Positions 1 through 64,000 of a stretch of 64,000 bases of DNA are shown here, piece by piece. The position numbers were made by a program, and so were the translations under genes. Where the stretch lies: positions 1 to 64,000 of IMG/VR virus record IMGVR_UViG_3300003324_000465; one strand, written 5' to 3'. Every line of letters starts with the position of its first letter. Position 1 is the first letter of the stretch. The DNA is from a virus. The notes beneath the pieces were generated by a model. It had not been told where the DNA came from. It searched no databases and saw only the letters and a list, made by a program, of their open reading frames with translations.

Positions 1-45
1 CTTTGAACGTCGATAATGTGGGTTCGAGTCCTACAACGTCAACCA
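1..45 (+). tRNA. tRNA-Gln(TTG), 5' part outside the window
   Basis: CT-TTG-AA anticodon loop, T arm GTGGG-TTCGAGT-CCTAC, ends in ACCA. Confidence 0.85.
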
Positions 46-66
46 AGTAAACAAAAGGAGAATACT

Positions 67-213
67 GTGGTATTGGTATATTTATTAGTTTTTTTAGGTG
101 ATCAGGCGATTATAGATTATAATGGGTTTACTTTATCAGTAATAAGCAGTGATCTTAAATCCACGCCGTATAGATATTTTTATCTTATAGACAAAGAAAA
201 ACTCTATTTATAA
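67..213 (+). CDS. small hypothetical protein
   Basis: AGGAG RBS at 56-60 then GTG; the ORF-track start at 16 overlaps the tRNA. Confidence 0.45.
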   Translation: MVLVYLLVFLGDQAIIDYNGFTLSVISSDLKSTPYRYFYLIDKEKLYL

Positions 214-356
214 TGAGATTTAAAAAGGTATATCTGTATATTAGACGTATCGATGGTAAAAGTATAGTGATTTATCGCAATCATCGATATATAGTAGAAT
301 CAAAATATCTTATTCATATAGAAGCAGATGTTTATATTATACACTCAATGTGGCTT

Positions 357-400
357 TATGTGTGTTTATAATGATAAATATGTGTGTTTATAATGATAAA
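357..400. repeat. perfect 22-bp tandem duplication TATGTGTGTTTATAATGATAAA x2
   Basis: identical copies at 357-378 and 379-400. Confidence 0.9.
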
Positions 401-575
401 ATGGTATAAAAATCTATCTCCAGCAGAAAAAGAATGGTTACATTACGCTCTAATAATAGTTGTCATGGCTATATTACCTGTTCTCGGATTATTGCTTTGG
501 CGTGTGTATGATCGCTGGAATCATCCTGAATTTTACCTGTTATTTTTACCGAATCTTTACTTGACTTTCGCATAG
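384..575 (+). CDS. small membrane protein
   Basis: one hydrophobic TM segment (ALIIVVMAILPVLGLLLW); true start probably slightly downstream. Confidence 0.55.
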   Translation: MFIMIKWYKNLSPAEKEWLHYALIIVVMAILPVLGLLLWRVYDRWNHPEFYLLFLPNLYLTFA

Positions 576-589
576 GGGCATGGTATGAT
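561..589 (+). promoter_or_regulatory. sigma70-type promoter with extended -10
   Basis: TTGACT-17 bp-TATGAT with TGG before the -10. Confidence 0.75.
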
Positions 590-734
590 ACTCCTGTAAG
601 CAAGAGTAAACGAAAGGTACGCAGCAATCAAATACCGCTGTAAATACTAGCAAAAGTGAGGAAGCCATGTAAACACAATTATTTGAATAATCGGCGTGCA
701 GTATATTAAATAAATTATTAGAAAGGTTACTAAC

Positions 735-1034
735 ATGAGTAACGTTGTAGAGCTTGTAGAGCAAATTACTATACTGGTTTCACGATTTGGTATTAGCAAT
801 ATAGAAAACGCACTGGAATTTATCAAAAAATTAGAGGATAATGTTACGTATCGTTTGCATAACCCGGTTACTGGTGGTATTCACAATTTGACACAAAATC
901 AACATGATATGCTCGTAGCTACCTATGCAAATGGATATGGTAAAATATCAGCTATTAAGCTGTTATCAAAGTATACCGGATGTGGTCTTAGGGATGCTAA
1001 AGAAATGGTTGAAAAATATCTTCAGAATACATAG
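735..1034 (+). CDS. ribosomal protein bL12 (L7/L12) C-terminal-domain-like protein
   Basis: KISAIKLLSKYTGCGLRDAKEMVE matches the bL12 CTD signature KIxVIKxVRxxTGLGLKEAKxxVE. Confidence 0.75.
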   Translation: MSNVVELVEQITILVSRFGISNIENALEFIKKLEDNVTYRLHNPVTGGIHNLTQNQHDMLVATYANGYGKISAIKLLSKYTGCGLRDAKEMVEKYLQNT

Positions 1035-1109
1035 GCTTCGCTGATGTTAATGGCAGCATAAACGACTCTTAATCGTGTTGTATAGGTTCAAATCCTATGC
1101 GGAGTACCA
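1035..1109 (+). tRNA. tRNA-Lys(CTT)
   Basis: acceptor GCTTCGC/GCGGAGT, loop CT-CTT-AA, T arm ATAGG-TTCAAAT-CCTAT, ACCA. Confidence 0.9.
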
Positions 1110-1111
1110 CA

Positions 1112-1235
1112 AGAAGGTAAGTAAAGGATAATAAATTGCGCGCAACTATTATCATAGATAGACGTATCTGTAAAAGGAACATGGGAAGTAGCGGATAGGC
1201 GTCAAACGAAGCTATGTATACCGTACCTGCCTTCT
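1112..1235 (+). ncRNA. candidate structured ncRNA
   Basis: AGAAGGTAAGTA (1112-1123) pairs with TACCTGCCTTCT (1224-1235); internal TATCTGT/GCGGATA stem; no ORF. Confidence 0.4.
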
Positions 1236-1441
1236 AAACATGCGTTTACACTTTCGCTAAAAAAGGGAAACGGTTTCTACATGCTGATATATTATGTAAA
1301 GAATGTAGATTATTCATTATATAGAGTATACGCTGTAAAGCAAAACACTCACTAATGAACAATACGAATAACAATTGCTCAAAAGCGTTAAGTCGCATAC
1401 CTCATACGTAGCGGATTACTTAGAGATTGTTATTTATATAT

Positions 1442-1517
1442 GGGGCGATGACTGTAACGGTTAACAGACGAATCTTATATATTCGGCATCTAGGTTCGAG
1501 TCCTAGTCGCCCTACCA
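1442..1517 (+). tRNA. tRNA-Ile(TAT)
   Basis: acceptor GGGGCGA/TCGCCCT, anticodon arm CGAAT-CT TAT AT-ATTCG, T arm CTAGG-TTCGAGT-CCTAG, ACCA. Confidence 0.85.
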
Positions 1518-1524
1518 TAATTAA

Positions 1525-1611
1525 GCCCTTGTGATGAAACTAGGCAGTACATGACTCGCTTAAAACGAGTTGCCGTAAGGCGTGCAGGTTCGATTCCTGT
1601 CAAGGGCACCA
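1525..1611 (+). tRNA. tRNA-Leu(TAA)
   Basis: acceptor GCCCTTG/CAAGGGC, ACTCG-CT TAA AA-CGAGT, long variable arm, ACCA. Confidence 0.95.
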
Positions 1612-1613
1612 TT

Positions 1614-1780
1614 GATATATATAATTGCGTTCTGCATCTCATATTATGTTGCAAGTTAATGAGAAGGGAAAATAGCAGACTTGATACTAATAGTAGCGCT
1701 ACTATATCAAGTGTTGTAGAGACGTAACATGCTAAATGGTGATATTGTAGCAACCGATATTAGCCGCGCAATTATATATC
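1614..1780 (+). ncRNA. candidate structured ncRNA
   Basis: 13-bp closing helix 1617-1629/1767-1779; internal ACTTGATA/TATCAAGT stem enclosing a 16-bp palindrome at 1690-1705. Confidence 0.45.
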
Positions 1781-1802
1781 CTACAACTGGAAAGGATAAT
1801 TT

Positions 1803-2165
1803 ATGTTAGAAATGATTAGTATAGAAAAGGAAAGATTAGCAATTATGAAAGCAACATTACCAAATGGCGTAATCGTGGAAGGTACTACGGAACAGGTTCA
1901 TGCAGTAATGCGAACATTCGGAATGTTTGTAGAAGATGGTTTACATTACAATTCTTCCACAAAGGGTGTTATTCGTATAGCAGATATGAATGATCAACAC
2001 CTTAAGAATGCTATTCGTAAGCTTTATCAACAGGAAGCACAGAAGCTTGACTCAAAGCTTCCTAATTCTCAATTTGTTGCTGTTATTCGTAGAGGAGTAG
2101 GCGGAACAAACGTTACATTGTTAGGGCTTTTAAAAGAGCTTGCGAAGCGTACAGCACTGGAATAA
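1803..2165 (+). CDS. hypothetical protein
   Basis: GAAAGGA RBS; 120-aa ORF (alternative start at 1845). Confidence 0.75.
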   Translation: MLEMISIEKERLAIMKATLPNGVIVEGTTEQVHAVMRTFGMFVEDGLHYNSSTKGVIRIADMNDQHLKNAIRKLYQQEAQKLDSKLPNSQFVAVIRRGVGGTNVTLLGLLKELAKRTALE

Positions 2166-2169
2166 ATTA

Positions 2170-3240
2170 ATGTTAGATATTGTAATTAGCTTCGATACAA
2201 CCGGAAGCATGGGTCCTGCGATTGCTGAGGTACGACGTAAAGTAGACAGTTTCATAAATACGTTATTTGATCAAGTTGCTGATTTACACATGGCAATCGT
2301 GGCTCATGGAGACTATTGCGATTTTAACAAACCTTCTTCTTATTTAATGACATCTAATATAAATAAGCTTACAGATAATCGCCGCGAATTATCAAATTTT
2401 GTACGTACAGTTCCTAATACAAACGGCTGCGATAGTGATGAAGCTTACGAGTATGTGTTAGAACAAGTAGCTACGTTCAATTGGCGTGAATCAGCAAATA
2501 AGGTATTTATACTTATCGGAGATGCCGATCCACATGAAGTAGGTTATAACTATTCTCCATTCACTGTAAGAAGATCATGGCGTGATATTGTACATGATTT
2601 AATTGATAAGGGTATTAAAATATATCCTGTACAAGCGTTAAATAATGCAAAGACACAATTTTATAACATACTTCATAAAATGTCTGGTACTCCCCATTTA
2701 CGTCTTGCACAATTTAGCAACATTACACAATTACTGACAGCTATTACGTATAAACAGCAAGGCGATGACAAGCTTCAAATGTATGGGCAACAATTACAGG
2801 AGAATGGAGAGCTTGATCGTTCATTAGCATATGCGATGAATCTGCTGCTTAATGCAAAGTCTTTAATCGGCGGTATTGAGTTATCCGAGGATACAAGGGG
2901 ATTGAAAGCTGTACCGGCATGGAGGTTTCAAATGCTCCATGTAGACGTAGATACGCCCATTAAAGACTTTGTAAATAAAACTGGCGCGGTATTTAAGATT
3001 GGTAGAGGTTTTTACGAACTTACTAAATCCGAAACAGTGCAAGAAAATAAAGAAGTAGTATTGCGTGATAATAAAGGCGATATGTACACTGGTGATGTAG
3101 CAAGAGAAATGATTGGATTACCTTATGGTTCTCGTGGTACAGTCCGTCCAATGAGGGATTTAGGGTATACCGTATTCATACAGAGTACATCACCTAACCG
3201 TAAGCTTATTGGCGGTACTCGCTTTTTATACGAAGCATAA
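2170..3240 (+). CDS. von Willebrand factor A (vWA) domain protein
   Basis: MIDAS-type DTTGSM, GDYCD, EAYE, LIGDADPH motifs; ATG at 2170. Confidence 0.9.
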   Translation: MLDIVISFDTTGSMGPAIAEVRRKVDSFINTLFDQVADLHMAIVAHGDYCDFNKPSSYLMTSNINKLTDNRRELSNFVRTVPNTNGCDSDEAYEYVLEQVATFNWRESANKVFILIGDADPHEVGYNYSPFTVRRSWRDIVHDLIDKGIKIYPVQALNNAKTQFYNILHKMSGTPHLRLAQFSNITQLLTAITYKQQGDDKLQMYGQQLQENGELDRSLAYAMNLLLNAKSLIGGIELSEDTRGLKAVPAWRFQMLHVDVDTPIKDFVNKTGAVFKIGRGFYELTKSETVQENKEVVLRDNKGDMYTGDVAREMIGLPYGSRGTVRPMRDLGYTVFIQSTSPNRKLIGGTRFLYEA

Positions 3241-3246
3241 GTATAA

Positions 3247-3428
3247 CGCGGTAAAAAACAAGTCTGTATATTTCTGGAGAGCTTGACGCAAGCTGTAGCG
3301 TAGGAAGTAAGGCATAGAACTAGCCGTTACGAACGGAATCGATAGATGATCACTATCTATAGCTGTGCAAACCTATCTGATCGTATCTACCCTGAATACA
3401 GAATAAGGGAGAGGGATATACAGCCGCG
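3247..3428 (+). ncRNA. candidate multibranch structured ncRNA (~180 nt)
   Basis: CGCGG..CTGTATATTTCT pairs with AGGGATATACAG-CCGCG; hairpins AGCTTG-ACG-CAAGCT and CCGTT-ACG-AACGG; GCATAG/CTGTGC stem. Confidence 0.6.
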
Positions 3429-3442
3429 AATTATTTGAAAGT

Positions 3443-3658
3443 ATGTTTAAGATAGGCGATCGTGTAAAGATAAATCAAAAACATATTGACGACAATATAA
3501 AAGCCGCTATTCAAGGTTTAGAAGGTATAATTGTACAATTTCCTGATAATTATACTGGTGGCTTTGATTATGCAATACGCATACACAGGATGGTCTTTGG
3601 ATTAAATGAGGATGAGCTAGAATTGATAAAGGGGAATGAGCATGGCTTTTATGAATAA
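3443..3658 (+). CDS. small SH3/KOW-like hypothetical protein
   Basis: FKIGDRVKI N-terminus and EDELELI C-terminus, typical of small phage beta-barrel proteins. Confidence 0.65.
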   Translation: MFKIGDRVKINQKHIDDNIKAAIQGLEGIIVQFPDNYTGGFDYAIRIHRMVFGLNEDELELIKGNEHGFYE

Positions 3659-3911
3659 AGATGAGCAGTTAGTACGTAATCATGCTGAGAAACGTGCTTC
3701 TACTGCCGATGGAATTGATGCTTGTGTTGTTGTGTATTCAATCAAATACAACGATGAAGTATGGTATGTTGCGGATGGTATTGATCCTGATGACGATAGT
3801 GGACAGCTTTTTCCAGATAATGCAATACCTATTACTACATATGGAATATGCTCATATGTGGTAATAGGTGTACAGAATGATGAAGCTGGAATATTTGCAA
3901 GCCCATCGTAA
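3636..3911 (+). CDS. hypothetical protein
   Basis: AAAGGGG RBS, acidic 91-aa ORF. Confidence 0.6.
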   Translation: MSMAFMNKDEQLVRNHAEKRASTADGIDACVVVYSIKYNDEVWYVADGIDPDDDSGQLFPDNAIPITTYGICSYVVIGVQNDEAGIFASPS

Positions 3912-3919
3912 AAGATAAT

Positions 3920-4282
3920 ATGAACAAGCAAATAAAATCTCAGTGGGTTGAAGCATTGTTGAATGGTGAATATGAACAAGGTCATGGGAGATTAAGATCA
4001 GACGCTACGCATTTTTGTTGTCTTGGTGTATTATGTGATCTTTATGCTAAAACAAATGGTGTGCAATGGGATAAAAAGGCCGACATTTATTTCATTGATG
4101 ACGAAAGTAGCCTTCTTCCTGATGCTGTTGTTTGCTGGGCGGAGTTAACACAACATAATCCAGTAATAGAGGATATACCTTTAGCTTCGTTAAACGACGG
4201 CATTGATCATTTATATACTTACATACCAAGACCGAGTTTGTCATTTGATGAGATAGCTTTATTAATTAAAGAACATCTATAA
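3920..4282 (+). CDS. conserved phage hypothetical protein
   Basis: WVEALxxGEYEQGxGRL...FCCLGVLCDL...LNDG...SFDEIA pattern common in phages. Confidence 0.8.
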   Translation: MNKQIKSQWVEALLNGEYEQGHGRLRSDATHFCCLGVLCDLYAKTNGVQWDKKADIYFIDDESSLLPDAVVCWAELTQHNPVIEDIPLASLNDGIDHLYTYIPRPSLSFDEIALLIKEHL

Positions 4283-4312
4283 GAGCCAATGATATTGTCA
4301 TTGGCTATATAT

Positions 4313-4388
4313 GCCGCATTCATATAATGGATTATTATGTCGCCTTTGTAACGCGATCATTAGAGTTCGACTCTCTAATGCGGCTCCA
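4313..4388 (+). tRNA. tRNA-Thr(TGT)
   Basis: acceptor GCCGCAT/ATGCGGC, loop TT-TGT-AA with a C-C mismatch closing it, T arm TAGAG-TTCGACT-CTCTA, TCCA. Confidence 0.85.
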
Positions 4389-4471
4389 TATAAAGAAAGG
4401 GTACTATCATGGAAAAAGCAGAAGAAGAGGCTATTTTATTAACACAATTAAATGTGGAATAATTTTATAAT

Positions 4472-4546
4472 GCCCCATTAGTATAACAGACAGTGCAAAA
4501 GTCTTCTAAGCTTTTAGTAGGGGTGCAATTCCTCTATGGGGTGCCA
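4472..4546 (+). tRNA. tRNA-Arg(TCT)
   Basis: acceptor GCCCCAT/ATGGGGT, AAAGT-CT TCT AA-GCTTT, atypical T loop TGCAATT, GCCA. Confidence 0.8.
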
Positions 4547-4722
4547 ATAACAGACTAAAGAAAGGATAAGCATATGAGTTATGAGGAAAAACAAGCTATA
4601 TTTGATGCATTGCATTTTATATTTCATTATTTGCTTGAGCAATCGTCTTCTACCAATCTAAATGACTTTGTAGTAATATCAAGAGAATATGGCAATCTTG
4701 TTTCTGTAATAGGTGTGCCACA

Positions 4723-5157
4723 ATGAAACTGTATTTAATTTTTGATGGTGGGAATCATGCTTCTAAAGATAAAGAAGCCTATGGATCATTCATATATCAT
4801 GCATATAGTAAGGACGGCCCGGTTTTACAACGCGCACGAATTACTCATGGTATAGGATATACAAACAATGAAGCAGAATATTTAACATTGATTGCTGCGT
4901 TGAATTATATCATTGAACTATATGATGCTGTTAGTGATATACATCTTATGATAGAAGGTGATAGTGAGCTAATACGCAATCAAATAGGCATATATACAAA
5001 GACTCTTTGTGGTGATAATTCGTGGACGGGATGGAAAGTAAACGTTACACATTTATTGCCCTTACGTAATAAGGCCCGCGAATTATTTGAGAAATTCGCA
5101 TCGTTTAGATATAATCATATATCAAGAGAAGAAGTTATTACTGTTTTAGGTCATTGA
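4723..5157 (+). CDS. ribonuclease HI-like protein
   Basis: FDGG, TNNEAEY, GDSELI and HISRE RNase H motifs. Confidence 0.85.
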   Translation: MKLYLIFDGGNHASKDKEAYGSFIYHAYSKDGPVLQRARITHGIGYTNNEAEYLTLIAALNYIIELYDAVSDIHLMIEGDSELIRNQIGIYTKTLCGDNSWTGWKVNVTHLLPLRNKARELFEKFASFRYNHISREEVITVLGH

Positions 5158-5173
5158 TACGAAAGGATATTTT

Positions 5174-5425
5174 ATGTTACCATATCGATCGGATTTTAAT
5201 AATGTTAAACATTTTATAGAACATATGAAGGATATTATAAATTTAGAAAATAAACAAGAATTTGTATCAAATATGGATGAAGCTACTGTTGTACAATATA
5301 TAAAATCAATAGCTGCTTATGCTTTAATAGAGCAAGGTCTTGGTGAAGAACTTACAGATATACTATTTAATCCAATAAAAGTCAAAGATGTTAAAGAATT
5401 TGCATGCATTCTTATGAGTCGATAA
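5174..5425 (+). CDS. hypothetical protein
   Basis: GAAAGGA RBS, 83 aa. Confidence 0.6.
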   Translation: MLPYRSDFNNVKHFIEHMKDIINLENKQEFVSNMDEATVVQYIKSIAAYALIEQGLGEELTDILFNPIKVKDVKEFACILMSR

Positions 5426-5522
5426 GATATATTTATGTAGGAATATACAAAGCTTATTTCTAGTATAACAATAGATACATTTCTGCTAACAATGTACCAC
5501 ATCTATTTAGAAAGAATACTAT

Positions 5523-5714
5523 ATGACGGTACAAGAGCTAGTAGAATTATATCAAATTATAAAACGCATATATGTTGCGCGGGGTTATTCTTATATTGCA
5601 GCGGATACAAACGCTAGTATATTAACATATTCTATAAAGGTGGGATTAATAGATGTGCGCAGTATTATCAATAAAATGCTATTATATGCGCAAGAAATAG
5701 AAAGTGCATCATGA
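5523..5714 (+). CDS. hypothetical protein
   Basis: ORF with ATGA overlap into the next gene. Confidence 0.55.
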   Translation: MTVQELVELYQIIKRIYVARGYSYIAADTNASILTYSIKVGLIDVRSIINKMLLYAQEIESAS

Positions 5715-6373
5715 CAAATAATAAACCCAAAACGAATAGAAAAGCAGATAAAAATAAAGTATCTAAAATGGATGTCTGCCAAACCCCACCACATGCGCTA
5801 GAACCTTTATATCCTCATTTAGAGCGTAATGGATTTAGTATTATTTGGGAAAGTGCTGTAGGACCAGAGCAATTATTAGCTGATGCAATGAGAAATAAGG
5901 GTTATAATGTTTGGGGTACAGATTTACTTATGGGAGATAAATATAACCGTTTTACATATAGACCCCTAATAAATTACGATATAGAAATAACAAATGTACC
6001 ATTTAGTATTAAATATTACTGGCTTAATGTAGCATTTGACGATGGTAAACCATTTGCCTTTCTTGTGCCGTATGAAACAACATTCGCAAAAGAATTTCAA
6101 ATACTTTTTGAGGAATATAACAATAAACCCTGGCCTATTGAAGTGCTATCACCAGAGCGACGTATTAATTATAAAATGCCTGAAATGGGATGGGGTATTA
6201 CAGTATGGGATGAAGAAAAGCAGAAATATGTTAAACGTGGTGAGAGTGCCCAAATGCCTACTGCATGGCTTACATGGGGATTAAACGTATATAAAACGCG
6301 GGCGGATTATTTACGAACATATTATGTACCTATGCGTAAAGTAAAATATGCAAAGGATAATCAAGAGCTATGA
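5711..6373 (+). CDS. phage DNA adenine methyltransferase-like protein
   Basis: QTPP, IWESAVG (SAM-binding) and ITNVPFS (NPPF-like) motifs. Confidence 0.75.
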   Translation: MTNNKPKTNRKADKNKVSKMDVCQTPPHALEPLYPHLERNGFSIIWESAVGPEQLLADAMRNKGYNVWGTDLLMGDKYNRFTYRPLINYDIEITNVPFSIKYYWLNVAFDDGKPFAFLVPYETTFAKEFQILFEEYNNKPWPIEVLSPERRINYKMPEMGWGITVWDEEKQKYVKRGESAQMPTAWLTWGLNVYKTRADYLRTYYVPMRKVKYAKDNQEL

Positions 6374-6534
6374 GCAAATGGGAATATTTTATATGGGTTG
6401 AAGTAGATAAAGACAATATTGCCCATGAATTACACCTTTTAGGAGATTCAAAATGGGAATTAGTTTCATCGGTATATGATCCTAGATATGGTAAAATTGT
6501 ACATTATCTTAAACGTGAGGTTACTAATACTTAA
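6370..6534 (+). CDS. DUF4177-like small protein (not in ORF track)
   Basis: MSKWEY...LGDSKWELVS...YLKR; ATGA overlap with the upstream gene. Confidence 0.6.
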   Translation: MSKWEYFIWVEVDKDNIAHELHLLGDSKWELVSSVYDPRYGKIVHYLKREVTNT

Positions 6535-6536
6535 TT

Positions 6537-6785
6537 ATGTTACGTATAGTTACAAGTATAGGTGATTCTGTAGAATCAGCCGCTATGAATGTTTCTGAGT
6601 TATTCAATGCTATTGAAGGGGATAAACGCATTATTAGCATAGATACTGTCAATCCTCGTGTAGGATTGTGTGAAATTGTTATATGGTTTGAGAGTGTTGA
6701 CATTAGCAATGACTTACCTATGCAGCAACCGCCAAAACGACAATTTATTGGAATGCCTCGTGGTGCTGATCCAATGAATCCCTAG
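6537..6785 (+). CDS. hypothetical protein
   Basis: 82-aa ORF, GAGG RBS. Confidence 0.6.
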   Translation: MLRIVTSIGDSVESAAMNVSELFNAIEGDKRIISIDTVNPRVGLCEIVIWFESVDISNDLPMQQPPKRQFIGMPRGADPMNP

Positions 6786-6884
6786 AATGCCCTACAAGGC
6801 CCCTCAGTTGCCCTCAGACGCACGAAAGTATCAAAACCCTATCTGAGTAGGGAAATGATTTTTCGGAAGCTCTGAGGGCTTCCT
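6784..6884 (+). repeat. tripartite inverted-repeat element, copy 1
   Basis: AGAATGCCCTACAAGG + GTTGCCCTCAGA ... CTCTGAGGGCTTCCT. Confidence 0.7.
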
Positions 6885-6923
6885 ATTTTATTATATAATA
6901 AAAATAATAAGGAAAAAATATTC

Positions 6924-7298
6924 ATGGCAAGACATGATAAGTACCTAATAGATTATATAAAGCGTTTAAAGGAAGCAGCAGGAATAACTGCCCGCGATAA
7001 TATACAAACTGATTACGGATCATTCATGGAATATGGGTATATGCCAAAACAAAATATGAACAAACAAACCGTTAAACCCACTATGCGCGTGTTGTGTCAA
7101 GGATGTAAAAATAACGGCTATGCTTGTGCTCGCTGTCATGGTGAAGGATATATAGAGATACTTACGAGAGAATATACGGCTAAGACAGTACGTATGTATA
7201 AGTTTTGCCATAGCTGTGGAGATGAATTACCAGAGAATGCGTATTATTGTATCATGTGTGGTAAACAAATAAGGAATATATATATATATGAAAAGTAG
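6924..7298 (+). CDS. zinc-ribbon protein
   Basis: CQGC, CARCHGEG, CHSCG and CIMCG. Confidence 0.75.
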   Translation: MARHDKYLIDYIKRLKEAAGITARDNIQTDYGSFMEYGYMPKQNMNKQTVKPTMRVLCQGCKNNGYACARCHGEGYIEILTREYTAKTVRMYKFCHSCGDELPENAYYCIMCGKQIRNIYIYEK

Positions 7299-7563
7299 AC
7301 TGTATGGTTTTAAAGAAAATTGGCCCGATGGTGAAATATATCTTGTTAATGCAGATACATTAGACGAAGCTACAACATATTTTATTGCATATAAACAAGA
7401 GATAAATTCACATTTTGGTATAACAGAACATAAACTTATAAAAACAACGGTAGGAGCATATTTGCAAGCGTATTGTGGAAATGCAACACATGCTTTTTCA
7501 TATCTTGTTTGTACATATATAATGTCGCCAGGCGTACTTACAGAAATAGAAATATACGAATAA
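7288..7563 (+). CDS. hypothetical protein
   Basis: AAGGA RBS; LYxF...A.TLDEA family. Confidence 0.6.
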   Translation: MKSRLYGFKENWPDGEIYLVNADTLDEATTYFIAYKQEINSHFGITEHKLIKTTVGAYLQAYCGNATHAFSYLVCTYIMSPGVLTEIEIYE

Positions 7564-7594
7564 AGAAACGAATAATTGAAAGGATACACATGTT

Positions 7595-7843
7595 ATGGAC
7601 ATTTACACATTTACTGGGTTTTTTCCTAATGGAGATACAATACGTTATATTCATGCTCATAGCTTACATAACGCTATCGCTAACTTACAGCAATCAGAAC
7701 CATTTATATATAACACAGATATAGGCAACATTACTCCTATTGATTCGGGCAAATTTATAGTTGTATTGCAGGACGAAGGTAGAATAGTCACCTATACTGT
7801 TATATGGTATAAACGATATACATCGTTAGATGGTATAAGCTAA
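7595..7843 (+). CDS. hypothetical protein
   Basis: GAAAGGA RBS; IYTF...AHSLHNA family. Confidence 0.6.
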   Translation: MDIYTFTGFFPNGDTIRYIHAHSLHNAIANLQQSEPFIYNTDIGNITPIDSGKFIVVLQDEGRIVTYTVIWYKRYTSLDGIS

Positions 7844-7844
7844 A

Positions 7845-8477
7845 ATGAAAAAATACGATTTAATTGTAGCAGACAACCCATGGAAATACGATAATATGCA
7901 ACAAAATGATCCTAAACGTGGCGGTATTACATATCGTACATTAACAATGCAAGAATTATACGATATACCTTTATATAAAGCAGCTAAAGATGACAGTATT
8001 CTTGTATCGTGGGTTACATATCCTAAACTACTGGACTCTATATATGAATTTCCCAATCCATTAGCAATTATAAAGCAATGGGGGTTTCGTCCTGTTACTG
8101 CATTATTTATATGGATTAAGACAAATAAACGAGGGCAGCTTATAGAAGAAGATACGAATCTATTAGAATATGATGATTGGTATTCTGGTCTTGGGCGATA
8201 TAGTAATACAAATGCAGAAATGGCAATACTAGCACGTAGAGGTAAGGCATTACCAAGAATAGATAGAACAGTAAAACAGCATATATTTGCTCCTATAGGT
8301 GGTCACAGCGAAAAGCCACAAGAACAATATAGACGTTTATCAAGATTATTTGGTGATGATATTGATCGTCTTGAGATATTTGCGCGTAAACAGAATCCAC
8401 CTCCGAGCAATTGGGATGCTACTGGACTGGATTTTGACGGTATGGATATTAGAGAATGGATAAAACAATATGATTGA
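7845..8477 (+). CDS. MT-A70 family adenine methyltransferase
   Basis: YDLIVADNPW, YxTL, WGF, WIKTN, GLG, HSEKP and LEIFAR. Confidence 0.9.
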   Translation: MKKYDLIVADNPWKYDNMQQNDPKRGGITYRTLTMQELYDIPLYKAAKDDSILVSWVTYPKLLDSIYEFPNPLAIIKQWGFRPVTALFIWIKTNKRGQLIEEDTNLLEYDDWYSGLGRYSNTNAEMAILARRGKALPRIDRTVKQHIFAPIGGHSEKPQEQYRRLSRLFGDDIDRLEIFARKQNPPPSNWDATGLDFDGMDIREWIKQYD

Positions 8478-9192
8478 TCTCTATCATGAAGATAATCTAA
8501 CTGTATTACCAAGACTAGCAACAAATAGTATTCAACTTATTTATTCTGATATACTGTTTGGCACGAATAAAGATTTCCATGATTATAGTGATAAAATCGA
8601 TATTGAGCGTTTTTATATACCAAGATTTGTTGAAATGCGGCGTGTATTATCTAACACTGGCTTACTCTATATTCATACAGATACTACAAATGGGCATTAT
8701 ATAAAAGTAATACTTGATCAAATATTTGGGCGCGCACAATTTAGAAATGAAATAATATGGTATTTTAATAGTAGTCCAAGAAGGAAAAAAGACTTTGGGA
8801 AAAGACATCATACTATTTTTAGATATTCTAAAAGCGATGATTATGTGTTTTATCCTATAAGAGTACCATATTCCAAGAGCGCGCCTCGTGGATATGCAAA
8901 AGAACAGTATTATCATCCTGATGGTAAAGTTATGGATGATGTATGGATCATTAACAGTTTAGGTCAAAACGATAAGCATGAACGTACAGGATATGCAACG
9001 CAAAAACCAGTAGCACTCTTAGATTATATTATATGCAGTTCAAGCAAAGAAGGTGATACAGTTGCGGATTTCTTTTTAGGTTCAGGTACAACGGCAGTAT
9101 CAGCATTAAAAAATGGGCGCATATTTATAGGTGTGGATATAAATGAGCGTGCTATACAAATAACAAAAGAAAGAATAAAACAATATTATTAA
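8470..9192 (+). CDS. N6A/N4C DNA methyltransferase (beta class)
   Basis: IYSDILF, NEIIW, YATQKP and DFFLGSGTT. Confidence 0.9.
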   Translation: MIDLYHEDNLTVLPRLATNSIQLIYSDILFGTNKDFHDYSDKIDIERFYIPRFVEMRRVLSNTGLLYIHTDTTNGHYIKVILDQIFGRAQFRNEIIWYFNSSPRRKKDFGKRHHTIFRYSKSDDYVFYPIRVPYSKSAPRGYAKEQYYHPDGKVMDDVWIINSLGQNDKHERTGYATQKPVALLDYIICSSSKEGDTVADFFLGSGTTAVSALKNGRIFIGVDINERAIQITKERIKQYY

Positions 9193-9219
9193 GCACTAAT
9201 CATAGGAAAGATATAACAT

Positions 9220-9471
9220 ATGACTAAATTATATGTCTTTGAAGGACAAACACCAGATTGTGAATATGATCTTATTGTTGCTGTTAGTTTAGAAAAGGCG
9301 CTAGAATACCATGCTACAGAACATATAGGTACAACATCCGAACTTACATATTTTAAAGGACAGACATTTATCAAATATACAATTGCATCTAAAGGTTCGG
9401 ATGGTAGGATATACTACGGTACGTGGAGCTATGGAATTAAAGAATATTTTATAAAAGAAGGTATTTTATGA
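9220..9471 (+). CDS. hypothetical protein
   Basis: KLYVF...AVSLEKA family. Confidence 0.6.
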   Translation: MTKLYVFEGQTPDCEYDLIVAVSLEKALEYHATEHIGTTSELTYFKGQTFIKYTIASKGSDGRIYYGTWSYGIKEYFIKEGIL

Positions 9472-9767
9472 ATAAATTATGGTCTTTTGATGCTGATTTT
9501 GGGAGACATGGATATTTATCTGGATTATTTATTGCTACCGATGAAGAAATAACTAAATTACAAGACGGATATGTTAATTTTGGTGAAGTGTTAGGCAAGC
9601 ATTCAGAAGTATTGATTGATAATTTTAACATTAAAGATTTTATTACATGCGTGACTGATGATCAACAATTGATTGATCGCCTAGAAAAAGCATTTGGTAG
9701 TAAGACTCTATCAGGATATAATCCATTAGGCTATATCCGCGGACAAGAAGAAGAGGATGAAGAATAA
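9468..9767 (+). CDS. conserved phage hypothetical protein
   Basis: GRHGxLxGLFIA, FGEVLGKHSEV and SGYNPL pattern. Confidence 0.75.
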   Translation: MNKLWSFDADFGRHGYLSGLFIATDEEITKLQDGYVNFGEVLGKHSEVLIDNFNIKDFITCVTDDQQLIDRLEKAFGSKTLSGYNPLGYIRGQEEEDEE

Positions 9768-10438
9768 TGCTAGGTATTATTCCAGCAGCAGGATCAGCCA
9801 AACGCTTTAATGGTAAATATAAAGAATTTTTACGTCTTCACAATGGAGCATATTTACTTGATAATGCGTTTTTGACATTAGATCATTTTGGAGCGAGCAA
9901 TTATATACTGATAAGTAACGCAGAAAAAATACATAAACACGCCACACACCTTGAATTATTTGCACGCAAATATATACCACATACGAAAATTATGTTACAG
10001 CAAGATTATACAGATATGTGGCAAGCTATACGGCTAACTTTACCATATAATGATGTATATAATATGCTTGTATTACCCGATACGTATTGGACAGCACCAC
10101 ATGTAGATCATAGTATGCTGTATCAAGATATTATTTTTGGTATATTTACAACGTATACACCTGAACGATTTAGCGTTATTTTCAAAGATACGATTGTAAC
10201 AAAATCTGAAGAATTACAAGATACTGGTGTCTATTCTGCATGGGGTGCAGTTATATGGTCTGATTACGTTACTGATTTCTGGTTAAAACAAGAGTCACTT
10301 CTAGGTGCATATGCTACATATGATGATGCTTTTAGAGATGCTATACATCAGTTCGGCTATAGTACATTTCCTATAAATCAGTATTACGACTTTGCATCGC
10401 AAGAAGCTTATGATCAATTCTTGACAAACAATCACTAG
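9767..10438 (+). CDS. sugar-phosphate nucleotidyltransferase (NTP_transferase family)
   Basis: GIIPAAGSAKRF...KEFL N-terminal signature and LPDT. Confidence 0.8.
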   Translation: MLGIIPAAGSAKRFNGKYKEFLRLHNGAYLLDNAFLTLDHFGASNYILISNAEKIHKHATHLELFARKYIPHTKIMLQQDYTDMWQAIRLTLPYNDVYNMLVLPDTYWTAPHVDHSMLYQDIIFGIFTTYTPERFSVIFKDTIVTKSEELQDTGVYSAWGAVIWSDYVTDFWLKQESLLGAYATYDDAFRDAIHQFGYSTFPINQYYDFASQEAYDQFLTNNH

Positions 10439-10449
10439 AACTGTATACT
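10421..10449 (+). promoter_or_regulatory. sigma70-type promoter
   Basis: TTGACA-17 bp-TATACT. Confidence 0.7.
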
Positions 10450-10492
10450 ACATGACAATGAATATTGTTTAGAAAGTAGAAAGAAGTTAAAA

Positions 10493-11131
10493 GTGGTTAC
10501 AGTTCTAACAGGTGATTTAACATTACAATGGTATGATGCTGCGGTACAGTCAGGGATTGTAGGAGTTGATATTGAAACAAGCGGGCTAGATAAGCTCAAA
10601 GATAAAATAGCATGTATTCAATTATCCATTGTAAATTACGGCAATGTTATAGTTCGGTTTCCAAATGTGTACCCTACACATCTACTAGCGTTATTAGAAA
10701 ATGCAAAGATAAAAAAGATTTTTCACCTTGCAACTTTTGATCTTAATTTTTTAATGCGTGATTATAATACAATTTGGCCGCAAAACATAGCAGATACAAT
10801 AATAGCAGCAAAATTACTTGATCCGAAAAAACAATTATTTGTACATCCTATTACAGGGCGTCCTAGTCACTCACTTGCTGCTCTGGTATGGCATTACAAA
10901 GAGGTAATTTTGAACAAAGAGCTTGCCGTAAGCAATTGGTTTACTAAAAAATTAACCAAAAAACAACTTGACTATGCTGTACAGGATGTGGTATACTTAC
11001 CTTATATTTTAGAGCAGCTAGAAAAATCCTTACCGCCCTACAAGCAAATGTTAGCGCATGAGGCATTTAATAATTTACCGGCATATGTAGCACTAGAACA
11101 AATTGGTATAAAAAATATTTATGGCTATTAA
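10493..11131 (+). CDS. stand-alone DEDDy 3'-5' exonuclease (RNase D / PolA-exo family)
   Basis: DIETSG, FHLATFD, DT and QLDYAVQDV. Confidence 0.9.
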   Translation: MVTVLTGDLTLQWYDAAVQSGIVGVDIETSGLDKLKDKIACIQLSIVNYGNVIVRFPNVYPTHLLALLENAKIKKIFHLATFDLNFLMRDYNTIWPQNIADTIIAAKLLDPKKQLFVHPITGRPSHSLAALVWHYKEVILNKELAVSNWFTKKLTKKQLDYAVQDVVYLPYILEQLEKSLPPYKQMLAHEAFNNLPAYVALEQIGIKNIYGY

Positions 11132-11453
11132 ATCAGGTTTCGTGTATGCCATAAGTAATAACCGCGGGCAGATTAAATTAGGAAAAACCATAAATATAGA
11201 GCAGCGTAAGAGATCGTTACAAACAGGCAACGTTGATAAGCTTAAAATGCTCTATACGCTTCATGTATCTGATATACATAAAGCAGAACGTTCACTTCAT
11301 GCGTTGTTTGCTGTCTATAGAAAACATGGAGAATGGTTTGAGCTAGATAAGAAAGGCTGTGAACTATTAAAAGAAGTATTCGATGTAACAATTACTACAG
11401 ATGCGCGCTGGAATAGTATGTATCACTTAGGGTTAAGAAAGGAACGAAAATGA
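11121..11453 (+). CDS. GIY-YIG / T5orf172-family nuclease
   Basis: GFVY, IKLGKT, RxRSLQTGN, ERSLH and GEWF. Confidence 0.85.
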   Translation: MAIKSGFVYAISNNRGQIKLGKTINIEQRKRSLQTGNVDKLKMLYTLHVSDIHKAERSLHALFAVYRKHGEWFELDKKGCELLKEVFDVTITTDARWNSMYHLGLRKERK

Positions 11454-11623
11454 ATGATCATGAATTATGTGTTATCTTAAACACAATGGATATTCCAGAG
11501 AATCGCAAAGATATTACAAACAAAGCAAATATACAATGGTTATTACGTAATATATCAATTCGCAATTTTGGGCATGCTAAATTAAATAATGTTATCGAAG
11601 AACTGAAAGGCCGGATGAAATGA
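11450..11623 (+). CDS. small hypothetical protein (57 aa, not in ORF track)
   Basis: AAAGGA RBS, ATGA overlaps at both ends. Confidence 0.6.
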   Translation: MNDHELCVILNTMDIPENRKDITNKANIQWLLRNISIRNFGHAKLNNVIEELKGRMK

Positions 11624-12927
11624 GCTATAGCGCATATATTGCAAGGTTACAGAATATCCGTAAACATCCAAATGCTGATCGCCTTATGTTGGCAGATGTG
11701 ATGGGTTATCAAGTTGTTATTGGATTGGATCATTTTGAAGGTGAGAAAGGAGTTTTCTTTCCCGCTGATGGTCAACTTAGTGAAGCTTTTGCAAAAGCAA
11801 ATGATCTGATTGGTTACATTGATCCCGCTACTGGCGAGCGTAAAGGTGGATTTTTTGATGAAAAGCGTAAGGTAAAAGCGCAGAAGTTTCGCGGTGTTAA
11901 AAGTGAGGGTTTCTGGATGCCTTTGTCTGCATTGGATTCATTTATTGATTTTTTGCAGCTAAATACATTTTCTTTGCCTTCAGAATACGATTACAAAGAA
12001 GGTGAAGCCATTACTGATGTCATGGGCAATGAAATTTGCCGTAGATATGAGACAGAAGAAACACGTAAAGCAGCGGCACAAAATAAACAAGGCACACGAG
12101 CAGAAACACGTTTCTTTCCAAAGCATTTAGAAACAGGACAATTTCTTATCGAAGCATCTAATATACCAATAGGATCACGTATTATTCTATCTGAAAAGCT
12201 TCATGGTACTTCTCATAGAGAAGGTAAAACATGGATAGATGTTTCATTACCATGGTATAAACGATTTGTTAATTGGATAATGCGCCGCGATTATTATCCA
12301 AAGAAGCAATTAGCGCATTTGATCGGTACTCGCAACACAACATTATCAGAAACATCAAAAGACTATCATGGAGACAAGTCATTTCGTTACAAAGCGGCAC
12401 AATCTCATATGCCATTAAATGACGGTGAATTGCTTTACGGTGAGATTGTAGGGTATACTTCTAATGGACAGCTTATTATGCCCGCGCATAATAATGCCAA
12501 GACAAAAGATAAAGAAGTAACAAAACAGTATGGTACTGAAATGCGTTATACCTATGGTACGCAAAAAGGCGAATCAAGGCTCTATGCGTATCGTATAGCA
12601 GTAATGAACGAGCAGGGACTTGCACGCGAATTGTCATATGATGAATTTGTACAACGTGCGCAAGAATTAGGCGTTAGAACCGTACCTGTTATTGCTAACT
12701 TTACATATGATGGTAATATTGAATCTCTAACATCACAGATACCATTATTAGCAGATGGACATTCTGTACTAGATCCTAATCATATTATGGAAGGCGTTGT
12801 ACTGCGTATTGAAACACCTAATAATGGGCGTATCTATTTTCTAAAATACAAATCTTTCTTATTCCGCGTGCTGGAAGGTATTGCAAAAGAAGATGATACC
12901 TATGTAGATACAGAGGAAGCAAATTAA
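11620..12927 (+). CDS. RNA ligase, Rnl2/DRB0094-like
   Basis: HPNADRL N-terminus, motif I EKLHGT, YGE, EGVV and LKYKS. Confidence 0.9.
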   Translation: MSYSAYIARLQNIRKHPNADRLMLADVMGYQVVIGLDHFEGEKGVFFPADGQLSEAFAKANDLIGYIDPATGERKGGFFDEKRKVKAQKFRGVKSEGFWMPLSALDSFIDFLQLNTFSLPSEYDYKEGEAITDVMGNEICRRYETEETRKAAAQNKQGTRAETRFFPKHLETGQFLIEASNIPIGSRIILSEKLHGTSHREGKTWIDVSLPWYKRFVNWIMRRDYYPKKQLAHLIGTRNTTLSETSKDYHGDKSFRYKAAQSHMPLNDGELLYGEIVGYTSNGQLIMPAHNNAKTKDKEVTKQYGTEMRYTYGTQKGESRLYAYRIAVMNEQGLARELSYDEFVQRAQELGVRTVPVIANFTYDGNIESLTSQIPLLADGHSVLDPNHIMEGVVLRIETPNNGRIYFLKYKSFLFRVLEGIAKEDDTYVDTEEAN

Positions 12928-13116
12928 ATGTGTCAATATTGTACTCCTATGCAATGCTACACATGCGGATCATTGCTGTGTGAGGAATGCTATCAATGCG
13001 CAAGTGAAGGGCACAATAAAGAATGTAGCCGCTATATCAGACCAGAAGTAATAGCATTTTTAGAAAAAAGTCTAAAAGAACGTCCTGATATATGGCGTAT
13101 ATTAGCAGAATTGTAA
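12928..13116 (+). CDS. small Cys-rich zinc-finger protein
   Basis: multiple CxxC pairs. Confidence 0.6.
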   Translation: MCQYCTPMQCYTCGSLLCEECYQCASEGHNKECSRYIRPEVIAFLEKSLKERPDIWRILAEL

Positions 13117-13160
13117 GAGGGGTGCATAATAAAAGCCCCGCATTATAAAAAGAATATTAA

Positions 13161-13190
13161 GAAACAGCCTTTACCAAAGGGCTGTTTTTC
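13161..13190 (+). terminator. intrinsic terminator
   Basis: AAACAGCCTTT-ACC-AAAGGGCTGTTT followed by Ts. Confidence 0.8.
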
Positions 13191-13213
13191 TGTTACATGA
13201 AAGGAAATAAACC

Positions 13214-13846
13214 ATGGATATAGGTTATATTATTAGCTCTAATATACGTTATCAGAAACCATTAGAAAAACTGTTAAATTCAATGATCTCTTATGGCGTT
13301 AAGCCAGCTAATATCTTTGTTGCAGTAGGGGGATCAGAAGTAGATAGAACAGTAATAGATGGTAGGTGGTATGAAAGATCACATAACTCGTTTGATTATA
13401 CTGGCCTTATTGAACTTATCTTGCATACACCTGATTTTCCTGAATATATTATGACATTACAAGATACAACAGAATTTACGGAACATACGCATGATTTGAT
13501 TCTTAATGGCATTAACGTAGAAAATGACGGTACAGCAGTATACGGCGGGCAATGTAATCTTGTTGTGTATCGTTACTCTTATTTATTGGAACAACGTGAT
13601 TATATTTTATCTCATCGTGATATGAGTAAACTGCATTCTATTCAGACAGAGGGCGAGTTATGGCGTATGATTCCAGATAATAAGCGTGGGCATTATAACA
13701 ATAGTACGATGGATGTATTATCGTATGAGTTTTATCCATATGGTACTGGTATTCCTAGAATTGTAGAACGCTATAATGCAATTCAGCTACTTAAATATAA
13801 AGCCAATTATGGACAGAGTATGCATGCATTAATAACAGAGGCATAA
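13214..13846 (+). CDS. glycosyltransferase-like (GT-A fold?) protein
   Basis: IGYIISS N-terminus, LQDT motif; adjacent to a GT2 gene. Confidence 0.45.
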   Translation: MDIGYIISSNIRYQKPLEKLLNSMISYGVKPANIFVAVGGSEVDRTVIDGRWYERSHNSFDYTGLIELILHTPDFPEYIMTLQDTTEFTEHTHDLILNGINVENDGTAVYGGQCNLVVYRYSYLLEQRDYILSHRDMSKLHSIQTEGELWRMIPDNKRGHYNNSTMDVLSYEFYPYGTGIPRIVERYNAIQLLKYKANYGQSMHALITEA

Positions 13847-14521
13847 ATGAATAAAATACGTTATTGTATTCCTACACTTAATAGATTTGACCATTTACAA
13901 AAAGCGGTTATAGCCGCTAATACTGGTACACAAAAACCTGATGAAATTATCATTATTGATAATAGTGGTAATGGAGGGTCAATACCAGTTATGCAACCAT
14001 TATTACAACGCTATATGAATATTTATATTCTGCCGCAAACATATAATTTAGGTGTATCTAAGTCCTGGAATACATTTATGACCATGTATCCTGATGATAT
14101 GGTTATTATCGCAAATGATGATGTATTTGTACATACGCATGCTATTGAAAATATGGTAAGAGAGCGTCGATTTACTAGCGATACTACCATATTAACCGGA
14201 GCAAGTAATTCAGGAAACATGTTTTCATTATTTACTATAACACATAAAGCATTTGAGCATATAGGTCTGTTTGATGAGAAATTTTATCCCGGCTATTATG
14301 AAGATAATGATTATGCGCGAAGGGCTCTTTTGTTAGGGTATAAGCTTGTAGCATTAGATAATGTAACATATGACCATATTGGAAGTGCTACTATAGCCGC
14401 ATATGATGAGCAAAGAAAGCGAGATCATCATAGTGAATTTAGTAGATTAGGACAATATTATAGAGATAAATGGGGTGGTATGCCGGGACAGGAAGTATAC
14501 ACAATTCCATTTAATAAATAA
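13847..14521 (+). CDS. family 2 glycosyltransferase
   Basis: IPTLNR, IIDNS, NLGVSKSWN, NDD, GLFDE and YEDND. Confidence 0.9.
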   Translation: MNKIRYCIPTLNRFDHLQKAVIAANTGTQKPDEIIIIDNSGNGGSIPVMQPLLQRYMNIYILPQTYNLGVSKSWNTFMTMYPDDMVIIANDDVFVHTHAIENMVRERRFTSDTTILTGASNSGNMFSLFTITHKAFEHIGLFDEKFYPGYYEDNDYARRALLLGYKLVALDNVTYDHIGSATIAAYDEQRKRDHHSEFSRLGQYYRDKWGGMPGQEVYTIPFNK

Positions 14522-14537
14522 ATAAAGGAAATAAAAT

Positions 14538-15182
14538 ATGCAACGTTTAAGGGATTTATACATTAAACTTAAATCTCAGAAAACACCCTTAACCCTTGCA
14601 GTTGTTGCACAAGCGTCCACAATTGCGATATGGATGACGCAAGAAGGACGTACAGGCTTCCCCGTACTGAATCTGGTTATAGCAAGTATAGCAGCATTTA
14701 GCATCGATCTTATTATCGTATCTACAGCTTTTTCAGAAAAGCGTAGTATTGCTGCCTGGATTCTTGCTTTAGCAACTTCTACAATTGCACTCGTGTTTTC
14801 AGCACTCATCGCTGTATACCTTTTTAGTCAAGACGGTACTATAACTCCATGGAATGTGTTACATGCCGCTTTTCCTATTCTCGTATACTTTTATAGCTGG
14901 TTTTTGTCTATCACCCTCCATGACAGAGAACAACACATGTTACACACCGAACAAAAGCTAAAAGAAGAAAAAGAGCTTAAAAGATTGCGCGATTTAGAAC
15001 GCATTCCGCATAATATACAAGAATATCGTATCAGTATTATTCGTAAGCTCATGAATAAGCAAATGAATGCTTCACAAATATATGATATTGTTGGAGGTAT
15101 GCGCGCTAAAGTATTGGAACAAATAAGAGAAATTCAGCAAGAATTGGGAATAAGTGATACAGATGATGTAGAACCAGCGTAG
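14538..15182 (+). CDS. 4-TM membrane protein with coiled coil and C-terminal HTH (DUF2637/Spd-like)
   Basis: four hydrophobic helices, LHAAFP, charged coiled coil, NASQIYDIVGGMRAKV HTH-like end. Confidence 0.6.
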   Translation: MQRLRDLYIKLKSQKTPLTLAVVAQASTIAIWMTQEGRTGFPVLNLVIASIAAFSIDLIIVSTAFSEKRSIAAWILALATSTIALVFSALIAVYLFSQDGTITPWNVLHAAFPILVYFYSWFLSITLHDREQHMLHTEQKLKEEKELKRLRDLERIPHNIQEYRISIIRKLMNKQMNASQIYDIVGGMRAKVLEQIREIQQELGISDTDDVEPA

Positions 15183-15189
15183 TATAATA

Positions 15190-15344
15190 TAGTACCACGA
15201 TAGTACCATGTAGTACATAGCGCGTACTATTTAGTACACAGGATTGATAATAGAAATGATAATTATCAAATCATTATCAATGTATCACTTCTATTATCAA
15301 ATTATCAATAAAACAGTACATATATAACATTGATAATTTGATAA
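15190..15344. repeat. array of phased TAGTAC and ATTATCAA repeats
   Basis: TAGTAC at 15190, 15201, 15211, 15232; ATTATCAA at 15262, 15273, 15293, 15301; inverted copies at 15244 and 15330. Confidence 0.85.
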
Positions 15345-15356
15345 GAAAGGTCATAC

Positions 15357-16577
15357 ATGCGTAAAGAAATACTACGATTGTATGCTATGGGCATTATTGT
15401 AACTATACTTGCACTATCTATTCCTGAAGTACAATTTCATATGCAAGCCGTTATGTATTCATCAGAAGCAAAATCAGTTATAACAGCAGTACAAAACAGT
15501 AGTGATTATTACGTAGATAAATCTGCACAGGCATTACAAGCTCTTATTCAATATATAAAGCCCGCAGATACTATCTATATAAATGGACGATCAATCGGAG
15601 CTATAGATACTACTAACGACTTCTCATTAAATCATGGGCAAAGTATTTCAGTAGAGCAATGTGAATCTATACTTGCATCATATAAATCACCCGCTGAAGG
15701 TACATGTAGTGATGCTATAGAATATGCGCAAAAACACAATATAGATTTTGCTTATGTGCTTTACATGTTCATAAAAGAATCAAGTGCAGGTATGAATAAA
15801 AATTGGGCGGGTATTAAACCAGATGGAAATACAACACATAATACAGGTAATATCATATGTGCAGGATATATAACATGTTTTGGTAGATTCCGTGATTATA
15901 CTTCATGGGATGAGGGATGGAAAGATCATATTGATCTCTTAGTAAATTACCGCGATTCACAAGGTGATAAAACCTTAGAAGAAGCTATAAATCGATGGGC
16001 ACCGCCTATCGAAAATGATACAAATGCCTATTATCAAGAAGGTGTAAAACAAATAACAAGTTGGCGTGAAATAAATACCCGCGCCAATATACCTATTACA
16101 CCTTCTGATATAAAACCTATAACAAAAAACATGGTACTACTAAGTGATTTTTATGCTAAAGGTATAGTATGGTGCTTTCAAGACGGGAGATGTCCAAAAG
16201 ATAAATATGGTAATCCACTAGGAGAAGGTCAACATTTTGGCGATGATTTTAAACTAGAAGTTGGTGAACCTGTATATGCTCCGGTAAATGGTACCTTTAT
16301 TAGTTGCGGCGCATATTCTGATCCTGCTAGAATAGGTGAGTATATTATATATTTAACATATGATAACTATGAGTTTTATAGTGGTCATTTGGCAAACTCT
16401 ATAGTATTCTGTCAAAAGAACGTAGGCGATCCGGTCATAGCAGGTGAGATAGTAGGTTATGGTAATGCGAATGTGGCGGGACCGCATACACATATACAAT
16501 TACGTAAAGATGGACAATTATTAGATTATATGCAGTATTATAATGAAAGGATACAAAATGATAAAGGAAGAAAATAA
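15357..16577 (+). CDS. membrane-anchored peptidoglycan hydrolase: glucosaminidase/lysozyme-like + M23 peptidase
   Basis: N-terminal TM; KESSAG..HNTGNI..YTSWDEG..WAPPIEND; M23 motifs HFGDD and GPHTH. Confidence 0.85.
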   Translation: MRKEILRLYAMGIIVTILALSIPEVQFHMQAVMYSSEAKSVITAVQNSSDYYVDKSAQALQALIQYIKPADTIYINGRSIGAIDTTNDFSLNHGQSISVEQCESILASYKSPAEGTCSDAIEYAQKHNIDFAYVLYMFIKESSAGMNKNWAGIKPDGNTTHNTGNIICAGYITCFGRFRDYTSWDEGWKDHIDLLVNYRDSQGDKTLEEAINRWAPPIENDTNAYYQEGVKQITSWREINTRANIPITPSDIKPITKNMVLLSDFYAKGIVWCFQDGRCPKDKYGNPLGEGQHFGDDFKLEVGEPVYAPVNGTFISCGAYSDPARIGEYIIYLTYDNYEFYSGHLANSIVFCQKNVGDPVIAGEIVGYGNANVAGPHTHIQLRKDGQLLDYMQYYNERIQNDKGRK

Positions 16578-17274
16578 AGGATGGCTTCATGCATTTTTCG
16601 ATACTATAGATATTGCTAGAAATATGTCAGAAGTAGAAAATGATGTAATCGAAGGTCCTTCTGGTGGAGGTGCTTTACTCTACGCGGTCGCTATGTTTGT
16701 TATGGCAGCAGTTACAGGAACATTGGCATATGTATTTGATCTTCAATCAACATGGGATGGTATGAATGCATTAACAATATTCATTATCCCGCAATTACCA
16801 GAATCACAAATACAAATATCGCAATGGCTTGGTTTAATCTTTACTATTGCTCCTACATTTACTCAAGCGTTCTCTGCTGGTTTAGCAAAAAGAAAGATAC
16901 CATTAGTGAAATGGATGGTTGTTGGTTTCACAATGTTTGATGTTGTAACTGATATTCCTAGAGCAATGTCATGGACATTAACATTACAGGCACAATTCAA
17001 TCAACTAGGTTTATTTGCATGGTTTGCACAGACAACATTTTTTGTTATGTGGCTGTTCCTGTCTACAATCGGATTTGAATTACTATTTGTTATCTTTTTC
17101 TGGGCGGGATTGTTATACACCGCTAAAGCTCTTGGGTATGAAAAGGCAACAAAACTATATAACACTATGCCTAAACTTAGCAATAACAATAAACATAGTA
17201 AACAGCCTAGCGTCAATACCACAAATATTCAAGATTTATTAAATAAAGCAAAAAATAACGAATCAGAAAGGTAA
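16543..17274 (+). CDS. polytopic membrane protein
   Basis: about 5 hydrophobic helices. Confidence 0.75.
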   Translation: MKGYKMIKEENKGWLHAFFDTIDIARNMSEVENDVIEGPSGGGALLYAVAMFVMAAVTGTLAYVFDLQSTWDGMNALTIFIIPQLPESQIQISQWLGLIFTIAPTFTQAFSAGLAKRKIPLVKWMVVGFTMFDVVTDIPRAMSWTLTLQAQFNQLGLFAWFAQTTFFVMWLFLSTIGFELLFVIFFWAGLLYTAKALGYEKATKLYNTMPKLSNNNKHSKQPSVNTTNIQDLLNKAKNNESER

Positions 17275-17277
17275 ACT

Positions 17278-18873
17278 ATGGAGCCGCAAGATGTTGATAA
17301 AATAGACGTGATCTATATACTCGGTAGTATAATTATAATAGCATACAGTACACCTATGGCCGTAGTATTAGCTTTGCCTATAGGCTTAATTCAATATAAA
17401 TTGCGGCGTTCACAATGGTTTCAAAATAAAACAGCCGAATTACATGGTCTTGTGGCAAAGCCTGTAGGTTTCTTACTTCCGCCACCTAAAAGCTCAGAAA
17501 CTAATGCATATACGGGTAAAACACAGAACTTACAACGCGAAGAAAGAAAAGCACTGCCTTTTTATATGCGTGTTAATTTGCCACAAGACCAGACTATTTA
17601 TGTGGACGATGTACAATCTAAGCCTGTAATAGCGCATAATGCAATACAAAACAATACAATACATATGCTATTAAAGAAAGCGCCTAGCTACTTTTCCTAT
17701 GAGAAATTACCTAATCCGCCTACGACTACTTCTATACCAATAGGATATGATTTATCGAATAAGTCTATTATGTGGATGGATTTAGCAAAAGATTTCGTAC
17801 ATGGTCTTGTAGCAGGTATGACAGGTACAGGTAAAGATGCGCTACTACGTTTGTGGTACGTGTATTTAACATCTTATAATCCTCCATCGGCCATCCAATT
17901 TATTATTCTTGATGGTAAGAATGAATGGATGTTACCCGCGCTGGCACAATCACCCTATATGTTCATTCCGCCTGCTGGAGGTGTTGATATAGTTAAAGAT
18001 GAGAAAGGTAGAAGAAAACTAGGCTCAACTCAGCGTATGGCTGAAAGTCTTGATAAAGTTTTTGATGAGATAGAAAGACGCCAAGAGTTATTTAATAAAG
18101 CGGGAGCTACGAACCTTGCATCCTATGTATCAAAAACTGGTAATACCCTACCACGGCTTGTTATTATTGCTACTGATGTAGGGGAAGATTTTAATGGTGA
18201 TCTGGAAACACTTGTCAGAATACTTACAATGAAGGCTCGGTCGTTTGGTATAAATCTTATTATTTCTATGCAAACTTCCAGCAAGCAAGACACTGGATGG
18301 CGTAGTAACCTATCACTTACAATGTCAGGTTATCAGGCGTTACATAGTGCAGATCAGCCGATAATGGGTATAAATGCAACAAATATACTTTATAGACCGT
18401 CTCAGCTTCCAAATCCAGAAGAAGACGACAGAGCTAAGGGTTTATTTGCAGTGCGTAGAGGATCATATCAAACTATTGTCAAAACTGCTCATTTAAATGA
18501 AGAGATATTTGAGCAATATATCCATAATGCCATTAAAGAACCTTCGCAGGATGAGTTATTAGTACAGCGTGCAATGGAAAAATACAATACGAGAATAAAA
18601 CATCAAAATACCATAACACCACTTGATCTTATAAATCAAGATTACCAAAGACCTGTACGAACACAAAAACAAGATAAACCAGAAAAAACGGAATATGAAT
18701 GGTTACTTACAAAGGAACAGCGCATGAACGTTATACAATGGGTTAAACAAGGCTGGAACAAAACAAAAATAATGCGCGACGGTCTTAGATATACATCTGG
18801 TGAATATTATACACGCTATAGCAGTGATGTAGATAAACTTATATATATAGTTAATAAAGTTACAAAACTATGA
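17278..18873 (+). CDS. FtsK/SpoIIIE-family ATPase with N-terminal TM and C-terminal HTH-like domain
   Basis: PIGYD, HGLVAGMTGTGKD, ILDGK, EIERR, PRLVII and ARSFGINLIISMQ. Confidence 0.85.
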   Translation: MEPQDVDKIDVIYILGSIIIIAYSTPMAVVLALPIGLIQYKLRRSQWFQNKTAELHGLVAKPVGFLLPPPKSSETNAYTGKTQNLQREERKALPFYMRVNLPQDQTIYVDDVQSKPVIAHNAIQNNTIHMLLKKAPSYFSYEKLPNPPTTTSIPIGYDLSNKSIMWMDLAKDFVHGLVAGMTGTGKDALLRLWYVYLTSYNPPSAIQFIILDGKNEWMLPALAQSPYMFIPPAGGVDIVKDEKGRRKLGSTQRMAESLDKVFDEIERRQELFNKAGATNLASYVSKTGNTLPRLVIIATDVGEDFNGDLETLVRILTMKARSFGINLIISMQTSSKQDTGWRSNLSLTMSGYQALHSADQPIMGINATNILYRPSQLPNPEEDDRAKGLFAVRRGSYQTIVKTAHLNEEIFEQYIHNAIKEPSQDELLVQRAMEKYNTRIKHQNTITPLDLINQDYQRPVRTQKQDKPEKTEYEWLLTKEQRMNVIQWVKQGWNKTKIMRDGLRYTSGEYYTRYSSDVDKLIYIVNKVTKL

Positions 18874-19076
18874 TAAAGAAAACAATATCGATACTTATTC
18901 TATTATATTTATTCTATAAATTAGATGTTGTGCCTATTGTTGTTGTTGTACAGCATTTGTTAGTGTACTGGAATATATTTATGTATACTATACTCACGCT
19001 TAAAGATAATCATCCGGTTATATACATGTTATTACCTTTCATACTTATATGGTTATTATTACAAAAGAATGCCTAG
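18870..19076 (+). CDS. small membrane protein
   Basis: strongly hydrophobic; ATGA overlap with the FtsK gene. Confidence 0.65.
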   Translation: MIKKTISILILLYLFYKLDVVPIVVVVQHLLVYWNIFMYTILTLKDNHPVIYMLLPFILIWLLLQKNA

Positions 19077-19515
19077 CTATAAAACACATGATAAGATAGC
19101 GTATATTTCTGTAGTACCTATTAGTTTACTTACAGCATATACGTTATCTTTATCCATACCAGATACATTTTTATTTGCGGGGGGATTTATTCTCACTAAT
19201 TATTATCTATCTCCTGATCTTGACACGTATAGTATAATGGTAAGACGATGGGGTTTTCTCTATCCTTTATGGATACCGTATAGACATGCTATTAAACATC
19301 GGTCATTATTTTCACACAGCGGCCCTCTGAGCGCTTTGATACGATTAACCTATATAACTATACCCTTGAGTCTTATAGGGCTTCTGGTAAATATTTCATT
19401 ATTTTTTATGGCTATAGAAAGCCATGCATTTTTATTATTTATACTATCTGCAATATTTTCGGATACATTGCATACCTTGACAGACAAGATATGGAGTAAG
19501 ATACATGCGAGATAA
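19069..19515 (+). CDS. DUF2227-like membrane metal-binding protein
   Basis: MPSYKTHD, SPDLD, HRSLFSH and LHTLTD. Confidence 0.8.
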   Translation: MPSYKTHDKIAYISVVPISLLTAYTLSLSIPDTFLFAGGFILTNYYLSPDLDTYSIMVRRWGFLYPLWIPYRHAIKHRSLFSHSGPLSALIRLTYITIPLSLIGLLVNISLFFMAIESHAFLLFILSAIFSDTLHTLTDKIWSKIHAR

Positions 19516-19726
19516 AGAACGTTTTTATACATTACGCGGCAGTGATTATAATGAGCTTATACTATTACTGAATACACTAGATGAAGATGATTTTATTGTT
19601 TTTATCGGTATTGATAAGACAATAAAAATCCATGGACGTTCAACATATATTGCAATAATAGAACGAGCTAATAACGAGGTTTCAAAGAAGTTTGACACTA
19701 TAAACCAGACAATAATGACCGCTTAA
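19505..19726 (+). CDS. hypothetical protein
   Basis: GGAG RBS, overlapping start. Confidence 0.55.
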   Translation: MRDKERFYTLRGSDYNELILLLNTLDEDDFIVFIGIDKTIKIHGRSTYIAIIERANNEVSKKFDTINQTIMTA

Positions 19727-19764
19727 TGCTGTATAGTTATATTTTCTGAGAGTTTGAAAGGACT

Positions 19765-19965
19765 TTGTATATGTTACAGTTAGAATATTGGATGAAAAAG
19801 ATATGGAGTGTTGATAAAACGTGGAAAATTGCTTACGATGATGAAGGTGTGGTACTTTATAATAGTCGCGGGGATTATTTCAAATCAGCATCTTTAGAGC
19901 ATGCCATAGGTATGGTATACTATTTATATGCGGAATTACATAGAGAAGAAGGAGAAAATACATAA
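19765..19965 (+). CDS. hypothetical protein
   Basis: GAAAGGA RBS, TAATG coupling to the next gene. Confidence 0.55.
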   Translation: MYMLQLEYWMKKIWSVDKTWKIAYDDEGVVLYNSRGDYFKSASLEHAIGMVYYLYAELHREEGENT

Positions 19966-20741
19966 TGAATTTTGATAAGGTTCAGGATAGTGGTATACGA
20001 GAAGAATTTAGTACAGGGAGTAAACGTGATACACAGCAAGGTAAGGGAAATCCTAGTCTTATACCTATTGAACCTTTGCGTAGATTAGCAAAGCATTATG
20101 AAAACGGTGCTGTTAAATATGGTAAACGTAATTGGGAGAAAGGTCAACCATTATCACGGTATTATGATTCTGCTATGCGCCATATGTGGGCATATATGGA
20201 AGGTGATTACAACGAGGATCATTTAGCAGCAGCAGCGTGGAATATTTTTAGTATAATAGCAACACAAGAAAGGATAATAGCTGGTATATTACCGAAAGAA
20301 TTAGATGATATAGGAGCTATTCAAGCGTATCAAGATCATCTATTAGAAGAAGGTAGTAAACATTTTGATAAAGAACCAATAAACAAATCACAACCATTTA
20401 CAAGTATTAAATCACCTGATAATATCCGCGCCCAGAATATTCACACTGACCAAATACGAGCACAAGATATTAATAGCGTTACAGCTTTGGATGGTTTAAC
20501 AGATGAGCAATTACCTATCTATGGTATTACACTTTCTCGTGATGGTAAAGTTATAGGTAGGGCTGATACTGGATATATACGTAAGCATAAACAAACGGTA
20601 AAGGCCGCAGATGCTATAAAACTAGGCGAAGTTACTATAGGCGTTATTGTAGATACAACACAAGCAGAACAAGCATTACATACTTTTTCGGAAAAGCTAA
20701 ATGCTGTTGTTGATAAAACCAATACATTATGCAGTGATTGA
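19965..20741 (+). CDS. dATP/dGTP diphosphohydrolase (DUF5664-like) domain protein with C-terminal extension
   Basis: FSTGSKRD, GAVKYGKRNWEKG, SAMRH and EDHLAAAAWN. Confidence 0.85.
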   Translation: MNFDKVQDSGIREEFSTGSKRDTQQGKGNPSLIPIEPLRRLAKHYENGAVKYGKRNWEKGQPLSRYYDSAMRHMWAYMEGDYNEDHLAAAAWNIFSIIATQERIIAGILPKELDDIGAIQAYQDHLLEEGSKHFDKEPINKSQPFTSIKSPDNIRAQNIHTDQIRAQDINSVTALDGLTDEQLPIYGITLSRDGKVIGRADTGYIRKHKQTVKAADAIKLGEVTIGVIVDTTQAEQALHTFSEKLNAVVDKTNTLCSD

Positions 20742-20861
20742 GATTGTTGTCATTGGAAGATTTAGTATAGATCATGCGGCAATCATAATAATTGCCAGCC
20801 ATTTATATATAGAATTAAAAGATATAAGTGATTATATTATTCATATAGAAAGGAAAAATTA

Positions 20862-21011
20862 ATGCTTGCATCACTATTACGAAGATTATTAGACTTCTTA
20901 GGTGAAAACGATTATGTGTATTTCACTATTGATAATCGCATATTTAAACCTACGCAACATATAATACATTTGAAGAACGGCGTTATTATCACATTAGAAG
21001 AAATACAATAA
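20862..21011 (+). CDS. small hypothetical protein (49 aa), paralog of 21322-21474
   Basis: GAAAGGA RBS; shares YVYFT..IFKPT. Confidence 0.6.
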   Translation: MLASLLRRLLDFLGENDYVYFTIDNRIFKPTQHIIHLKNGVIITLEEIQ

Positions 21012-21019
21012 AGGAATAT

Positions 21020-21325
21020 ATGATGATTACAGTTATAGTAGGTCCAAGAGGATCAGGTAAGACAACATTAGCGCTTGGTCTAATGACTTCCCTCTATGGT
21101 ATTCGTAGTAACATTGCTACGTTATTAGATGAATATGAGGATGGAAAAGCATATTATATTCAATCGCCTATAGATATTACACGCGGGTGGTCAAGAGGTA
21201 TACGCCCTGTTAATATTAAAAAAGAGCTAGAATTTAAACAGCCCGTAATAATAACCACCCGCGAATTATCATCAGAATTAGAATCATTAGCTACGTATAT
21301 TATACGTACAGAAAGGAAGCCATGA
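21020..21325 (+). CDS. small P-loop NTPase
   Basis: Walker A GPRGSGKTT, then LLDE. Confidence 0.7.
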   Translation: MMITVIVGPRGSGKTTLALGLMTSLYGIRSNIATLLDEYEDGKAYYIQSPIDITRGWSRGIRPVNIKKELEFKQPVIITTRELSSELESLATYIIRTERKP

Positions 21326-21474
21326 ACGCAGTTATATTTCGTAATCTGATTAGTTATCTCATGGAACATGAGTATATTTATTTTACATTTCGCGATATAG
21401 TATTCAAACCTACTATGCAAGTAACCGAACTTACTGGTGCTATTGCTATAGAGTTAGTACAGTGTGGTGATTAA
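21322..21474 (+). CDS. small hypothetical protein (50 aa), paralog of 20862-21011
   Basis: GAAAGGA RBS; shares YIYFT..VFKPT. Confidence 0.6.
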   Translation: MNAVIFRNLISYLMEHEYIYFTFRDIVFKPTMQVTELTGAIAIELVQCGD

Positions 21475-21495
21475 ATAATCGCCCCGCATTATATA

Positions 21496-21531
21496 AAGCA
21501 TCCATTACTTTTACTTGTAGTGGATGGTTTT
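21496..21531. terminator. probable bidirectional terminator between convergent genes
   Basis: CATCCATTAC/GTAGTGGATG stem with A and T flanks. Confidence 0.7.
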
Positions 21532-21533
21532 AC

Positions 21534-22229
21534 TTATCTATAATCTATTATATTTATACCTTTTATGTTATTGCATCTCTCACATAGCGGTTGAATGTTA
21601 TCAATAGTATTGTTACCACCTTTTGATAGCGGTATAACATGATCTGCTGTTAATTTGCATGTAGTACAGCCACAAGATAAACATGTATTATTATACTTAG
21701 TGTAAAGTTCCTGAAGTTCTTTACCTGTAAATGACCCTCTTTTCTCATGTATTCTTCTACGATGTTTAAATGCTTTTCTAGTTAATCTGCATTTTTCTGT
21801 ATTATAACACTTTATACGGCGTAATCTTTCACTACCGCTGTATTTACGCGGCCTGCCTTTCTTATTTATTTTAGGTTTCTTGCGATTACATACTGTACAT
21901 ATGCCTTTTTCACTTATAACTACACGCGCTTTTAGCTTTTTACAAGTAGAGCAATATGCTGTATATGATCCTTTTGGTATATACCCATATTCTATGCTTT
22001 TTAACCTACGATCTTCTGGCGAAAGTATTTGTTTTGGTTTAGAAACACGCTTGTAGTTACCCTTACCTACACCTTTAATTTTATTATTGTCTCGTTTCCA
22101 TTGCTTTGTGTATGCTCTTTTACATATATAACAATATGAATCTAAACCATTTTTCTTCTTCGTGTTAGCTGGAAATTCTTTGGAGTATTTCCATTCTCTG
22201 CACCGCGAACATCTGTGTTTATTATTCAT
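21534..22229 (-). CDS. HNH endonuclease with N-terminal zinc fingers (homing type)
   Basis: CSRC..CYIC; CLSCG, DHVIPLSKGG, NIQPLCERCN. Confidence 0.9.
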   Translation of the reverse strand: MNNKHRCSRCREWKYSKEFPANTKKKNGLDSYCYICKRAYTKQWKRDNNKIKGVGKGNYKRVSKPKQILSPEDRRLKSIEYGYIPKGSYTAYCSTCKKLKARVVISEKGICTVCNRKKPKINKKGRPRKYSGSERLRRIKCYNTEKCRLTRKAFKHRRRIHEKRGSFTGKELQELYTKYNNTCLSCGCTTCKLTADHVIPLSKGGNNTIDNIQPLCERCNNIKGINIIDYR

Positions 22230-22260
22230 TATTTATCCTTCTATATAATTATTCTTGCAT

Positions 22261-22289
22261 ACTATACATTACTTTTTTATAAATGTCAA
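22261..22289 (-). promoter_or_regulatory. sigma70 promoter for the HNH gene
   Basis: TTGACA-17 bp-TATAGT on the - strand. Confidence 0.7.
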
Positions 22290-22389
22290 GAAAATAAATA
22301 AAAAAGGATATAGTTATATTTTAAATTTACGACATCCACGCACGCCACGCAAGGCCCCTCAAGGGGTGATTTTTTGCTACCCCCTTATG

Positions 22390-22990
22390 TCTACGTGTAT
22401 ACACATAAACACTGCTCTGCGAGCATATATCTATCACGCATAGTACACGTAGACATACACACACGCTACATAGCGTATAAACACATATATTTATTATTTC
22501 AATATATGTGTTATCTATATGCTATGCTCTATGCTTGTATATACCCTATATTACATACCACACCCTCACTCTACACACATAGCATATACCACGCGGCAGC
22601 ACACCACACACACACTCATACACACACAATATATATATCTATATCGCAATGCATATACATATAAATAGGTATAGTACATAGCACACACAGCACATAGCAT
22701 AGCATAGCACGCAGTATATAACCATATACATATACTACTGCGCGCATTCTATATACAGCATATACATCCTCTACACATACCCATTATACCCTCCCTTCAC
22801 TACTTATACCTGTGCCCCTACCCACTACATTACACCTTCACTGAACGCCATAGGTAACATAACACCACACCTCACAGGAAGCTCTGAGAGCGATGATACA
22901 CCCTGTGCCTATACTCTACATACCCTCTATACGCAGAATGTCTCCTATAAAGCTACAGAGCATGATATACGATACCGCATATATACTAGT
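22390..22990. other. non-coding CA/TA-rich low-complexity region at the convergence of both arms
   Basis: G-poor + strand with CACAC/ATAC/TAGCA microrepeats; only low-complexity ORFs. Confidence 0.75.
22871..22948 (+). repeat. tripartite element, partial copy
   Basis: CTCACAGGAAGCTCTGAGAGCGATGATA ... CAGAATGTCTCCTA; shares GGAAGCTCTGAGAGCGATGATA with the 28155 copy. Confidence 0.7.
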
Positions 22991-23332
22991 ATATAAAAAG
23001 ACTTTACACTTAGGGGGATATATACATGGAGTCAAAACGTATAAACGGGTGATTGTAGTCACATGTGCATTTTTGGAGAGTGTAAAGTGTATAGTGCTTT
23101 GTAAGCATGATATGATGAGGTATTTCATAGGTGCGAATGGTGCCGCAGGGCACAACAAAGGCATAAAACCTTATTTAACCAAAACCTATAATTCAGACAA
23201 CAACGCTCACAGAGCATAAAACACAAAGAATTATGCTAGTGCATTCTAAGAGGATATTCTACATTGGTTATAGAGTATTTTTCACTAATAGATTCTGCAT
23301 GTATACATTGCGGGGCAATTATTCCGAGAACA

Positions 23333-23368
23333 AAGAAAAAACCCATCATTTATAGATAGGTCTTTCTC
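23333..23368 (-). terminator. intrinsic terminator ending the - strand arm
   Basis: ACCTATC-loop-GATGGGT followed by a T run on the - strand. Confidence 0.6.
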
Positions 23369-23771
23369 GTATATATTCCTTTTGTTATTAATAAAGCTTG
23401 ATTGATTGAATAACAATACCTTCCTTTAACATCACAAGTAACACTGTTTCTAGCACATTACATGTGATATACATTGTTTCCAGTCTACCAGATACGGCAT
23501 TAAGGTATTCTATTTCTACCATTATAGTATGCTCCTATGCGTATAAATTGCGGGCCATTATTACATTAGCTCAAAAGATCATCGGCTAATGCCCATGCGG
23601 TATCACAAGCTGCATTATCACTGCCGTTTATTGTAAACTCACTGCCGCCTATTCGCAATGTCAATTCATTTGCGCCGGTCTGGTACAGTTCAAAGTAAAA
23701 GCCCTTTATCTTGCGTGTACCTATATAAATCATTGTTATAACCTCTCTGTATATAATGCGCGGCTCTGTTA

Positions 23772-24002
23772 TTATAGATAGTTGTTTCTTGCCATTGTCA
23801 GTATAGTAATAAGCTGATCTATCTGCTGTACCGTAGTAATATCGATACGTTCCACAGACTCACCCGTAGGGGCATTATCATTCGGTACAGTCTGAATGAT
23901 GAACACACGATTCTTATCAATTACTACGTGCGTGCTATGTGGTTCTTCATTCAGATCATCGGTAAGATGAACACGAATAGCGGCTAATTGATTGCTTTTC
24001 AT
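23772..24002 (-). CDS. hypothetical early protein
   Basis: AGAAAGG RBS; flanked by junction motifs. Confidence 0.7.
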   Translation of the reverse strand: MKSNQLAAIRVHLTDDLNEEPHSTHVVIDKNRVFIIQTVPNDNAPTGESVERIDITTVQQIDQLITILTMARNNYL

Positions 24003-24052
24003 GGTATTAAACCTTTCTGTGATATATTGCGCGGCTATTATTCACGAGGATA

Positions 24053-24277
24053 TTATGCTGTATAATCCTCATACCATTGCTTATTCTCATACCATTGCAC
24101 GCTTGCACAGTTATTGCTATCACGCAGGAATTGACAAAACGTATCTGCGCTATCCTTTGCACTAAAATACTGGAAATAGTCCTGATGATCGGTAATGGAT
24201 GTCCAGAGCACACGGTACATATAACCGCAGTCACGTAGTGAGCTATCAATAGCTGGAGTAAGGTTGTCGATCAGCAT
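24053..24277 (-). CDS. hypothetical early protein
   Basis: AGAAAGGA RBS. Confidence 0.7.
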   Translation of the reverse strand: MLIDNLTPAIDSSLRDCGYMYRVLWTSITDHQDYFQYFSAKDSADTFCQFLRDSNNCASVQWYENKQWYEDYTA

Positions 24278-24580
24278 GGCAGCATCCTTTCTTATATGTC
24301 AAGTATGACAGGATTACCGTTATACATACCCACATTATAAAACGCGGGGCGATTATTAGCGCGGCTTGTGATAATCGATATGAATATTATAGAAAATATC
24401 AAATAACCGGGCCTCTTCTTCAACAGCCGCATCATAATCGGTATAATTACCGTTACGCAAGTTGCGTTGCGCAATAACCCATGCATTACGTGCGTCGTTC
24501 AGTTGATAGATTGTAGGGATCATTATATTCACCTTTCTGTATATACTGCGCGGCTATTATACACGCGCCCATCGCAGTTA

Positions 24581-24826
24581 TTAACTAATAAGGTCATTAA
24601 GCACGTTCAGAATGCTGGACAATTGCGTTTCTAGTCTATCAGTATCATACATGCTGATTGAAAGCATCCTGCCGTTGAACTGAAAAGCAAGCTGATTAAA
24701 ATGTGTGAACATAGTCATAGTCACGGTAATATCAGTGATGGTCATAGAGTGATACTGAAGAACACCAGAGCTATAAGCCTGATAGATCAGATTAGCGATT
24801 GTGTCTATAAATGTCTTCTGAAACAT
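24581..24826 (-). CDS. hypothetical early protein
   Basis: AGAAAGG RBS. Confidence 0.7.
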   Translation of the reverse strand: MFQKTFIDTIANLIYQAYSSGVLQYHSMTITDITVTMTMFTHFNQLAFQFNGRMLSISMYDTDRLETQLSSILNVLNDLIS

Positions 24827-25020
24827 GCTCGTCTACCTTTCTTTATTCAGTAACCTTGACGATCTGCCGACAATTGAATTTAATAATTGCGGTCATCTGT
24901 GCTGCAAGGCGATCAATATCCTTGATCTTCACTGTCTGGTGTGTATCGTCTGACTTCAGGAAAGTGATTGTATACGTCTTCATTGCCTGTACCTTTCGCT
25001 ATTGTTTTCCTCACAACCCT

Positions 25021-25074
25021 ATGATACCACAGGACTATATGGAATGCAATATCGAAACCGTGTAGATTCTAAGG
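25021..25074 (-). promoter_or_regulatory. early promoter with conserved upstream box
   Basis: TTGCAT-17-TATCAT (TGG extension) preceded by AGAATCTACACGGTTTCGATA. Confidence 0.75.
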
Positions 25075-25108
25075 AATATTTTAAGGAATATTTTTGAGGA
25101 TAAAATTA

Positions 25109-25210
25109 TAGGAGACATTCTAAGACGTTGAAAATATCAAAACGACCTGAGATACTGGTTTGATACTATCGTGTCTTAGAATGTCTCCTAGGGGTATTGT
25201 AGGGCATTCT
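25109..25210 (-). repeat. tripartite element with a perfect 18-bp inverted repeat
   Basis: TAGGAGACATTCTAAGAC (25109-25126) / GTCTTAGAATGTCTCCTA (25173-25190) plus AGAATGCCCTACAA. Confidence 0.85.
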
Positions 25211-25214
25211 GTGA

Positions 25215-25520
25215 TTATTGATCAGGGAAGAGTGTAGTATATCTGGTAAGCATGTCAAGCATACGCTTATAGGTAGTACCTGAAACCTTTGTAAGCAAGG
25301 TAGCGCAATAGCATTGAATACCATGGGGGGTCATTACAAAGGTATCCTCATCGTTGTTATACACAATAACGCCATTGTACAAAAATGCGGCAAGAGTCTT
25401 ATAGTCGATATGTTCTGAGAGTGTGGTAAAATTGGTTATTCCGTTTGTAAGTATATGCTCAATCGCATTCATTTGAGCATAGCTGAAGTCACTGTGTACG
25501 AATTTAAGTGCTTTAGCCAT
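25215..25520 (-). CDS. hypothetical (wHTH-like) protein, paralog of 33413-33709
   Basis: shared AQxxAIExIL..DxxTLxAF..TxxGIQxYCATxLTK. Confidence 0.75.
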   Translation of the reverse strand: MAKALKFVHSDFSYAQMNAIEHILTNGITNFTTLSEHIDYKTLAAFLYNGVIVYNNDEDTFVMTPHGIQCYCATLLTKVSGTTYKRMLDMLTRYTTLFPDQ

Positions 25521-25765
25521 AACAGGTATCCTTTCTTACGAGTAATAATTGGCGGGGCATTATTTATGAATCACAAACATTGTTAAACCATGTTCATCAA
25601 ACATAGGCGTCATAGTGATAATATCAGTAAATGAAACCGTCGAAGATAGTTTAAACAGCGCTATAGCAAGCATCTCCTCATATCCTCTAGTACCGTTGCA
25701 AGGTACAAAGATACGCTTAACATTATCCATATACATATATCCTTTCTTATATAGTGCGCGCCGGA

Positions 25766-25963
25766 TTATACACGGCGACCTTTAATTATATATCTTCCAG
25801 TACCGTCACGCTTTACATATGGTATATCCCGTAATGCTCGTGAGATTTGAGAAGGCTTGTATGTTTCGAGCGCAACATCCATGGCGGTCATTACATCCAT
25901 AACGTTAAACCATCTGTTTCCCGGAATGGATTCCAATGCTTTCTTTACTGCTTGCTTGATCAT
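25766..25963 (-). CDS. small hypothetical (HTH-like) protein
   Basis: GAAAGGGG RBS before MIKQAV; KPSQISRAL. Confidence 0.6.
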   Translation of the reverse strand: MIKQAVKKALESIPGNRWFNVMDVMTAMDVALETYKPSQISRALRDIPYVKRDGTGRYIIKGRRV

Positions 25964-26005
25964 TGTGTTTTCCCCTTTCATTCAAAATATCAGAAATAAT
26001 CCGTA

Positions 26006-26338
26006 CTAAAGCACCACTTTCGGGTATTCAAGATTATTATCTGTAACATACTGATTGATACCGTCAATCCATCCACGCAACCAATCATGATGATATTGTG
26101 TCGATAAACGAGCATACTCTTTAACGTCTGGTTTATCATTCTTACCTGAATTAAAAACATATGGCCCGCCAGGGATATAACCACCAATTACAGATGGATG
26201 CTTAAAATTGCTTCCTCTTGTTAACCATATATATCCATCATTATATCCATCATCATATCCCTGTTCATTGATCACAGATGGATTAGGATCAAGGATATGA
26301 GGAAAACTTTCTTTTGCATTCATGCTATTTACTCCCAT
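26006..26338 (-). CDS. hypothetical protein
   Basis: GYDDGYNDGY repeat; tightly packed. Confidence 0.65.
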   Translation of the reverse strand: MGVNSMNAKESFPHILDPNPSVINEQGYDDGYNDGYIWLTRGSNFKHPSVIGGYIPGGPYVFNSGKNDKPDVKEYARLSTQYHHDWLRGWIDGINQYVTDNNLEYPKVVL

Positions 26339-26565
26339 GTTACATCATCGGCTATACTACCATCATATTTTGGTAATGCTATACCATGGTGTGCTAATGT
26401 TTGTTCTAATTGTTTAATCCTTTCACGATATATCTGATGGTCTTGCCACAGAAGATCGGCTACTTGCTTATAATATTTCTCCTTCCAGGATTTAGATAAT
26501 ATCCAAAAATCCATACCACCAAAACGATTACGCAAGAATGCGGCTATTGTTTCTTTATCCATGAT
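26329..26565 (-). CDS. hypothetical protein
   Basis: AAGGA RBS; start approximate (near MDKETIAAF). Confidence 0.55.
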   Translation of the reverse strand: MMDKETIAAFLRNRFGGMDFWILSKSWKEKYYKQVADLLWQDHQIYRERIKQLEQTLAHHGIALPKYDGSIADDVTWE

Positions 26566-26595
26566 ACATTGATCCTTATATATAATGCCGGGCAA

Positions 26596-27126
26596 TTATT
26601 CATAGATAATGTGGCTATCCAATACGCGATACAGTTCATCTCTGCCGGGCTTCATGTGGTTAAGCTCTAAAGAAAGCTTGACAGCACTTACAAGCTCATC
26701 GGCTCGGCCTACTGTTTCCGTAATATCTTCACTGGTTGTCACTACTGCTATTACTGCATAGAGATTGTTATCATGTAGTACGTAGTCAAGCCGCTTGACA
26801 AAAGCTTCCATATTACTATCGTCACTAGGGATAATGACAATTTCATCTCCTCCCCATCTGATAACTGTATCGGTATGCCGAAAATTGTCTACAAAAGAGC
26901 AAATGAGCTTGTCTACACCATCCATTGTAAAAGCATGATTCGCCGCGTGCATATTTGCAATATCGATTTGAACAAGCTTATGATCTGAGCAAATCGGCTT
27001 GCTCGCAACAGCATTACGATTCAAGATACCGCCAAAAGCTTGATCACATTCAAGATACCCTATCCGTTTCTGCTGCTCCATAACGAGTGCAATCAGTTCT
27101 TCGCGGCTCATATCTTGAATGTTCAT
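26596..27126 (-). CDS. GGDEF (diguanylate cyclase)-like domain protein, divergent
   Basis: DQAFGGILNR, IDIANMHAAN, VIRWGGDEIVII and RADE; N-terminal coiled coil. Confidence 0.75.
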   Translation of the reverse strand: MNIQDMSREELIALVMEQQKRIGYLECDQAFGGILNRNAVASKPICSDHKLVQIDIANMHAANHAFTMDGVDKLICSFVDNFRHTDTVIRWGGDEIVIIPSDDSNMEAFVKRLDYVLHDNNLYAVIAVVTTSEDITETVGRADELVSAVKLSLELNHMKPGRDELYRVLDSHIIYE

Positions 27127-27165
27127 TGTAGTATCCTGTATTGTCTAAGCGGCTTCGTTGAATGG

Positions 27166-27195
27166 AGTATAGCATGGGAGCATAGGCTAGTACAA
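27166..27195 (-). promoter_or_regulatory. possible promoter for the GGDEF gene
   Basis: TTGTAC-18-TATACT with TG extension. Confidence 0.5.
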
Positions 27196-27253
27196 TGGTA
27201 TCATGGTCCTATATGAAATTAGTACCTAATCACTATGAAAATAATTGCACCAA

Positions 27254-27502
27254 TTATGCGTAGCTCTGAACCGTATAGCCCTTATCTTTCAAAGCATCTG
27301 CGAGATCATTAATACTGTGAAGACGGCTAAAATTATGTACGTATACCTCAGCATGCGTAGGAAACATACACATCAGATTAACCGCATCCTCTAGCGCTTG
27401 TGCTGTAACATTCCATGACCGTTCATCATTCACATAGCATGTGATCTGAGCATATCCACTACTGGTACTGCGGATAATGAGCTGAAATTTACCAGTAATC
27501 AT
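27254..27502 (-). CDS. hypothetical protein
   Basis: AGAAAGGA RBS before MITGKF. Confidence 0.65.
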   Translation of the reverse strand: MITGKFQLIIRSTSSGYAQITCYVNDERSWNVTAQALEDAVNLMCMFPTHAEVYVHNFSRLHSINDLADALKDKGYTVQSYA

Positions 27503-27533
27503 GGGAATATCCTTTCTGATAGCCATATCATTA

Positions 27534-27749
27534 TTACAAATAGCCGATGAATGTAACAGTGCTGTATGTGCCATTTGTATACTCTACGCATTGAAACATC
27601 TTTTTACCTTTTGGCCGGACAAGAGTAAGATCACGAGTAACATTGTTTTCACGCATAACTCTTGCCATATTGATCAAGCCATCTGATTCTAACTGATCTG
27701 GTGTTTTTGCGCTAATGATTTGATATTCGATATTGTCTATGGTAATCAT
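27534..27749 (-). CDS. hypothetical protein
   Basis: AGGAG RBS. Confidence 0.7.
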   Translation of the reverse strand: MITIDNIEYQIISAKTPDQLESDGLINMARVMRENNVTRDLTLVRPKGKKMFQCVEYTNGTYSTVTFIGYL

Positions 27750-27783
27750 GTTATGTGTCTCCTGATATTACTGCGGCGCATTA

Positions 27784-28029
27784 TTAGTAATCGTTAGCGT
27801 ATATGTCAATATCACGCAAAATGCTATCGGATACGCCATCCTCCATAATTGTAGGATCAATTACAAATGTAATCTCATCTCGCATATATCCCCAAGTCAT
27901 AACCTGCTTAATATAACTAGCGGTGTCTTGCCAAACGTTCTTTAGCATTGTTGTATCGACAACATTACCGTCGTGTCGAGCTTTGGCGTAGTAGCTACCG
28001 TTTACTTGGAAGAATTTAACCTCTAGCAT
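27784..28029 (-). CDS. hypothetical protein
   Basis: GAAAGG RBS, first gene after a promoter. Confidence 0.7.
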   Translation of the reverse strand: MLEVKFFQVNGSYYAKARHDGNVVDTTMLKNVWQDTASYIKQVMTWGYMRDEITFVIDPTIMEDGVSDSILRDIDIYANDY

Positions 28030-28066
28030 TGTCTTCAGCCTTTCAGATTGTTTGCCTCACACCAGA

Positions 28067-28120
28067 ATGATACCATGATCTATGGCCAGAGTCAATACTG
28101 AAACCGTGTAGTTTTTAAGG
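28067..28120 (-). promoter_or_regulatory. early promoter with conserved upstream box
   Basis: TTGACT-17-TATCAT (TGG extension); upstream CTACACGGTTTCAGTA. Confidence 0.8.
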
Positions 28121-28154
28121 AATATTTCGGGGATTATTTTTTTTTAGGATTGTA

Positions 28155-28256
28155 CAGGAGCCATTTTAAGAGGCGATAATTTTCAAAATGACGTGAGATA
28201 CCAGTTTGATCCTATCATCGCTCTCAGAGCTTCCCAGGGGCCTTACAGGGCATCCT
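28155..28256 (-). repeat. tripartite element copy
   Basis: AGGATGCCCTGTAAGG + GGAAGCTCTGAGAGCG ... CCTCTTAAAATGGCTCCTG on the - strand. Confidence 0.75.
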
Positions 28257-28274
28257 AAGAAATAGCTGTCATGT

Positions 28275-28306
28275 AAAAAGAGTCTAGGGTTTAGTCCTAG
28301 ACTCTC
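28275..28306 (-). terminator. intrinsic terminator after the helicase
   Basis: AGAGTCTAGG-loop-CCTAGACTCT followed by a T run. Confidence 0.85.
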
Positions 28307-28326
28307 TGGTGCTTTATACTGGTACG

Positions 28327-29946
28327 TTAATCCACTAATACCAAATGGCTTTTGGCTCTGGTAATGCCCACATAATGCACATGTTTTTCCTGGGCTATCT
28401 GTTCTTCTAACCGCATTGGCAATTCAACACGGCTATAGTCAAAGATGAAGACCTTATCGGCTTCGTTACCCTTGACTCGATGAATAGTTGATAGCTGTAC
28501 TGCGTTCTTCTCATTCGTATCACTGAAGAGTGTAGTAATCTTGGCCCTAAGCTCTGTCAAATCCTCCATTCCCTCTGTAAGAGCAATAAGAGTATCGATC
28601 TTATCGTTTAATGCTTGCCGCGCATTATCTGCCTTCTTACCACGAGCTTCTAACTTTTCAAGCTCCTTATTGCGGTATTTCTCTGCTTTATCAATCAATT
28701 CAGGAATATCTTGAGCCTTGAGTTTCTTAATAAGGGCTAACATACCTTTGCCAAAATCGCGCCCTTTTACAAAGACTGGTACACCAGCACGCATAAGACC
28801 GTATGCTACGCTAATAAGGGGAGCGGTACGACGGCAAATACCCATATCACCGGGTTTAATAGATTCAATAGCTTTGTTAAGCCCCATTGATTCTACAATA
28901 CCGATAGGAGCATCATCCATTGCACGAATATGCGGTACAATTTGTTGTGCTCTGTCAATAATCGCTACTGCGCAACGTCTGCTCACTGTTAAGGGTAATG
29001 ACTCGACACCGCGATTAGTTGTACTCAAGTATGTATTAAAGTCTCGCATGCTATTTGTATTGGCACCAGCAAAACCATAAATACTTTGATACTCGTCGCC
29101 TACACCAAAAAAACGACCAGTCTTACCTAAAGCGAGTATTGCAATATATTGCTGTAGTTTATTAAAATCCTGTAGCTCATCTGCGATTACAACGTCAAAT
29201 GTTTCTATCGCTATCTTGTGAGTGTACACAAAATAGAGCATATCAGTGAAATCGACCACATTTCGGCTATTTACACTCGCTTTGATAACTTGCGGGACAA
29301 TTGTATACACCATGCTACGATGATCATTCAGATCAATACCATATGTATCCACAATGGAATCTAGCTCTTGCTCGTCTTTACCTTCAAACAAGTTATATTT
29401 GCAAAGCTCTACAATCCTTCGTGTAGCTGCTTTGATGTAATCACTGTTGTCATCTTCAGGCACAAAGCCGTCAATGATACCGTCAAGTTTATTCTCATCT
29501 AGTGTAACACGAGGATTCCAGCGCTTTACTTGCTGAAAGCTAAAGCTGTGCATGGTCTTAACCATGATCTCTTGAGGTAAACGCTGTTCTAGTTCTTTAA
29601 CAATATGCGTGTTAAACGCTACAAAAAGCTGCTTTACTGCTTTCTGTTGCTGCATAAGCATAGAACCGTGAACGATCGTGAATGTTTTCCCGCATCCCGC
29701 ACCAGCTTTAACAATTAAATGTTTATTGCTTTGCAGCATAGTATTCCAGATTGCTTCTTGCTCTGGTGATCCTTGCACACTAGTGTTTAGCGTAATTGAG
29801 CTACGATCAGCTTTAGGAGCTTTAAATGGCTTATAACCATTGCACTTTGGGAAACCAGAACATCCGTAGAATTGAAAGTCTGTACCCTTCTTCGTGCGGA
29901 GTACCATGGGCTTATTGCATTTGGGGCATGTTTCTGTAGCGGTCAT
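28327..29946 (-). CDS. SF1 (UvrD/Rep-like) helicase with N-terminal topoisomerase-type C4 zinc ribbon
   Basis: CPKCxxxMVLR..FYGCSGFPKC; AGAGCGKT, DELQD, GDEYQSIYGF, STIHRVKG and YVGITRA. Confidence 0.92.
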   Translation of the reverse strand: MTATETCPKCNKPMVLRTKKGTDFQFYGCSGFPKCNGYKPFKAPKADRSSITLNTSVQGSPEQEAIWNTMLQSNKHLIVKAGAGCGKTFTIVHGSMLMQQQKAVKQLFVAFNTHIVKELEQRLPQEIMVKTMHSFSFQQVKRWNPRVTLDENKLDGIIDGFVPEDDNSDYIKAATRRIVELCKYNLFEGKDEQELDSIVDTYGIDLNDHRSMVYTIVPQVIKASVNSRNVVDFTDMLYFVYTHKIAIETFDVVIADELQDFNKLQQYIAILALGKTGRFFGVGDEYQSIYGFAGANTNSMRDFNTYLSTTNRGVESLPLTVSRRCAVAIIDRAQQIVPHIRAMDDAPIGIVESMGLNKAIESIKPGDMGICRRTAPLISVAYGLMRAGVPVFVKGRDFGKGMLALIKKLKAQDIPELIDKAEKYRNKELEKLEARGKKADNARQALNDKIDTLIALTEGMEDLTELRAKITTLFSDTNEKNAVQLSTIHRVKGNEADKVFIFDYSRVELPMRLEEQIAQEKHVHYVGITRAKSHLVLVD

Positions 29947-30207
29947 CGTTGTGTATCCTTCTGTATTACAAAGAAGACGTAAGTAGATCCTACCGATACA
30001 TCATAGATACATCATGTTGATCATCCGTTAGTTCAAACATTGCTGTAGTATTAATGTTACCCCAAAGAAGGTAAAAACCTTCTGGATGATCAATCGGCAG
30101 CATATCAGTAATCCATGTGTCTACAATATCATGCTTGTGCATATCTATTTTGTAAATAATGTACATGGTTTTATGCCCTTTCCTTGTAAGATTGTTTCAT
30201 TGCCTCT

Positions 30208-30262
30208 ATGATACCATGACCGTTCCGGCAATGTCAATATCGAAAGCGTGTAGATTCTAGGG
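30208..30262 (-). promoter_or_regulatory. early promoter with conserved upstream box
   Basis: TTGACA-18-TATCAT; upstream CCTAGAATCTACACGCTTTCGATA. Confidence 0.8.
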
Positions 30263-30265
30263 AGT

Positions 30266-30505
30266 TTATTTAATGCCTAGAATCTGCTTTTGATTGTTAG
30301 GGATAAAGACACGGCGGCATCCATCTGGCAATTGATAGCGGGTGTCATGGCCGATGCTATCTTTGAAAAATACCTGTACATACCATTGATCGCGCCAATT
30401 GCAAACCCGACCGCCTAGGAAACCTTCTTGCATTGCTAATGCATTAAAAATGCTATTTGCATCTTCTTCAGAATAGATCGTATCGAATAATTGAATAGCA
30501 TTCAT
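30266..30505 (-). CDS. hypothetical protein
   Basis: AAAAGG RBS. Confidence 0.65.
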   Translation of the reverse strand: MNAIQLFDTIYSEEDANSIFNALAMQEGFLGGRVCNWRDQWYVQVFFKDSIGHDTRYQLPDGCRRVFIPNNQKQILGIK

Positions 30506-30509
30506 GATT

Positions 30510-30791
30510 TTAGCCTTTCTCGTTTAGCAAGTAACGCAATCCTTCGTAAGCTATGCTGTTCTTTATCGGTAATTCACCATTTGGCCCAATGAATTTATAT
30601 TGTAATATAAATCTATATATTTCCTCTGATTGTTCATCATTCCAATAATTTAATATTTCCCTACAGTATATATCGATAGCACCATCTTTACGACGGTTTA
30701 TAATATATTTCGATCTATGTATATTTTGCTTCGCCGCTATTTTTACTGTTTCGTATTGTTCCTTTGTTAAACCTATCAGTAGACTATACAT
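30510..30791 (-). CDS. hypothetical protein
   Basis: AAAGGA RBS. Confidence 0.65.
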   Translation of the reverse strand: MYSLLIGLTKEQYETVKIAAKQNIHRSKYIINRRKDGAIDIYCREILNYWNDEQSEEIYRFILQYKFIGPNGELPIKNSIAYEGLRYLLNEKG

Positions 30792-30822
30792 ATGAGCTAT
30801 CCTTTATGTAGACTATTACATT

Positions 30823-31077
30823 TTAGTATGCTTCATCTGGATTGATAAGCCAAGTAGCATAATTGGTTAAAGGAGCGCCTAGTTTATATACGCTACCGCT
30901 CTTTGTTGTTATTGTTTGTATATCCTTGTTATATGCTACTATAACAGAAGTAGTAATACGGTTATCATATCCTTCTACACATCCTGTAAGATGTAATTGA
31001 CATCCTTTCTCCAAATCTTCAATATGTGCATATTCCCAGAAAGGATTAATTATTGTGTATTGATCGCATGTTTTCAT
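30823..31077 (-). CDS. conserved phage hypothetical protein
   Basis: ITTS..TKSGSVYKLG pattern. Confidence 0.65.
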   Translation of the reverse strand: MKTCDQYTIINPFWEYAHIEDLEKGCQLHLTGCVEGYDNRITTSVIVAYNKDIQTITTKSGSVYKLGAPLTNYATWLINPDEAY

Positions 31078-31400
31078 GGTTTTACTCCTAATCTTCTAGC
31101 TGTTTCTTTCCGTATAGATTTACGGGCAAATTGCATTCTACGATCATATTCATCCTTGTCAGCTATAGTATCTGCGGCGAATGTTTCATGGTCTCCATTG
31201 ACGGCAATTGACCGCAGCGAACTATCCTCGCATATCTGATGTTGAACTGTACCAATCTCCGTTGTAATTGTCCAATAAAAAGAACGACTTGTTACCGTAG
31301 CATTATATATTGATATATTGCGCCGCGTTTTGTATTTACGAATGAATGTGCTTAGACGATAGACTAGAACGGCTATTATAAGTATAGCCCACATGCTCAT
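31074..31400 (-). CDS. hypothetical protein with N-terminal TM
   Basis: AGGAG RBS, hydrophobic N-terminus. Confidence 0.65.
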   Translation of the reverse strand: MSMWAILIIAVLVYRLSTFIRKYKTRRNISIYNATVTSRSFYWTITTEIGTVQHQICEDSSLRSIAVNGDHETFAADTIADKDEYDRRMQFARKSIRKETARRLGVKP

Positions 31401-31411
31401 AATTATTACTC

Positions 31412-31777
31412 CTATACGAATCGCATCTGAATTGACGTTCGGTAAGCTATCCTTTGCTGAATAACCTTATAGTCTATTCCTTTTGTCTCACACCAGAGAA
31501 ATAAGGGAGTATGTTTCTTTGAGGAATTACAACCGTTGCAAACGGTAACGAGATTGTGAGGATTTTTGATAGCCTTGCGGAAATCTTTTATATCAGGATA
31601 TTCCTGTGCAAGCTCATGTTGTGGAATAATATGGTCAAGCGTAATTACATCTAGCGGATTTTGCTTCCATACCTCTTTTGTGTATCGCTTGCCTACTTTG
31701 CCGCAATAGCAGCAAGTATCAGCATCACGATCATAAAGGTTTTTGCGCTGCTTTGGGCTTATCCATCCGCTAGGCAT
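31412..31777 (-). CDS. HNH endonuclease
   Basis: YDRD..CCYCG, TLDHIIP, NLVTVCNGCNSSK; start at MPSGW, after the promoter. Confidence 0.88.
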   Translation of the reverse strand: MPSGWISPKQRKNLYDRDADTCCYCGKVGKRYTKEVWKQNPLDVITLDHIIPQHELAQEYPDIKDFRKAIKNPHNLVTVCNGCNSSKKHTPLFLWCETKGIDYKVIQQRIAYRTSIQMRFV

Positions 31778-31821
31778 GTTCGTAATCCTCTGTACTGGTA
31801 TGTTGCGGTTCCGTTGTGAGG

Positions 31822-31850
31822 ATAGTACCATGAAAAAAGATAAGAGTCAA
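31822..31850 (-). promoter_or_regulatory. sigma70 promoter
   Basis: TTGACT-17-TACTAT with TGG extension. Confidence 0.7.
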
Positions 31851-31882
31851 GAGGTTTTAAGACCAATTTTAGAGGAATTTTT

Positions 31883-31925
31883 TGTACCCTGTATTACGAA
31901 TAGTCAATATTAAATACAGGGTACA
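31883..31925. repeat. 13-bp perfect inverted repeat (hairpin or operator)
   Basis: TGTACCCTGTATT / AATACAGGGTACA. Confidence 0.75.
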
Positions 31926-31933
31926 TAACGCGC

Positions 31934-32218
31934 CTACCATTCAATATCAAAACCTGCGGCGCTAAACAACGTTTCTCTCACCTGCGTCCATGTTTCAGAA
32001 GACAGATCACGATTGTACCCACGAATGTCGTTTTTCTTGTCATAGACAAAGATTCGAGTCTCTTTCTGAAGATCGACTCGCTTGTCTGTAACAATGTAAT
32101 GATACCTGCTGCCCTTTTCTTCGATCTGCCATCCGAAAACATATATAACATCTTTCTGTCCAGTTTGAGGATTGGGCATGATCATACCCACTGAACCGTA
32201 GCGCAATTTGCCTTCCAT
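31934..32218 (-). CDS. hypothetical early protein
   Basis: GAAAGGA RBS after a promoter. Confidence 0.7.
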   Translation of the reverse strand: MEGKLRYGSVGMIMPNPQTGQKDVIYVFGWQIEEKGSRYHYIVTDKRVDLQKETRIFVYDKKNDIRGYNRDLSSETWTQVRETLFSAAGFDIEW

Positions 32219-32257
32219 TGTGGTATCCTTTCGGTATTGTGTTCGGCTACTGAAACA

Positions 32258-32310
32258 AGGATACCATGCTCCCAGAGCAATGTCAATATCGAAAGCGTGT
32301 AGATTCTAGG
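32258..32310 (-). promoter_or_regulatory. early promoter with conserved upstream box
   Basis: TTGACA-17-TATCCT; upstream box identical to the 30208 copy. Confidence 0.8.
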
Positions 32311-32614
32311 CAAATTTCAAAGGGCACCATACGGACTCTGTTTAACCTGAACCTATAGATCATAGTATTCTCTTGTCGGATATGATCAATGCCATGAATA
32401 TACCCGGCGTATTATTATACCGCGTTTTGTTTTCATTTTCCTAGTACCTTTTGAATATCATACAAAGAACGCTCCCGTACTAGTAATCGCTCTCTATAAT
32501 AATCAGGATGGCTTAATCTACGATGATAGTAGAACCTAGCATATTTATATTTTAATGCGAGTTTCTTTCCTCGTTTCGTCTTCATAGTATCCCCCATGAA
32601 TAAATTGCGCGCAG

Positions 32615-32815
32615 TTATTTCTTAATGCTCCATGTACGATTCCAGATACGGGTAATTGGATTCCATAGATACGTCTCATTAGGATTCGTAGAATAAAAGT
32701 CTACCGCACGAATGGCCCCATGACCATATCCTGCTAAAGTGAATGCATGCCCGATTGTATTACCTTTGATTGTTTGTTTTGTTCCATCCTTCCAGTAGAG
32801 GATATATGTGTTCAT
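32615..32815 (-). CDS. hypothetical protein
   Basis: AAGGAG RBS. Confidence 0.7.
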   Translation of the reverse strand: MNTYILYWKDGTKQTIKGNTIGHAFTLAGYGHGAIRAVDFYSTNPNETYLWNPITRIWNRTWSIKK

Positions 32816-32978
32816 CTTATACTCCTTGTGTATTGGATAGGAATCTCATAAAATCCGCTACCATCGTCAAAACGTACAATGACAGTAAAAATACGATTGT
32901 TCATACAACCTACTGCTCTACTAGGTTCAGCTAGACCGATCTTACCTCTCATCGCTCCTTCTATAATGATTACTTTCA

Positions 32979-33398
32979 TTATTCTATACTCTTTGTATTC
33001 TTACATAATGGATATGCAGCACATCCTAAAAATTCACCAAACTTGCCTTTTCGTAGTTTCATAGGATTACCACAACGATCACACCATGTTATACCATCAC
33101 TCCAATTATCAATGCGCGCATTTAATCGTATCTGCCAATTATGTGATCGATTAATCCTTTTTTCACCGCTAATAAAATCACCACGACTATCAACAATCAC
33201 AATACGTATAGCATCAGCGCCAATATCTCTACTTTTACCATTACGCTTATCAATACTCGTATAAATACGAATATGACATGTATCTATTACTTTCTCATAG
33301 ACATGTTCACCTATAGGTAGATCAATACGTTTAAATCCACGTACGAGCAATACATCATTCATGTCTTGCAGTGTAATAACTTCGTATTGTGATGCCAT
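32979..33398 (-). CDS. hypothetical protein with C-terminal topoisomerase-type C4 zinc ribbon
   Basis: CDRCGNPMKLRKGKFGEFLGCAAYPLC. Confidence 0.8.
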   Translation of the reverse strand: MASQYEVITLQDMNDVLLVRGFKRIDLPIGEHVYEKVIDTCHIRIYTSIDKRNGKSRDIGADAIRIVIVDSRGDFISGEKRINRSHNWQIRLNARIDNWSDGITWCDRCGNPMKLRKGKFGEFLGCAAYPLCKNTKSIE

Positions 33399-33412
33399 AG
33401 CAATCTACCTTT

Positions 33413-33709
33413 CTATGAATTAAATAAACGCTGGTAATTCGTTAGTGCTGCATGAATGCGTTCATGTGTAGGACCATCATACTTAGTGAGAATAGTAGCA
33501 CAATACGATTGAATACCGTAATGTGTCAGTGTGTATATTCCACACTCATTATCAAATGATACGATGCTGTTACGAATAAATGCACCTAGTGTACGATTGT
33601 CAGCGAATAAAAACATTGTTTCTTTTACTTCTATTGCGGTATTCCGATGATCCAATATCCTCTCAATAGCTTCTACTTGAGCATTGCTTAAATTCATATT
33701 CACTGACAT
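33413..33709 (-). CDS. hypothetical (wHTH-like) protein, paralog of 25215-25520
   Basis: visible pairwise similarity. Confidence 0.75.
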   Translation of the reverse strand: MSVNMNLSNAQVEAIERILDHRNTAIEVKETMFLFADNRTLGAFIRNSIVSFDNECGIYTLTHYGIQSYCATILTKYDGPTHERIHAALTNYQRLFNS

Positions 33710-33724
33710 GATGCCTACTCCTAT

Positions 33725-34117
33725 TTATTGGTTATACCAGAGGATAACCTCATCTCCATACAGAATATAGGCGCGGCCTATATTATCAACCGCAAGGGTG
33801 AAATGGTTGATACGCTTCTTATGTTGTCTACGGTATTCACGAATAAAATCAAGAATAACTATGCCAATTGTGTAATCCAGTGCTTTTGTGAAAATACGCA
33901 TAGCAAAATTATTATCAGACCTATCACCGGACTCGGTATCTTTCATATACTGTACTGATTGATCATCCTTCAGATACAGCCATGAAATATCCTGAGCGCT
34001 CAAGGGCTTTCCTGAATCGTATGCCTCTTTCATCTTTGCATAGAGCGCATTCGTGTCTACTTCCCATGACGTTACCTTGATCTGTTTGCCAGCATAGGTG
34101 ATAGTTTGCTTTTTCAT
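33725..34117 (-). CDS. hypothetical protein
   Basis: AGGAG RBS. Confidence 0.7.
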   Translation of the reverse strand: MKKQTITYAGKQIKVTSWEVDTNALYAKMKEAYDSGKPLSAQDISWLYLKDDQSVQYMKDTESGDRSDNNFAMRIFTKALDYTIGIVILDFIREYRRQHKKRINHFTLAVDNIGRAYILYGDEVILWYNQ

Positions 34118-34146
34118 GTCTTTACTCCTGATACTATGCGCGGCTA

Positions 34147-34326
34147 TTATTCAATTACAGTAATTGTGTATCCTTCTGTGATTTCATGACATGACACATA
34201 TTCCCACGTATAATCAGTATTCTGATCCGCAATTTCTTGCGCTTTCTCAATTGTGGTGGTAATTATATATTGCATCGCAATGCCGTATGAATCGCCTGAA
34301 AATTCAAAGATATAGAGCTTGCTCAT
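34147..34326 (-). CDS. small hypothetical protein
   Basis: GAAAGGA RBS before MSKLYIF; similar to 36747-36938. Confidence 0.6.
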   Translation of the reverse strand: MSKLYIFEFSGDSYGIAMQYIITTTIEKAQEIADQNTDYTWEYVSCHEITEGYTITVIE

Positions 34327-34365
34327 AAAGGTAAATCCTTTCATAACTTGTCCGACTCTGCGAGA

Positions 34366-34409
34366 ATAATACCATGAGCTAAAACAGAAGTCAATATCTA
34401 AACCGTGTA
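34366..34409 (-). promoter_or_regulatory. early promoter with upstream box
   Basis: TTGACT-17-TATTAT; upstream TACACGGTTTAGATA. Confidence 0.75.
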
Positions 34410-34503
34410 ATATAACGTGTAAATTTAAGAAGATTTTAGAGGATACTGGTATTTATTACTCGCGCCAGTATAACGCTTTGTACTTATAATTGCGGGCAAT
34501 TTA

Positions 34504-34806
34504 TTACTTGCTGCGTGTTAGCTCATTTCGATGGGCACCGCAATAAACATCAAACATGTTAATAGGCGAGCGGATAATGCAAGCGCATTTTTTACTGCGG
34601 TACGTATGTATAACCCGCTTGTCATCCGCATCAGGTTGCCGTGTAACCGAAGTCACTGTCGGCTGAACCCCAAGATTTTTTTTATTCTTGCTACCCTTCG
34701 GTCTGCCCCTACCACGCTTTGGCTCTGTCTCCGCTGCTGCGGCGATAGTCTTTTTATTTAGAGAACCTTTAGGACGACCACGGCCCCGTTTAATTGTGCT
34801 TTCCAT
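34504..34806 (-). CDS. double AT-hook DNA-binding protein
   Basis: KRGRGRPKGSxNKK twice; GAAAGG RBS before MESTIK. Confidence 0.8.
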   Translation of the reverse strand: MESTIKRGRGRPKGSLNKKTIAAAAETEPKRGRGRPKGSKNKKNLGVQPTVTSVTRQPDADDKRVIHTYRSKKCACIIRSPINMFDVYCGAHRNELTRSK

Positions 34807-34843
34807 TGTCGTGTACCTTTCGTTATAGTGCTTACTTGCACTG

Positions 34844-34871
34844 ACTATACCACGAGATTCGATATTGTCAA
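34844..34871 (-). promoter_or_regulatory. sigma70 promoter for the AT-hook gene
   Basis: TTGACA-16-TATAGT with TGG extension. Confidence 0.65.
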
Positions 34872-34882
34872 GAGGGAATTTT

Positions 34883-35452
34883 CTACCAATGTGAGCGGAA
34901 ATAAACAATATCGCGGAGAATAAGTGTACCATCTTCTGATACGGCTAGATTGTGTGTAGGAAACTCAAAGAGAAAATTACTATCAAAAGCTGTAGTCCAA
35001 GTATAAATATTGCGTAATGCTTCTATAATCGAGTCTGGTACATTACCATCCTGTTCTAATTTTTCGATAAAATTGTATACTACCTGATATAACAGATCGT
35101 ATCTGTTCCTAATCATATGCAAGCTAATTTCACCACGAAAAAAACCCCATGTTTCTTGAAGCACTTTAGCTACGCGCCATGCCTCTTTGTGCTTTGCCGT
35201 AAGCTTATCAGTAAATTTTGTCTTATAACACACATAGTCCCTACCACGAATAGATATGTCATCACACGTTTCCATGTACGGCACATGCTTAGATTTAATG
35301 TGGCTGTAGATTTCCTTTGTATGCTGATTCGCATGCTCATAAACGTCATAGGGTGTAATCAGGAATACTACAGAAGGATCATCTGTTGATCGATAGGCGA
35401 TGGAAAATTCGCCTTGTCCAATTTTCTTGACATTGTGCCCATGGATCATCAT
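34883..35452 (-). CDS. protein-kinase-like fold protein
   Basis: Gly loop KIGQGEFSIAY; catalytic-loop-like FEFPTHNL; DGTLILRD. Confidence 0.55.
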   Translation of the reverse strand: MMIHGHNVKKIGQGEFSIAYRSTDDPSVVFLITPYDVYEHANQHTKEIYSHIKSKHVPYMETCDDISIRGRDYVCYKTKFTDKLTAKHKEAWRVAKVLQETWGFFRGEISLHMIRNRYDLLYQVVYNFIEKLEQDGNVPDSIIEALRNIYTWTTAFDSNFLFEFPTHNLAVSEDGTLILRDIVYFRSHW

Positions 35453-35499
35453 GGTCGTGTTTCCTTCTGTGTACTGTGTTGCTTGTCTGCTATGGTAAC

Positions 35500-35527
35500 A
35501 GCATATCACGGTTTTTGAGGATGTCAA
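35500..35527 (-). promoter_or_regulatory. sigma70 promoter
   Basis: TTGACA-16-TATGCT with TG extension. Confidence 0.65.
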
Positions 35528-35700
35528 TACCCGAATCTCATATGAGTATCAAATTGGTCATTTTTAGGCATATCAAAGCCATAAAATCAAAATTGCACAC
35601 GCATGGTATATATCTACCATTGATTCAAGGTTTACATCTCAGCGTATATGCATGTATTAAAGGGCTTCTAGCAATTCCTATAAGCGGCTTTTGTAATTTC

Positions 35701-35795
35701 ACAAAATGCTCTATAAGGCCCATAGGAAGCTTACAGAGGCATTGTAATATCAATCTGGTATAAGAGTAGGGGTGATTCGCTGTAGAGGTTCCTAT
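35701..35795 (+). repeat. tripartite element copy, opposite to local transcription
   Basis: AAAATGCTCTATAAGG + ATAGGAAGCTTACAG ... CTGTAGAGGTTCCTAT. Confidence 0.65.
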
Positions 35796-35823
35796 TAAAT
35801 AATAGCTATTATTTTAAGGCTTT

Positions 35824-36177
35824 CTAATGCTTTGAATCATAATGATATTTAGGAGTATTTTTGAGGATAAGACATTGACAATCTATGTCATATTCATATT
35901 CAGCATGCTCGTTATATCTGCGTGTATGGGATTCTTGCAATTTCTTATATTCTTTATATGCGGCTAATTCATTTGCAATAATGGGTTGCCATTTACTATT
36001 CACTTCTGCTATGAGTTCTAATAGATGCGCCCAATTATTAAGCATGTGATAAAAGACCATAGCAAGATCAACGAGTTCTAACAATTGCCAGTCTTGTTTC
36101 TCGTGTGCTAATTCTACCATATGTTCACTAAGTTGAATAAAATTCCGACGATTGTATAGCAATGTATCATACTTCAT
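35824..36177 (-). CDS. hypothetical protein
   Basis: AGAAAGGA RBS. Confidence 0.65.
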   Translation of the reverse strand: MKYDTLLYNRRNFIQLSEHMVELAHEKQDWQLLELVDLAMVFYHMLNNWAHLLELIAEVNSKWQPIIANELAAYKEYKKLQESHTRRYNEHAEYEYDIDCQCLILKNTPKYHYDSKH

Positions 36178-36258
36178 TAGTATATCCTTTCTATGTGGAA
36201 AATTCGCGTTTTGAAATTCATTTTATAAAACTAGACTCTCCAGATTTTATTGTACCCC

Positions 36259-36501
36259 TTATGATAATAATGCGAGACACAATTCAGTCATGAGCGGCTT
36301 ATCTAGCTTTCCTTTACGCCATTCATAATAAAGCTCTTCATTATTAGGCAATTCACGAACTAGTCTGTATGCTGCGATACAGTCATCCCATATCCATGGA
36401 ATACCATTACGTTTATAGTAATCAAATTTTTCTTCTTGTCGTGTACACTTAGAAACATACATATCAGCCATTTCAAGTAGCTCTATAATATATTCATACA
36501 T
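36259..36501 (-). CDS. hypothetical protein
   Basis: AAAGGA RBS before MYEYII. Confidence 0.6.
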   Translation of the reverse strand: MYEYIIELLEMADMYVSKCTRQEEKFDYYKRNGIPWIWDDCIAAYRLVRELPNNEELYYEWRKGKLDKPLMTELCLALLS

Positions 36502-36746
36502 AACGTATTCCTTTTGTAATAAGTGCGCGCATTTTATTAAAGATCGATCCATGTACCATCAATGTATTCTTGCATCTGTACATTTGTATTATCTGGTAAT
36601 AGTATATGCTCTATTAACATACCTACATATGTTTTAAAATACACAGTTAACGCACTATAATGAAATCTATACTTATATCCAGTTTGCAAAGCTAATTGTT
36701 CTGTAATAATCATTGTATTTTCTCCTATAATAATGCGCGGCGATTA

Positions 36747-36938
36747 TTATCTAGTAGTATTAAAAACATATCCATTGATAATTGTCTCGCCATTACGGTC
36801 TCTCAAGTACCATGGTCCATCTGATTGCTCATCTGCAATAGCTTGAGCATTACTTGGATCATCCGCTATAATAAGCATACAATCATAAACACGATCACAA
36901 GCATCACTCCAAAATGTGTAAATGCGTAAATTATCCAT
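36747..36938 (-). CDS. small hypothetical protein
   Basis: GAAGGA RBS; bounded by junction motifs. Confidence 0.65.
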   Translation of the reverse strand: MDNLRIYTFWSDACDRVYDCMLIIADDPSNAQAIADEQSDGPWYLRDRNGETIINGYVFNTTR

Positions 36939-37141
36939 AGTATTTTCCTTCTATAATAATCGCGGGCGATTTATCAGTAATAACGATAAGCTGTCTGACT
37001 ATTAAGCTCATACCATGTAAACCACGCATAACCCATAGTATAGGCTAATGAAAAACGCTTATGTTTTGTTGCAATATCCTTACCACTACTGTACCAAATA
37101 TCTTTCATGTGTTTATATCCTTTAAAATGCGTGCATTTTTA

Positions 37142-37408
37142 TTAATACCAAGTACTAGGCTTAGTAGATAAAGCAAAACTGTCAAAAACATTCTTATCTA
37201 TAAGGTCAATCAATTCCTTTGTAAGATCAAATACATTCTCACCAGCGTAAGGAATACGGTATGTGTATGATATTACTGCGTTGATGTCTATCGATCCATC
37301 TACAATACTTTTTGGTGTAAATATTACGCGCCCGGTAATAAAATTCCAAGAGATAGACATACTGGTGTATTCGATTGTAACGTATGTATCGTTATTATTC
37401 TTATTCAT
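37142..37408 (-). CDS. hypothetical protein
   Basis: AGGAG RBS. Confidence 0.65.
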   Translation of the reverse strand: MNKNNNDTYVTIEYTSMSISWNFITGRVIFTPKSIVDGSIDINAVISYTYRIPYAGENVFDLTKELIDLIDKNVFDSFALSTKPSTWY

Positions 37409-37446
37409 GATGATATAATCTCCTATAATGCCCCGCGAATTATATA

Positions 37447-37761
37447 TTAAGCACGAGCAAACGGAATACCAATAACATATCCCTTGCGTGTTTCATCATA
37501 TACAGTATAGTACGATCGTTTTGGCATCGTAGTAGCTAATAGTGTTGCGATGTGATCAAAATCAATATTCAGTGTATCAGGTATAAACATTAACCATTCC
37601 ATTACCTTTGTAAAGTGCTTTACTAATGGATTAGGCGCGCTGAAAATGCATTTGCATTCAGTTGTATTGATCATACCATAAACTTCAATTGCATTGCTTT
37701 TTTTATTAGTAGTCTGCGGTGTGCTATATTCTTGAGCAGTGATTTTTTTCACACTAGGCAT
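37447..37761 (-). CDS. hypothetical protein
   Basis: AGAAAGGA RBS. Confidence 0.65.
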   Translation of the reverse strand: MPSVKKITAQEYSTPQTTNKKSNAIEVYGMINTTECKCIFSAPNPLVKHFTKVMEWLMFIPDTLNIDFDHIATLLATTMPKRSYYTVYDETRKGYVIGIPFARA

Positions 37762-37965
37762 TGTTTATTCCTTTCTTACCTACTATTCACGCGCGTGATA
37801 AACGCTCAGTTAAATCTGTAACAACACTAATATACTCTTCTGTTAGTTCTTCATACTGTTTCAACAATTGTTGATATTGGAGCAGTAATTCACGATGCTC
37901 CGCTTTCTCAAGTATAAGCTTTAAACGCAAATCAACAATCTCTAACTGATCCTCTTCATTCATAA

Positions 37966-38868
37966 TCAGTCTCCTTTATTTTTAAGATATGCATGAATAA
38001 AAGATATTACTTGCGCTCCATCTCCTACTGCGCATGCTACCCGTTTCATTGAACCTGATCGTACATCTCCTATTGCAAAAATACCATCCTCATTTGTCAT
38101 CATTGTGTTATCGGTTATAATATACCCGTTATCGTCAAGCTGTATTGTCTCTGGGAGAAATGATGTATTAGGCGTACTACCAATGAAAACGAATATCTTC
38201 TTGCATGGTAAGCATAAAGGAAGACCATTATGCATAATTGTTAATGAATTATCAGATGTCTCTCTAACCAATGCATTTGTAAGAATATTAATTCTCTCAT
38301 GCACACATATACGTTTAACAAGATAATCAGACATGCTTTTACGAATATCATCCCCGCGAATTATTATAGATACCTTTTTTGCATGATCAGCTAAATACAA
38401 TGCGGCTTGTCCAGCACTATTAGCGCCGCCAATTATAACCACATGCTGATCTTTACATTCATCTGTATGATCAATAACATTTGTATCATACAATAAACCA
38501 TGAAGTTTGTCATTACCATTATTAAATTGCCGATATGTCATTCCTGATGCAATAATCAATGCATTATATACTAGTGTGTGCTCATTTGCTATAATGGTAT
38601 GACGTTTTGGATATATATCTATTACTTGGTCTTGAATAAAACTAACACCAAATTGCAGTGCTTGATCTACAGCGCGTTGTGTCATCTCTTTTCCAGAAAT
38701 AGCTGGATGTGAAAAGAAATTTTCAACTTTACTACTGCCGTATATTTGCCCCCCGTAATATGAATTTTTCTCAATTACTGCTGTACTCAACCCCTCGCTT
38801 GCGGCATAAATTGCAGCAGAAAGACCAGCAGGACCGGAACCAATAATGAGTACATCATATTTCTGCAT
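37966..38868 (-). CDS. thioredoxin-reductase-like FAD/NAD(P) oxidoreductase
   Basis: IIGSGPAGLSAA, GGQI, IIGGANSA, FAIGDVR and AVGDG; no CxxC. Confidence 0.9.
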   Translation of the reverse strand: MQKYDVLIIGSGPAGLSAAIYAASEGLSTAVIEKNSYYGGQIYGSSKVENFFSHPAISGKEMTQRAVDQALQFGVSFIQDQVIDIYPKRHTIIANEHTLVYNALIIASGMTYRQFNNGNDKLHGLLYDTNVIDHTDECKDQHVVIIGGANSAGQAALYLADHAKKVSIIIRGDDIRKSMSDYLVKRICVHERINILTNALVRETSDNSLTIMHNGLPLCLPCKKIFVFIGSTPNTSFLPETIQLDDNGYIITDNTMMTNEDGIFAIGDVRSGSMKRVACAVGDGAQVISFIHAYLKNKGD

Positions 38869-38901
38869 GTGCTTTGTCCTTTATGTATCTTGTCTGTATG
38901 C

Positions 38902-38929
38902 ACTATATCATGTTTTTTGTAAGAGTCAA
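38902..38929 (-). promoter_or_regulatory. sigma70 promoter
   Basis: TTGACT-16-TATAGT with TG extension. Confidence 0.65.
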
Positions 38930-38952
38930 GGATCAATTTTGTTAAGGTTTGG

Positions 38953-39216
38953 TTAAAATATTAAAGATAACAAAACGATACAAAATGTAATAATTGCCGC
39001 AATAATATAAAAATCAAGATTATCCCATGTATTTGCTTCACAAATAGTAACAATATATCGTCTGTATAGAATACTGGAATAGAATAATGATACTTGCTCA
39101 TACCGTAACATAATAATTCTCCTATCAGTATAGCGTCTACTGATACGAATCCATTTTGTAGTGCCTGTCTTCTTTTTATATATTGCGTATTTCATAAAAG
39201 AAAAAAGAGGCAACAT
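38953..39216 (-). CDS. hypothetical protein with C-terminal TM
   Basis: GAGG RBS; hydrophobic C-terminus. Confidence 0.5.
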   Translation of the reverse strand: MLPLFSFMKYAIYKKKTGTTKWIRISRRYTDRRIIMLRYEQVSLFYSSILYRRYIVTICEANTWDNLDFYIIAAIITFCIVLLSLIF

Positions 39217-39244
39217 AATATAGTTACCTCTCTACGGTAGGAGA

Positions 39245-39463
39245 TTATGATATGTCATCAAAAGACTGTATGCGTTTAAGATACACTTTTTCCCCATCTT
39301 CATTAACATACACATCTTTTCTACGGCCTTTTTTTGTAATAGCATGAATGCGAGTAGAGCTATCTGAATTACGTATACGTTGCTTTTTCCTAGCAATGCG
39401 TTGTTTACGCAACGTGTAGTCATCTTGCTCTATTAAACCTACATCATAACTAAGGTCTTTCAT
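39245..39463 (-). CDS. basic hypothetical protein
   Basis: AGGAG RBS before MKDLSY. Confidence 0.55.
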   Translation of the reverse strand: MKDLSYDVGLIEQDDYTLRKQRIARKKQRIRNSDSSTRIHAITKKGRRKDVYVNEDGEKVYLKRIQSFDDIS

Positions 39464-39468
39464 TTCTC

Positions 39469-40176
39469 CTACCATGCTTTCTCAATCTTCATAATAATAT
39501 TAAATATATTCAATGTTAACGTGTAATGCTCTCCTATGATATAACCTGTATATGCTGATAATGTAACATCCGCTTGATATTCGTAATTATCTGAATCCAC
39601 AAAAAACACGGCATAATGTGAATATGTTATACCTGTACGTTCACTGCCATATTGTATTGTAGAAGATGTTCGTAAATCCGACCTGTTAGGCCAATAAGGC
39701 TTATTATCAGTACCATGTGCAACTAATTGACGTGTGGTAATCCATCGATCTATGGTATAATAATATTTTGTTCTGTATACTGAGCGGGAACTATAGATCG
39801 CTTCTCTATGTGTCGTATTTCTATAACAAGTTCTTGGATTTTTTCTTGTGCCACAATTATATAGCCTATGATCTGTCACATCCCTGTAACCTGATATATA
39901 ACGCTCAGTGCCGTAATATTCCCATGCTGTATGATCTAAACGTGCATCTGCTGGTAATGACCAGCCTGATTCATAAACAAGGGAAAAGGTCTGTACATCT
40001 ATTTTGTTTTCCCATGTCATAGATCGTAGTGTAACGATCTTTGTTTGACGGTATGTTAGTACCCTATATCCCGTATAGAATACTAAGCATGTTAGTATAG
40101 CGATCAGAACATAGTATGTACGCTTCTTATCATCGTACCATAATTCATGCCATACGTCTCTCATGCTACCTACCAT
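39469..40176 (-). CDS. membrane-anchored hypothetical protein
   Basis: N-terminal TM (YYVLIAILTCLVF), beta-rich remainder. Confidence 0.75.
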   Translation of the reverse strand: MVGSMRDVWHELWYDDKKRTYYVLIAILTCLVFYTGYRVLTYRQTKIVTLRSMTWENKIDVQTFSLVYESGWSLPADARLDHTAWEYYGTERYISGYRDVTDHRLYNCGTRKNPRTCYRNTTHREAIYSSRSVYRTKYYYTIDRWITTRQLVAHGTDNKPYWPNRSDLRTSSTIQYGSERTGITYSHYAVFFVDSDNYEYQADVTLSAYTGYIIGEHYTLTLNIFNIIMKIEKAW

Positions 40177-40612
40177 TTCTCTGATTGATCAGTTCTTCTC
40201 TAACTTGCATTAGAAGCTTACCTAAGTTATTTTCGCCCGCATTATTATGAACGCGACACGTACACTGTCCCCAATAAAGATCATGCCATGTGTTACCTTC
40301 TATAAGGTCTTGATCACCAGTCTCAAGTAACATTACACGTAACTTCGGATAATTGAATTTTTGACGCAATAGATTAAGCATTATATCTTGTTTGATATTA
40401 TCCCAATCCTCACGTAATGTAATTGATTTTCCAATACGCTTCGCATCGCCAGGATTACGAACATAGTTTATCTGCTGGCGTATACGATCATCTGTTGTTT
40501 TTGCAGCTTGATAAGCATGCTCTACGCTAGGATACAATCTACCTTCATATTTCACAGGTGTGAACCAAAAATTACTAAGAAATCGATATTCATCACGAAA
40601 TTGTGTAATCAT
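40166..40612 (-). CDS. NADAR family protein (YbiA-like)
   Basis: FLSNF, SVEHAYQAAK, AKRIG, KF, LIEGN.W.D.YWG and GENNLGKLLMQVR. Confidence 0.92.
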   Translation of the reverse strand: MITQFRDEYRFLSNFWFTPVKYEGRLYPSVEHAYQAAKTTDDRIRQQINYVRNPGDAKRIGKSITLREDWDNIKQDIMLNLLRQKFNYPKLRVMLLETGDQDLIEGNTWHDLYWGQCTCRVHNNAGENNLGKLLMQVREELINQRNGR

Positions 40613-41103
40613 TACTTTGTATCCTTTATCTTATAGTATTTACTATTACCGATATTACCTATATATTCGCGGCGGGATATTATAGGTAATTTATACTTTG
40701 GAAATAAATGTAATACCTGTTCTTCATAATTACATGCATCTAATTCCCATGGAAGCTGTGTGTATGCAGAATATTCTTTTTTACGTGTGCTGGAATATTT
40801 TATATATTCTTTACCATCCCATATTTCTATATTACCTTTTTTATGTACTAAGCGCTCTGTTATTCTTTGATGTGTATGCCGCAATTCATGTGCTATGGTT
40901 TTTAGCGTTTCACGGTGACTCATATTGTTTGAAATGACAATACGCGCTGAATCTCCGTACCAAAATGATTCACCCATAACACGTTTAACATTCTTAAACT
41001 GCCATTGGATAAAAAAAGCATCAGGTATATTTAAATCCCGGCGAATTATATCAATATATGGACGATATTTGTTAAGTGTTGCATATTTAGCTCTACGTCC
41101 CAT
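40612..41103 (-). CDS. zincin-like metalloprotease
   Basis: TIAHELRHTHQ and PWELDA. Confidence 0.75.
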   Translation of the reverse strand: MGRRAKYATLNKYRPYIDIIRRDLNIPDAFFIQWQFKNVKRVMGESFWYGDSARIVISNNMSHRETLKTIAHELRHTHQRITERLVHKKGNIEIWDGKEYIKYSSTRKKEYSAYTQLPWELDACNYEEQVLHLFPKYKLPIISRREYIGNIGNSKYYKIKDTK

Positions 41104-41190
41104 AGTATTCTACCATTCCTTTAATACATAATACCAGATAAACGCAAACTCACCGTTCTCATTCCATCCAAGCATTGTGTTTTCTCTTTC

Positions 41191-41541
41191 TCAATATAAC
41201 TGGATAACTTCTTCCATCGTTAAAATATCTACAAGGATCGCCCTATTTCTATAAAAAGCACATTGTTTTTTACCTTGAAAGATAATAGACTCCTCTGCTT
41301 CATATATTTTCAACTCAAAATTACCATTATCATATAGCTCTTGCGCGAAATTCTCATCAAACCATTCGATTGCTTGTTCCCATGAAGTAAAACCACAATA
41401 AAGATCACAATCATAAGGCGCATCACGAATATCACTATACATATTAGGACGATGTGTACCAAGTCCATTATTCCATGACCATTTATATTGCGAATTATAT
41501 GGCCCGATGCCATCCGGTCCTTCAAAGCGATATACGTACAT
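41191..41541 (-). CDS. hypothetical protein
   Basis: GAAAGGA RBS before MYVYRFE; VYRxE..GPY..CGF pattern. Confidence 0.7.
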   Translation of the reverse strand: MYVYRFEGPDGIGPYNSQYKWSWNNGLGTHRPNMYSDIRDAPYDCDLYCGFTSWEQAIEWFDENFAQELYDNGNFELKIYEAEESIIFQGKKQCAFYRNRAILVDILTMEEVIQLY

Positions 41542-41584
41542 GGTCTTTAGATCCTTTCGCATTAGTGCATCGCTTACTGATCTA

Positions 41585-41613
41585 AGCATACAACCATCCA
41601 TGGCGGATGTCAA
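41585..41613 (-). promoter_or_regulatory. sigma70 promoter
   Basis: TTGACA-17-TATGCT. Confidence 0.75.
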
Positions 41614-41665
41614 TAGTCAATTTGGTTAGGATATGGTTAAAAAATATTCTTATTATTTTAAACCA

Positions 41666-41756
41666 CCAGAAGCCCTAGGACGATTTGGGGGTACTGAGAT
41701 ATGCTTTTTAATTTATCGTCGCTCTACGGGCTTCCTGTGAGGTTTAGGGGCATTTT
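41666..41756 (-). repeat. tripartite element copy
   Basis: AAAATGCCCCTAAA + CAGGAAGCCCGTAGAGCGACGAT ... ATCGTCCTAGGGCTTCTGG. Confidence 0.75.
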
Positions 41757-41965
41757 GGTTTATAGGTTACTTTCATTTCTTTGTATTTAACGTAATCTGA
41801 AAGCTGAAGCCATGCTCCACATTTTGGGCAGATGTGATTAGAATACATTTCACCACTAAAATCAGCTTTCATTTCTTCTTCTGTACCTTTCCATCCACAT
41901 TCTACATGTCGATATGTATAAGGTACATTTTTAAATATATCATCAAAACGTGGATTATTATACAT
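41744..41965 (-). CDS. small zinc-ribbon protein
   Basis: HVECGW and CPKCG. Confidence 0.6.
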   Translation of the reverse strand: MYNNPRFDDIFKNVPYTYRHVECGWKGTEEEMKADFSGEMYSNHICPKCGAWLQLSDYVKYKEMKVTYKPKCP

Positions 41966-41968
41966 AGT

Positions 41969-42697
41969 CTACCTATATACTCCATATTGTAATAATTGCT
42001 CTAATAAATCGCCGCGACTATTTAATAACTGTAAAAGTAATGTATCGTTTACATTCTTCTGCTCTATATCTTCTAACGCTTGCATAACAATTGGAAATTC
42101 TTGCTTCATTATCTGCTTTATTGCTAGTGCAATATCTCTATGTTCTTTTTGTACATCTTCCTTCGTACGCAATTGTATATAGTGAATCCACGAACGCAAT
42201 GTACCTGACATATATAATGTCGTTTGTGTAGTTAATGGAAGTATCATGCGTGCTACTTCTCTTGCTACACCAGCGTTAATAAGGTGTTTATATGTTATAA
42301 TAGCACGTTTTATTGATAAATCAACAAGTGTACTAGCATTTTCTGTTTCTGTATCATTAATCGGTATAAGCGGGTCAAATACATCTGTACTTGATTGTCT
42401 ATTTTTAACTGCCTGCTTGCGTAGTTCAATGGGCTCAAATTCTGTTACTTCTTTATACCGTTGACTTAGCTCCTGAAAAGTGAAACTACGATGCCTGAGC
42501 AATTGAGCCGATATAGCACGACTAGTCTTAATTTGAACGGTCATGTGTGCATGCTCAAATGGACTAAAATGAGCATTACGTAATAAATAACTAATAAGTC
42601 TTGTATCTTGACTATTTTGGTTATTTGACGATACTCTAGCGATATATAAAATCATTTTTTCTGCATTTGGAGTAACAGATACTAAATTAACTTCCAT
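41969..42697 (-). CDS. thyX: flavin-dependent thymidylate synthase
   Basis: HFSPFEH, QLLRHRSFTFQELSQRY, ARMILP and QKEHR. Confidence 0.95.
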   Translation of the reverse strand: MEVNLVSVTPNAEKMILYIARVSSNNQNSQDTRLISYLLRNAHFSPFEHAHMTVQIKTSRAISAQLLRHRSFTFQELSQRYKEVTEFEPIELRKQAVKNRQSSTDVFDPLIPINDTETENASTLVDLSIKRAIITYKHLINAGVAREVARMILPLTTQTTLYMSGTLRSWIHYIQLRTKEDVQKEHRDIALAIKQIMKQEFPIVMQALEDIEQKNVNDTLLLQLLNSRGDLLEQLLQYGVYR

Positions 42698-43262
42698 TTG
42701 TATTATCCTTATTGTTATATAAATACAATCTCTTAGACCAGTCCATAAATTCTTTTACACTATTTTCGCCTTTAGCGCGATTGCACATCCAGCAGCATGT
42801 AACTGTATTATCAATGGTATAGCCCTTTGAGGAGTCTATTCGATCAACACCGTTATATAGAAAAGTTCCTGAATTTTTTGCTTTATATACATTATATTCA
42901 TGCAACGGTTCTATGCCACAATAATAACAAGGTTGTATAATTAAATTTCTAAATTGTTCTTCATTTAAGCTAAATTCTTGTTTCCTATTATTAGCTCTTG
43001 CTTTATATCCACGATAAATATGATTAAACGCTGCTACACCGTCTGGTTTACGATTGCGTGTAGAGGCATTTTTAGCAGCTATTTCTTTAAGATAACAGCC
43101 ACAACTAACAACATGACCACTAGTAACATTTATCGTTAATATTTCTTTTTCAATACCACATTCACAACGCCACATATGTTTAGAGCGTTTACTGTCCTCT
43201 ATCAACTTCACAGCCGTTAAACGTCCAAACCTTTTACCTGTTAAGTCTTGTCTTTTCTTCAT
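42687..43262 (-). CDS. homing-type HNH endonuclease
   Basis: DLTGKRFGRL, CECG, SCGC, CYYCG, NGVDRIDS.KGY and CCWMCNRAK. Confidence 0.85.
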   Translation of the reverse strand: MKKRQDLTGKRFGRLTAVKLIEDSKRSKHMWRCECGIEKEILTINVTSGHVVSCGCYLKEIAAKNASTRNRKPDGVAAFNHIYRGYKARANNRKQEFSLNEEQFRNLIIQPCYYCGIEPLHEYNVYKAKNSGTFLYNGVDRIDSSKGYTIDNTVTCCWMCNRAKGENSVKEFMDWSKRLYLYNNKDNTNGS

Positions 43263-43325
43263 ATAACATACCTCTAATTATAATGATAAATATAACCAGA
43301 AGTATACTACATAATATTTTAGTTG

Positions 43326-43586
43326 TCAACTATCTGTATTATCATCTATCCTTTCAAACGACAACCATTGTCCAGCCGCAAATGCTATTATAATTCCCTT
43401 ATCATCATTAAAACTAAGTATACCATTATCACGAATAAATCCACTATATGCAAATATAGTAATTGTTGTTACTACCGGGCCAATATTTGCATCATATGGT
43501 TTGTATAACGGCATACTTTGATATTCCGGCGCAACATTCGCTACGTCCTCTTGATTTACACGTACTAAGACATCATATCTATTCAT
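43326..43586 (-). CDS. hypothetical protein
   Basis: AAAGGA RBS, overlaps the MTase end. Confidence 0.6.
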   Translation of the reverse strand: MNRYDVLVRVNQEDVANVAPEYQSMPLYKPYDANIGPVVTTITIFAYSGFIRDNGILSFNDDKGIIIAFAAGQWLSFERIDDNTDS

Positions 43587-44310
43587 TATTTCCTTTATCC
43601 TTTCTTGCTTTTTCTATACGTTGTTTTGCTATTTCAAAATATCCTGCGTCTTTTTCTATTCCTATAAAATGCCGCCCCGTATTTATAGCTGCTATACCAG
43701 TTGTACCACTTCCCATAACAGGATCAAGTACAATATCGCCAGGATTTGTATAGGTACTTATCAAGTATTCTAAAAGCGGTATTGGTTTCTGTGTAGGATG
43801 TACTTTACCAACTTGGCATGCATTACTTATGTTAAGAATATTTTTAGGGAAATAAAAATTGTTTGCAGTTTTAGACGGTACTAAGCCATTATAGTTATCA
43901 GATGCACTACCGCCACCTTTAGTACGTACTTTATCGCGAACTTCCATTATAGGATAATATGCACATTGCGATGTACCAAATACAAGAATATCTTCTGTAA
44001 TTTGAAATGGGCGATATTTCGCATTAGCGAATCCAGCACTATTATTTTTATTCCATATCCATTTATATTTATACATTGTAGGATTGCTTGCATAAAGCAT
44101 ATATTCAAACCCACTATTAGCAGTAAATATATATGGTGTGTGATTTTTACCCAGTCTTAATAATAGCGACCATAGTATATCAAATGGTATTATTATATCC
44201 CATTTATTTGCAGTTTTTCCATATGGCAGATCAGCGAATATCATATCCGCTATGTTTTCTGGTAATGTAGATAATATTTCTAGCGCATCTCCATTATATA
44301 GTTTGATCAA
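43579..44310 (-). CDS. N6A/N4C DNA methyltransferase
   Basis: ADLPYG, WIWNK, HPTQKP and DPVMGSGTTG. Confidence 0.92.
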   Translation of the reverse strand: MIKLYNGDALEILSTLPENIADMIFADLPYGKTANKWDIIIPFDILWSLLLRLGKNHTPYIFTANSGFEYMLYASNPTMYKYKWIWNKNNSAGFANAKYRPFQITEDILVFGTSQCAYYPIMEVRDKVRTKGGGSASDNYNGLVPSKTANNFYFPKNILNISNACQVGKVHPTQKPIPLLEYLISTYTNPGDIVLDPVMGSGTTGIAAINTGRHFIGIEKDAGYFEIAKQRIEKARKDKGNNE

Positions 44311-44515
44311 TTAATTATCCTTTTTATAATAATGCGCGGGCAATTATTCCATGTTACGAATATACCATAGATCAAACATTGCCATAAGAACAATGCTTGC
44401 GTATGACACATCTGTTGAAGGCTTCATTATTGCTGCTATACTAAAAATAATAACGTTCGCTATAAACAGTAATATAAATTGACTGAAGATACGCGAGTTA
44501 TGTTCTTCTATTAGT

Positions 44516-44875
44516 TTATTCATATATCCTTCCATATTCAAATAGAAATTGTTCTAGTTTTTTTATTTTAGCGGGCGTGTATTTATTTTGTATCCGTAGA
44601 ATGAATTGACCATCTGTGTATCCTGTTAATACTTCTAATATAATAAACGCCCGCGTTAATATATTTTGTATTTTTTCAGAGAGAAGCATACAGTGTAATG
44701 CTATTTCTTTTACTGTATATCCTTGTAAATACATGTCTAATATATGTATATCTCTACGTTGCAATAGTCTGTTTCTATATGCTAGTTCAATTGCTTGTGA
44801 TAAATCACTTCTTTCTTCTATTGATAAACGGTTAAGACTGTAATCTAAATATAATTCTTTAACGAGTCCTGCCAT
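44516..44875 (-). CDS. sigma-region-4/LuxR-like HTH protein
   Basis: ILDMYLQGYTVKEIA. Confidence 0.6.
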   Translation of the reverse strand: MAGLVKELYLDYSLNRLSIEERSDLSQAIELAYRNRLLQRRDIHILDMYLQGYTVKEIALHCMLLSEKIQNILTRAFIILEVLTGYTDGQFILRIQNKYTPAKIKKLEQFLFEYGRIYE

Positions 44876-44876
44876 G

Positions 44877-45668
44877 TTAATCTTCTATTATATCCTCTAT
44901 TATATTTACCGGCGCTTTATCTGCATAGCATAGTGAATAAAAAGAACATTCTTTTATACATACATCATCTAACATCCTTCTTGGTGCAGTATTTATATCA
45001 TTCTTAGTATTAATAAGCGCCTTTATTTCTCTTGTTAATTGTTCTAGTTTAAATTCATAATTATGAAATACATTTACTTCTATCAATTTTCCAGTGCGTA
45101 AATGATTCCAATATATTTTCCCCGGCCTATATCCGTTGCTTATTTGAATATATGCCCATGCGTAAATAAGAAACTGAGGATCGTGATCAAGCTTATCTTG
45201 CGCTGGTACTCTATTTGATGATTTGTGATCTGCAAAATCACCTGATATATCTACAATATCAATAACTCCATCCATTAGCGCAATAGGCGTATCTTCATTA
45301 GGAAATGGTAAATTAAAGCGTAATTCTATGCTTGTAGGATTCCATCTATCAAAATCCATTTTCTTTAGCATATCTTTACCGTCTTTTAATGACTTAGCTA
45401 GATATTCTTCACCTTTTATCTGAACGCCTGCTTGCTCCCATTCCGCATATGTATTAAGCATGTATTCTTGAAATGTTAGTGTAGGATTTGCTTTCTCCTT
45501 ATAATACATTTCAATAGCTTTATGTACTCCACTACCTAATAACGATGCAACGGTTTTTTCTTGATCCGGTCTGTCTTCCTTATGTAGTAGATATTTATAA
45601 TAATGTTGTCTTTGGCACGTTCTAAATGTCTTTAATCGGGAAGCACTTATACGTATAAGTTCAGTCAT
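44877..45668 (-). CDS. PD-(D/E)XK exonuclease (RecB/Cas4-like)
   Basis: SASRL..CQR, GSGVH, GVID, DHKS, QFLIY and C-terminal Cys cluster. Confidence 0.88.
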   Translation of the reverse strand: MTELIRISASRLKTFRTCQRQHYYKYLLHKEDRPDQEKTVASLLGSGVHKAIEMYYKEKANPTLTFQEYMLNTYAEWEQAGVQIKGEEYLAKSLKDGKDMLKKMDFDRWNPTSIELRFNLPFPNEDTPIALMDGVIDIVDISGDFADHKSSNRVPAQDKLDHDPQFLIYAWAYIQISNGYRPGKIYWNHLRTGKLIEVNVFHNYEFKLEQLTREIKALINTKNDINTAPRRMLDDVCIKECSFYSLCYADKAPVNIIEDIIED

Positions 45669-45723
45669 TAACGACTACCTCTACAATATACTTTTGCTCT
45701 AGGTGTGTTTTTTGGTGTATATA

Positions 45724-46308
45724 TCATAAGTATCCTTTTGTTTGCTCATATTGTAACACATGCTGTACTATTTCATGCGAATAATCTTGTAATAATTCAA
45801 CTCCACGCTCTACTATCTTCTCTACTTGTTGCCAGTTATATGCGCGCAGTATATTTGCCTCTCTATTCCATGGTTGATCAAATACAATACTAATACCTTC
45901 AAATTGTTCATGATTATGCAATCCGTCATCGATTAAAAAATCTCCCTGTACCCAATGTTTTATATGTCCACCAGCTATCATAATTACATTGGGTATATGA
46001 GGAAACATTGTATTTAACCATTGTAAACTTGCTGTAGCGCCATTATGATGCGATATTGCAGTTACAAAAGCTAATTCATATCCTGTATTTATCCATTCTT
46101 GTGTAACTGCGATACTATTTTCAATAACATCCCCGCTAGAATATACAAAAGGATTAGCTAGATATTTATATATATCGTAACTCATCTCCCATGTGGTGAG
46201 CATATCCTTTGTTATTTGATTTTTTGGGTTAGCGGCATTATATAAAGATAGCCATGGTCCATGAAGATCATATACAGTATTGTCTTTATCTATGAGTATA
46301 CGTATCAT
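45724..46308 (-). CDS. 5'(3')-deoxyribonucleotidase (HAD)
   Basis: IDKDNTV, VTA, LIDD and QPWN. Confidence 0.85.
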   Translation of the reverse strand: MIRILIDKDNTVYDLHGPWLSLYNAANPKNQITKDMLTTWEMSYDIYKYLANPFVYSSGDVIENSIAVTQEWINTGYELAFVTAISHHNGATASLQWLNTMFPHIPNVIMIAGGHIKHWVQGDFLIDDGLHNHEQFEGISIVFDQPWNREANILRAYNWQQVEKIVERGVELLQDYSHEIVQHVLQYEQTKGYL

Positions 46309-46580
46309 TATATAACCTTTTTAATAGTTACATTATCACCAGACATTGTTACCCATTCGATCAACTCGTTTGCAACTTCTTCTTGTTCTTCAGGAGATTT
46401 ACATATCAAAGCTACTTGAGGCTCATTCATATTACCTAGAATAAAAACAATATATAAATTGTTCTGTATAAAATGTATTACATCTTCCGCCGTTGTGAAA
46501 TTTCTATATTCCGATTGATTAAATTCGCCTGGATGCGACTCGTTCAGAAACCTATATCCTTCAATTACTAGTATCACCAT
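46308..46580 (-). CDS. hypothetical protein
   Basis: coupled ORF. Confidence 0.6.
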   Translation of the reverse strand: MVILVIEGYRFLNESHPGEFNQSEYRNFTTAEDVIHFIQNNLYIVFILGNMNEPQVALICKSPEEQEEVANELIEWVTMSGDNVTIKKVI

Positions 46581-46821
46581 TTTTATTATTTTCCTTTTCT
46601 AATTCAATAGACATTAAAACATGAATATATTCAGCAAGTGTTGTAGATAATACGATAAAACCATCTCTATCATTACCAAATGAAAATACTACATACTGAC
46701 CTAAGTTTTCTTTAGTATTTGTATATTCTATCAACTCTTCCAATGTGTTTATCTCTAAAGGCTCATATAAAAGATCATAGCTACGATTTGCTGTATTAAT
46801 CTTATATACATCAAACTTCAT
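46561..46821 (-). CDS. hypothetical protein
   Basis: coupled ORF. Confidence 0.6.
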   Translation of the reverse strand: MKFDVYKINTANRSYDLLYEPLEINTLEELIEYTNTKENLGQYVVFSFGNDRDGFIVLSTTLAEYIHVLMSIELEKENNKNGDTSN

Positions 46822-47213
46822 ATATCACATCCTTTTCCATATATACGAATATCCTTGATTCCATGTTTCTTGGCTCTTTGTATCATATCACACGTACCTA
46901 TAGATTGTGGTAATGGGAATGCTAATACAACGTCAATATGATGTTCTTCATCTAATATTTGTTGATTCCTTATTGGTCCTGCACTATTACCATATATATC
47001 CCATTGCGCACCATAAGGTTTAATAGCAGCTATACGTAGCTGTCGTGCTACAAATGCTGCTATTTTATCTGCACCACGTTGATCACCATGTACTAGACGT
47101 ATTTTATTTAATGGTTTATCTTTTATTACATCTAATATCGCGGCGCGTATTATTTTGGCATCGCGCCAGTTTCTTGACCCCGTTACAAGGATAGTATATA
47201 CATTTATATCCAT
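46818..47213 (-). CDS. SLOG family (DUF2493/YspA-like) protein
   Basis: LVTGSRNW, VHG..RGAD, AGPIRNQ and GTCDMI. Confidence 0.85.
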   Translation of the reverse strand: MDINVYTILVTGSRNWRDAKIIRAAILDVIKDKPLNKIRLVHGDQRGADKIAAFVARQLRIAAIKPYGAQWDIYGNSAGPIRNQQILDEEHHIDVVLAFPLPQSIGTCDMIQRAKKHGIKDIRIYGKGCDI

Positions 47214-47229
47214 ACAATATGTATCCTTT

Positions 47230-47451
47230 TCACGAAAAAGGGATCTTTATAAGAAATTCTTTTGTACATGCCTCACAGCAATAAAGAAATCCATGATGGA
47301 ACATATTATTACATGCTTCATACCGTTCATCCTCAGTTAATATCGCCCCGCATTTATCACATATGCCTGTATCCCATGATGCTCTACCAAATGCATAAAC
47401 GCTATCTATAAACTTTCTTATATGCTTTATGTTAACACTAGCCATATACAT
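47230..47451 (-). CDS. small zinc-binding protein
   Basis: CDKCG and CCEAC. Confidence 0.6.
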   Translation of the reverse strand: MYMASVNIKHIRKFIDSVYAFGRASWDTGICDKCGAILTEDERYEACNNMFHHGFLYCCEACTKEFLIKIPFS

Positions 47452-47461
47452 ATAACTCCTG

Positions 47462-47695
47462 CTACAATTCTCTTATATGAGCTGATAATATTTTTAATGC
47501 TTGTACTATATTACCCGGTATATCTCCTTCTAATTGCTTACTTACTTCAGATACATAGTCACCAGCGGTATTCATACATGCTTTACGTAAATCAGTCAAT
47601 CTTTCCGCTATATAATTTGTACCATCAAACACATTCATAGTCATAACATTCTGATACATAGCAAAAGCTAATCGTTGTAATGCCTTATCATCCAT
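47462..47695 (-). CDS. hypothetical protein
   Basis: AGAAAGGA RBS. Confidence 0.65.
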   Translation of the reverse strand: MDDKALQRLAFAMYQNVMTMNVFDGTNYIAERLTDLRKACMNTAGDYVSEVSKQLEGDIPGNIVQALKILSAHIREL

Positions 47696-47709
47696 TATAC
47701 GATCCTTTC

Positions 47710-48075
47710 TTACAATTCATATTGTAATTTCATACGATATATTGCAGATGTAAACATGGTTTTTCGATATTCTAGTAATTTTAATTGCATTTCTGCTTCT
47801 GCTAATTGCGCTTGTATTTCTAATAAATCCCCGCGCAATGCATTAGTAGCTTGTAATTTAGCTTTCTTCGTTTCATTACTACGCGGTCTATCCATCTCTA
47901 TCGTAATTGCATCTTCAGCATCGGCTATATCACGCTTCTTTCGTATTTCTTGAGCCTTTAATTTACCTACTAGCTCATACGCATTAGATACGTCAAAAAA
48001 ATCAGGTATTTTATTAAGCCATGGATCAAGATGTTTTTTGAGTATTTCATCTGCTGTTAATGTATCACCAAACAT
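47710..48075 (-). CDS. coiled-coil protein (possible UvsY-like recombination mediator)
   Basis: all-helical; near recA. Confidence 0.4.
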   Translation of the reverse strand: MFGDTLTADEILKKHLDPWLNKIPDFFDVSNAYELVGKLKAQEIRKKRDIADAEDAITIEMDRPRSNETKKAKLQATNALRGDLLEIQAQLAEAEMQLKLLEYRKTMFTSAIYRMKLQYEL

Positions 48076-48078
48076 ATG

Positions 48079-48510
48079 CTATACCTTCTTACCACTATCA
48101 TATCCTGCTTTAAATGCCTTTGCTTCCTTTGTATTAAATCTATTATCGTTTTTATCAATAGTATACCGATGTAATGATTGTGATGCTAATTTCTTTTTCC
48201 ATGCAATATAATCTAAATATGCTCCTTTCCAATCCTCCATATAATATTCCCGCGCAATATAAGGGAAAAGCGATTCAAGTAATCCGTAAAGATGAATACT
48301 ATCTTCCTTTAATTCATATGCTTTTGGTTTGAATACTATTTCTGTGTCATCTAGAAGATGTATTTTTACAGATGTGTGTAATTTTCCCGCTACTGAATTG
48401 GACCATGAAAAATCTGTGTATGTATCCCTATAAGCTTCTAATTCCCATACTATTGCATTGACTGGCTGCTTATCTATATACAGTTGTTTTTGATTATGTT
48501 GCTTCGCCAT
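48079..48510 (-). CDS. hypothetical protein
   Basis: overlaps the recA end. Confidence 0.65.
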   Translation of the reverse strand: MAKQHNQKQLYIDKQPVNAIVWELEAYRDTYTDFSWSNSVAGKLHTSVKIHLLDDTEIVFKPKAYELKEDSIHLYGLLESLFPYIAREYYMEDWKGAYLDYIAWKKKLASQSLHRYTIDKNDNRFNTKEAKAFKAGYDSGKKV

Positions 48511-49483
48511 TATTCCATATCTCCATTACTCTATCCTTAATCTCCTCAATAGGAAAGGTATCAATAGCTTTCTTCATACCTTGAGCCTTCATATCTTTAT
48601 ATTCTATCCATGTTGTACCAGTAATGATACCAGCGTCCTGTGCTAGTGTCAATATATGCCGGGCTATATCCGGCCCTTGTCCAAAAACAATATCAAATTC
48701 TGTCTGTTTTGCTTCTGGCCCAAACTTAGTTTTTTCAATAAATGCTTTTATTGTAGTACGTGTCTCTGTGTTCTTTGTTCGTTCTAGTGCAATGGTTGCT
48801 TTTATCCAGTTTTGAATACTCATAGCACCATAGGGTTTAAGCTCTTTAATAGCCATGGGTGATATGTTTTTGCGCCATTGGTTAATCACAATGAGTAAAG
48901 CATTAGCAATATCCGTAAGTGCAAGAGATCGTTTTAAAAAACGCTGAATTGCTTTTGCTTCCGCGCCAATTTTTTCATTATCCATGTTTGATTTATCTTC
49001 TTCGGATTGTGCTACTACGCCTGCTATACTATCTACAATGATAAATTGTAATCCTTCTGCTAGTAATGCTTCTGCGAAGTCAAAAGACTGTTCGGCATAT
49101 TCTGTTTCGATCAGTAATAACTTATCTATATCTACACCTAACTTTTGCGCATATACGGGATCGAAACTGCGTTCAAAATCTATATAAGCTGCATTTATTA
49201 TGCGCGTCTCTTTTTTATTTATAGGTATTTCTATTTCTTTAATACCTGACTTCTGTGCATTAGCTAGATAATCAAGTGCTATCGTTGTTTTGCCACGTTT
49301 TTCTTTTGCTATTAGTTGTACTATACTTCCGCCAGGAATACCTTTACCTTTATTATCTGCTATTGCGTAATTCAAACCAATTAAGCTACTAGGAAAATAA
49401 TGTCTTTCTTTTTGTTCATTACCTAAGCGGATATAATCATTATTCTCTAATAATAGTTTAGCTAATGTCTGTTTATTTGCCAT
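48494..49483 (-). CDS. recA: RecA/UvsX-like recombinase
   Basis: GIPGG, KRGKTT, YIDFE, LGVD, IVDSIAG and VINQ. Confidence 0.9.
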   Translation of the reverse strand: MANKQTLAKLLLENNDYIRLGNEQKERHYFPSSLIGLNYAIADNKGKGIPGGSIVQLIAKEKRGKTTIALDYLANAQKSGIKEIEIPINKKETRIINAAYIDFERSFDPVYAQKLGVDIDKLLLIETEYAEQSFDFAEALLAEGLQFIIVDSIAGVVAQSEEDKSNMDNEKIGAEAKAIQRFLKRSLALTDIANALLIVINQWRKNISPMAIKELKPYGAMSIQNWIKATIALERTKNTETRTTIKAFIEKTKFGPEAKQTEFDIVFGQGPDIARHILTLAQDAGIITGTTWIEYKDMKAQGMKKAIDTFPIEEIKDRVMEIWNNGEAT

Positions 49484-49701
49484 TTTTGATCCTTTTATCA
49501 AGATTAAACAATAATATAATAAATACTAAAAATAAATAGCCCGATCCACAGAGTCCAGCTATACTTAAGATACTTATTATAAACATCATTAAAAGGTTAA
49601 AAAAAAACATTATTTATTTTTCCTTTGTAGTATCCAATGAATAATAGCCGCGCAGATTATGAGTGCTATCATTGCATATTCCGGTTTCATAACAAAAGCT
49701 C

Positions 49702-51717
49702 CTATTTATCATATCTGCGTGAAATTTTAGGACTAACCGATAATCCTTCATACTTGCCTATATCATTAGCTACCAAAGGTAATGTCTCAGAAATAGCCTG
49801 TTCCATACTTTGTTTTATAATACATGTTGCTTCACGTAAATATTCTCTCGTGGATTCTACTACAATCTCGTCATGAACAGGAATGATCATACGTGCTTGT
49901 GAACGATCAAGACGTTCCCATATCAATTCGATTGCGCGTTTTGTCATTGTAGCCGATGTAGCTTGGATAGGCATATTCATTGCTTCGCGCATTGCTGCTA
50001 GTTTACGCCATTTATCGCTACGAACTTCATTAAGATTCCATTGACGCCTTCTTCCCCAAACATCCGTTACATATCCTTCAAGAATAGCTTTATCAGCATT
50101 TCCATGGAGATATGCCTTTGTTTGTGGAAATAGTTTAAACCATTCCTCTATAAGCGCATCACCTTCTTGCTGAGTAATTCTAAATCCTTCTGATGCAAGC
50201 ATGATATTCATTGTTTCCGCAATATTCCGTCCCGTAGTACCATATGCAATACCATAGGATAACACTTTTGCAGCATCTCTCCATAGATTATAAGGATGCT
50301 TCTTTTTATTGCGCGCATTTATTTCTTTGTTATGCAATACTTCTTGCGTTACATACGTATGCACATCTCCACGCAAAATTTGATCCATGAGATGAGTATC
50401 ACCGCTGTTAACTGCTAAAATAACAAGCTCAATACCACTATAGTCAGATATAATCAGTCTACGCCCTTCCGGTGCTTCAATTGCCTTACGTAAAGAATAT
50501 TCGCCTAATCCTAACAGCTTTAGCTTTTTATCACTGGGTAGATTCTGTAAATTAGGCTGTGTACTACTATATCTACCTGTAGCAGCAGCACCGTAAGTGT
50601 TAAGATTACAATGTACTCTGTTTGTTGTTGTGTTAATTGCTTCAATGATACCCACTACATACGTTGAAAACAATTTGCGCGCACCCTTTAGAAAAGTAAG
50701 CGCACGTAATATTTTATTGTCTAACAATAAATAAATATCCAGAGCATCCGCTACATCTTCGTCTTCTATAAGATCATGGTAATCAATTTCCCATTTTTTA
50801 ATCTTGTGCTTCTTGTAAAGTTGCTGCATATCCCAGCGTTGTACTTTTTTCGCACTCAGAGATGGAACGTCAATACCAATTTTATGTAACGCTTCAAGTA
50901 CCTGATCACGAGAATCACTGTTTAGCGCGTAATAGCCCTCTTTTGTGAATGTGATTCGATCTGCCGCTCCATACTCAATAAATAAATCCTGTACTGCTTT
51001 GTCTGCTGTACGAATGAAACGCTCGAATGGGGCTATTAACTGTTCTAGTACATTACGATTAAAGTATACACCTGTATATTCCATCATTGCAGTAGGAGCT
51101 AGTATATTCATTTCAAGTCGATATATACGCTCTAGCTGTAATTCATGGACTATCTTCATTTGCTGTTCCATAATAAGTACAGGATATACTGCATCCATCG
51201 CAGAGTATTCTAACTGTTCTTTGCTAAATACTGTATCTGGAGTCCATTCAGTAAATGATAAGCGTATTTCTTTCTCAACATCTATTTGCAAATAACGATA
51301 AATTAAATCCTTTAATCCATAACGTAACTTTTCATTATCAATAAACTGCAATCCTGCGTTAATCATACGATCAACAATCATTGTATCATGAATATTTACC
51401 ATTTCAATACGATTACCCTTTGAGGCATGATACAATATTTTATATTCTATTGTTGAGTTATGCGCTACTTTTACAACGGCAGGATTTTCTAATAAAGGCT
51501 TTAATACATTTAATACACGTTTTACTGATAATTGTGTTACATCTACCACATATGCTGTCTTACCATCATACAATGATATAAGTAGTAATGTAGCATCATG
51601 TATTGCTAATGTAGTAAACTCAGTATCAATGCCGATAATAGTTGCGTGCGCTATATTTGAGATCATATGCTGTAATTGAGCTTCAGTAGAAACTATCTCA
51701 ATATCTGGTTGAATCAT
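49702..51717 (-). CDS. polA: family A DNA polymerase with 3'-5' exonuclease
   Basis: DTE, YSAMD, TGRYSS.QPNLQN, DYSGIE, AK.LSYG, NMPIQ and HDE. Confidence 0.95.
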   Translation of the reverse strand: MIQPDIEIVSTEAQLQHMISNIAHATIIGIDTEFTTLAIHDATLLLISLYDGKTAYVVDVTQLSVKRVLNVLKPLLENPAVVKVAHNSTIEYKILYHASKGNRIEMVNIHDTMIVDRMINAGLQFIDNEKLRYGLKDLIYRYLQIDVEKEIRLSFTEWTPDTVFSKEQLEYSAMDAVYPVLIMEQQMKIVHELQLERIYRLEMNILAPTAMMEYTGVYFNRNVLEQLIAPFERFIRTADKAVQDLFIEYGAADRITFTKEGYYALNSDSRDQVLEALHKIGIDVPSLSAKKVQRWDMQQLYKKHKIKKWEIDYHDLIEDEDVADALDIYLLLDNKILRALTFLKGARKLFSTYVVGIIEAINTTTNRVHCNLNTYGAAATGRYSSTQPNLQNLPSDKKLKLLGLGEYSLRKAIEAPEGRRLIISDYSGIELVILAVNSGDTHLMDQILRGDVHTYVTQEVLHNKEINARNKKKHPYNLWRDAAKVLSYGIAYGTTGRNIAETMNIMLASEGFRITQQEGDALIEEWFKLFPQTKAYLHGNADKAILEGYVTDVWGRRRQWNLNEVRSDKWRKLAAMREAMNMPIQATSATMTKRAIELIWERLDRSQARMIIPVHDEIVVESTREYLREATCIIKQSMEQAISETLPLVANDIGKYEGLSVSPKISRRYDK

Positions 51718-51729
51718 ATAACGCTCCTG

Positions 51730-52071
51730 TTATTCTACTGCTTTTATCCTTACTATTGTTTCACCTATTGTTAATTGAAACCCGCCTACAACAGCAGCTA
51801 TCTGCGTATCTTCCATAATAAATAATAATTCGCCAGCATCAGTATAGATCATGAACGCATTAGGAGTATAATAAGAACCTTCTGTGTTTTGACGCTTTTC
51901 TATAGGCGGTTTAATTTTAGACGTTTTTATTAGCTCAATATTATGTATTGTAATAGGAAAGCAAAATTTATCAAATTGTAACAGCATCGATTTATATATC
52001 CATGGTTCTATTACTTTAGCATATATTTCATATGATGTTTGCAATAGTTGCTTTTTTGTAGGCGGCTTCAT
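51730..52071 (-). CDS. hypothetical protein
   Basis: coupled ORF in the replication block. Confidence 0.65.
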   Translation of the reverse strand: MKPPTKKQLLQTSYEIYAKVIEPWIYKSMLLQFDKFCFPITIHNIELIKTSKIKPPIEKRQNTEGSYYTPNAFMIYTDAGELLFIMEDTQIAAVVGGFQLTIGETIVRIKAVE

Positions 52072-52730
52072 TATACATCCTCTATAATATCTCTAAATTG
52101 TTGCATGGACATTATAATATAATTACCTAAAGGCATAGTAATTTGCATTGCCTTCATACCTTGTATTGATGTCATATTACAATCAATAAACGTGCGCGAG
52201 GTACCATATCCTAAAATAGTACGACCATGTTTGTTTAGACTAATATCAACGCTTATAGGCAATTCTAGCATCTGTTCTAATATATCACTATATTTATTCT
52301 TGAAACGGTCAATAAGAACATGCTTTATATCCTCAGAACGCATAAATACATAATATCCTTGTGTTCTAAAAAAATGAATAACAAGGATTCCAAATTTACC
52401 ATTCATTGCAATAGTATCATCATATAATTTCTGAAACCATTTCTGATACAGTATTACGGTACTCTCATTACGCGCATTAACACCAGACGATGATTTACAT
52501 TCTATAATAAGCTTGCCGGGATTATTTATGAATTGTATTTCTCCATCACCCTTATAGCCCTTAAAAGCACCTGAGCCAATCATACGTCTGCCATTAAGAT
52601 ACTTTGCTACATGATATTCAAGCGCATTGCCACGGCGTTTATTTGTCTTCGCTTGTAACGCTTTAGCACTCTTATGCTGCGCTTCACTTGTTAATGGAAT
52701 ATCTTTCTTAACTTTCCTTAGCTTCCTCAT
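52071..52730 (-). CDS. Holliday-junction-resolvase-like PD-(D/E)XK nuclease
   Basis: RGNALE, GSGA, GDG and IECK. Confidence 0.65.
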   Translation of the reverse strand: MRKLRKVKKDIPLTSEAQHKSAKALQAKTNKRRGNALEYHVAKYLNGRRMIGSGAFKGYKGDGEIQFINNPGKLIIECKSSSGVNARNESTVILYQKWFQKLYDDTIAMNGKFGILVIHFFRTQGYYVFMRSEDIKHVLIDRFKNKYSDILEQMLELPISVDISLNKHGRTILGYGTSRTFIDCNMTSIQGMKAMQITMPLGNYIIMSMQQFRDIIEDV

Positions 52731-53121
52731 CTATACGCACTTCCTTGTAAATCGGTTCGTTACCTTCTGGTTTTACTACTCTCTCATGCGCTGGTAACAC
52801 TGATTCTGGTACTTTTGCACCATCTGACATTATCGGCGGCGATATATCAGTTGCTACTATCTGTCCTGTATCATTGTCATGTACATACTGTTTTGTATTT
52901 GTAGGGAATGCATCAGCTAAACGTTCTTCTGATGATTTTATGTGATCTTTGTCTTCTACTATCTTTTGTTCAAATGGATCATTATATTCTTGTTTTGGAT
53001 AAACCTGTACTCTTACCGAAGTGTCTTTTATAAATATTCGTTTAAAAAATTTCATATTTTCTATACTCCCTAATAAGTCTTTTTGATATTTACGCAATAA
53101 TATATCATATAAATTTGTCAT
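52708..53121 (-). CDS. hypothetical protein
   Basis: 137-aa ORF between dnaB and the resolvase-like gene. Confidence 0.65.
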   Translation of the reverse strand: MTNLYDILLRKYQKDLLGSIENMKFFKRIFIKDTSVRVQVYPKQEYNDPFEQKIVEDKDHIKSSEERLADAFPTNTKQYVHDNDTGQIVATDISPPIMSDGAKVPESVLPAHERVVKPEGNEPIYKEVRIDEEAKES

Positions 53122-53123
53122 AT

Positions 53124-54362
53124 TTAATCCACTACCGCCCCTACAAATCTTTGATAGGCACCTATGAACTGTACTGCTGTGATACCTAAACTACCGAGTC
53201 TGTTCTTATGCCATTCAATGATCATGTTTTTCACCGATCCTGTATCATCATCTAATTTTATCTCTAATGCTGCATCCACTACTGCCCCTACTTCTCCACT
53301 GTCTCGGAATCTAAATGTACTGTTATTTCCTTCTGTAATTTGAGAAAGTATTACAATTGTAATACCTTCACGTTTAGCAACTGCCTTTAGCGTTTCAGCA
53401 ACCTCACCTAAATCATTATTATCATTTTTCGTAGGCTTATGATTTATTAACTGCAAATAGTCAAGAAATACTACACGAACGCCATGCTTGTGTACATATT
53501 TGCGAATTTCATAAACCATTTGAGGTAAAGTAATCTTAGCATTATCTATGATATACATTGGCATTTTTTGTATACCAATAGCCGCTTTTTCAATCCTATG
53601 CAATTCATCTGATGATATATTACCTGATCGTATATTTTTTGTATCTATAGATACAAGATCAGCTATCCATCGCATAACCAATTCTTCTCTTGCCATTTCA
53701 AGAGAAAATATAAGTGATGCTTTAGGATCTTCATCTTGCGCCATGCGTAGCATAGAATTACCTACCAGCGCAGTTTTACCACTACCATGACCGCCCAATA
53801 TACCAATTAATGTTTTTGGGGGCCATTCACCACCTAACTTATTATCAAGAAAAGGTAATCCGGTGCTAATAAATCTATAATCACCTGCAAGTTTCGCATG
53901 CACATTACCTAAAAATATAGCAACACCCGTATGAATAGAACCCTCTTCTTCCGCCATTACTGGCGGCATATCAAGTGCTTCTCTTATCTTACGCTCATCT
54001 GGCGCAAAATCTTGTGATAACTCTTTTAGTAGTAAAGAACGCTCGTATAACTGTCGTTTACGTGCTAACCTTACACCTTCATCCACTGCGCTACGTATTT
54101 CAGCGCCTTGTGCTGCAAATAACTCACCTGGAATATTTCCTTCAAGATGTTTATTTATACCTTCAAAAGTTATTACACCATAATCAATAAACGCCATTTG
54201 TATAGCACGGAATATATCTTCTCTCATATCTGTGAAAATAGCAGGAGAAATGCGATTTACCCAATCTATATTTTTAGGTTCTAATAGCGCACCGAGTATA
54301 CGCCATTCCACATCTGTATCTTGAATTTTTGTTTCTGCTGTTTTATGTGCTTTATTGAGCAT
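53124..54362 (-). CDS. dnaB: DnaB-like replicative helicase
   Basis: STG..LD, GGHGSGKT, FSLEM, FLDYLQL, LSQ and KNR. Confidence 0.93.
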   Translation of the reverse strand: MLNKAHKTAETKIQDTDVEWRILGALLEPKNIDWVNRISPAIFTDMREDIFRAIQMAFIDYGVITFEGINKHLEGNIPGELFAAQGAEIRSAVDEGVRLARKRQLYERSLLLKELSQDFAPDERKIREALDMPPVMAEEEGSIHTGVAIFLGNVHAKLAGDYRFISTGLPFLDNKLGGEWPPKTLIGILGGHGSGKTALVGNSMLRMAQDEDPKASLIFSLEMAREELVMRWIADLVSIDTKNIRSGNISSDELHRIEKAAIGIQKMPMYIIDNAKITLPQMVYEIRKYVHKHGVRVVFLDYLQLINHKPTKNDNNDLGEVAETLKAVAKREGITIVILSQITEGNNSTFRFRDSGEVGAVVDAALEIKLDDDTGSVKNMIIEWHKNRLGSLGITAVQFIGAYQRFVGAVVD

Positions 54363-54591
54363 TGTTTGCCTCTCTTACTAGTGCTTCAAGTATTGGCTCA
54401 TCCTCTCCAGATAATACGCGGGCAATTATATATGCCTTCTCATCTACCGTTAAATGATAACTGCGCGGATCAAATAACGTACGATCTATCATAATATATC
54501 TTGCACGTAAACGCTGCGTTAATTCTTGTGCAATATCTGTATACGGTGTAAAAGGGTTTCTTTTTAAGAGTTCTAATATCAATTCATACAC
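54352..54591 (-). CDS. hypothetical protein
   Basis: coupled ORF. Confidence 0.6.
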   Translation of the reverse strand: MYELILELLKRNPFTPYTDIAQELTQRLRARYIMIDRTLFDPRSYHLTVDEKAYIIARVLSGEDEPILEALVREANNAQ

Positions 54592-55459
54592 GTTGTAACC
54601 TCTTCCATGTATTAAACGGTAATGCGCTATTCACTACTATATCAAAACCTGTTTTACCATATGTAAGAATAAACTGGTCTATATCCATCTTTTTTTCACC
54701 AAACAAAGGTAAAGTTGCTATTTTAGGTCCGTCTAATTGCATAGCTGCTTTCTCAATAGCCGTTCTCAGCGAATGTACATTTTTATTCTGTGAATCAAAT
54801 AACAATATAATGTGTTGATTAGCTTGTTGTCTAAATCCCTGTTTCCAGATACCCATTCCTGGCAAGGCCATTGTAGGATAGCCTATTTGTACAGCAAGAT
54901 CGGCTTTTATTTCACCTTCTGTTAGTATAATAATGTTTTCTCTATGCAGATGGTAATTATACGGATAATCAGCCCCGCGATAATATGCGCCATTGAATGG
55001 AGATTTATATTTTAAAGGATCATCCCTAATACTTCTACCACGAATATCTACAATTGTGGTATCATCATACATATATGGAAATGTAACACGATCTGCTAAA
55101 AATGCCTCTCCATTCATAGATAAACCAGCTTCTATAGGTACTTGACCATTATAAAGCGGAGATTTGCCTTTAGGGCAATAACCTATCTTCAGATTCTTAA
55201 TAGTTACATCATTTAATCCCCGCGCATATAAATATCCTAATGCTCGCTTATCCAATGAGCTATGATAATACAATGCTGCTTTGTTGTAAAAATGACGTAT
55301 TTCATCTAAATACGGTGATCGTTCCTTTTTCTCTGACCTGTCTAATCCTTCTCTCAGGTAATAATTACATCCCGGAGAAAAGCAATAACTTAACCCATTC
55401 ATAGGAGTAACATAAAGAGTTTCTTTGCCACATATCGGGCAAGCTGTTTTATAATTCAT
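54584..55459 (-). CDS. DNA primase (zinc finger + TOPRIM)
   Basis: CPIC..CFS..C, YLYARG, IGY, TEGEIK, LFD and MDID; start likely MNYKTAC. Confidence 0.9.
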   Translation of the reverse strand: MNYKTACPICGKETLYVTPMNGLSYCFSPGCNYYLREGLDRSEKKERSPYLDEIRHFYNKAALYYHSSLDKRALGYLYARGLNDVTIKNLKIGYCPKGKSPLYNGQVPIEAGLSMNGEAFLADRVTFPYMYDDTTIVDIRGRSIRDDPLKYKSPFNGAYYRGADYPYNYHLHRENIIILTEGEIKADLAVQIGYPTMALPGMGIWKQGFRQQANQHIILLFDSQNKNVHSLRTAIEKAAMQLDGPKIATLPLFGEKKMDIDQFILTYGKTGFDIVVNSALPFNTWKRLQRV

Positions 55460-55527
55460 ATATTCATGTCTTATAAAAGGAATGAGAGCACATGCTATAT
55501 ATGCTCTCATCTTAAATAGTATTATTT

Positions 55528-55620
55528 TCACCAGAAGCCTTCTAAGATATTACCCCTACTTCCCTATAGATTTACTAGTAGCGTGCCTTACAATGGTTCT
55601 GGTGACGTTACAGGGCATTG
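55528..55620 (-). repeat. tripartite element copy
   Basis: CAATGCCCTGTAAC + TCACCAGAACCATTGTAAG ... CTTAGAAGGCTTCTGGTGA. Confidence 0.75.
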
Positions 55621-55627
55621 TAACACA

Positions 55628-56572
55628 TTACTCTTCAAATGTTGACTTCTTGCGCGATTTTTTAGCTGTACTCTGATCTAGTTTTTGCGTTTTACCTGTG
55701 TATGCTTCTGGATTAGTAAAATCTATATCGTTTTCCGAAGATTCCATAAGAGAAGGATATGTAGATATATTATATTCTTCAAATATCTCTAATAAATCAC
55801 GACCTTCCAAAAGATCATTCAATGCATCATGCGGCCATGGTTTAACCCATGATGCAATATCATAACGCGGCATTGCTAAAAATACTGGTGAAATTGGTTG
55901 GAAATTTGCTGTAATAAAGAATGATCTATTGGTTTTAATACCTTCGCCAGTTGTCTTTAGTTTAATATCTACTTCATGTAGTTTCTTAGGCTCTCCATCG
56001 GGACCTTCAATGCTAGTTCCAAGATCAAACAAACTTTGTAGATCATGTTTTCCTCCCTCTGGTCCAGAACTTCCTTCCAAAATACGTATTTTATTAAGCG
56101 GCTTTGCTTCCCCTACTAAAGGCTTTGGTAATACCTTGCTACTATTAGCAATACGTACAAATTGATTTTTTTCATCTGGATAGATGAGTTGTCCTTCTTC
56201 TGTAAACATTACAGGTGTCTTATCTATAACATTTATTGCAAATCGTGTTTTAAATCCACGTCTCTCTTGTGATCCTTTTTCATAATTCTTTGCTACATAT
56301 GCCCACAAGGGATCACTAAAAGGATTCTTCCAATCAAGGAAAACACGCACCTTTGATTCTACACCACCTTTAAGACCAGTCCACCAAGTTTCACGGAAGA
56401 CTACTTCATCATCAGGCTCATTTAGTATATTACCTTCTTCATCTACGCCAGGCAATACACGTAGCAAACGTATACCTGCATGACGATCAACAAACTGTGT
56501 TTCAAATACTGCTGTGCCTTCACTGTTACCACCAATATTAACTTTTTCTTTAAGCTTCTGTCCAAACGCCAT
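55628..56572 (-). CDS. putative single-stranded DNA-binding protein (gp32-like)
   Basis: RVLP, RFAINVID and GEGIKT; acidic tail; upstream of primase; AGGAG RBS. Confidence 0.6.
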   Translation of the reverse strand: MAFGQKLKEKVNIGGNSEGTAVFETQFVDRHAGIRLLRVLPGVDEEGNILNEPDDEVVFRETWWTGLKGGVESKVRVFLDWKNPFSDPLWAYVAKNYEKGSQERRGFKTRFAINVIDKTPVMFTEEGQLIYPDEKNQFVRIANSSKVLPKPLVGEAKPLNKIRILEGSSGPEGGKHDLQSLFDLGTSIEGPDGEPKKLHEVDIKLKTTGEGIKTNRSFFITANFQPISPVFLAMPRYDIASWVKPWPHDALNDLLEGRDLLEIFEEYNISTYPSLMESSENDIDFTNPEAYTGKTQKLDQSTAKKSRKKSTFEE

Positions 56573-56657
56573 TGCTATGACTCCTTCATAAAATAATGCG
56601 TATTCATAAGCCTTCATGCGATTCCGCTTTGGTATGAGGAATTTCTGAGGTAATGGC

Positions 56658-56686
56658 AGTATACCATGGAAATATACATGAGTCAA
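56658..56686 (-). promoter_or_regulatory. sigma70 promoter for the replication operon
   Basis: TTGACT-17-TATACT with TGG extension. Confidence 0.8.
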
Positions 56687-56721
56687 CTAAGACTTTAGAC
56701 CTAAAAATATTCCGATTATTT

Positions 56722-56826
56722 TCACAGGAAGCCCTTAGAGGAAATAAAAAAAGCTACCCCTATCCTTTTATATAAATAGGGGTAGCGTGCCTTACAATGG
56801 TTCCTGTGAGCTTACAGCGGCATTCT
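56722..56826 (-). repeat. tripartite element copy enclosing a terminator
   Basis: AGAATGCCGCTGTAAG + TCACAGGAACCATTGTAAGG ... CCTCTAAGGGCTTCCTGTGA. Confidence 0.75.
56746..56786 (-). terminator. intrinsic terminator
   Basis: GCTACCCCTAT-loop-ATAGGGGTAGC followed by a T run. Confidence 0.85.
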
Positions 56827-57100
56827 GTAATGGAGAGGTAACAGCTAAAACATCATCACTAAAAAAATTTGTTTTTATAATCAATTCGCCATGCTGTTCT
56901 AATAAACGATCAATTGTAGCTTGTAGTTCTGGATCAATATATAGCTGTATTTCTTTGGAATCACGTTTAAACCATAAACCAAAATCAAATGCAACTAATT
57001 CTTTTGTATACGTAGGTTTAGAAATACGAATTTTACCGATATTTTTTATATTTAGTTCTGGAGAAAGAGATTGTGTCTTGTATCGTTTACTCATCTTCAT
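56792..57100 (-). CDS. hypothetical protein
   Basis: coupled ORF. Confidence 0.55.
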   Translation of the reverse strand: MKMSKRYKTQSLSPELNIKNIGKIRISKPTYTKELVAFDFGLWFKRDSKEIQLYIDPELQATIDRLLEQHGELIIKTNFFSDDVLAVTSPLQNAAVSSQEPL

Positions 57101-57251
57101 ATCCTAATAATTCATTCACTTCGCGAGCATAATCATTGATTGTATCAAGAAGTATTTTACGTAATTGCGATGTTAATAATCCGTATTTCTCTAAACGTAA
57201 TAATAATTCTTTTATATATTTACCGCGAATATTATCTAACTGTACTTTCAT
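57087..57251 (-). CDS. small hypothetical protein
   Basis: GAAGGA RBS before MKVQLD. Confidence 0.5.
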   Translation of the reverse strand: MKVQLDNIRGKYIKELLLRLEKYGLLTSQLRKILLDTINDYAREVNELLGYEDE

Positions 57252-58449
57252 TAAGTAATCCTTCAAATATAGCATGAAATTGATTAGCTATACTTGACCA
57301 TCTGTACTTATCTTGCGTAATCAGATCATATCCTTTCTTTCCCATATGTAAACGATATGTTTCATCTCTATATAGTTTATCTAGTGCTTCTATCGTACAC
57401 TTCATTTCTGGTACACCGCCTATGGTATTAATACCTTTAGGTGTAATATAAGGTATATTATTTATATCAATATATTCTACACCACCATTAGCCCATTCTT
57501 GTAAAGCTGAATGACGTGGTATAATGTTAGGTATGCCACAAGCCATTGATTCTGCTGTTGTAAGACCCCATCCTTCGCCCATGCTGGTACTTAGTTTAAC
57601 ATCGGCTAGATTATAAAGATATACTAACTTGTCTAATGGGATACCCTCTCTTGGATGTATATAGTGTGATGTGAAGATAATTCGATCATGAATATGTGGC
57701 GTTTTTCCGTATTCTCGTATGTATTCTGCATCTATATATTTTCCTAATTGACCGAGATCATAACCTTCATCCTTTAATGCTCCATGATAATAAAAATACA
57801 CATTTTTTGGTATATCTCTCGTTCTCACCCATTCTGCAAAATAGTATAATCCAAGATCAATTCTTTTTCTTATACTGTTACGATCTACCATTTGAACAAT
57901 ATACCAGTCTTCTGGAATACCAGTTACATTACGTACTTCTTTTTTATATAATGGGCGAAATAATTGTGTATCTACACCATGCGGTATATCTGACATAGGC
58001 ACAGTTACACCAGCATAAGATAATTCTCTTTGTGCAAATTTTGTATAAGGTATAATGAAATCGAATGCATTTAACCGTTCACCAAACATCGGTTTAATGT
58101 TTTTAGCATCTACTGGCGTATATCCTACCTTCTTACCATATGTTTCAGAAAGTAAAGGGCTAAATTCAGACAATACCCATGGATCGTTAATAAACAATAC
58201 AATATCTGGTTTTATATGCTGAGATAATTCTACAATTCTACCAATACCGTAAAAATCACCATATTGCACTGCTTGTGGATTCCAATGCCGCGCCTCTTTT
58301 AATATTTCATGAGGATCGCCATAATAATTAGTTGCAAGTACATCTATTTCCCATCTATCTTTTAAATGATGTATAAGATTGTGTGTTACTTGCGCAAATC
58401 CAGTAGATACTGCCGAATCTGCAACTATAAATAATTTCCTTTTATCCAT
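57232..58449 (-). CDS. GT-B (family 4) glycosyltransferase
   Basis: TGFAQV, PHGVD, RKRID, YNLADV and EGWGLTTAESMACG. Confidence 0.92.
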   Translation of the reverse strand: MDKRKLFIVADSAVSTGFAQVTHNLIHHLKDRWEIDVLATNYYGDPHEILKEARHWNPQAVQYGDFYGIGRIVELSQHIKPDIVLFINDPWVLSEFSPLLSETYGKKVGYTPVDAKNIKPMFGERLNAFDFIIPYTKFAQRELSYAGVTVPMSDIPHGVDTQLFRPLYKKEVRNVTGIPEDWYIVQMVDRNSIRKRIDLGLYYFAEWVRTRDIPKNVYFYYHGALKDEGYDLGQLGKYIDAEYIREYGKTPHIHDRIIFTSHYIHPREGIPLDKLVYLYNLADVKLSTSMGEGWGLTTAESMACGIPNIIPRHSALQEWANGGVEYIDINNIPYITPKGINTIGGVPEMKCTIEALDKLYRDETYRLHMGKKGYDLITQDKYRWSSIANQFHAIFEGLLNESTVR

Positions 58450-58461
58450 ATCCTTTATTCC

Positions 58462-59058
58462 TTATATATCTGCGGTGGGTATATATGCTAATGGGAAAAT
58501 TGACCGTATTGGTGTTCCTAAACGACTGCCGAAAAATGAATTTATTTCATCTAAATCATTTTGTAGTAATCTTGTGATAGACCTTTCAGATCCAAGATTA
58601 CTAAATCGTATATCCTCTGTACTCCATGATACAAAACTGCTACTGCTACTTGCTACCTGTGATCTACGTAACATGTATACTGCCGCGCTAATTATTACTG
58701 GTCTGTCTATATTTGCAATAATAGGTGGCGATCCTTGTGTAAATTCAATGTATGGATTGCGAAATACAGAACCTTCTACTAAACTATCAGGTATATTAGC
58801 CTCTCCATTAGCAGTATTAATACGTTTGTATCCTACTGGTACATCAGATGGTTGTGGGTTTAATAAAGACTCTTCCCAGAATATTTGATATTTTGCACTC
58901 CATCTGTTTTGTAAGTAGTCTATCCCATATGCCAAAGCACTGCGTATTACAGTATCACTATAGAGATCGCCTGTAAGATCACCAAATTGTAAACGTGTAG
59001 GGCTTATCAGATAATCTAGATTTGTGGGCTCTGTGATAAATATTACATTCGTTGTCAT
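58462..59058 (-). CDS. putative virion head-tail connector/adaptor protein
   Basis: RLQFGD...YSD N-terminus; structural-gene neighbourhood. Confidence 0.45.
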   Translation of the reverse strand: MTTNVIFITEPTNLDYLISPTRLQFGDLTGDLYSDTVIRSALAYGIDYLQNRWSAKYQIFWEESLLNPQPSDVPVGYKRINTANGEANIPDSLVEGSVFRNPYIEFTQGSPPIIANIDRPVIISAAVYMLRRSQVASSSSSFVSWSTEDIRFSNLGSERSITRLLQNDLDEINSFFGSRLGTPIRSIFPLAYIPTADI

Positions 59059-59264
59059 TATGGTTCTAACTTCATATTTTTACGCTTATCCTCTAGCAAT
59101 TTTTCTAATTCTTCAATACTAGTAGAATTAAAAGCTATCTTTTTATCTTGTTCTATTAATTGCGGAAGAATAGTATTTATTGCTGTGATAAGATGCCGCG
59201 CAGTTGTTAATTCTCCGATAACCTGTACTCTGCCATCTTCTAAAAATAAAATACCGTTTATCAT
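59058..59264 (-). CDS. hypothetical protein
   Basis: coupled ORF. Confidence 0.6.
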   Translation of the reverse strand: MINGILFLEDGRVQVIGELTTARHLITAINTILPQLIEQDKKIAFNSTSIEELEKLLEDKRKNMKLEP

Positions 59265-59635
59265 TGTGTTTTTGTCCTTTGTAGTGGAGTAAGTTCAGAG
59301 CGTGCCAAAGCTCTAATTGGAATAAATGCCCCGCTATTATCTGTCAGATTTTTTATCTGTATAATTATCCATATGTAATTTGCTCCAATATGTAGTGTAT
59401 GTCCACTTCCTAATTTAGCAGGAAATGGTACAATATCAGATAATACATGTTTTGAAGCAAAATCATATTCAAGTATCCATTCGTCAATATAGGGATTGTA
59501 TCTATAAAGTAGTGCTGTATCAGGATCACAATCACTTAATACCCAGAATGTTTCATTATCACTTTTTGACTCACCATGATTACTATAACAAGGTTTTCCA
59601 TTTTTTGATTTTAATTGAAGCATGCTACCTATCAT
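59261..59635 (-). CDS. hypothetical protein
   Basis: GAGG RBS. Confidence 0.6.
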   Translation of the reverse strand: MIGSMLQLKSKNGKPCYSNHGESKSDNETFWVLSDCDPDTALLYRYNPYIDEWILEYDFASKHVLSDIVPFPAKLGSGHTLHIGANYIWIIIQIKNLTDNSGAFIPIRALARSELTPLQRTKTQ

Positions 59636-59648
59636 TTATACCTCTTTA

Positions 59649-62492
59649 TTATACTCTAAAAGATATTCCATTAAGAGAGAAAAACGCATTGCTACCTACT
59701 GTTGCTTGCACATTACCAGCGGTATCAATAGTTACTCTTGCAAATGCATCGTTAGCTACTGTTGCAAATATCTGCGCGTTAGAAGGACGATATGCCGCTG
59801 GTAATGTAAATATAGCTGCTGTGATTGTGCCGTTTTTAACTAAACCTCTTAAATGCACATATCCAAAAGCATCTTTCCAATAACCGGCGTTTTCAAAACC
59901 AGAGCCATAATTTACCCAACTATTAAGTAATGTAGGCGCAATAACTGATTCAGTAGTAATACTTCCAGTAATAGTCATACTACCACTTAGATTAAGTGTC
60001 GCATTATCAATATTCACTTCTTTAACAGAAGAAGAAGTATGAACTATAGATAATGAAGGTCCTGTACCAGCACCACTTTGATTAGCTGAAAAACGAACAG
60101 TTGACGTTTTACCTGATACCGAAAATACATCAAGATCAATTCTTGTATGATACCCAGATATAGCTTCCCCAACAATAGTAGTCTTATTTCTTAATAAATC
60201 AGTATCCTGATACGCATATATAGAACTTAACAACGTAGAACTTACATACCACTTAATCTTATTTGCGTCATTCTGACCTTGTGTTATTGAAATTCCATTA
60301 GCGTCTATTATAACTGCACCAGCACCAGCACTAATTTTACCATCACTACTTTGAATACGTACTTGTAATGTACCGCTGCTATTATATCCGCTCACACCAT
60401 TACTGTCAATAACAATACGTTGCGCGCTAGAAGCTGTTTGGATAGTGAAATTGCTACCAGTTAATACTAGATTTGTGCCATCCCACGCAAAATATGTACC
60501 TGAACCATTACCAATACTGAATTTTGTTGTGCCGCTATCATTACCTAAATAAAAACCTGTACCTGTAGCATACGCCGTCATACCACTACGAATATATCCA
60601 TTGGTATTGATTGTTAATGTACCTGTGGATGTTTGGATTGCTGATAGTGTTGTTACTGATATATGCCCCGCGTTTATTGTACTTGCCGCGATATTAATAC
60701 CTTTAATGTCTTCTGCCTGTATATCATCAGATTGTATTACTCTACGTGGGTAAAATTCCCGAAAAGAATAAGCCCCGCTGGCATTTTTATGAAAAATAAT
60801 AATATATCGTGCTTCTATAAGTGAAGGTAGATCAAATCTATATACTCCTGAAGACTTTAAGAATGAATTTGTATCTGCAAGAGATTGATTCGCATACTCA
60901 ACTAATGTTGTATTTTGTCCTGTAGTACCTGTAGCAGCTAAAGGACCTGCAAACCATCGCCATGTACTACCATCCGCTGAAGTTGCAAAATAAAATGATG
61001 TATTTGTTGCTGAGATACTTAATGTAATGGGTTTATAACGATCTAATTGGGGTCTCGACGCCTGTGTCCAGCGAAATACTGAACTAGAACCGTATGTTAC
61101 AACTGTTGTTGTAAGATCACCATCTTTAAGACCATTTAATGTTGTAGGAGATGTGGATACACTATCGCTGTATGATGTCTCAGCGCGCAATTCATCAATT
61201 GTTAATGCATCTACGTAAATACCACTAGCTACAACAGCAGTGCTTTTTCTATCATACTTATCAACTGCTTTAACACTTACATCATATGTACCCGCTGAAT
61301 TAAGCGATACCGTTTGTATATTATCTGGAGATGTAAAACTTGAAACTGTTGTTACACCATTAAGAACACTAAACTCATAGTGATCAAAATCTAATATATT
61401 TGTAGAAGGAGTAACAGTAATACCTAAACTACTAAATCCACCTGTAGCTTGCACTGTACCAAATGCATTAGGTGGGGCCATGTTAGTTGCTGTTCCCGTA
61501 GCTGCTACTGATTGTTGATCTAATAAATCGCGGGCAATTATACTATAGCTTAAAGCATAATCACCACTACTAAGCGTAGGAGTATGATCAGCTTTGTTAT
61601 TGAAATATGGATAGATAACAAAAGGTGTTTTTGTTGTAATATTTTTTGAATCTAGTGTTAATATATAATCATTTGCATTTGTAACAGTAGACCATTGAAT
61701 TGTTAAATCTTCATCAGCCGTACCATCATCGCTTTGCCATGAGTGTGCAATTCCTGAAGGTGTTCCAGGGATAGGAGCTACTACAGATACAATTTCTACA
61801 CTCGCGCCAGATGTATTACCCCATGAATTACTTGTTACATCGACAAGTACACTCGTTAATGGAGTTCCTAAACCGATACGTCTATTCTCTGCTGCTGTTA
61901 ATATAAACGGTGATTCACGCTGCCAATACGTGTTGTATAAAACTGTACCTGTTGCATTCCATATACGAATGCGCGCATTTTTATAAGCTTCGTCATTCGG
62001 CTGATCCCATGAAATAATGAGATTACTATTCTCAAATTCACCAGTTACATTCGTTACATCACTAGGAATGAGTGTGTCTTCTATAGTTGTTATATTTAGA
62101 ACATTACTCCAATCGGATTGAATTGTTCTTATACGTGGTGCTATACGTATCCAGTAGTCTGTATCAGGTTTTAAATAAAGTGAAGCAGTTAAACCATATG
62201 CAATAAATGATTCTTTATTTAATGTAAATGTGTCATTTTCAGCATACTGTACTATATAATCTTGTGGTATTTCACCATCTGGATGCTGCCATCCTATATT
62301 TACTACAATTGTAGGCGTAGCAGCACTACGAAACACTGCTTGATCAATAAATTCCAAGGTATCAATGGATTGTGGTAAGTGGATAGCCGACCCTGCTACA
62401 CTTACTGATTGTGTTATTATTTCTCCATCACCTATTTGTGATATTGCTTTATCATCTATTTGTCTTTTAGGTCTATCTTTTCGTGTAGGCAT
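59649..62492 (-). CDS. tail fibre / tail-tip protein with Ig/FN3-like domains
   Basis: FN3-like repeats (LKPDTDYWIRI), Ser/Thr/Gly-rich; C-terminal WVNY..GYWKD..VHLRG..FTLPAAYRP module. Confidence 0.8.
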   Translation of the reverse strand: MPTRKDRPKRQIDDKAISQIGDGEIITQSVSVAGSAIHLPQSIDTLEFIDQAVFRSAATPTIVVNIGWQHPDGEIPQDYIVQYAENDTFTLNKESFIAYGLTASLYLKPDTDYWIRIAPRIRTIQSDWSNVLNITTIEDTLIPSDVTNVTGEFENSNLIISWDQPNDEAYKNARIRIWNATGTVLYNTYWQRESPFILTAAENRRIGLGTPLTSVLVDVTSNSWGNTSGASVEIVSVVAPIPGTPSGIAHSWQSDDGTADEDLTIQWSTVTNANDYILTLDSKNITTKTPFVIYPYFNNKADHTPTLSSGDYALSYSIIARDLLDQQSVAATGTATNMAPPNAFGTVQATGGFSSLGITVTPSTNILDFDHYEFSVLNGVTTVSSFTSPDNIQTVSLNSAGTYDVSVKAVDKYDRKSTAVVASGIYVDALTIDELRAETSYSDSVSTSPTTLNGLKDGDLTTTVVTYGSSSVFRWTQASRPQLDRYKPITLSISATNTSFYFATSADGSTWRWFAGPLAATGTTGQNTTLVEYANQSLADTNSFLKSSGVYRFDLPSLIEARYIIIFHKNASGAYSFREFYPRRVIQSDDIQAEDIKGINIAASTINAGHISVTTLSAIQTSTGTLTINTNGYIRSGMTAYATGTGFYLGNDSGTTKFSIGNGSGTYFAWDGTNLVLTGSNFTIQTASSAQRIVIDSNGVSGYNSSGTLQVRIQSSDGKISAGAGAVIIDANGISITQGQNDANKIKWYVSSTLLSSIYAYQDTDLLRNKTTIVGEAISGYHTRIDLDVFSVSGKTSTVRFSANQSGAGTGPSLSIVHTSSSVKEVNIDNATLNLSGSMTITGSITTESVIAPTLLNSWVNYGSGFENAGYWKDAFGYVHLRGLVKNGTITAAIFTLPAAYRPSNAQIFATVANDAFARVTIDTAGNVQATVGSNAFFSLNGISFRV

Positions 62493-62508
62493 TTATTTCC
62501 TTTGTTCT

Positions 62509-64000
62509 TTAATTGCTGTTAAAATATTCTGCCGCGTAAATTAAATCTTTGCCTGTAATGTGATATATATTGCCAGGAAATAATCCCTTAAATTGATTTA
62601 AATATACAAGCTTTGTTTGTATATTCTCACCGTCAATAAGTTCTTCTTCATTTGAAAAGCTGTACATGTTCGGATCTTCCATCTGCATTGTTTGAAAATC
62701 TTTTGCTATCGTTAATCCGCCCCATGCTATTTTAATTCCTTTACCTCGCACTAATAATGTATTACCTATGCGATTTAACGACGCTATCTGTAAGCGTGCC
62801 CATTTGTTTTCCTGATGATCGTCATTGGAAAAACGACGCCGAAACATCTGCTGCCTGTTCCATATTTCAGGTTGATCATCTATGCGTGCTTTAATTGCGC
62901 TAAATACGTCACTTGTATCTTGTAATCTGTTTTTTAATTCAAGAAACGTCATTGATTCTAATTCTTCTGTTATTGTTGCTGGAGTAGCATAATCATATGC
63001 AAATCCAGCAGGTACCATCTCTATTTGCCCAATGTGAAAAATACTGTTTTGATTATATGTTTGCCCTACTGGATTACCACTTATCGGCACATTATCAATA
63101 TGTAGAGCATATGTCGTTTTATTTGTATATGATCCTGACATATCGTAGTAAAAATTGGTGTGACCTTTATCTCCTACAGTAAAAGGTCCAAGTGTACCTA
63201 CAAGTACATAATTTATATATATCTTAATATAGTCTTCTACATTGTATGAATAATATGTTATAGGTATTTTTACAACATCAGCGCTGTTTGATCGCATAAC
63301 ACTACCACGGAATAAGGGATATTGTTCAGCTTTATGTGTACCCGGCCAAAATAAAAGACGTTGCATAGGTATTCTTGGTGCTAATCGTAATCGACGCATA
63401 AGCCAATCAGATGTATTTGACATTTGATTAAGATCACTAGCACTAATATTTGTATCTCCCGTAAATGTAGGCAAGCCTGGATATGTGCCCCAAAATGTTA
63501 TTCCAGATAAAGGATGTACATAAGCATCTAATACCTGAAATACTCCTGTTTTTGGTGTGTATGCTCCTCCATTTTCAACACTAACTAGAACTTCAATAAC
63601 TTCATTCATGTTATATCCGAGCCCAGATATGTCTATATCTACATTATATTGAGCAGGATTATTAGGATCTGTACCATTATATACAAGTGTACCGATTGAA
63701 TCCTCAGAATCAGATTCTCTCTTAAAATAAATATTTATCTCTTCCGGCCCATCTGTTATAGTTAATAAACGAAATGTAGCAGTAGTTATACCCGTCATAT
63801 ATTTAAAACCACCACGCCATAATTTTAAGAAACTGCGTTCGGAAGCATTCCAATTACTTGCTTTATGCATGGATGGAAACCCCTGCTTACCACGCAAGGA
63901 TAATGCGTCTAATATAATGCTATTAGTACGTAACGTATTTATATCTGTAGCGCTTACTTCTGTATTGGTAGTAAATGTAGGCGCATCTATATATGCTGAG
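62509..64000 (-). CDS. virion structural (tail) protein, 5' end outside the window
   Basis: frame stays open to 64000; internal repeat PTFTTNTEVSATDIN / PTFTGDTNISASDLN. Confidence 0.7.
   Translation of the reverse strand, partial: SAYIDAPTFTTNTEVSATDINTLRTNSIILDALSLRGKQGFPSMHKASNWNASERSFLKLWRGGFKYMTGITTATFRLLTITDGPEEINIYFKRESDSEDSIGTLVYNGTDPNNPAQYNVDIDISGLGYNMNEVIEVLVSVENGGAYTPKTGVFQVLDAYVHPLSGITFWGTYPGLPTFTGDTNISASDLNQMSNTSDWLMRRLRLAPRIPMQRLLFWPGTHKAEQYPLFRGSVMRSNSADVVKIPITYYSYNVEDYIKIYINYVLVGTLGPFTVGDKGHTNFYYDMSGSYTNKTTYALHIDNVPISGNPVGQTYNQNSIFHIGQIEMVPAGFAYDYATPATITEELESMTFLELKNRLQDTSDVFSAIKARIDDQPEIWNRQQMFRRRFSNDDHQENKWARLQIASLNRIGNTLLVRGKGIKIAWGGLTIAKDFQTMQMEDPNMYSFSNEEELIDGENIQTKLVYLNQFKGLFPGNIYHITGKDLIYAAEYFNSN

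Follow-up and report, generated by a model that had tools for sequence, protein, structure and literature searches.

Results

Gene content and organization of the block

The window is the first 64,000 bp of a tailed phage genome of 106,876 bp (~107 kb, 35% GC), which looks virulent and whose record ends join through a 25-bp overlap. Six genes (m1 to m6) and two repeat arrays lie between positions 14538 and 19515:

14538..15182, + strand: m1, orphan membrane protein of 214 aa with 3-4 transmembrane (TM) helices and a basic, helical C-terminal tail (ORF, TM scan)
15190..15238, no strand: array A, TAGTAC[AC], 4-5 copies at ~10-11 bp spacing plus one inverted copy
15244..15345, no strand: array B, octamers ATTATCAA / TTGATAAT, 6 exact and 1 degenerate, in both orientations, just 5' of m2
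15357..16577, + strand: m2, signal-anchored hydrolase of 406 aa with an N-terminal TM helix, a GH73 glucosaminidase domain and an M23 endopeptidase domain
16543..17274, + strand: m3, orphan polytopic membrane protein of ~240 aa; the start is perhaps at 16558
17278..18873, + strand: m4, TM-hairpin FtsK/SpoIIIE-type ATPase of 531 aa with a C-terminal three-helix (HTH-like) domain
18870..19076, + strand: m5, small protein of 68 aa with 2 TM helices (TM scan)
19069..19515, + strand: m6, DUF2227 membrane protein of 148 aa, putative metal-binding hydrolase (PF09988, 2.6e-28)

All six genes run in the same direction, and from m2 to m6 neighbouring genes overlap or are 3 nt apart. The ORF list and a hydropathy scan agree on the co-directional membrane block described in the initial annotation: at least one TM helix is predicted in each of the six products, compared with none of the seven flanking proteins. 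The + strand region that houses the module (1-21.5 kb) also carries tRNAs, an RNA ligase, glycosyltransferases and a dNTP pyrophosphohydrolase, and the structural and lysis genes are distant. The location therefore looks like an early/middle block. Models for AAA_10/VirB4, CagE_TrbE_VirB, Relaxase and DUF2637 had no match genome-wide; the absence of a relaxase and of VirB4, noted earlier for the window, thus extends to the whole genome as judged with three models (AAA_10, CagE_TrbE_VirB and Relaxase).

Repeat arrays

Both arrays lie in the 174-bp gap 3' of m1, are well beyond chance expectation and are unique in the 106,876-bp genome. TAGTAC[AC] occurs 4-5 times within 43 bp (15190-15237), with no second such cluster in the genome, and 6 of the 28 genome copies of ATTATCAA/TTGATAAT fall within 87 bp (15244-15337), their sole cluster. 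The repeat array originally reported is real, and arrays of unrelated sequence recur with the module at two related loci, L005 and L003. The L005 counterpart of array A has three copies of a different sequence, ACTGTAAnnCTAC, 11 bp apart, and the position of array B is taken by a consensus promoter and then a palindrome with ATTATC. L003 has, between the m3 and ATPase genes, three units of 199 bp that together contain seven 32-mers, each with a palindrome. Array B may double as the operator/promoter of the m2-m6 operon, and the arrays may be plain operator and promoter elements. A sigma-70 promoter scan of the region returned sites no more numerous than in shuffled sequence. Neither a strand-polar octamer tied to the arrays nor a genome-wide polar motif of the KOPS/SRS type was found.

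The m4 ATPase

m4 matches FtsK_SpoIIIE in Pfam (5e-10) and phrog_1358 (1.5e-20), and both the sequence and the fold of its motor domain place it in the FtsK/SpoIIIE superfamily (PF01580). Consistent with the first description of the gene, it belongs to the FtsK/TcpA/EssC clade rather than the HerA/VirB4/packaging clade. Membership in TraB was not supported: m4 scores 18.1 bits with NF041214 against a cut-off of 800, and the TraB model is matched by just 18 of 31 m4 relatives. m4 also differs from FtsK and SpoIIIE themselves. Neither the gamma domain (PF09397) nor FtsK_alpha was detected in it, and its two-helix anchor contrasts with their four TM helices and long linker.

Profiles of EssC/EccC score top for all 31 family members (best 3.6e-19, with FtsK next at 1.2e-9 and TraB at 1.4e-8), a comparison that is biased by the three domains of the EssC models. 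A PDB profile search placed EccC and YukB above FtsK, and the nearest non-family proteins of m4 in a large library are multi-domain and of EssC-like size. m4 itself, with one ATPase domain, reaches 44.8 bits with the EssC/EccC family model against a cut-off of 778. Structure comparison put FtsK narrowly first: FtsK on DNA is the first match and has the highest identity, and EccC and TcpA are within ~2 Z units. The first Foldseek match is TcpA. Though biased, the sequence comparisons that favour EssC prevent a clean DNA-translocase assignment for m4.

The C-terminal domain of m4 is a three-helix bundle in the predicted structure (pLDDT >90) and is kept in 29 of the 31 relatives; a search against solved DNA-binding domains gave no sequence match. 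Throughout the family, Walker A reads GKD, not the canonical GKS/T, and [ST]D replaces the expected DE in Walker B, whose register was set by an LP motif 6 residues upstream, as in YukB. The canonical Ser/Thr of Walker A and Asp-Glu of Walker B are therefore missing in m4, which counts against the reading that we favour below. From their sequences the two motifs look reciprocally rewired. Since the GKD/[ST]D pattern is conserved, the ATPase is probably active, with a site that is rewired and working rather than decayed.

The wall hydrolase and the lysis genes

Both domains of m2 exceed the Pfam gathering score (Glucosaminidase, PF01832, 3.1e-7; Peptidase_M23, PF01551, 2.8e-9). Its M23 motifs HxxxD (HFGDD) and HxH (HTH) are intact, and the GH73 catalytic Glu lies in IKESS, as read from the sequence. 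This layout is that of the Gram-positive conjugation hydrolases CwlT, TcpG and PrgK. Homologues with 38% identity occupy the same place in L005 and L006 (E 2e-46 and 7e-40) and have a C-terminal domain unlike that of m2; L004 has a match to the M23 domain. A VanW-like tail considered for the L005 and L006 hydrolases was dropped for want of Pfam support.

A second cassette, beside the portal gene at 86307-88285, encodes an amidase endolysin, then a holin-like protein of 118 aa in which several hydrophobic segments are visible by eye, and a coiled-coil protein with a TM segment. The endolysin has a modular look by eye, and its C-terminal stretch is a putative wall-binding domain; such domains are usual in endolysins for Gram-positive hosts. 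One protein of the cassette has a weak spanin-like match. Because this separate endolysin-holin set is present at 86.3-88.3 kb, the block at 14538-19515 is not the lysis cassette, in agreement with the initial annotation.

The other membrane proteins

The 24 homologues of m1 share 40-73% identity, and its TM helices carry the invariant polar residues D57, K68, H109 and D129. The contigs of m1 relatives and of ATPase relatives match in length (107699, 5153, 18234, 18279 and 21172), which was taken as co-occurrence; the m1 profile had no match among viral contigs. m1 has no Pfam family. The Spd-like proteins that had been proposed were not borne out: DUF2637 (PF10935) has no match at E <= 1 in the 24 m1 relatives or in the six-frame genome. 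The HTH that the initial annotation gave m1 is at best putative: the C-terminus is basic and helical, and a weak HTH_23 match (E 0.21) comes from a single family member.

m3 has 23 homologues in the database, and its gene is immediately 5' of the ATPase gene in L003, L005, L006, L007, L008 and L009. Residues D18, D61, D128 and D132 are invariant. The AF2 model (pLDDT 82) consists of four long helices; Pfam assigned no family, and the ESM Atlas gave only unnamed clusters, all <0.9. m5 is kept at the equal position in L006 (E 7e-6) and L007 (E 3e-5), and a 71-aa protein is its positional equivalent in L005. For m1, m3 and m5, searches yielded no known family or fold. m6 is a member of DUF2227, with 99.5 bits against a gathering cut-off of 25. 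It is kept 3' of the ATPase in L004, L005, L006 and L007 (E 1e-20 to 1e-31; in L004 also by PF09988). No literature on DUF2227 or on a phage module of this kind was found.

Conservation of the module

As had been suggested, the module is a unit, and it is conserved across deep divergence in metagenomic relatives. The order m2-m3-m4-m5-m6 is intact in L005, L006, L007 and L009 at 30-43% identity. L004, a siphovirus contig of 53% GC, has the arrangement M23-(membrane protein)-ATPase...DUF2227, and the m3-ATPase pair is present in L003 (57% GC) and L008 (70% GC). A pair of polytopic protein and ATPase is kept among phage contigs of 53-70% GC, and linkage of the ATPase, m3 and DUF2227 holds over genomes of 35-57% GC. 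The module is absent from 50,697 phage records, which gave no DNA match and one partial match to m2; tblastn with m4 found matches in 181 phage records.

By tblastn, the closest relative of the ATPase found in a cellular organism is encoded by a plasmid of the filamentous bacterium Herpetosiphon aurantiacus. This protein, Haur_5007, combines GKD with SE and has a C-terminal domain like that of m4, and its start is overlapped by a polytopic gene, Haur_5006. The latter is a positional analogue only, as hhalign against the m3 profile shows no similarity. A ParM-like assignment of Haur_5009 was dropped, Pfam giving no support. A related-locus search of genome contigs with stringent patterns returned no relatives; tblastn still yielded the Herpetosiphon homologue.

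Discussion

The module resembles a minimal DNA-transfer machine. Our preferred reading, to which we give somewhat less than an even chance, is a DNA-translocating membrane complex of the septal translocase kind (FtsK/SpoIIIE/TraB/TcpA), for which the phage's own repeat array would be the loading site. Its substrate would probably be the phage's own double-stranded DNA. An m4 ring would be held in the cytoplasmic membrane by the N-terminal helical hairpin. The C-terminal three-helix domain of m4, the cytoplasmic tail of m1 or both may recognise the short phased repeats and so load the motor onto phage DNA. Passage through the membrane would be provided by m3, the constant partner, with m1 and m5. 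m2, anchored outside the membrane, would open the peptidoglycan locally, and m6 may have an accessory role, perhaps hydrolytic. The DNA might be sent to a neighbouring cell, to a daughter cell or to a forespore; alternatively, the complex may draw in whatever part of an entering genome is still outside the cell.

It is unlikely, in our estimate, that m4 is a single-domain relative of type VII secretion ATPases that exports phage proteins or reshapes the envelope, with the repeats as transcriptional operators. This is what the profile rankings suggest, with EssC/EccC best for every family member and EccC and YukB above FtsK in the PDB search. The TM hairpin followed by an ATPase is the EssC topology, and EccC is at most 2 Z units from FtsK in structure. 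However, m4 carries a single ATPase domain where EssC/EccC have three, and it lacks FHA domains; inspection of its neighbours by eye showed no small helical protein of the WXG100 type, and the HTH-like C-terminus of m4 is conserved. DNA repeats adjoin the gene, arrays occur within the module at three loci, and FtsK on DNA leads the structural matches.

Among DNA-translocating functions, the replicated phage DNA might be pumped into the next cell of a host that grows as filaments or chains, spreading without virions in the manner of TraB and Spd. By analogy this is conceivable, and we consider it rather improbable. All points in favour of a translocase count here too. The nearest cellular relative found is on the plasmid of a filamentous bacterium, weaker ATPase matches include filamentous Chloroflexota, cyanobacteria and actinomycetes, and the top DNA polymerase match is from a Pseudanabaena phage (28.8% identity). 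Against this, m4 falls outside TraB, Spd/DUF2637 is absent, and the phage encodes complete virion and lysis apparatuses. The host clues are weak and contradictory, with a Gram-positive-type endolysin by eye and a weak spanin-like match. Like the Streptomyces TraB/clt/Spd system, the module has a single FtsK-type ATPase that is anchored in the membrane and ends in a DNA-reading-like domain, a short-repeat array adjoining the gene and small membrane proteins, and it has no relaxase or VirB4. The C-terminal domain of TraB binds clustered 8-bp repeats; the module has a three-helix domain and octamer and heptamer arrays, and binding between them is putative. Unlike the Streptomyces system, it is carried by a virulent-looking tailed phage, adds a GH73+M23 hydrolase and a DUF2227 protein, and has rewired Walker motifs. 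A conjugation-like phage pump, with clt- or centromere-like loading, virion-free genome transfer across a septum or envelope and a Mg-binding pair swapped between Walker A and B, seems to us a doubtful proposition.

The module could instead act early, pulling in the remainder of the infecting genome or blocking or expelling the DNA of a superinfecting phage; the chance of this appears rather small. Its place in the + strand block at 1-21.5 kb, away from structural and lysis genes, and the membrane nature of all its products fit such a role. However, the 25-bp overlap closes the record, and the sequence therefore does not fix the physical ends or the first-entering DNA. Once the tail is through the wall, there is no obvious need for a wall hydrolase produced within the cell, and known exclusion protein families are unmatched. 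An accessory lysis or wall-remodelling cassette with an unrelated ATPase neighbour is very improbable: m2 matches endolysin PHROGs, the small membrane proteins m3 and m5 could be holin-like, and the C-terminal domain of m2 is exchanged among relatives, as occurs in lysins, but the phage has its own amidase endolysin, holin-like and TM coiled-coil set at 86307-88285, and the ATPase, m3 and DUF2227 remain linked in genomes of 35-57% GC.

The DNA-translocating complex that we favour can be compared with other systems. Gram-positive type IV secretion systems (Tcp, ICEBs1) combine an FtsK-like coupling protein and an anchored two-domain hydrolase, both present here, with a VirB4-type ATPase and a relaxase, for which the three models found no match. 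Relative to pCW3 Tcp, the module has no VirB4-like TcpF, VirB8-like TcpC or relaxase, its endopeptidase is M23 instead of NlpC/P60, and m3 is much smaller than TcpH, with no similarity to known families detected. The FtsK/SpoIIIE-like proteins of Bacillus and other phages (phrog_1358, phrog_3551) are likewise phage-encoded FtsK-domain proteins of unassigned role. They differ in being longer (752 aa in phage Troll) and are no more than 25-30% identical to m4 over the ATPase core. Beside the ATPase of phage Troll the annotation shows neither a hydrolase nor a DUF2227 gene, and most of the neighbours are hypothetical proteins.

To our knowledge, phage FtsK/SpoIIIE-like genes are annotated widely without an assigned role. 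Here such a gene, m4, shares a conserved operon with dedicated membrane partners, a wall hydrolase and cis repeats, and the hypothesis that the phage makes its own DNA conduit can be put to the test. Independently of this, the reciprocal change of Walker A and B, GKD with [ST]D, is of interest for the enzymology of P-loop proteins. If phage DNA is indeed moved between compartments, phage biology would gain a route that needs no virion, and the boundary between phages and conjugative elements would blur.

The module and its conservation

Six open reading frames fill positions 14538-19515 in the same direction, as the initial annotation had claimed in describing a co-directional block. The features referred to here are:

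14538-19515, + strand: module of six genes, m1 (orphan membrane protein), m2 (GH73 and M23 hydrolase), m3 (orphan polytopic protein), m4 (FtsK/SpoIIIE-type ATPase, 531 aa), m5 (small 2-TM protein) and m6 (DUF2227 protein)
15190-15237: TAGTAC[AC] array, 4-5 copies, about one helical turn apart
15244-15345: ATTATCAA/TTGATAAT array, 6-7 copies in both orientations
Genome 86307-88285 (L012:10307-12285, in a later stretch of the same genome), beyond the window: lysis cassette, immediately following the genes for terminase and portal

Pfam matches, all over gathering scores, assign Glucosaminidase and Peptidase_M23 domains to m2, FtsK_SpoIIIE to m4 and DUF2227 to m6; for m1, m3 and m5, no family was found in Pfam, PHROGs or NCBIfam. 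A hydropathy scan placed membrane helices in all six module proteins, whereas none of the seven flanking proteins had any. Neighboring genes from m2 to m6 overlap or are 3 nt apart, and therefore m2-m6 are one translationally coupled operon. The M23 zinc motifs (HFGDD and HTH) and the GH73 catalytic glutamate are all kept in m2, suggesting that both domains are active.

Full-length homologues of the ATPase number about 30 (36-79% identity), every one metagenomic. Searching 1.84 billion representatives with a profile gave 142 proteins at E <= 1e-30, of which about 75 have a single domain and a length of 400-700 aa. Conservation was compared across the loci that could be fetched (L003-L009, metagenomic or phage loci with related modules). 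The proposal that the genes are conserved as a unit is supported by L005 and L006, which hold the order hydrolase-m3-ATPase-m5-DUF2227 at 30-43% identity, and the partial contigs L007 and L009 show the same order within each contig's reach. In L005 the GT2 gene upstream is conserved too, and a membrane protein occupies the m1 position; a GIY-YIG homing endonuclease gene (PF01541, 5e-9) is inserted at L005:5226-5810, between the m1-position and hydrolase genes. The module in L004, a siphovirus contig (53% GC) that also encodes PolA and tail proteins, consists of M23, membrane protein and ATPase genes, with DUF2227 further on. In L003 (57% GC), next to a tyrosine integrase gene, and in L008 (70% GC), only the m3-ATPase pair is found. 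Five of the 24 m1 homologues lie on contigs equal in size to ATPase-bearing ones. Gene content across the fetched loci thus makes m3 and the ATPase the module core; the hydrolase, m1, m5 and DUF2227 form a shell that is stable inside the closer clade.

Repeat arrays

The 174-bp m1-m2 spacer contains both repeat arrays, each the sole cluster of its motif in the whole genome, which substantiates the repeat array noticed initially. In L005, three to five copies of ACTGTAAnnCTAC phased at 11 bp lie immediately 3' of the m1-position gene, followed by a promoter of consensus sequence (TTGACA-17-TATAAT) and by a palindrome that includes ATTATC. In L003, the 611-bp gap from m3 to the ATPase gene holds seven copies of a palindrome-bearing 32-mer, arranged as three 199-bp units. 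These tandem units (L003:8880-9476) have two 32-mer copies each, with the palindrome AAGCCACT-AG-AGTGGCTT; on this 57% GC phage contig the repeats sit between m3-like and FtsK-like genes, and the tyrosine integrase is just upstream. Arrays thus accompany the module in all three loci whose spacer could be read, with a different sequence in each. This pattern fits a candidate protein-DNA recognition site that co-evolves with its protein, and fits autoregulatory operators equally well. Parallels for such recognition sites are TraB-clt, FtsK-KOPS and plasmid centromeres.

Placement of the ATPase

In the AF2 model of m4 (pLDDT 77), an N-terminal hairpin of two helices leads through a disordered linker into the ATPase core (residues 120-420), and a three-helix bundle modelled with confidence forms the C-terminus. 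Foldseek matched this model to TcpA (1.3e-11), FtsK (5.7e-11) and EccC (1e-9). Sequence profiles ranked EssC/EccC first for 31 of 31 family members (best 3.6e-19), then FtsK (1.2e-9), TraB (1.4e-8) and CedB, all with scores far under the family cut-offs. The EssC scores are inflated because EssC models carry three domains. A type VII-like secretion or remodelling role is kept as a candidate because of this ranking, although we consider it rather unlikely. The same low scores led us to reject membership in FtsK proper, TcpA or EssC, and also in TraB, to which the initial annotation had likened the module. The ATPase is also clearly not of the packaging type (HerA/A32), which that annotation had set against its own reading. 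Our conclusion is that it branches deeply and separately within the FtsK/TcpA/EssC clade.

Across the aligned family, Walker A reads GxGKD with an invariant Asp. The last two residues of the Walker B strand are [ST]D, with Ala replacing Ser/Thr in two members. The Walker B register was anchored on a conserved (L/M)P that precedes the site by six residues, following the HMMER alignment with YukB (…MPHLFLISDE…). In this register, m4 T299 pairs with the Walker B Asp and D300 with the catalytic Glu. A hydroxyl and a carboxylate normally hold Mg2+ at the Walker site. In the m4 family the two appear to have swapped positions, and a carboxylate appears to be still at the catalytic position. Because the change is conserved and reciprocal, the site looks compensated rather than dead.

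A cellular relative, Haur_5007, was found by tblastn against plasmids, on pHAU01 of the filamentous Chloroflexota Herpetosiphon aurantiacus. It aligns with the ATPase family by hhalign (E 4e-35) through the C-terminal domain and shares the GKD, DGK and WRSQ motifs; its GKD is paired with SE. The polytopic 211-aa Haur_5006 overlaps the Haur_5007 start (both at L013:8186-10236, on this plasmid), and homology between Haur_5006 and m3 was not detected. The genes annotated near Haur_5007 include neither a hydrolase nor DUF2227.

The phage genome and its lysis cassette

The record is 106,876 bp long (35% GC), of which the window covers the first 64 kb. Its 'terminal repeat' (window 1-25 and the genome end) is a mere 25-bp overlap beginning inside tRNA-like sequence; it marks where the assembly closes rather than a repeat at physical ends, and the assembly is therefore circular. 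The genome encodes a family A DNA polymerase, DnaB-type helicase, primase and ribonucleotide reductases, together with a large terminase, portal and tail proteins. Neither an integrase nor a resolvase turned up, so the genome looks like that of a virulent tailed phage. Five tRNAs lie in the window. Among 50,697 phage records there was no nucleotide relative and one weak match to the terminase. The best polymerase match was to Pseudanabaena phages (29% identity). The 861-aa large terminase (genome 82220-84805; L012:6220-8805) matches the terminase profile at residues 497-833 only, leaving a long N-terminal part unmatched.

Just 3' of the module, 19965-20741 encodes a protein whose N-terminal domain is a dATP/dGTP diphosphohydrolase (PF18909, 3e-21). 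Together with two glycosyltransferases (13847-14521 and 57232-58449) and an RNA ligase (11620-12927) in the window, it hints at nucleotide-pool editing or DNA modification. A Cys-rich protein of 231 aa with an HNH-like motif at its end (21534-22229, - strand) sits where the + gene block switches to -.

The lysis cassette pairs an amidase endolysin (86307-87092) with three membrane proteins: a holin-like one of 118 aa, a TM coiled-coil protein that has a weak Rz-like match (6e-5), and one more. With this separate endolysin/holin-like set after the portal gene, the module is not a standard lysis cassette, as had been suspected, and a lysis role for its hydrolase and membrane proteins is very improbable.

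Proposed function

The searchable literature yielded no description of the m2-m6 operon, m1, m3 or DUF2227. Phage FtsK-like genes are already known, with their role unexplained. The most economical reading, which we hold tentatively at a little under even chances, is that the m1-m6 products would form a membrane complex that translocates DNA and is loaded at the phage's own repeat array. Such a complex could possibly serve to segregate DNA into daughter cells or forespores, to complete genome entry or to exclude other phages. Virion-free spread of phage DNA by TraB/Spd/clt-like transfer, as first proposed, would be one further use of the complex, and a quite unlikely one.

Follow-up and report, generated by a model that had tools for sequence, protein, structure and literature searches.

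Copies and anatomy of the motif

The window, i.e., the whole 64-kb stretch of DNA that was analysed, belongs to the genome of an uncultivated phage (106,876 bp, about 107 kb) and includes a small-gene region whose junctions repeatedly hold a short element, in which 7–8 A/T pairs are followed by 7–9 pure G/C pairs and again by 7–8 A/T pairs. Genome-wide, sites of this layout number about 175 by loose and 92 by strict criteria. All 27 cores named in a first-pass annotation (23 intergenic and four in-gene) are present at their positions, with 10–12 of 12 flanking bases being A/T. Individual copies, given in coordinates of the window, are as follows.

1131–1150, plus strand: copy, core 1138–1143, 28 nt downstream of tRNA-Lys
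1756–1776, plus strand: copy, core 1763–1769, 33 nt upstream of the ATG of gene 1803–2165
12275–12296, plus strand: in-gene copy in the RNA ligase gene, core 12282–12289, exact ATAAT...ATTAT arms
13128–13148, plus strand: intergenic copy, core 13135–13141
21473–21494, no strand assigned: copy, core 21480–21487, with the last stop codon of the rightward arm on one side, a two-way terminator hairpin on the other and no gene downstream
23303–23323, no strand assigned: copy, core GCGGGGC at 23310–23316, just past the terminator closing the leftward early unit
23543–23563, minus strand: junction copy, core 23550–23556, 27 nt upstream of the ATG of gene 23388–23522
23751–23771, minus strand: junction copy, core 23758–23764, 24 nt upstream of the ATG of gene 23566–23733
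24022–24042, minus strand: junction copy, core 24029–24035, 26 nt upstream of the ATG of gene 23772–24002
24336–24372, minus strand: adjacent pair, cores 24343–24351 and 24359–24365
24541–24561, minus strand: junction copy, core 24548–24554, 24 nt upstream of the ATG of gene 24356–24523
25544–25565, minus strand: junction copy, core 25551–25558, 30 nt upstream of the ATG of gene 25215–25520
25749–25771, minus strand: junction copy, core 25756–25764, 19 nt upstream of the ATG of gene 25560–25736
26580–26600, minus strand: junction copy, core 26587–26593, 24 nt upstream of the ATG of gene 26329–26562
27766–27786, minus strand: junction copy, core 27773–27779, 23 nt upstream of the ATG of gene 27534–27749
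28751–28771, minus strand: in-gene copy in the gene of a UvrD-like helicase, core GGG-CGC-G
32600–32619, minus strand: intergenic copy, core 32607–32612
34131–34151, minus strand: junction copy, core 34138–34144, 20 nt upstream of the ATG of gene 33725–34117
34454–34504, minus strand: two copies, cores 34461–34466 and 34492–34497, upstream of a canonical early promoter
36518–36537, minus strand: junction copy, core 36525–36530, 23 nt upstream of an ATG
36728–36749, minus strand: junction copy, core 36735–36742, exact AATAAT...ATTATT arms, 21 nt upstream of an ATG
36954–36975, minus strand: junction copy, core 36961–36968, 22 nt upstream of an ATG
37423–37444, minus strand: junction copy, core 37430–37437, 21 nt upstream of an ATG
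44327–44348, minus strand: junction copy, core 44334–44341, 23 nt upstream of the start of a DNA methylase gene
49640–49660, minus strand: copy, core 49647–49653, 36 nt ahead of a small gene that is located upstream of a RecA-like gene
54410–54430, minus strand: copy, core 54417–54423, at the 3' end of the primase gene and 54 nt before the start of the DnaB-like helicase gene

The arms had initially been described as ATAAT and ATTAT. This exact form occurs at about 20 sites with a spacing of 8–9, but otherwise the arms are degenerate A/T runs with weak letter preference only, reaching their length maximum at 7–8 and having AATAAT-N8/9-ATTATT as best form. Sites with ATAAT carry it at an offset that makes up for differences in core length, resulting in ATAAT-N8/9-ATTAT. 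Information content amounts to about 1.5 bits per position in the core (G/C only) versus 0.2–0.7 in the arms. Many different core words are used, the most common being GCGCGC with 25 copies, and the core usually opens and closes with GC. The block reads ...GC|A on either strand. A prevails in the left arm and T in the right one, T precedes the core and A follows it, and the core has G first and C last. T|G and C|A, both flexible steps, form the edges of the block. Among junction copies, the final core base is C in 80% and the next base A in 80%. Sites deep within genes show no preferred orientation (60:52). The motif is a base-pair-strength-coded signal on duplex DNA with two-fold symmetry and is not defined by specific letters.

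Enrichment and selection at the DNA level

With expected counts derived from a first-order W/S chain, the pattern W5-S7..9-W5 is found 43 times in the window versus 1.5 expected and 65 times in the whole genome versus 2.4 expected, a frequency well above the null. The core had been given as six to nine G/C pairs; with five A/T on each side, lengths of 7, 8 and 9 are enriched 21-, 37- and 36-fold, respectively, but a length of 6 only twofold, and cores of at least 10 G/C with such flanks do not occur. In addition, 113 of the 153 G/C runs of 7–9 possess flanks with at least 10 of 12 A/T, compared to 15% of random positions.

Copies within genes had previously been regarded as weaker ones. This does not hold: synonymous-codon shuffling of genes of at least 100 aa yields 29 ± 5 sites versus 100 observed and, for strict in-gene sites, 5.5 ± 1.9 versus 52. 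The in-gene sites are distributed over the three reading frames without bias (49/40/38), and their cores use G/C-only codons, which elsewhere represent just 16–20% of the Gly, Ala, Arg and Pro codons. In the helicase copy at 28751–28771, for example, the invariant residues G395, R396 and D397 are encoded by such rare codons. As many small-gene gaps are filled and rare codons are used in genes, the motif is real and selected at the DNA level, at silent codon positions. Moreover, the motif is absent from about 170 other phage loci and from Pseudanabaena phage PA-SR01, and it is no general property of AT-rich phage DNA.

A functionless by-product of mutation or repair bias, tied for example to the four DNA methyltransferases encoded by the phage, would agree with the over-representation of GCGC and CGCG and the depletion of GGCC and CCGG, and a methyltransferase-linked repair bias has been proposed for highly iterated palindromes in cyanobacteria. 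However, such a bias yields one fixed word and no strength pattern with a 7–9 ruler, it does not explain flanks exceeding the background A/T richness, and it fails to account for the tenfold excess in short junctions described below, making this origin extremely improbable.

Placement along the genome

Sites occur at a density of about one per 600 bp with near-random spacing (coefficient of variation 0.86 versus 1.0 ± 0.07) and largest gaps of 3.5 kb. The majority lies in genes, and in-gene selection is evident for all gene classes. Gene junctions of 25–49 nt are occupied in 13 of 28 cases, and these 13 sites in 978 nt correspond to 13.3 per kb, versus 1.4 per kb in coding sequences and 1.8 per kb in long gaps. 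The intergenic bias seen in the first-pass annotation is thereby corroborated, and short junctions of the small-gene region are indeed punctuated by the motif, but this description is incomplete because most copies are inside genes and the motif is spread genome-wide. Copies are located 19–36 nt upstream of about 25 start codons, immediately before strong ribosome-binding sites, and 8–34 nt upstream of the tRNA-Pro, Ala, Leu and Phe genes. In the divergent promoter region near 80.7 kb, not a single copy is present.

On the coding strand, intergenic cores at 1–38 kb are rich in C, in line with the polarity initially noted for the window, but this is reversed in the tRNA island at 88–107 kb, where they are G-rich on the coding strand. 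Polarity tracks neither transcription nor a single genome-wide axis, and word families are found on both strands in all arms of the genome. A KOPS-like orienting signal, as had been suggested, finds no support, given the variable cores, the two-fold symmetry, words pointing both ways and a polarity that is only local.

The roughly even spread, the lack of frame or strand preference and the selection in all gene classes would suit a replisome signal, namely a favored site for lagging-strand priming to start or pause. As a template, the G/C block would specify a stable 7–9-nt primer beginning with GC, it would slow the helicase, and the symmetry would serve forks moving either way. GC|A block edges on both strands and the phage's own zinc-finger DnaG-type primase and DnaB-type helicase are compatible with this. 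Known primases, however, recognize trinucleotides and are not known to need A/T arms. As the near-random spacing with gaps of up to 3.5 kb and the tenfold excess in short junctions are not expected either, a priming signal appears unlikely.

Alternatively, junction copies could be crossover points, i.e., short shared sequences at which recombination could exchange, add or remove individual small genes in the manner of the PeSL elements treated below. About half of the 25–49-nt junctions are made up of a stop codon, the motif and a ribosome-binding site, and the genes next to them are ORFans. Genes for RecA-like, PD-(D/E)XK and endonuclease VII proteins are present in the phage. Furthermore, the junction of the copy at 24541–24561 shares 84% identity over 37 nt with the junction 23729–23765, the two belonging to unrelated 55-aa genes. 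Nevertheless, a crossover function is distinctly unlikely, as it leaves the selected in-gene copies unexplained, the shared stretch is very short with variable cores, and the stem-loop and -35 promoter typical of PeSLs (PMC4122927) are missing.

RNA folding and promoter features

A hairpin for mRNA processing had also been considered. However, the 92 strict sites, taken with 9 nt on each side, fold with a mean minimum free energy of -1.35 kcal/mol, hardly below the -0.97 of W/S-preserving shuffles, and arm pairing (0.44) is near the value expected from composition (0.39). With no stable stem-loop, neither an RNA processing hairpin nor an intrinsic terminator is supported.

A more serious but still doubtful candidate is a promoter core without -35 box, where one arm would be the -10-like box and the G/C block a long discriminator, with the start at the C|A step 8–9 bp past the box. 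Such a promoter would need a phage factor or strong negative supercoiling and, owing to the symmetry of the element, could fire in both directions. The positions of copies ahead of ribosome-binding sites and of four tRNA genes are favorable for this function, as is the terminal C followed by A in junction cores, and the spacing ATAAT-N8-A equals the layout of E. coli rrnB P1 (TATAAT-8 nt-A). Supercoiling sensitivity is set by the G/C content of the discriminator (PMC8422995). At 27766–27786, the arm AATAAT is even positioned 18 bp downstream of a perfect TTGACA, but this copy is the sole one of its kind. A sigma-70/sigma-A promoter calls for a -35 hexamer 16–18 bp ahead of the -10, whereas a -35 match of at least 4/6 is found in only 3 of 25 junction copies, which is chance level. 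Likewise, promoter-like sites between 21 and 38.5 kb number 79 versus 80 ± 8 in shuffles. The -10 hexamer of that class would read TAnnnT with T at -12, or TGn-TATAAT in its extended form. In 8 of 17 copies, however, TG sits right next to the hexamer and lacks the TGn spacer base, and since ATAAT is preceded by A in 61% of the arms and by T in 24%, the arm is no optimised -10 box. The phage's own canonical promoters read TTGAC(A/T)-N14-15-ATGG-TATANT, keep the TGn rule and have no G/C block; with the -35 hexamer at chance and the TGn spacer missing, the motif does not resemble promoters of this type. Besides, a promoter has no need of the second arm, which is kept as well as the first, and would not explain about 110 deep in-gene copies under selection, the copies at 21480 and 23310 at transcription-unit ends beside terminators, or the lack of a copy in the divergent promoter region. 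Among the phage proteins scanned, neither a sigma factor nor a phage RNA polymerase was found.

A symmetric protein as possible reader

Owing to the symmetry of the element and its selection within genes, the protein-binding site that was among the initial suggestions is now the favored reading. From the observed anatomy, enrichment, selection, junction bias and absent RNA fold, we tentatively infer that the motif is the landing site of a symmetric protein reading DNA shape and flexibility, probably a dimer and either phage- or host-encoded. The stiff G/C block would hold two bendable A/T arms 8–9 bp apart, and both groove shape and flexibility would be read. A precedent for recognition of AT wings together with a GC core by a single protein is AATAACCCGGTTATT, the site of the Gabija nuclease GajA (PMC8136825). 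Where the motif fills the gap from stop codon to ribosome-binding site or precedes a tRNA gene, the bound protein might gate transcription gene by gene, while in-gene copies might keep the same protein spaced along the entire chromosome. As a protein roadblock in late genes would be costly, the latter copies need a benign role. Tolerance of any G/C order and of three core lengths is unusual for a rigid dimer, and the junction excess, about tenfold over other DNA, suits a promoter or cassette boundary at least equally well. No reader protein was found in the phage genome, which lacks HU/IHF-type proteins, a sigma region 2 and nucleases of the OLD family; 20 small early proteins are without Pfam match.

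A very unlikely variant of protein recognition is a programmed single-strand nick site in virion DNA, of the kind known from T5-like phages, where a phage HNH enzyme would cut at the A/T-G/C edge. T5 nicks reportedly begin with pGCGC, and three or more HNH or endonuclease VII-type genes are present in the phage. Moreover, GajA demonstrates that a nicking enzyme is able to recognize a site of AT wings and GC core (PMC8136825). However, T5 nicks are on one strand (PMC10644984), while the motif lacks strand bias, and because of its symmetry nicking both strands would break the DNA. The GajA consensus also occurs at chance level, as detailed below.

Comparison with known systems

The KOPS, SRS and TRS words guiding DNA pumps of the FtsK family are fixed and strongly polar. 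Like these, the motif represents G/C-rich blocks of about 8 bp over-represented along the replicon, and an FtsK/SpoIIIE-like protein is encoded by the phage, but the cores are variable and no polarity extends over the whole genome. The flexure-selected sites of the HU/IHF/TF1 type and dimer operators with N8 spacing (e.g., the LexA box) have bendable segments read by shape instead of letters, and two bendable A/T segments about 9 bp apart would be a common feature. However, these proteins are not known to require a pure G/C spacer, as present in the motif, and no protein of the HU/IHF/TF1 type is encoded by the phage. Highly iterated palindromes of the HIP1 type are copies of one fixed palindromic word, spread genome-wide and tied to a methyltransferase. 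The motif shows a genome-wide in-gene spread as well, and the phage has its four methyltransferases, but there is no fixed word, GCGCGC with its 25 copies being the most frequent core. With discriminator promoters of the rrnB P1 type, it shares a -10-like A/T box, about 8 G/C-rich bp and the C|A start step, but it has no -35 or UP element, prefers AATAAT over TATAAT, is symmetric and is selected in genes in both directions.

Stoperators of Cluster A mycobacteriophages likewise occur in dozens of copies in short gaps near start and stop codons, with some in genes, and are fixed asymmetric 13–14-bp words, oriented with transcription and bound by the monomeric repressor of a temperate phage (PMC9283540, PMC6550527). 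The motif resembles them in comprising many short duplex-DNA sites across a phage genome, many of these in short intergenic gaps (13/28), but it is symmetric, strength-coded, about threefold denser, mostly in genes and without orientation preference. A repressor, integrase or lysogeny gene was not found among about 90 proteins scanned, many small ORFans being without assignment. PeSLs of T4-type phages are composites of a stem-loop terminator and a complete early promoter (PMC2839356, PMC4122927). In both systems, short conserved junctions shared by unrelated genes flank small ORFans in a variable early region; unlike PeSLs, however, the motif has neither stem-loop (-1.35 kcal/mol) nor -35 box, and the majority of its copies lies in genes.

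Resemblance to the GajA site is in its near-palindromic structure, a G/C core enclosed by the AT wings AATAA/TTATT, where core and wings are read by one protein that tolerates some degeneracy (PMC8136825). The consensus TNNNCGGGNNA or AATAACCCGGTTATT of GajA/OLD has 14 matches in the window versus 11.9 ± 3.7 expected, i.e., chance level, and OLD TOPRIM and AAA_15 domains are absent from the genome; the motif does not match a GajA/OLD nuclease site. While GajA requires the invariant 5-bp core CCCGG, that of the motif comprises 7–9 bp in any G/C order, and whereas a GajA-type site is one a phage should avoid, the motif is enriched instead.

Enrichment and Anatomy of the Motif

The strict form of the element, W5-S7..9-W5 (W, A or T; S, G or C), occurs 65 times in the genome versus 2.4 expected and 43 times in the window versus 1.5, corresponding to an about 27-fold genome excess. 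The first-pass annotation had described the motif as punctuation between small genes at 23304-37445, and every coordinate it listed, within and outside that stretch, holds an uninterrupted G/C run flanked by A/T at 10-12 of 12 positions. Genome-wide, G/C runs of 7, 8, and 9 number 94, 47, and 12, compared to about 40, 15, and 5 in a first-order model, and runs longer than 9 do not occur. When five A/T pairs are required on each side, the enrichment is only 2-fold at run length 6 and reaches 21-, 37-, and 36-fold at 7, 8, and 9, respectively. The flanks of the 7-9 runs are about 88% A/T over 6-7 positions against a background of 65%, to which they then return, and arm length peaks at 7-8. All gene classes hold sites, with a largest gap of 3.5 kb; even spacing was rejected, as a coefficient of variation of 0.86 versus 1.0 ± 0.07 is near random.

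Core words are diverse and rich in CG and GC steps (GCGCGC 25 times, GCCGCGC 11 times, CGCGGGC 10 times), tending to begin with G and to end with C, and T precedes and A follows the core in about 70% of the sites. As A prevails in the left arm and T in the right, the element looks identical on both strands. Arm letters are only weakly conserved, with exact-arm patterns matching just 0-4 of 175 loosely defined sites and arm-to-arm pairing no better than composition predicts. Exact ATAAT adjoins 8-bp cores and lies one base off 7-bp cores, hence exact ATAAT...ATTAT pairs are 8-9 bp apart. The base preceding ATAAT is A in 61% of arms, making AATAAT and not TATAAT the best arm.

Genome Setting and Relatives

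The record, with the window as its first 64 kb, comprises 106,876 bp at 35% G+C. The same 25 bp stand at both of its ends, suggesting that the assembly is circular or permuted; the tRNA island would then cross the join (88.5-105.3 kb, then 1.0-4.5 kb). In total, 27 tRNA genes are found. The genes point rightward from 1 to 21.5 kb, leftward from 21.5 to 80.7 kb, and rightward again from there to the end. Encoded are a family-A DNA polymerase, a DnaB-like helicase, a zinc-finger DnaG-type primase, a RecA-like protein and ribonucleotide reductase as well as terminase, portal, an FtsK-like ATPase, four DNA methyltransferases, and several HNH enzymes. The small early genes are ORFans. Two proteins share a topoisomerase-I-type zinc ribbon:

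28327-29946, UvrD/PcrA-like helicase with the ribbon at its N-terminus
32979-33398, 139-aa protein ending in the same ribbon

A DNA search of GenBank phages with 23-30.9 kb gave no match, and the DNA polymerase shows at most 29% identity to any GenBank phage and found no relative in the viral contigs searched. GenBank entry CAKLQH020000014.1 is filed as 'Acinetobacter phage MD-2021a', but its polymerase-matching stretch carries the housekeeping bacterial genes polA, rho, pheST, and infC and looks like bacterial chromosome DNA, not phage. Close relatives are present in the protein collection, where the helicase is 79% identical to P0002, its closest relative, encoded on a 107.7-kb contig; contigs of 100-110 kb carry uncultivated relatives of this helicase family. 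When viral and metagenome contigs were scanned with the family alignment, using generic Walker motif patterns, the matches listed were relatives of at most 35% identity. Single-protein scans with two further proteins, P0005 and P0006, yielded no usable relative, and the exact 16-mer ATAATTCGCGGGCAAT had four chance matches in viral contigs, none with the motif signature. Among about 170 loci of other phages, including ones of 30-32% G+C, none has more than three copies of W5-S7..9-W5; Pseudanabaena phage PA-SR01, with one copy, is without the signature. Given this absence and the 27-fold excess here, the pattern could flag metagenomic relatives of this uncultivated lineage.

Copies Within Genes

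Called genes hold 127 of the 175 loose sites, distributed over the frames as 49/40/38; the calls come from a simple ORF and ribosome-binding-site script, so that a handful of small genes were overlooked or wrongly called and, for example, the copies at 23310 and 24029 were scored as coding. Genes of at least 100 aa contain 100 sites, compared to 29 ± 5 when synonymous codons are shuffled per gene and 22 ± 4.5 when codon order is shuffled, and 52 strict sites versus 5.5 ± 1.9 under synonymous shuffling. The in-gene cores draw on G/C-only codons, to which just 16-20% of the codons for Gly, Ala, Arg, and Pro otherwise belong. One core, GGG-CGC-G in the UvrD-like helicase, sits on G395, R396, and D397, the first two being invariant in 23 homologues. 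Because rare G/C-only codons are used and a core falls on invariant residues, the motif is written onto pre-existing protein sequence through codon choice, not inserted. Insertion of a mobile mini-element was accordingly rejected, also since a core of 7 or 8 bp would cause a frameshift. Scored with junction-derived matrices, deep in-gene sites show no preferred orientation (60:52). A replisome priming or pausing signal would account for these in-gene copies; it leaves the excess at junctions unexplained, and we regard it as improbable.

Copies at Junctions, tRNA Genes, and Unit Ends

Same-strand gaps of 25-49 nt carry a copy in 13 of 28 cases. These 13 sites in 978 nt (13.3 per kb) compare with 1.4 expected at the coding rate of 1.4 per kb and with 1.8 per kb in gaps of at least 80 nt, and the intergenic bias claimed initially is real. 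Within the short gaps, 1-9 nt separate the stop codon from the core that follows, and 19-30 nt separate the end of the core from ATG, the copy directly preceding a strong ribosome-binding site, AGAAAGG or AGGAG. Copies are also found 8, 11, 30, and 34 nt upstream of tRNA-Pro, Ala, Leu, and Phe, respectively. Those at 21480 and 23310 adjoin terminators at the ends of the converging units, with no gene after either.

This placement at junctions and tRNAs would be well accounted for if the motif were a promoter core lacking a -35, with a G/C discriminator like that of rrnB P1 and a start at C|A. Promoters with G/C discriminators would be supercoiling-sensitive (PMC8422995). Such a core, however, leaves the symmetry, the AATAAT preference, and about 110 selected deep in-gene copies unexplained, and we consider it unlikely.

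Two junctions that each span the motif, the ribosome-binding site, and the first codons share 84% identity over 37 nt, and the 55-aa proteins downstream have no similarity to each other:

23729-23765, 37-nt junction
24519-24555, 37-nt junction

Junction copies would fit a PeSL-like crossover site, crossover for shuffling of single-gene cassettes having been proposed initially, but the in-gene copies do not, and this reading appears very improbable.

Polarity

The initial view that cores are mostly C-rich on the coding strand holds for intergenic cores in the window; at 21.5-38 kb, 12 of the 15 unequal ones are G-rich on the plus strand, opposite to the local background skew. It fails at the tRNA island (88-107 kb), where G predominates on the coding strand in 12 of 15 cores. 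The cores inside genes simply reflect the G excess of the coding strand, and single core words occur in both orientations in every arm of the genome. With words pointing both ways and the tRNA island reversed, there is no genome-wide polarity, and the suggested KOPS-like orienting signal had to be abandoned.

Hairpin, Promoter, and Restriction-Site Readings

An mRNA processing hairpin, likewise put forward in the first-pass annotation, is contradicted by a mean folding energy of -1.35 kcal/mol versus -0.97 for W/S-preserving shuffles; with weak folding and arms pairing only as composition predicts, RNA and DNA hairpins were both rejected. None of the Rfam families searched matched at motif sites. 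Neighboring G/C blocks 10-12 nt apart are seen at 24548-24570 and 48658-48676 (GCGCG...CGCGC and GCCGG...CCGGC), and this might be the sole place for a real stem, with possibly five G-C pairs.

The canonical early promoters of the phage follow the consensus TTGAC(A/T)-N14-15-(C/T)ATGG-TATANT without a G/C block:

22261-22289, minus strand, early promoter
25231-25258, minus strand, early promoter
28067-28095, minus strand, early promoter
30208-30237, minus strand, early promoter
31822-31850, minus strand, early promoter
32258-32286, minus strand, early promoter
34366-34394, minus strand, early promoter
34844-34871, minus strand, early promoter
38900-38929, minus strand, early promoter

In several of them, the -35 directly adjoins a conserved box some 25 bp long (…TACACGGTTTCGATA), with four copies:

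25047, upstream promoter box
28093, upstream promoter box
30235, upstream promoter box
32284, upstream promoter box

The TRTG-like extended -10 together with the strong ribosome-binding sites suggests a Bacillota-type host. The motif as ordinary promoter of this phage was rejected, as its -35 is at chance level, the TGn rule is broken, and the canonical class lacks the G/C block.

Four DNA methyltransferase genes (one PHROG methyltransferase, one MT-A70, two N6_N4) and two glycosyltransferase genes are present:

5711-6373, DNA methyltransferase
7845-8477, DNA methyltransferase
8470-9192, DNA methyltransferase
43579-44310, DNA methyltransferase
13847-14521, glycosyltransferase
57232-58449, glycosyltransferase

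Relative to expectation, GGCC occurs at 0.50x and CCGG at 0.78x, while GCGC and CGCG reach 1.56x; restriction-site logic was rejected, since depletion is confined to the first two.

Candidate Function and Comparison With Known Signals

Ranked first, albeit tentatively, is a protein landing site that would gate transcription gene by gene at junctions. A candidate protein would land on the element and gate the transcription of each junction gene. As most information lies in 'G/C or not' plus a length ruler, this reader probably responds to how stable the duplex is, or to its groove shape and flexibility, not to base identity. Even junction copies retain the two-fold symmetry, which suggests that the reader is itself symmetric and acts on duplex DNA. 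The A/T arms, with TpA, T|G, and C|A steps, lie 8-9 bp apart across the G/C block. Two flexible arms across a stiff block are the geometry favored by HU/IHF/TF1-type benders, and N8 dimer operators have their half-sites spaced at such a distance. Reading of AT wings plus a GC core by one protein is known from GajA (PMC8136825). The Gabija GajA site itself was rejected as motif identity on a consensus test, and readers of the HU, sigma-factor, or OLD-nuclease type encoded by the phage itself were dismissed, HU, sigma region 2, and OLD-family domains being absent from the genome.

Rather doubtful is a wider proposal, a signal written in base-pair strength, in which a stiff 7-9-bp G/C block between flexible A/T hinges would be read mechanically by melting or bending, with rare codons maintaining a copy every few hundred bp across essential genes, and would serve also as per-gene punctuation of the early small-gene region. 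If true, it would add a new class to the known phage chromosome signals. Programmed nicks are a remote explanation, and a by-product of repair is the least probable one.

Identifying the reader of the motif would expose either an undescribed one-by-one control of many small early genes or a process acting along the whole chromosome, for example priming, compaction, or RNA polymerase capture, that leaves a sequence footprint. The motif is strong enough to override codon choice at invariant residues of core enzymes. To our knowledge, the dispersed phage DNA signals so far described, i.e., promoters, stoperators, Chi, KOPS, and PeSLs, are fixed words, whereas new here is a signal set by A/T-versus-G/C strength with a sharp length ruler.
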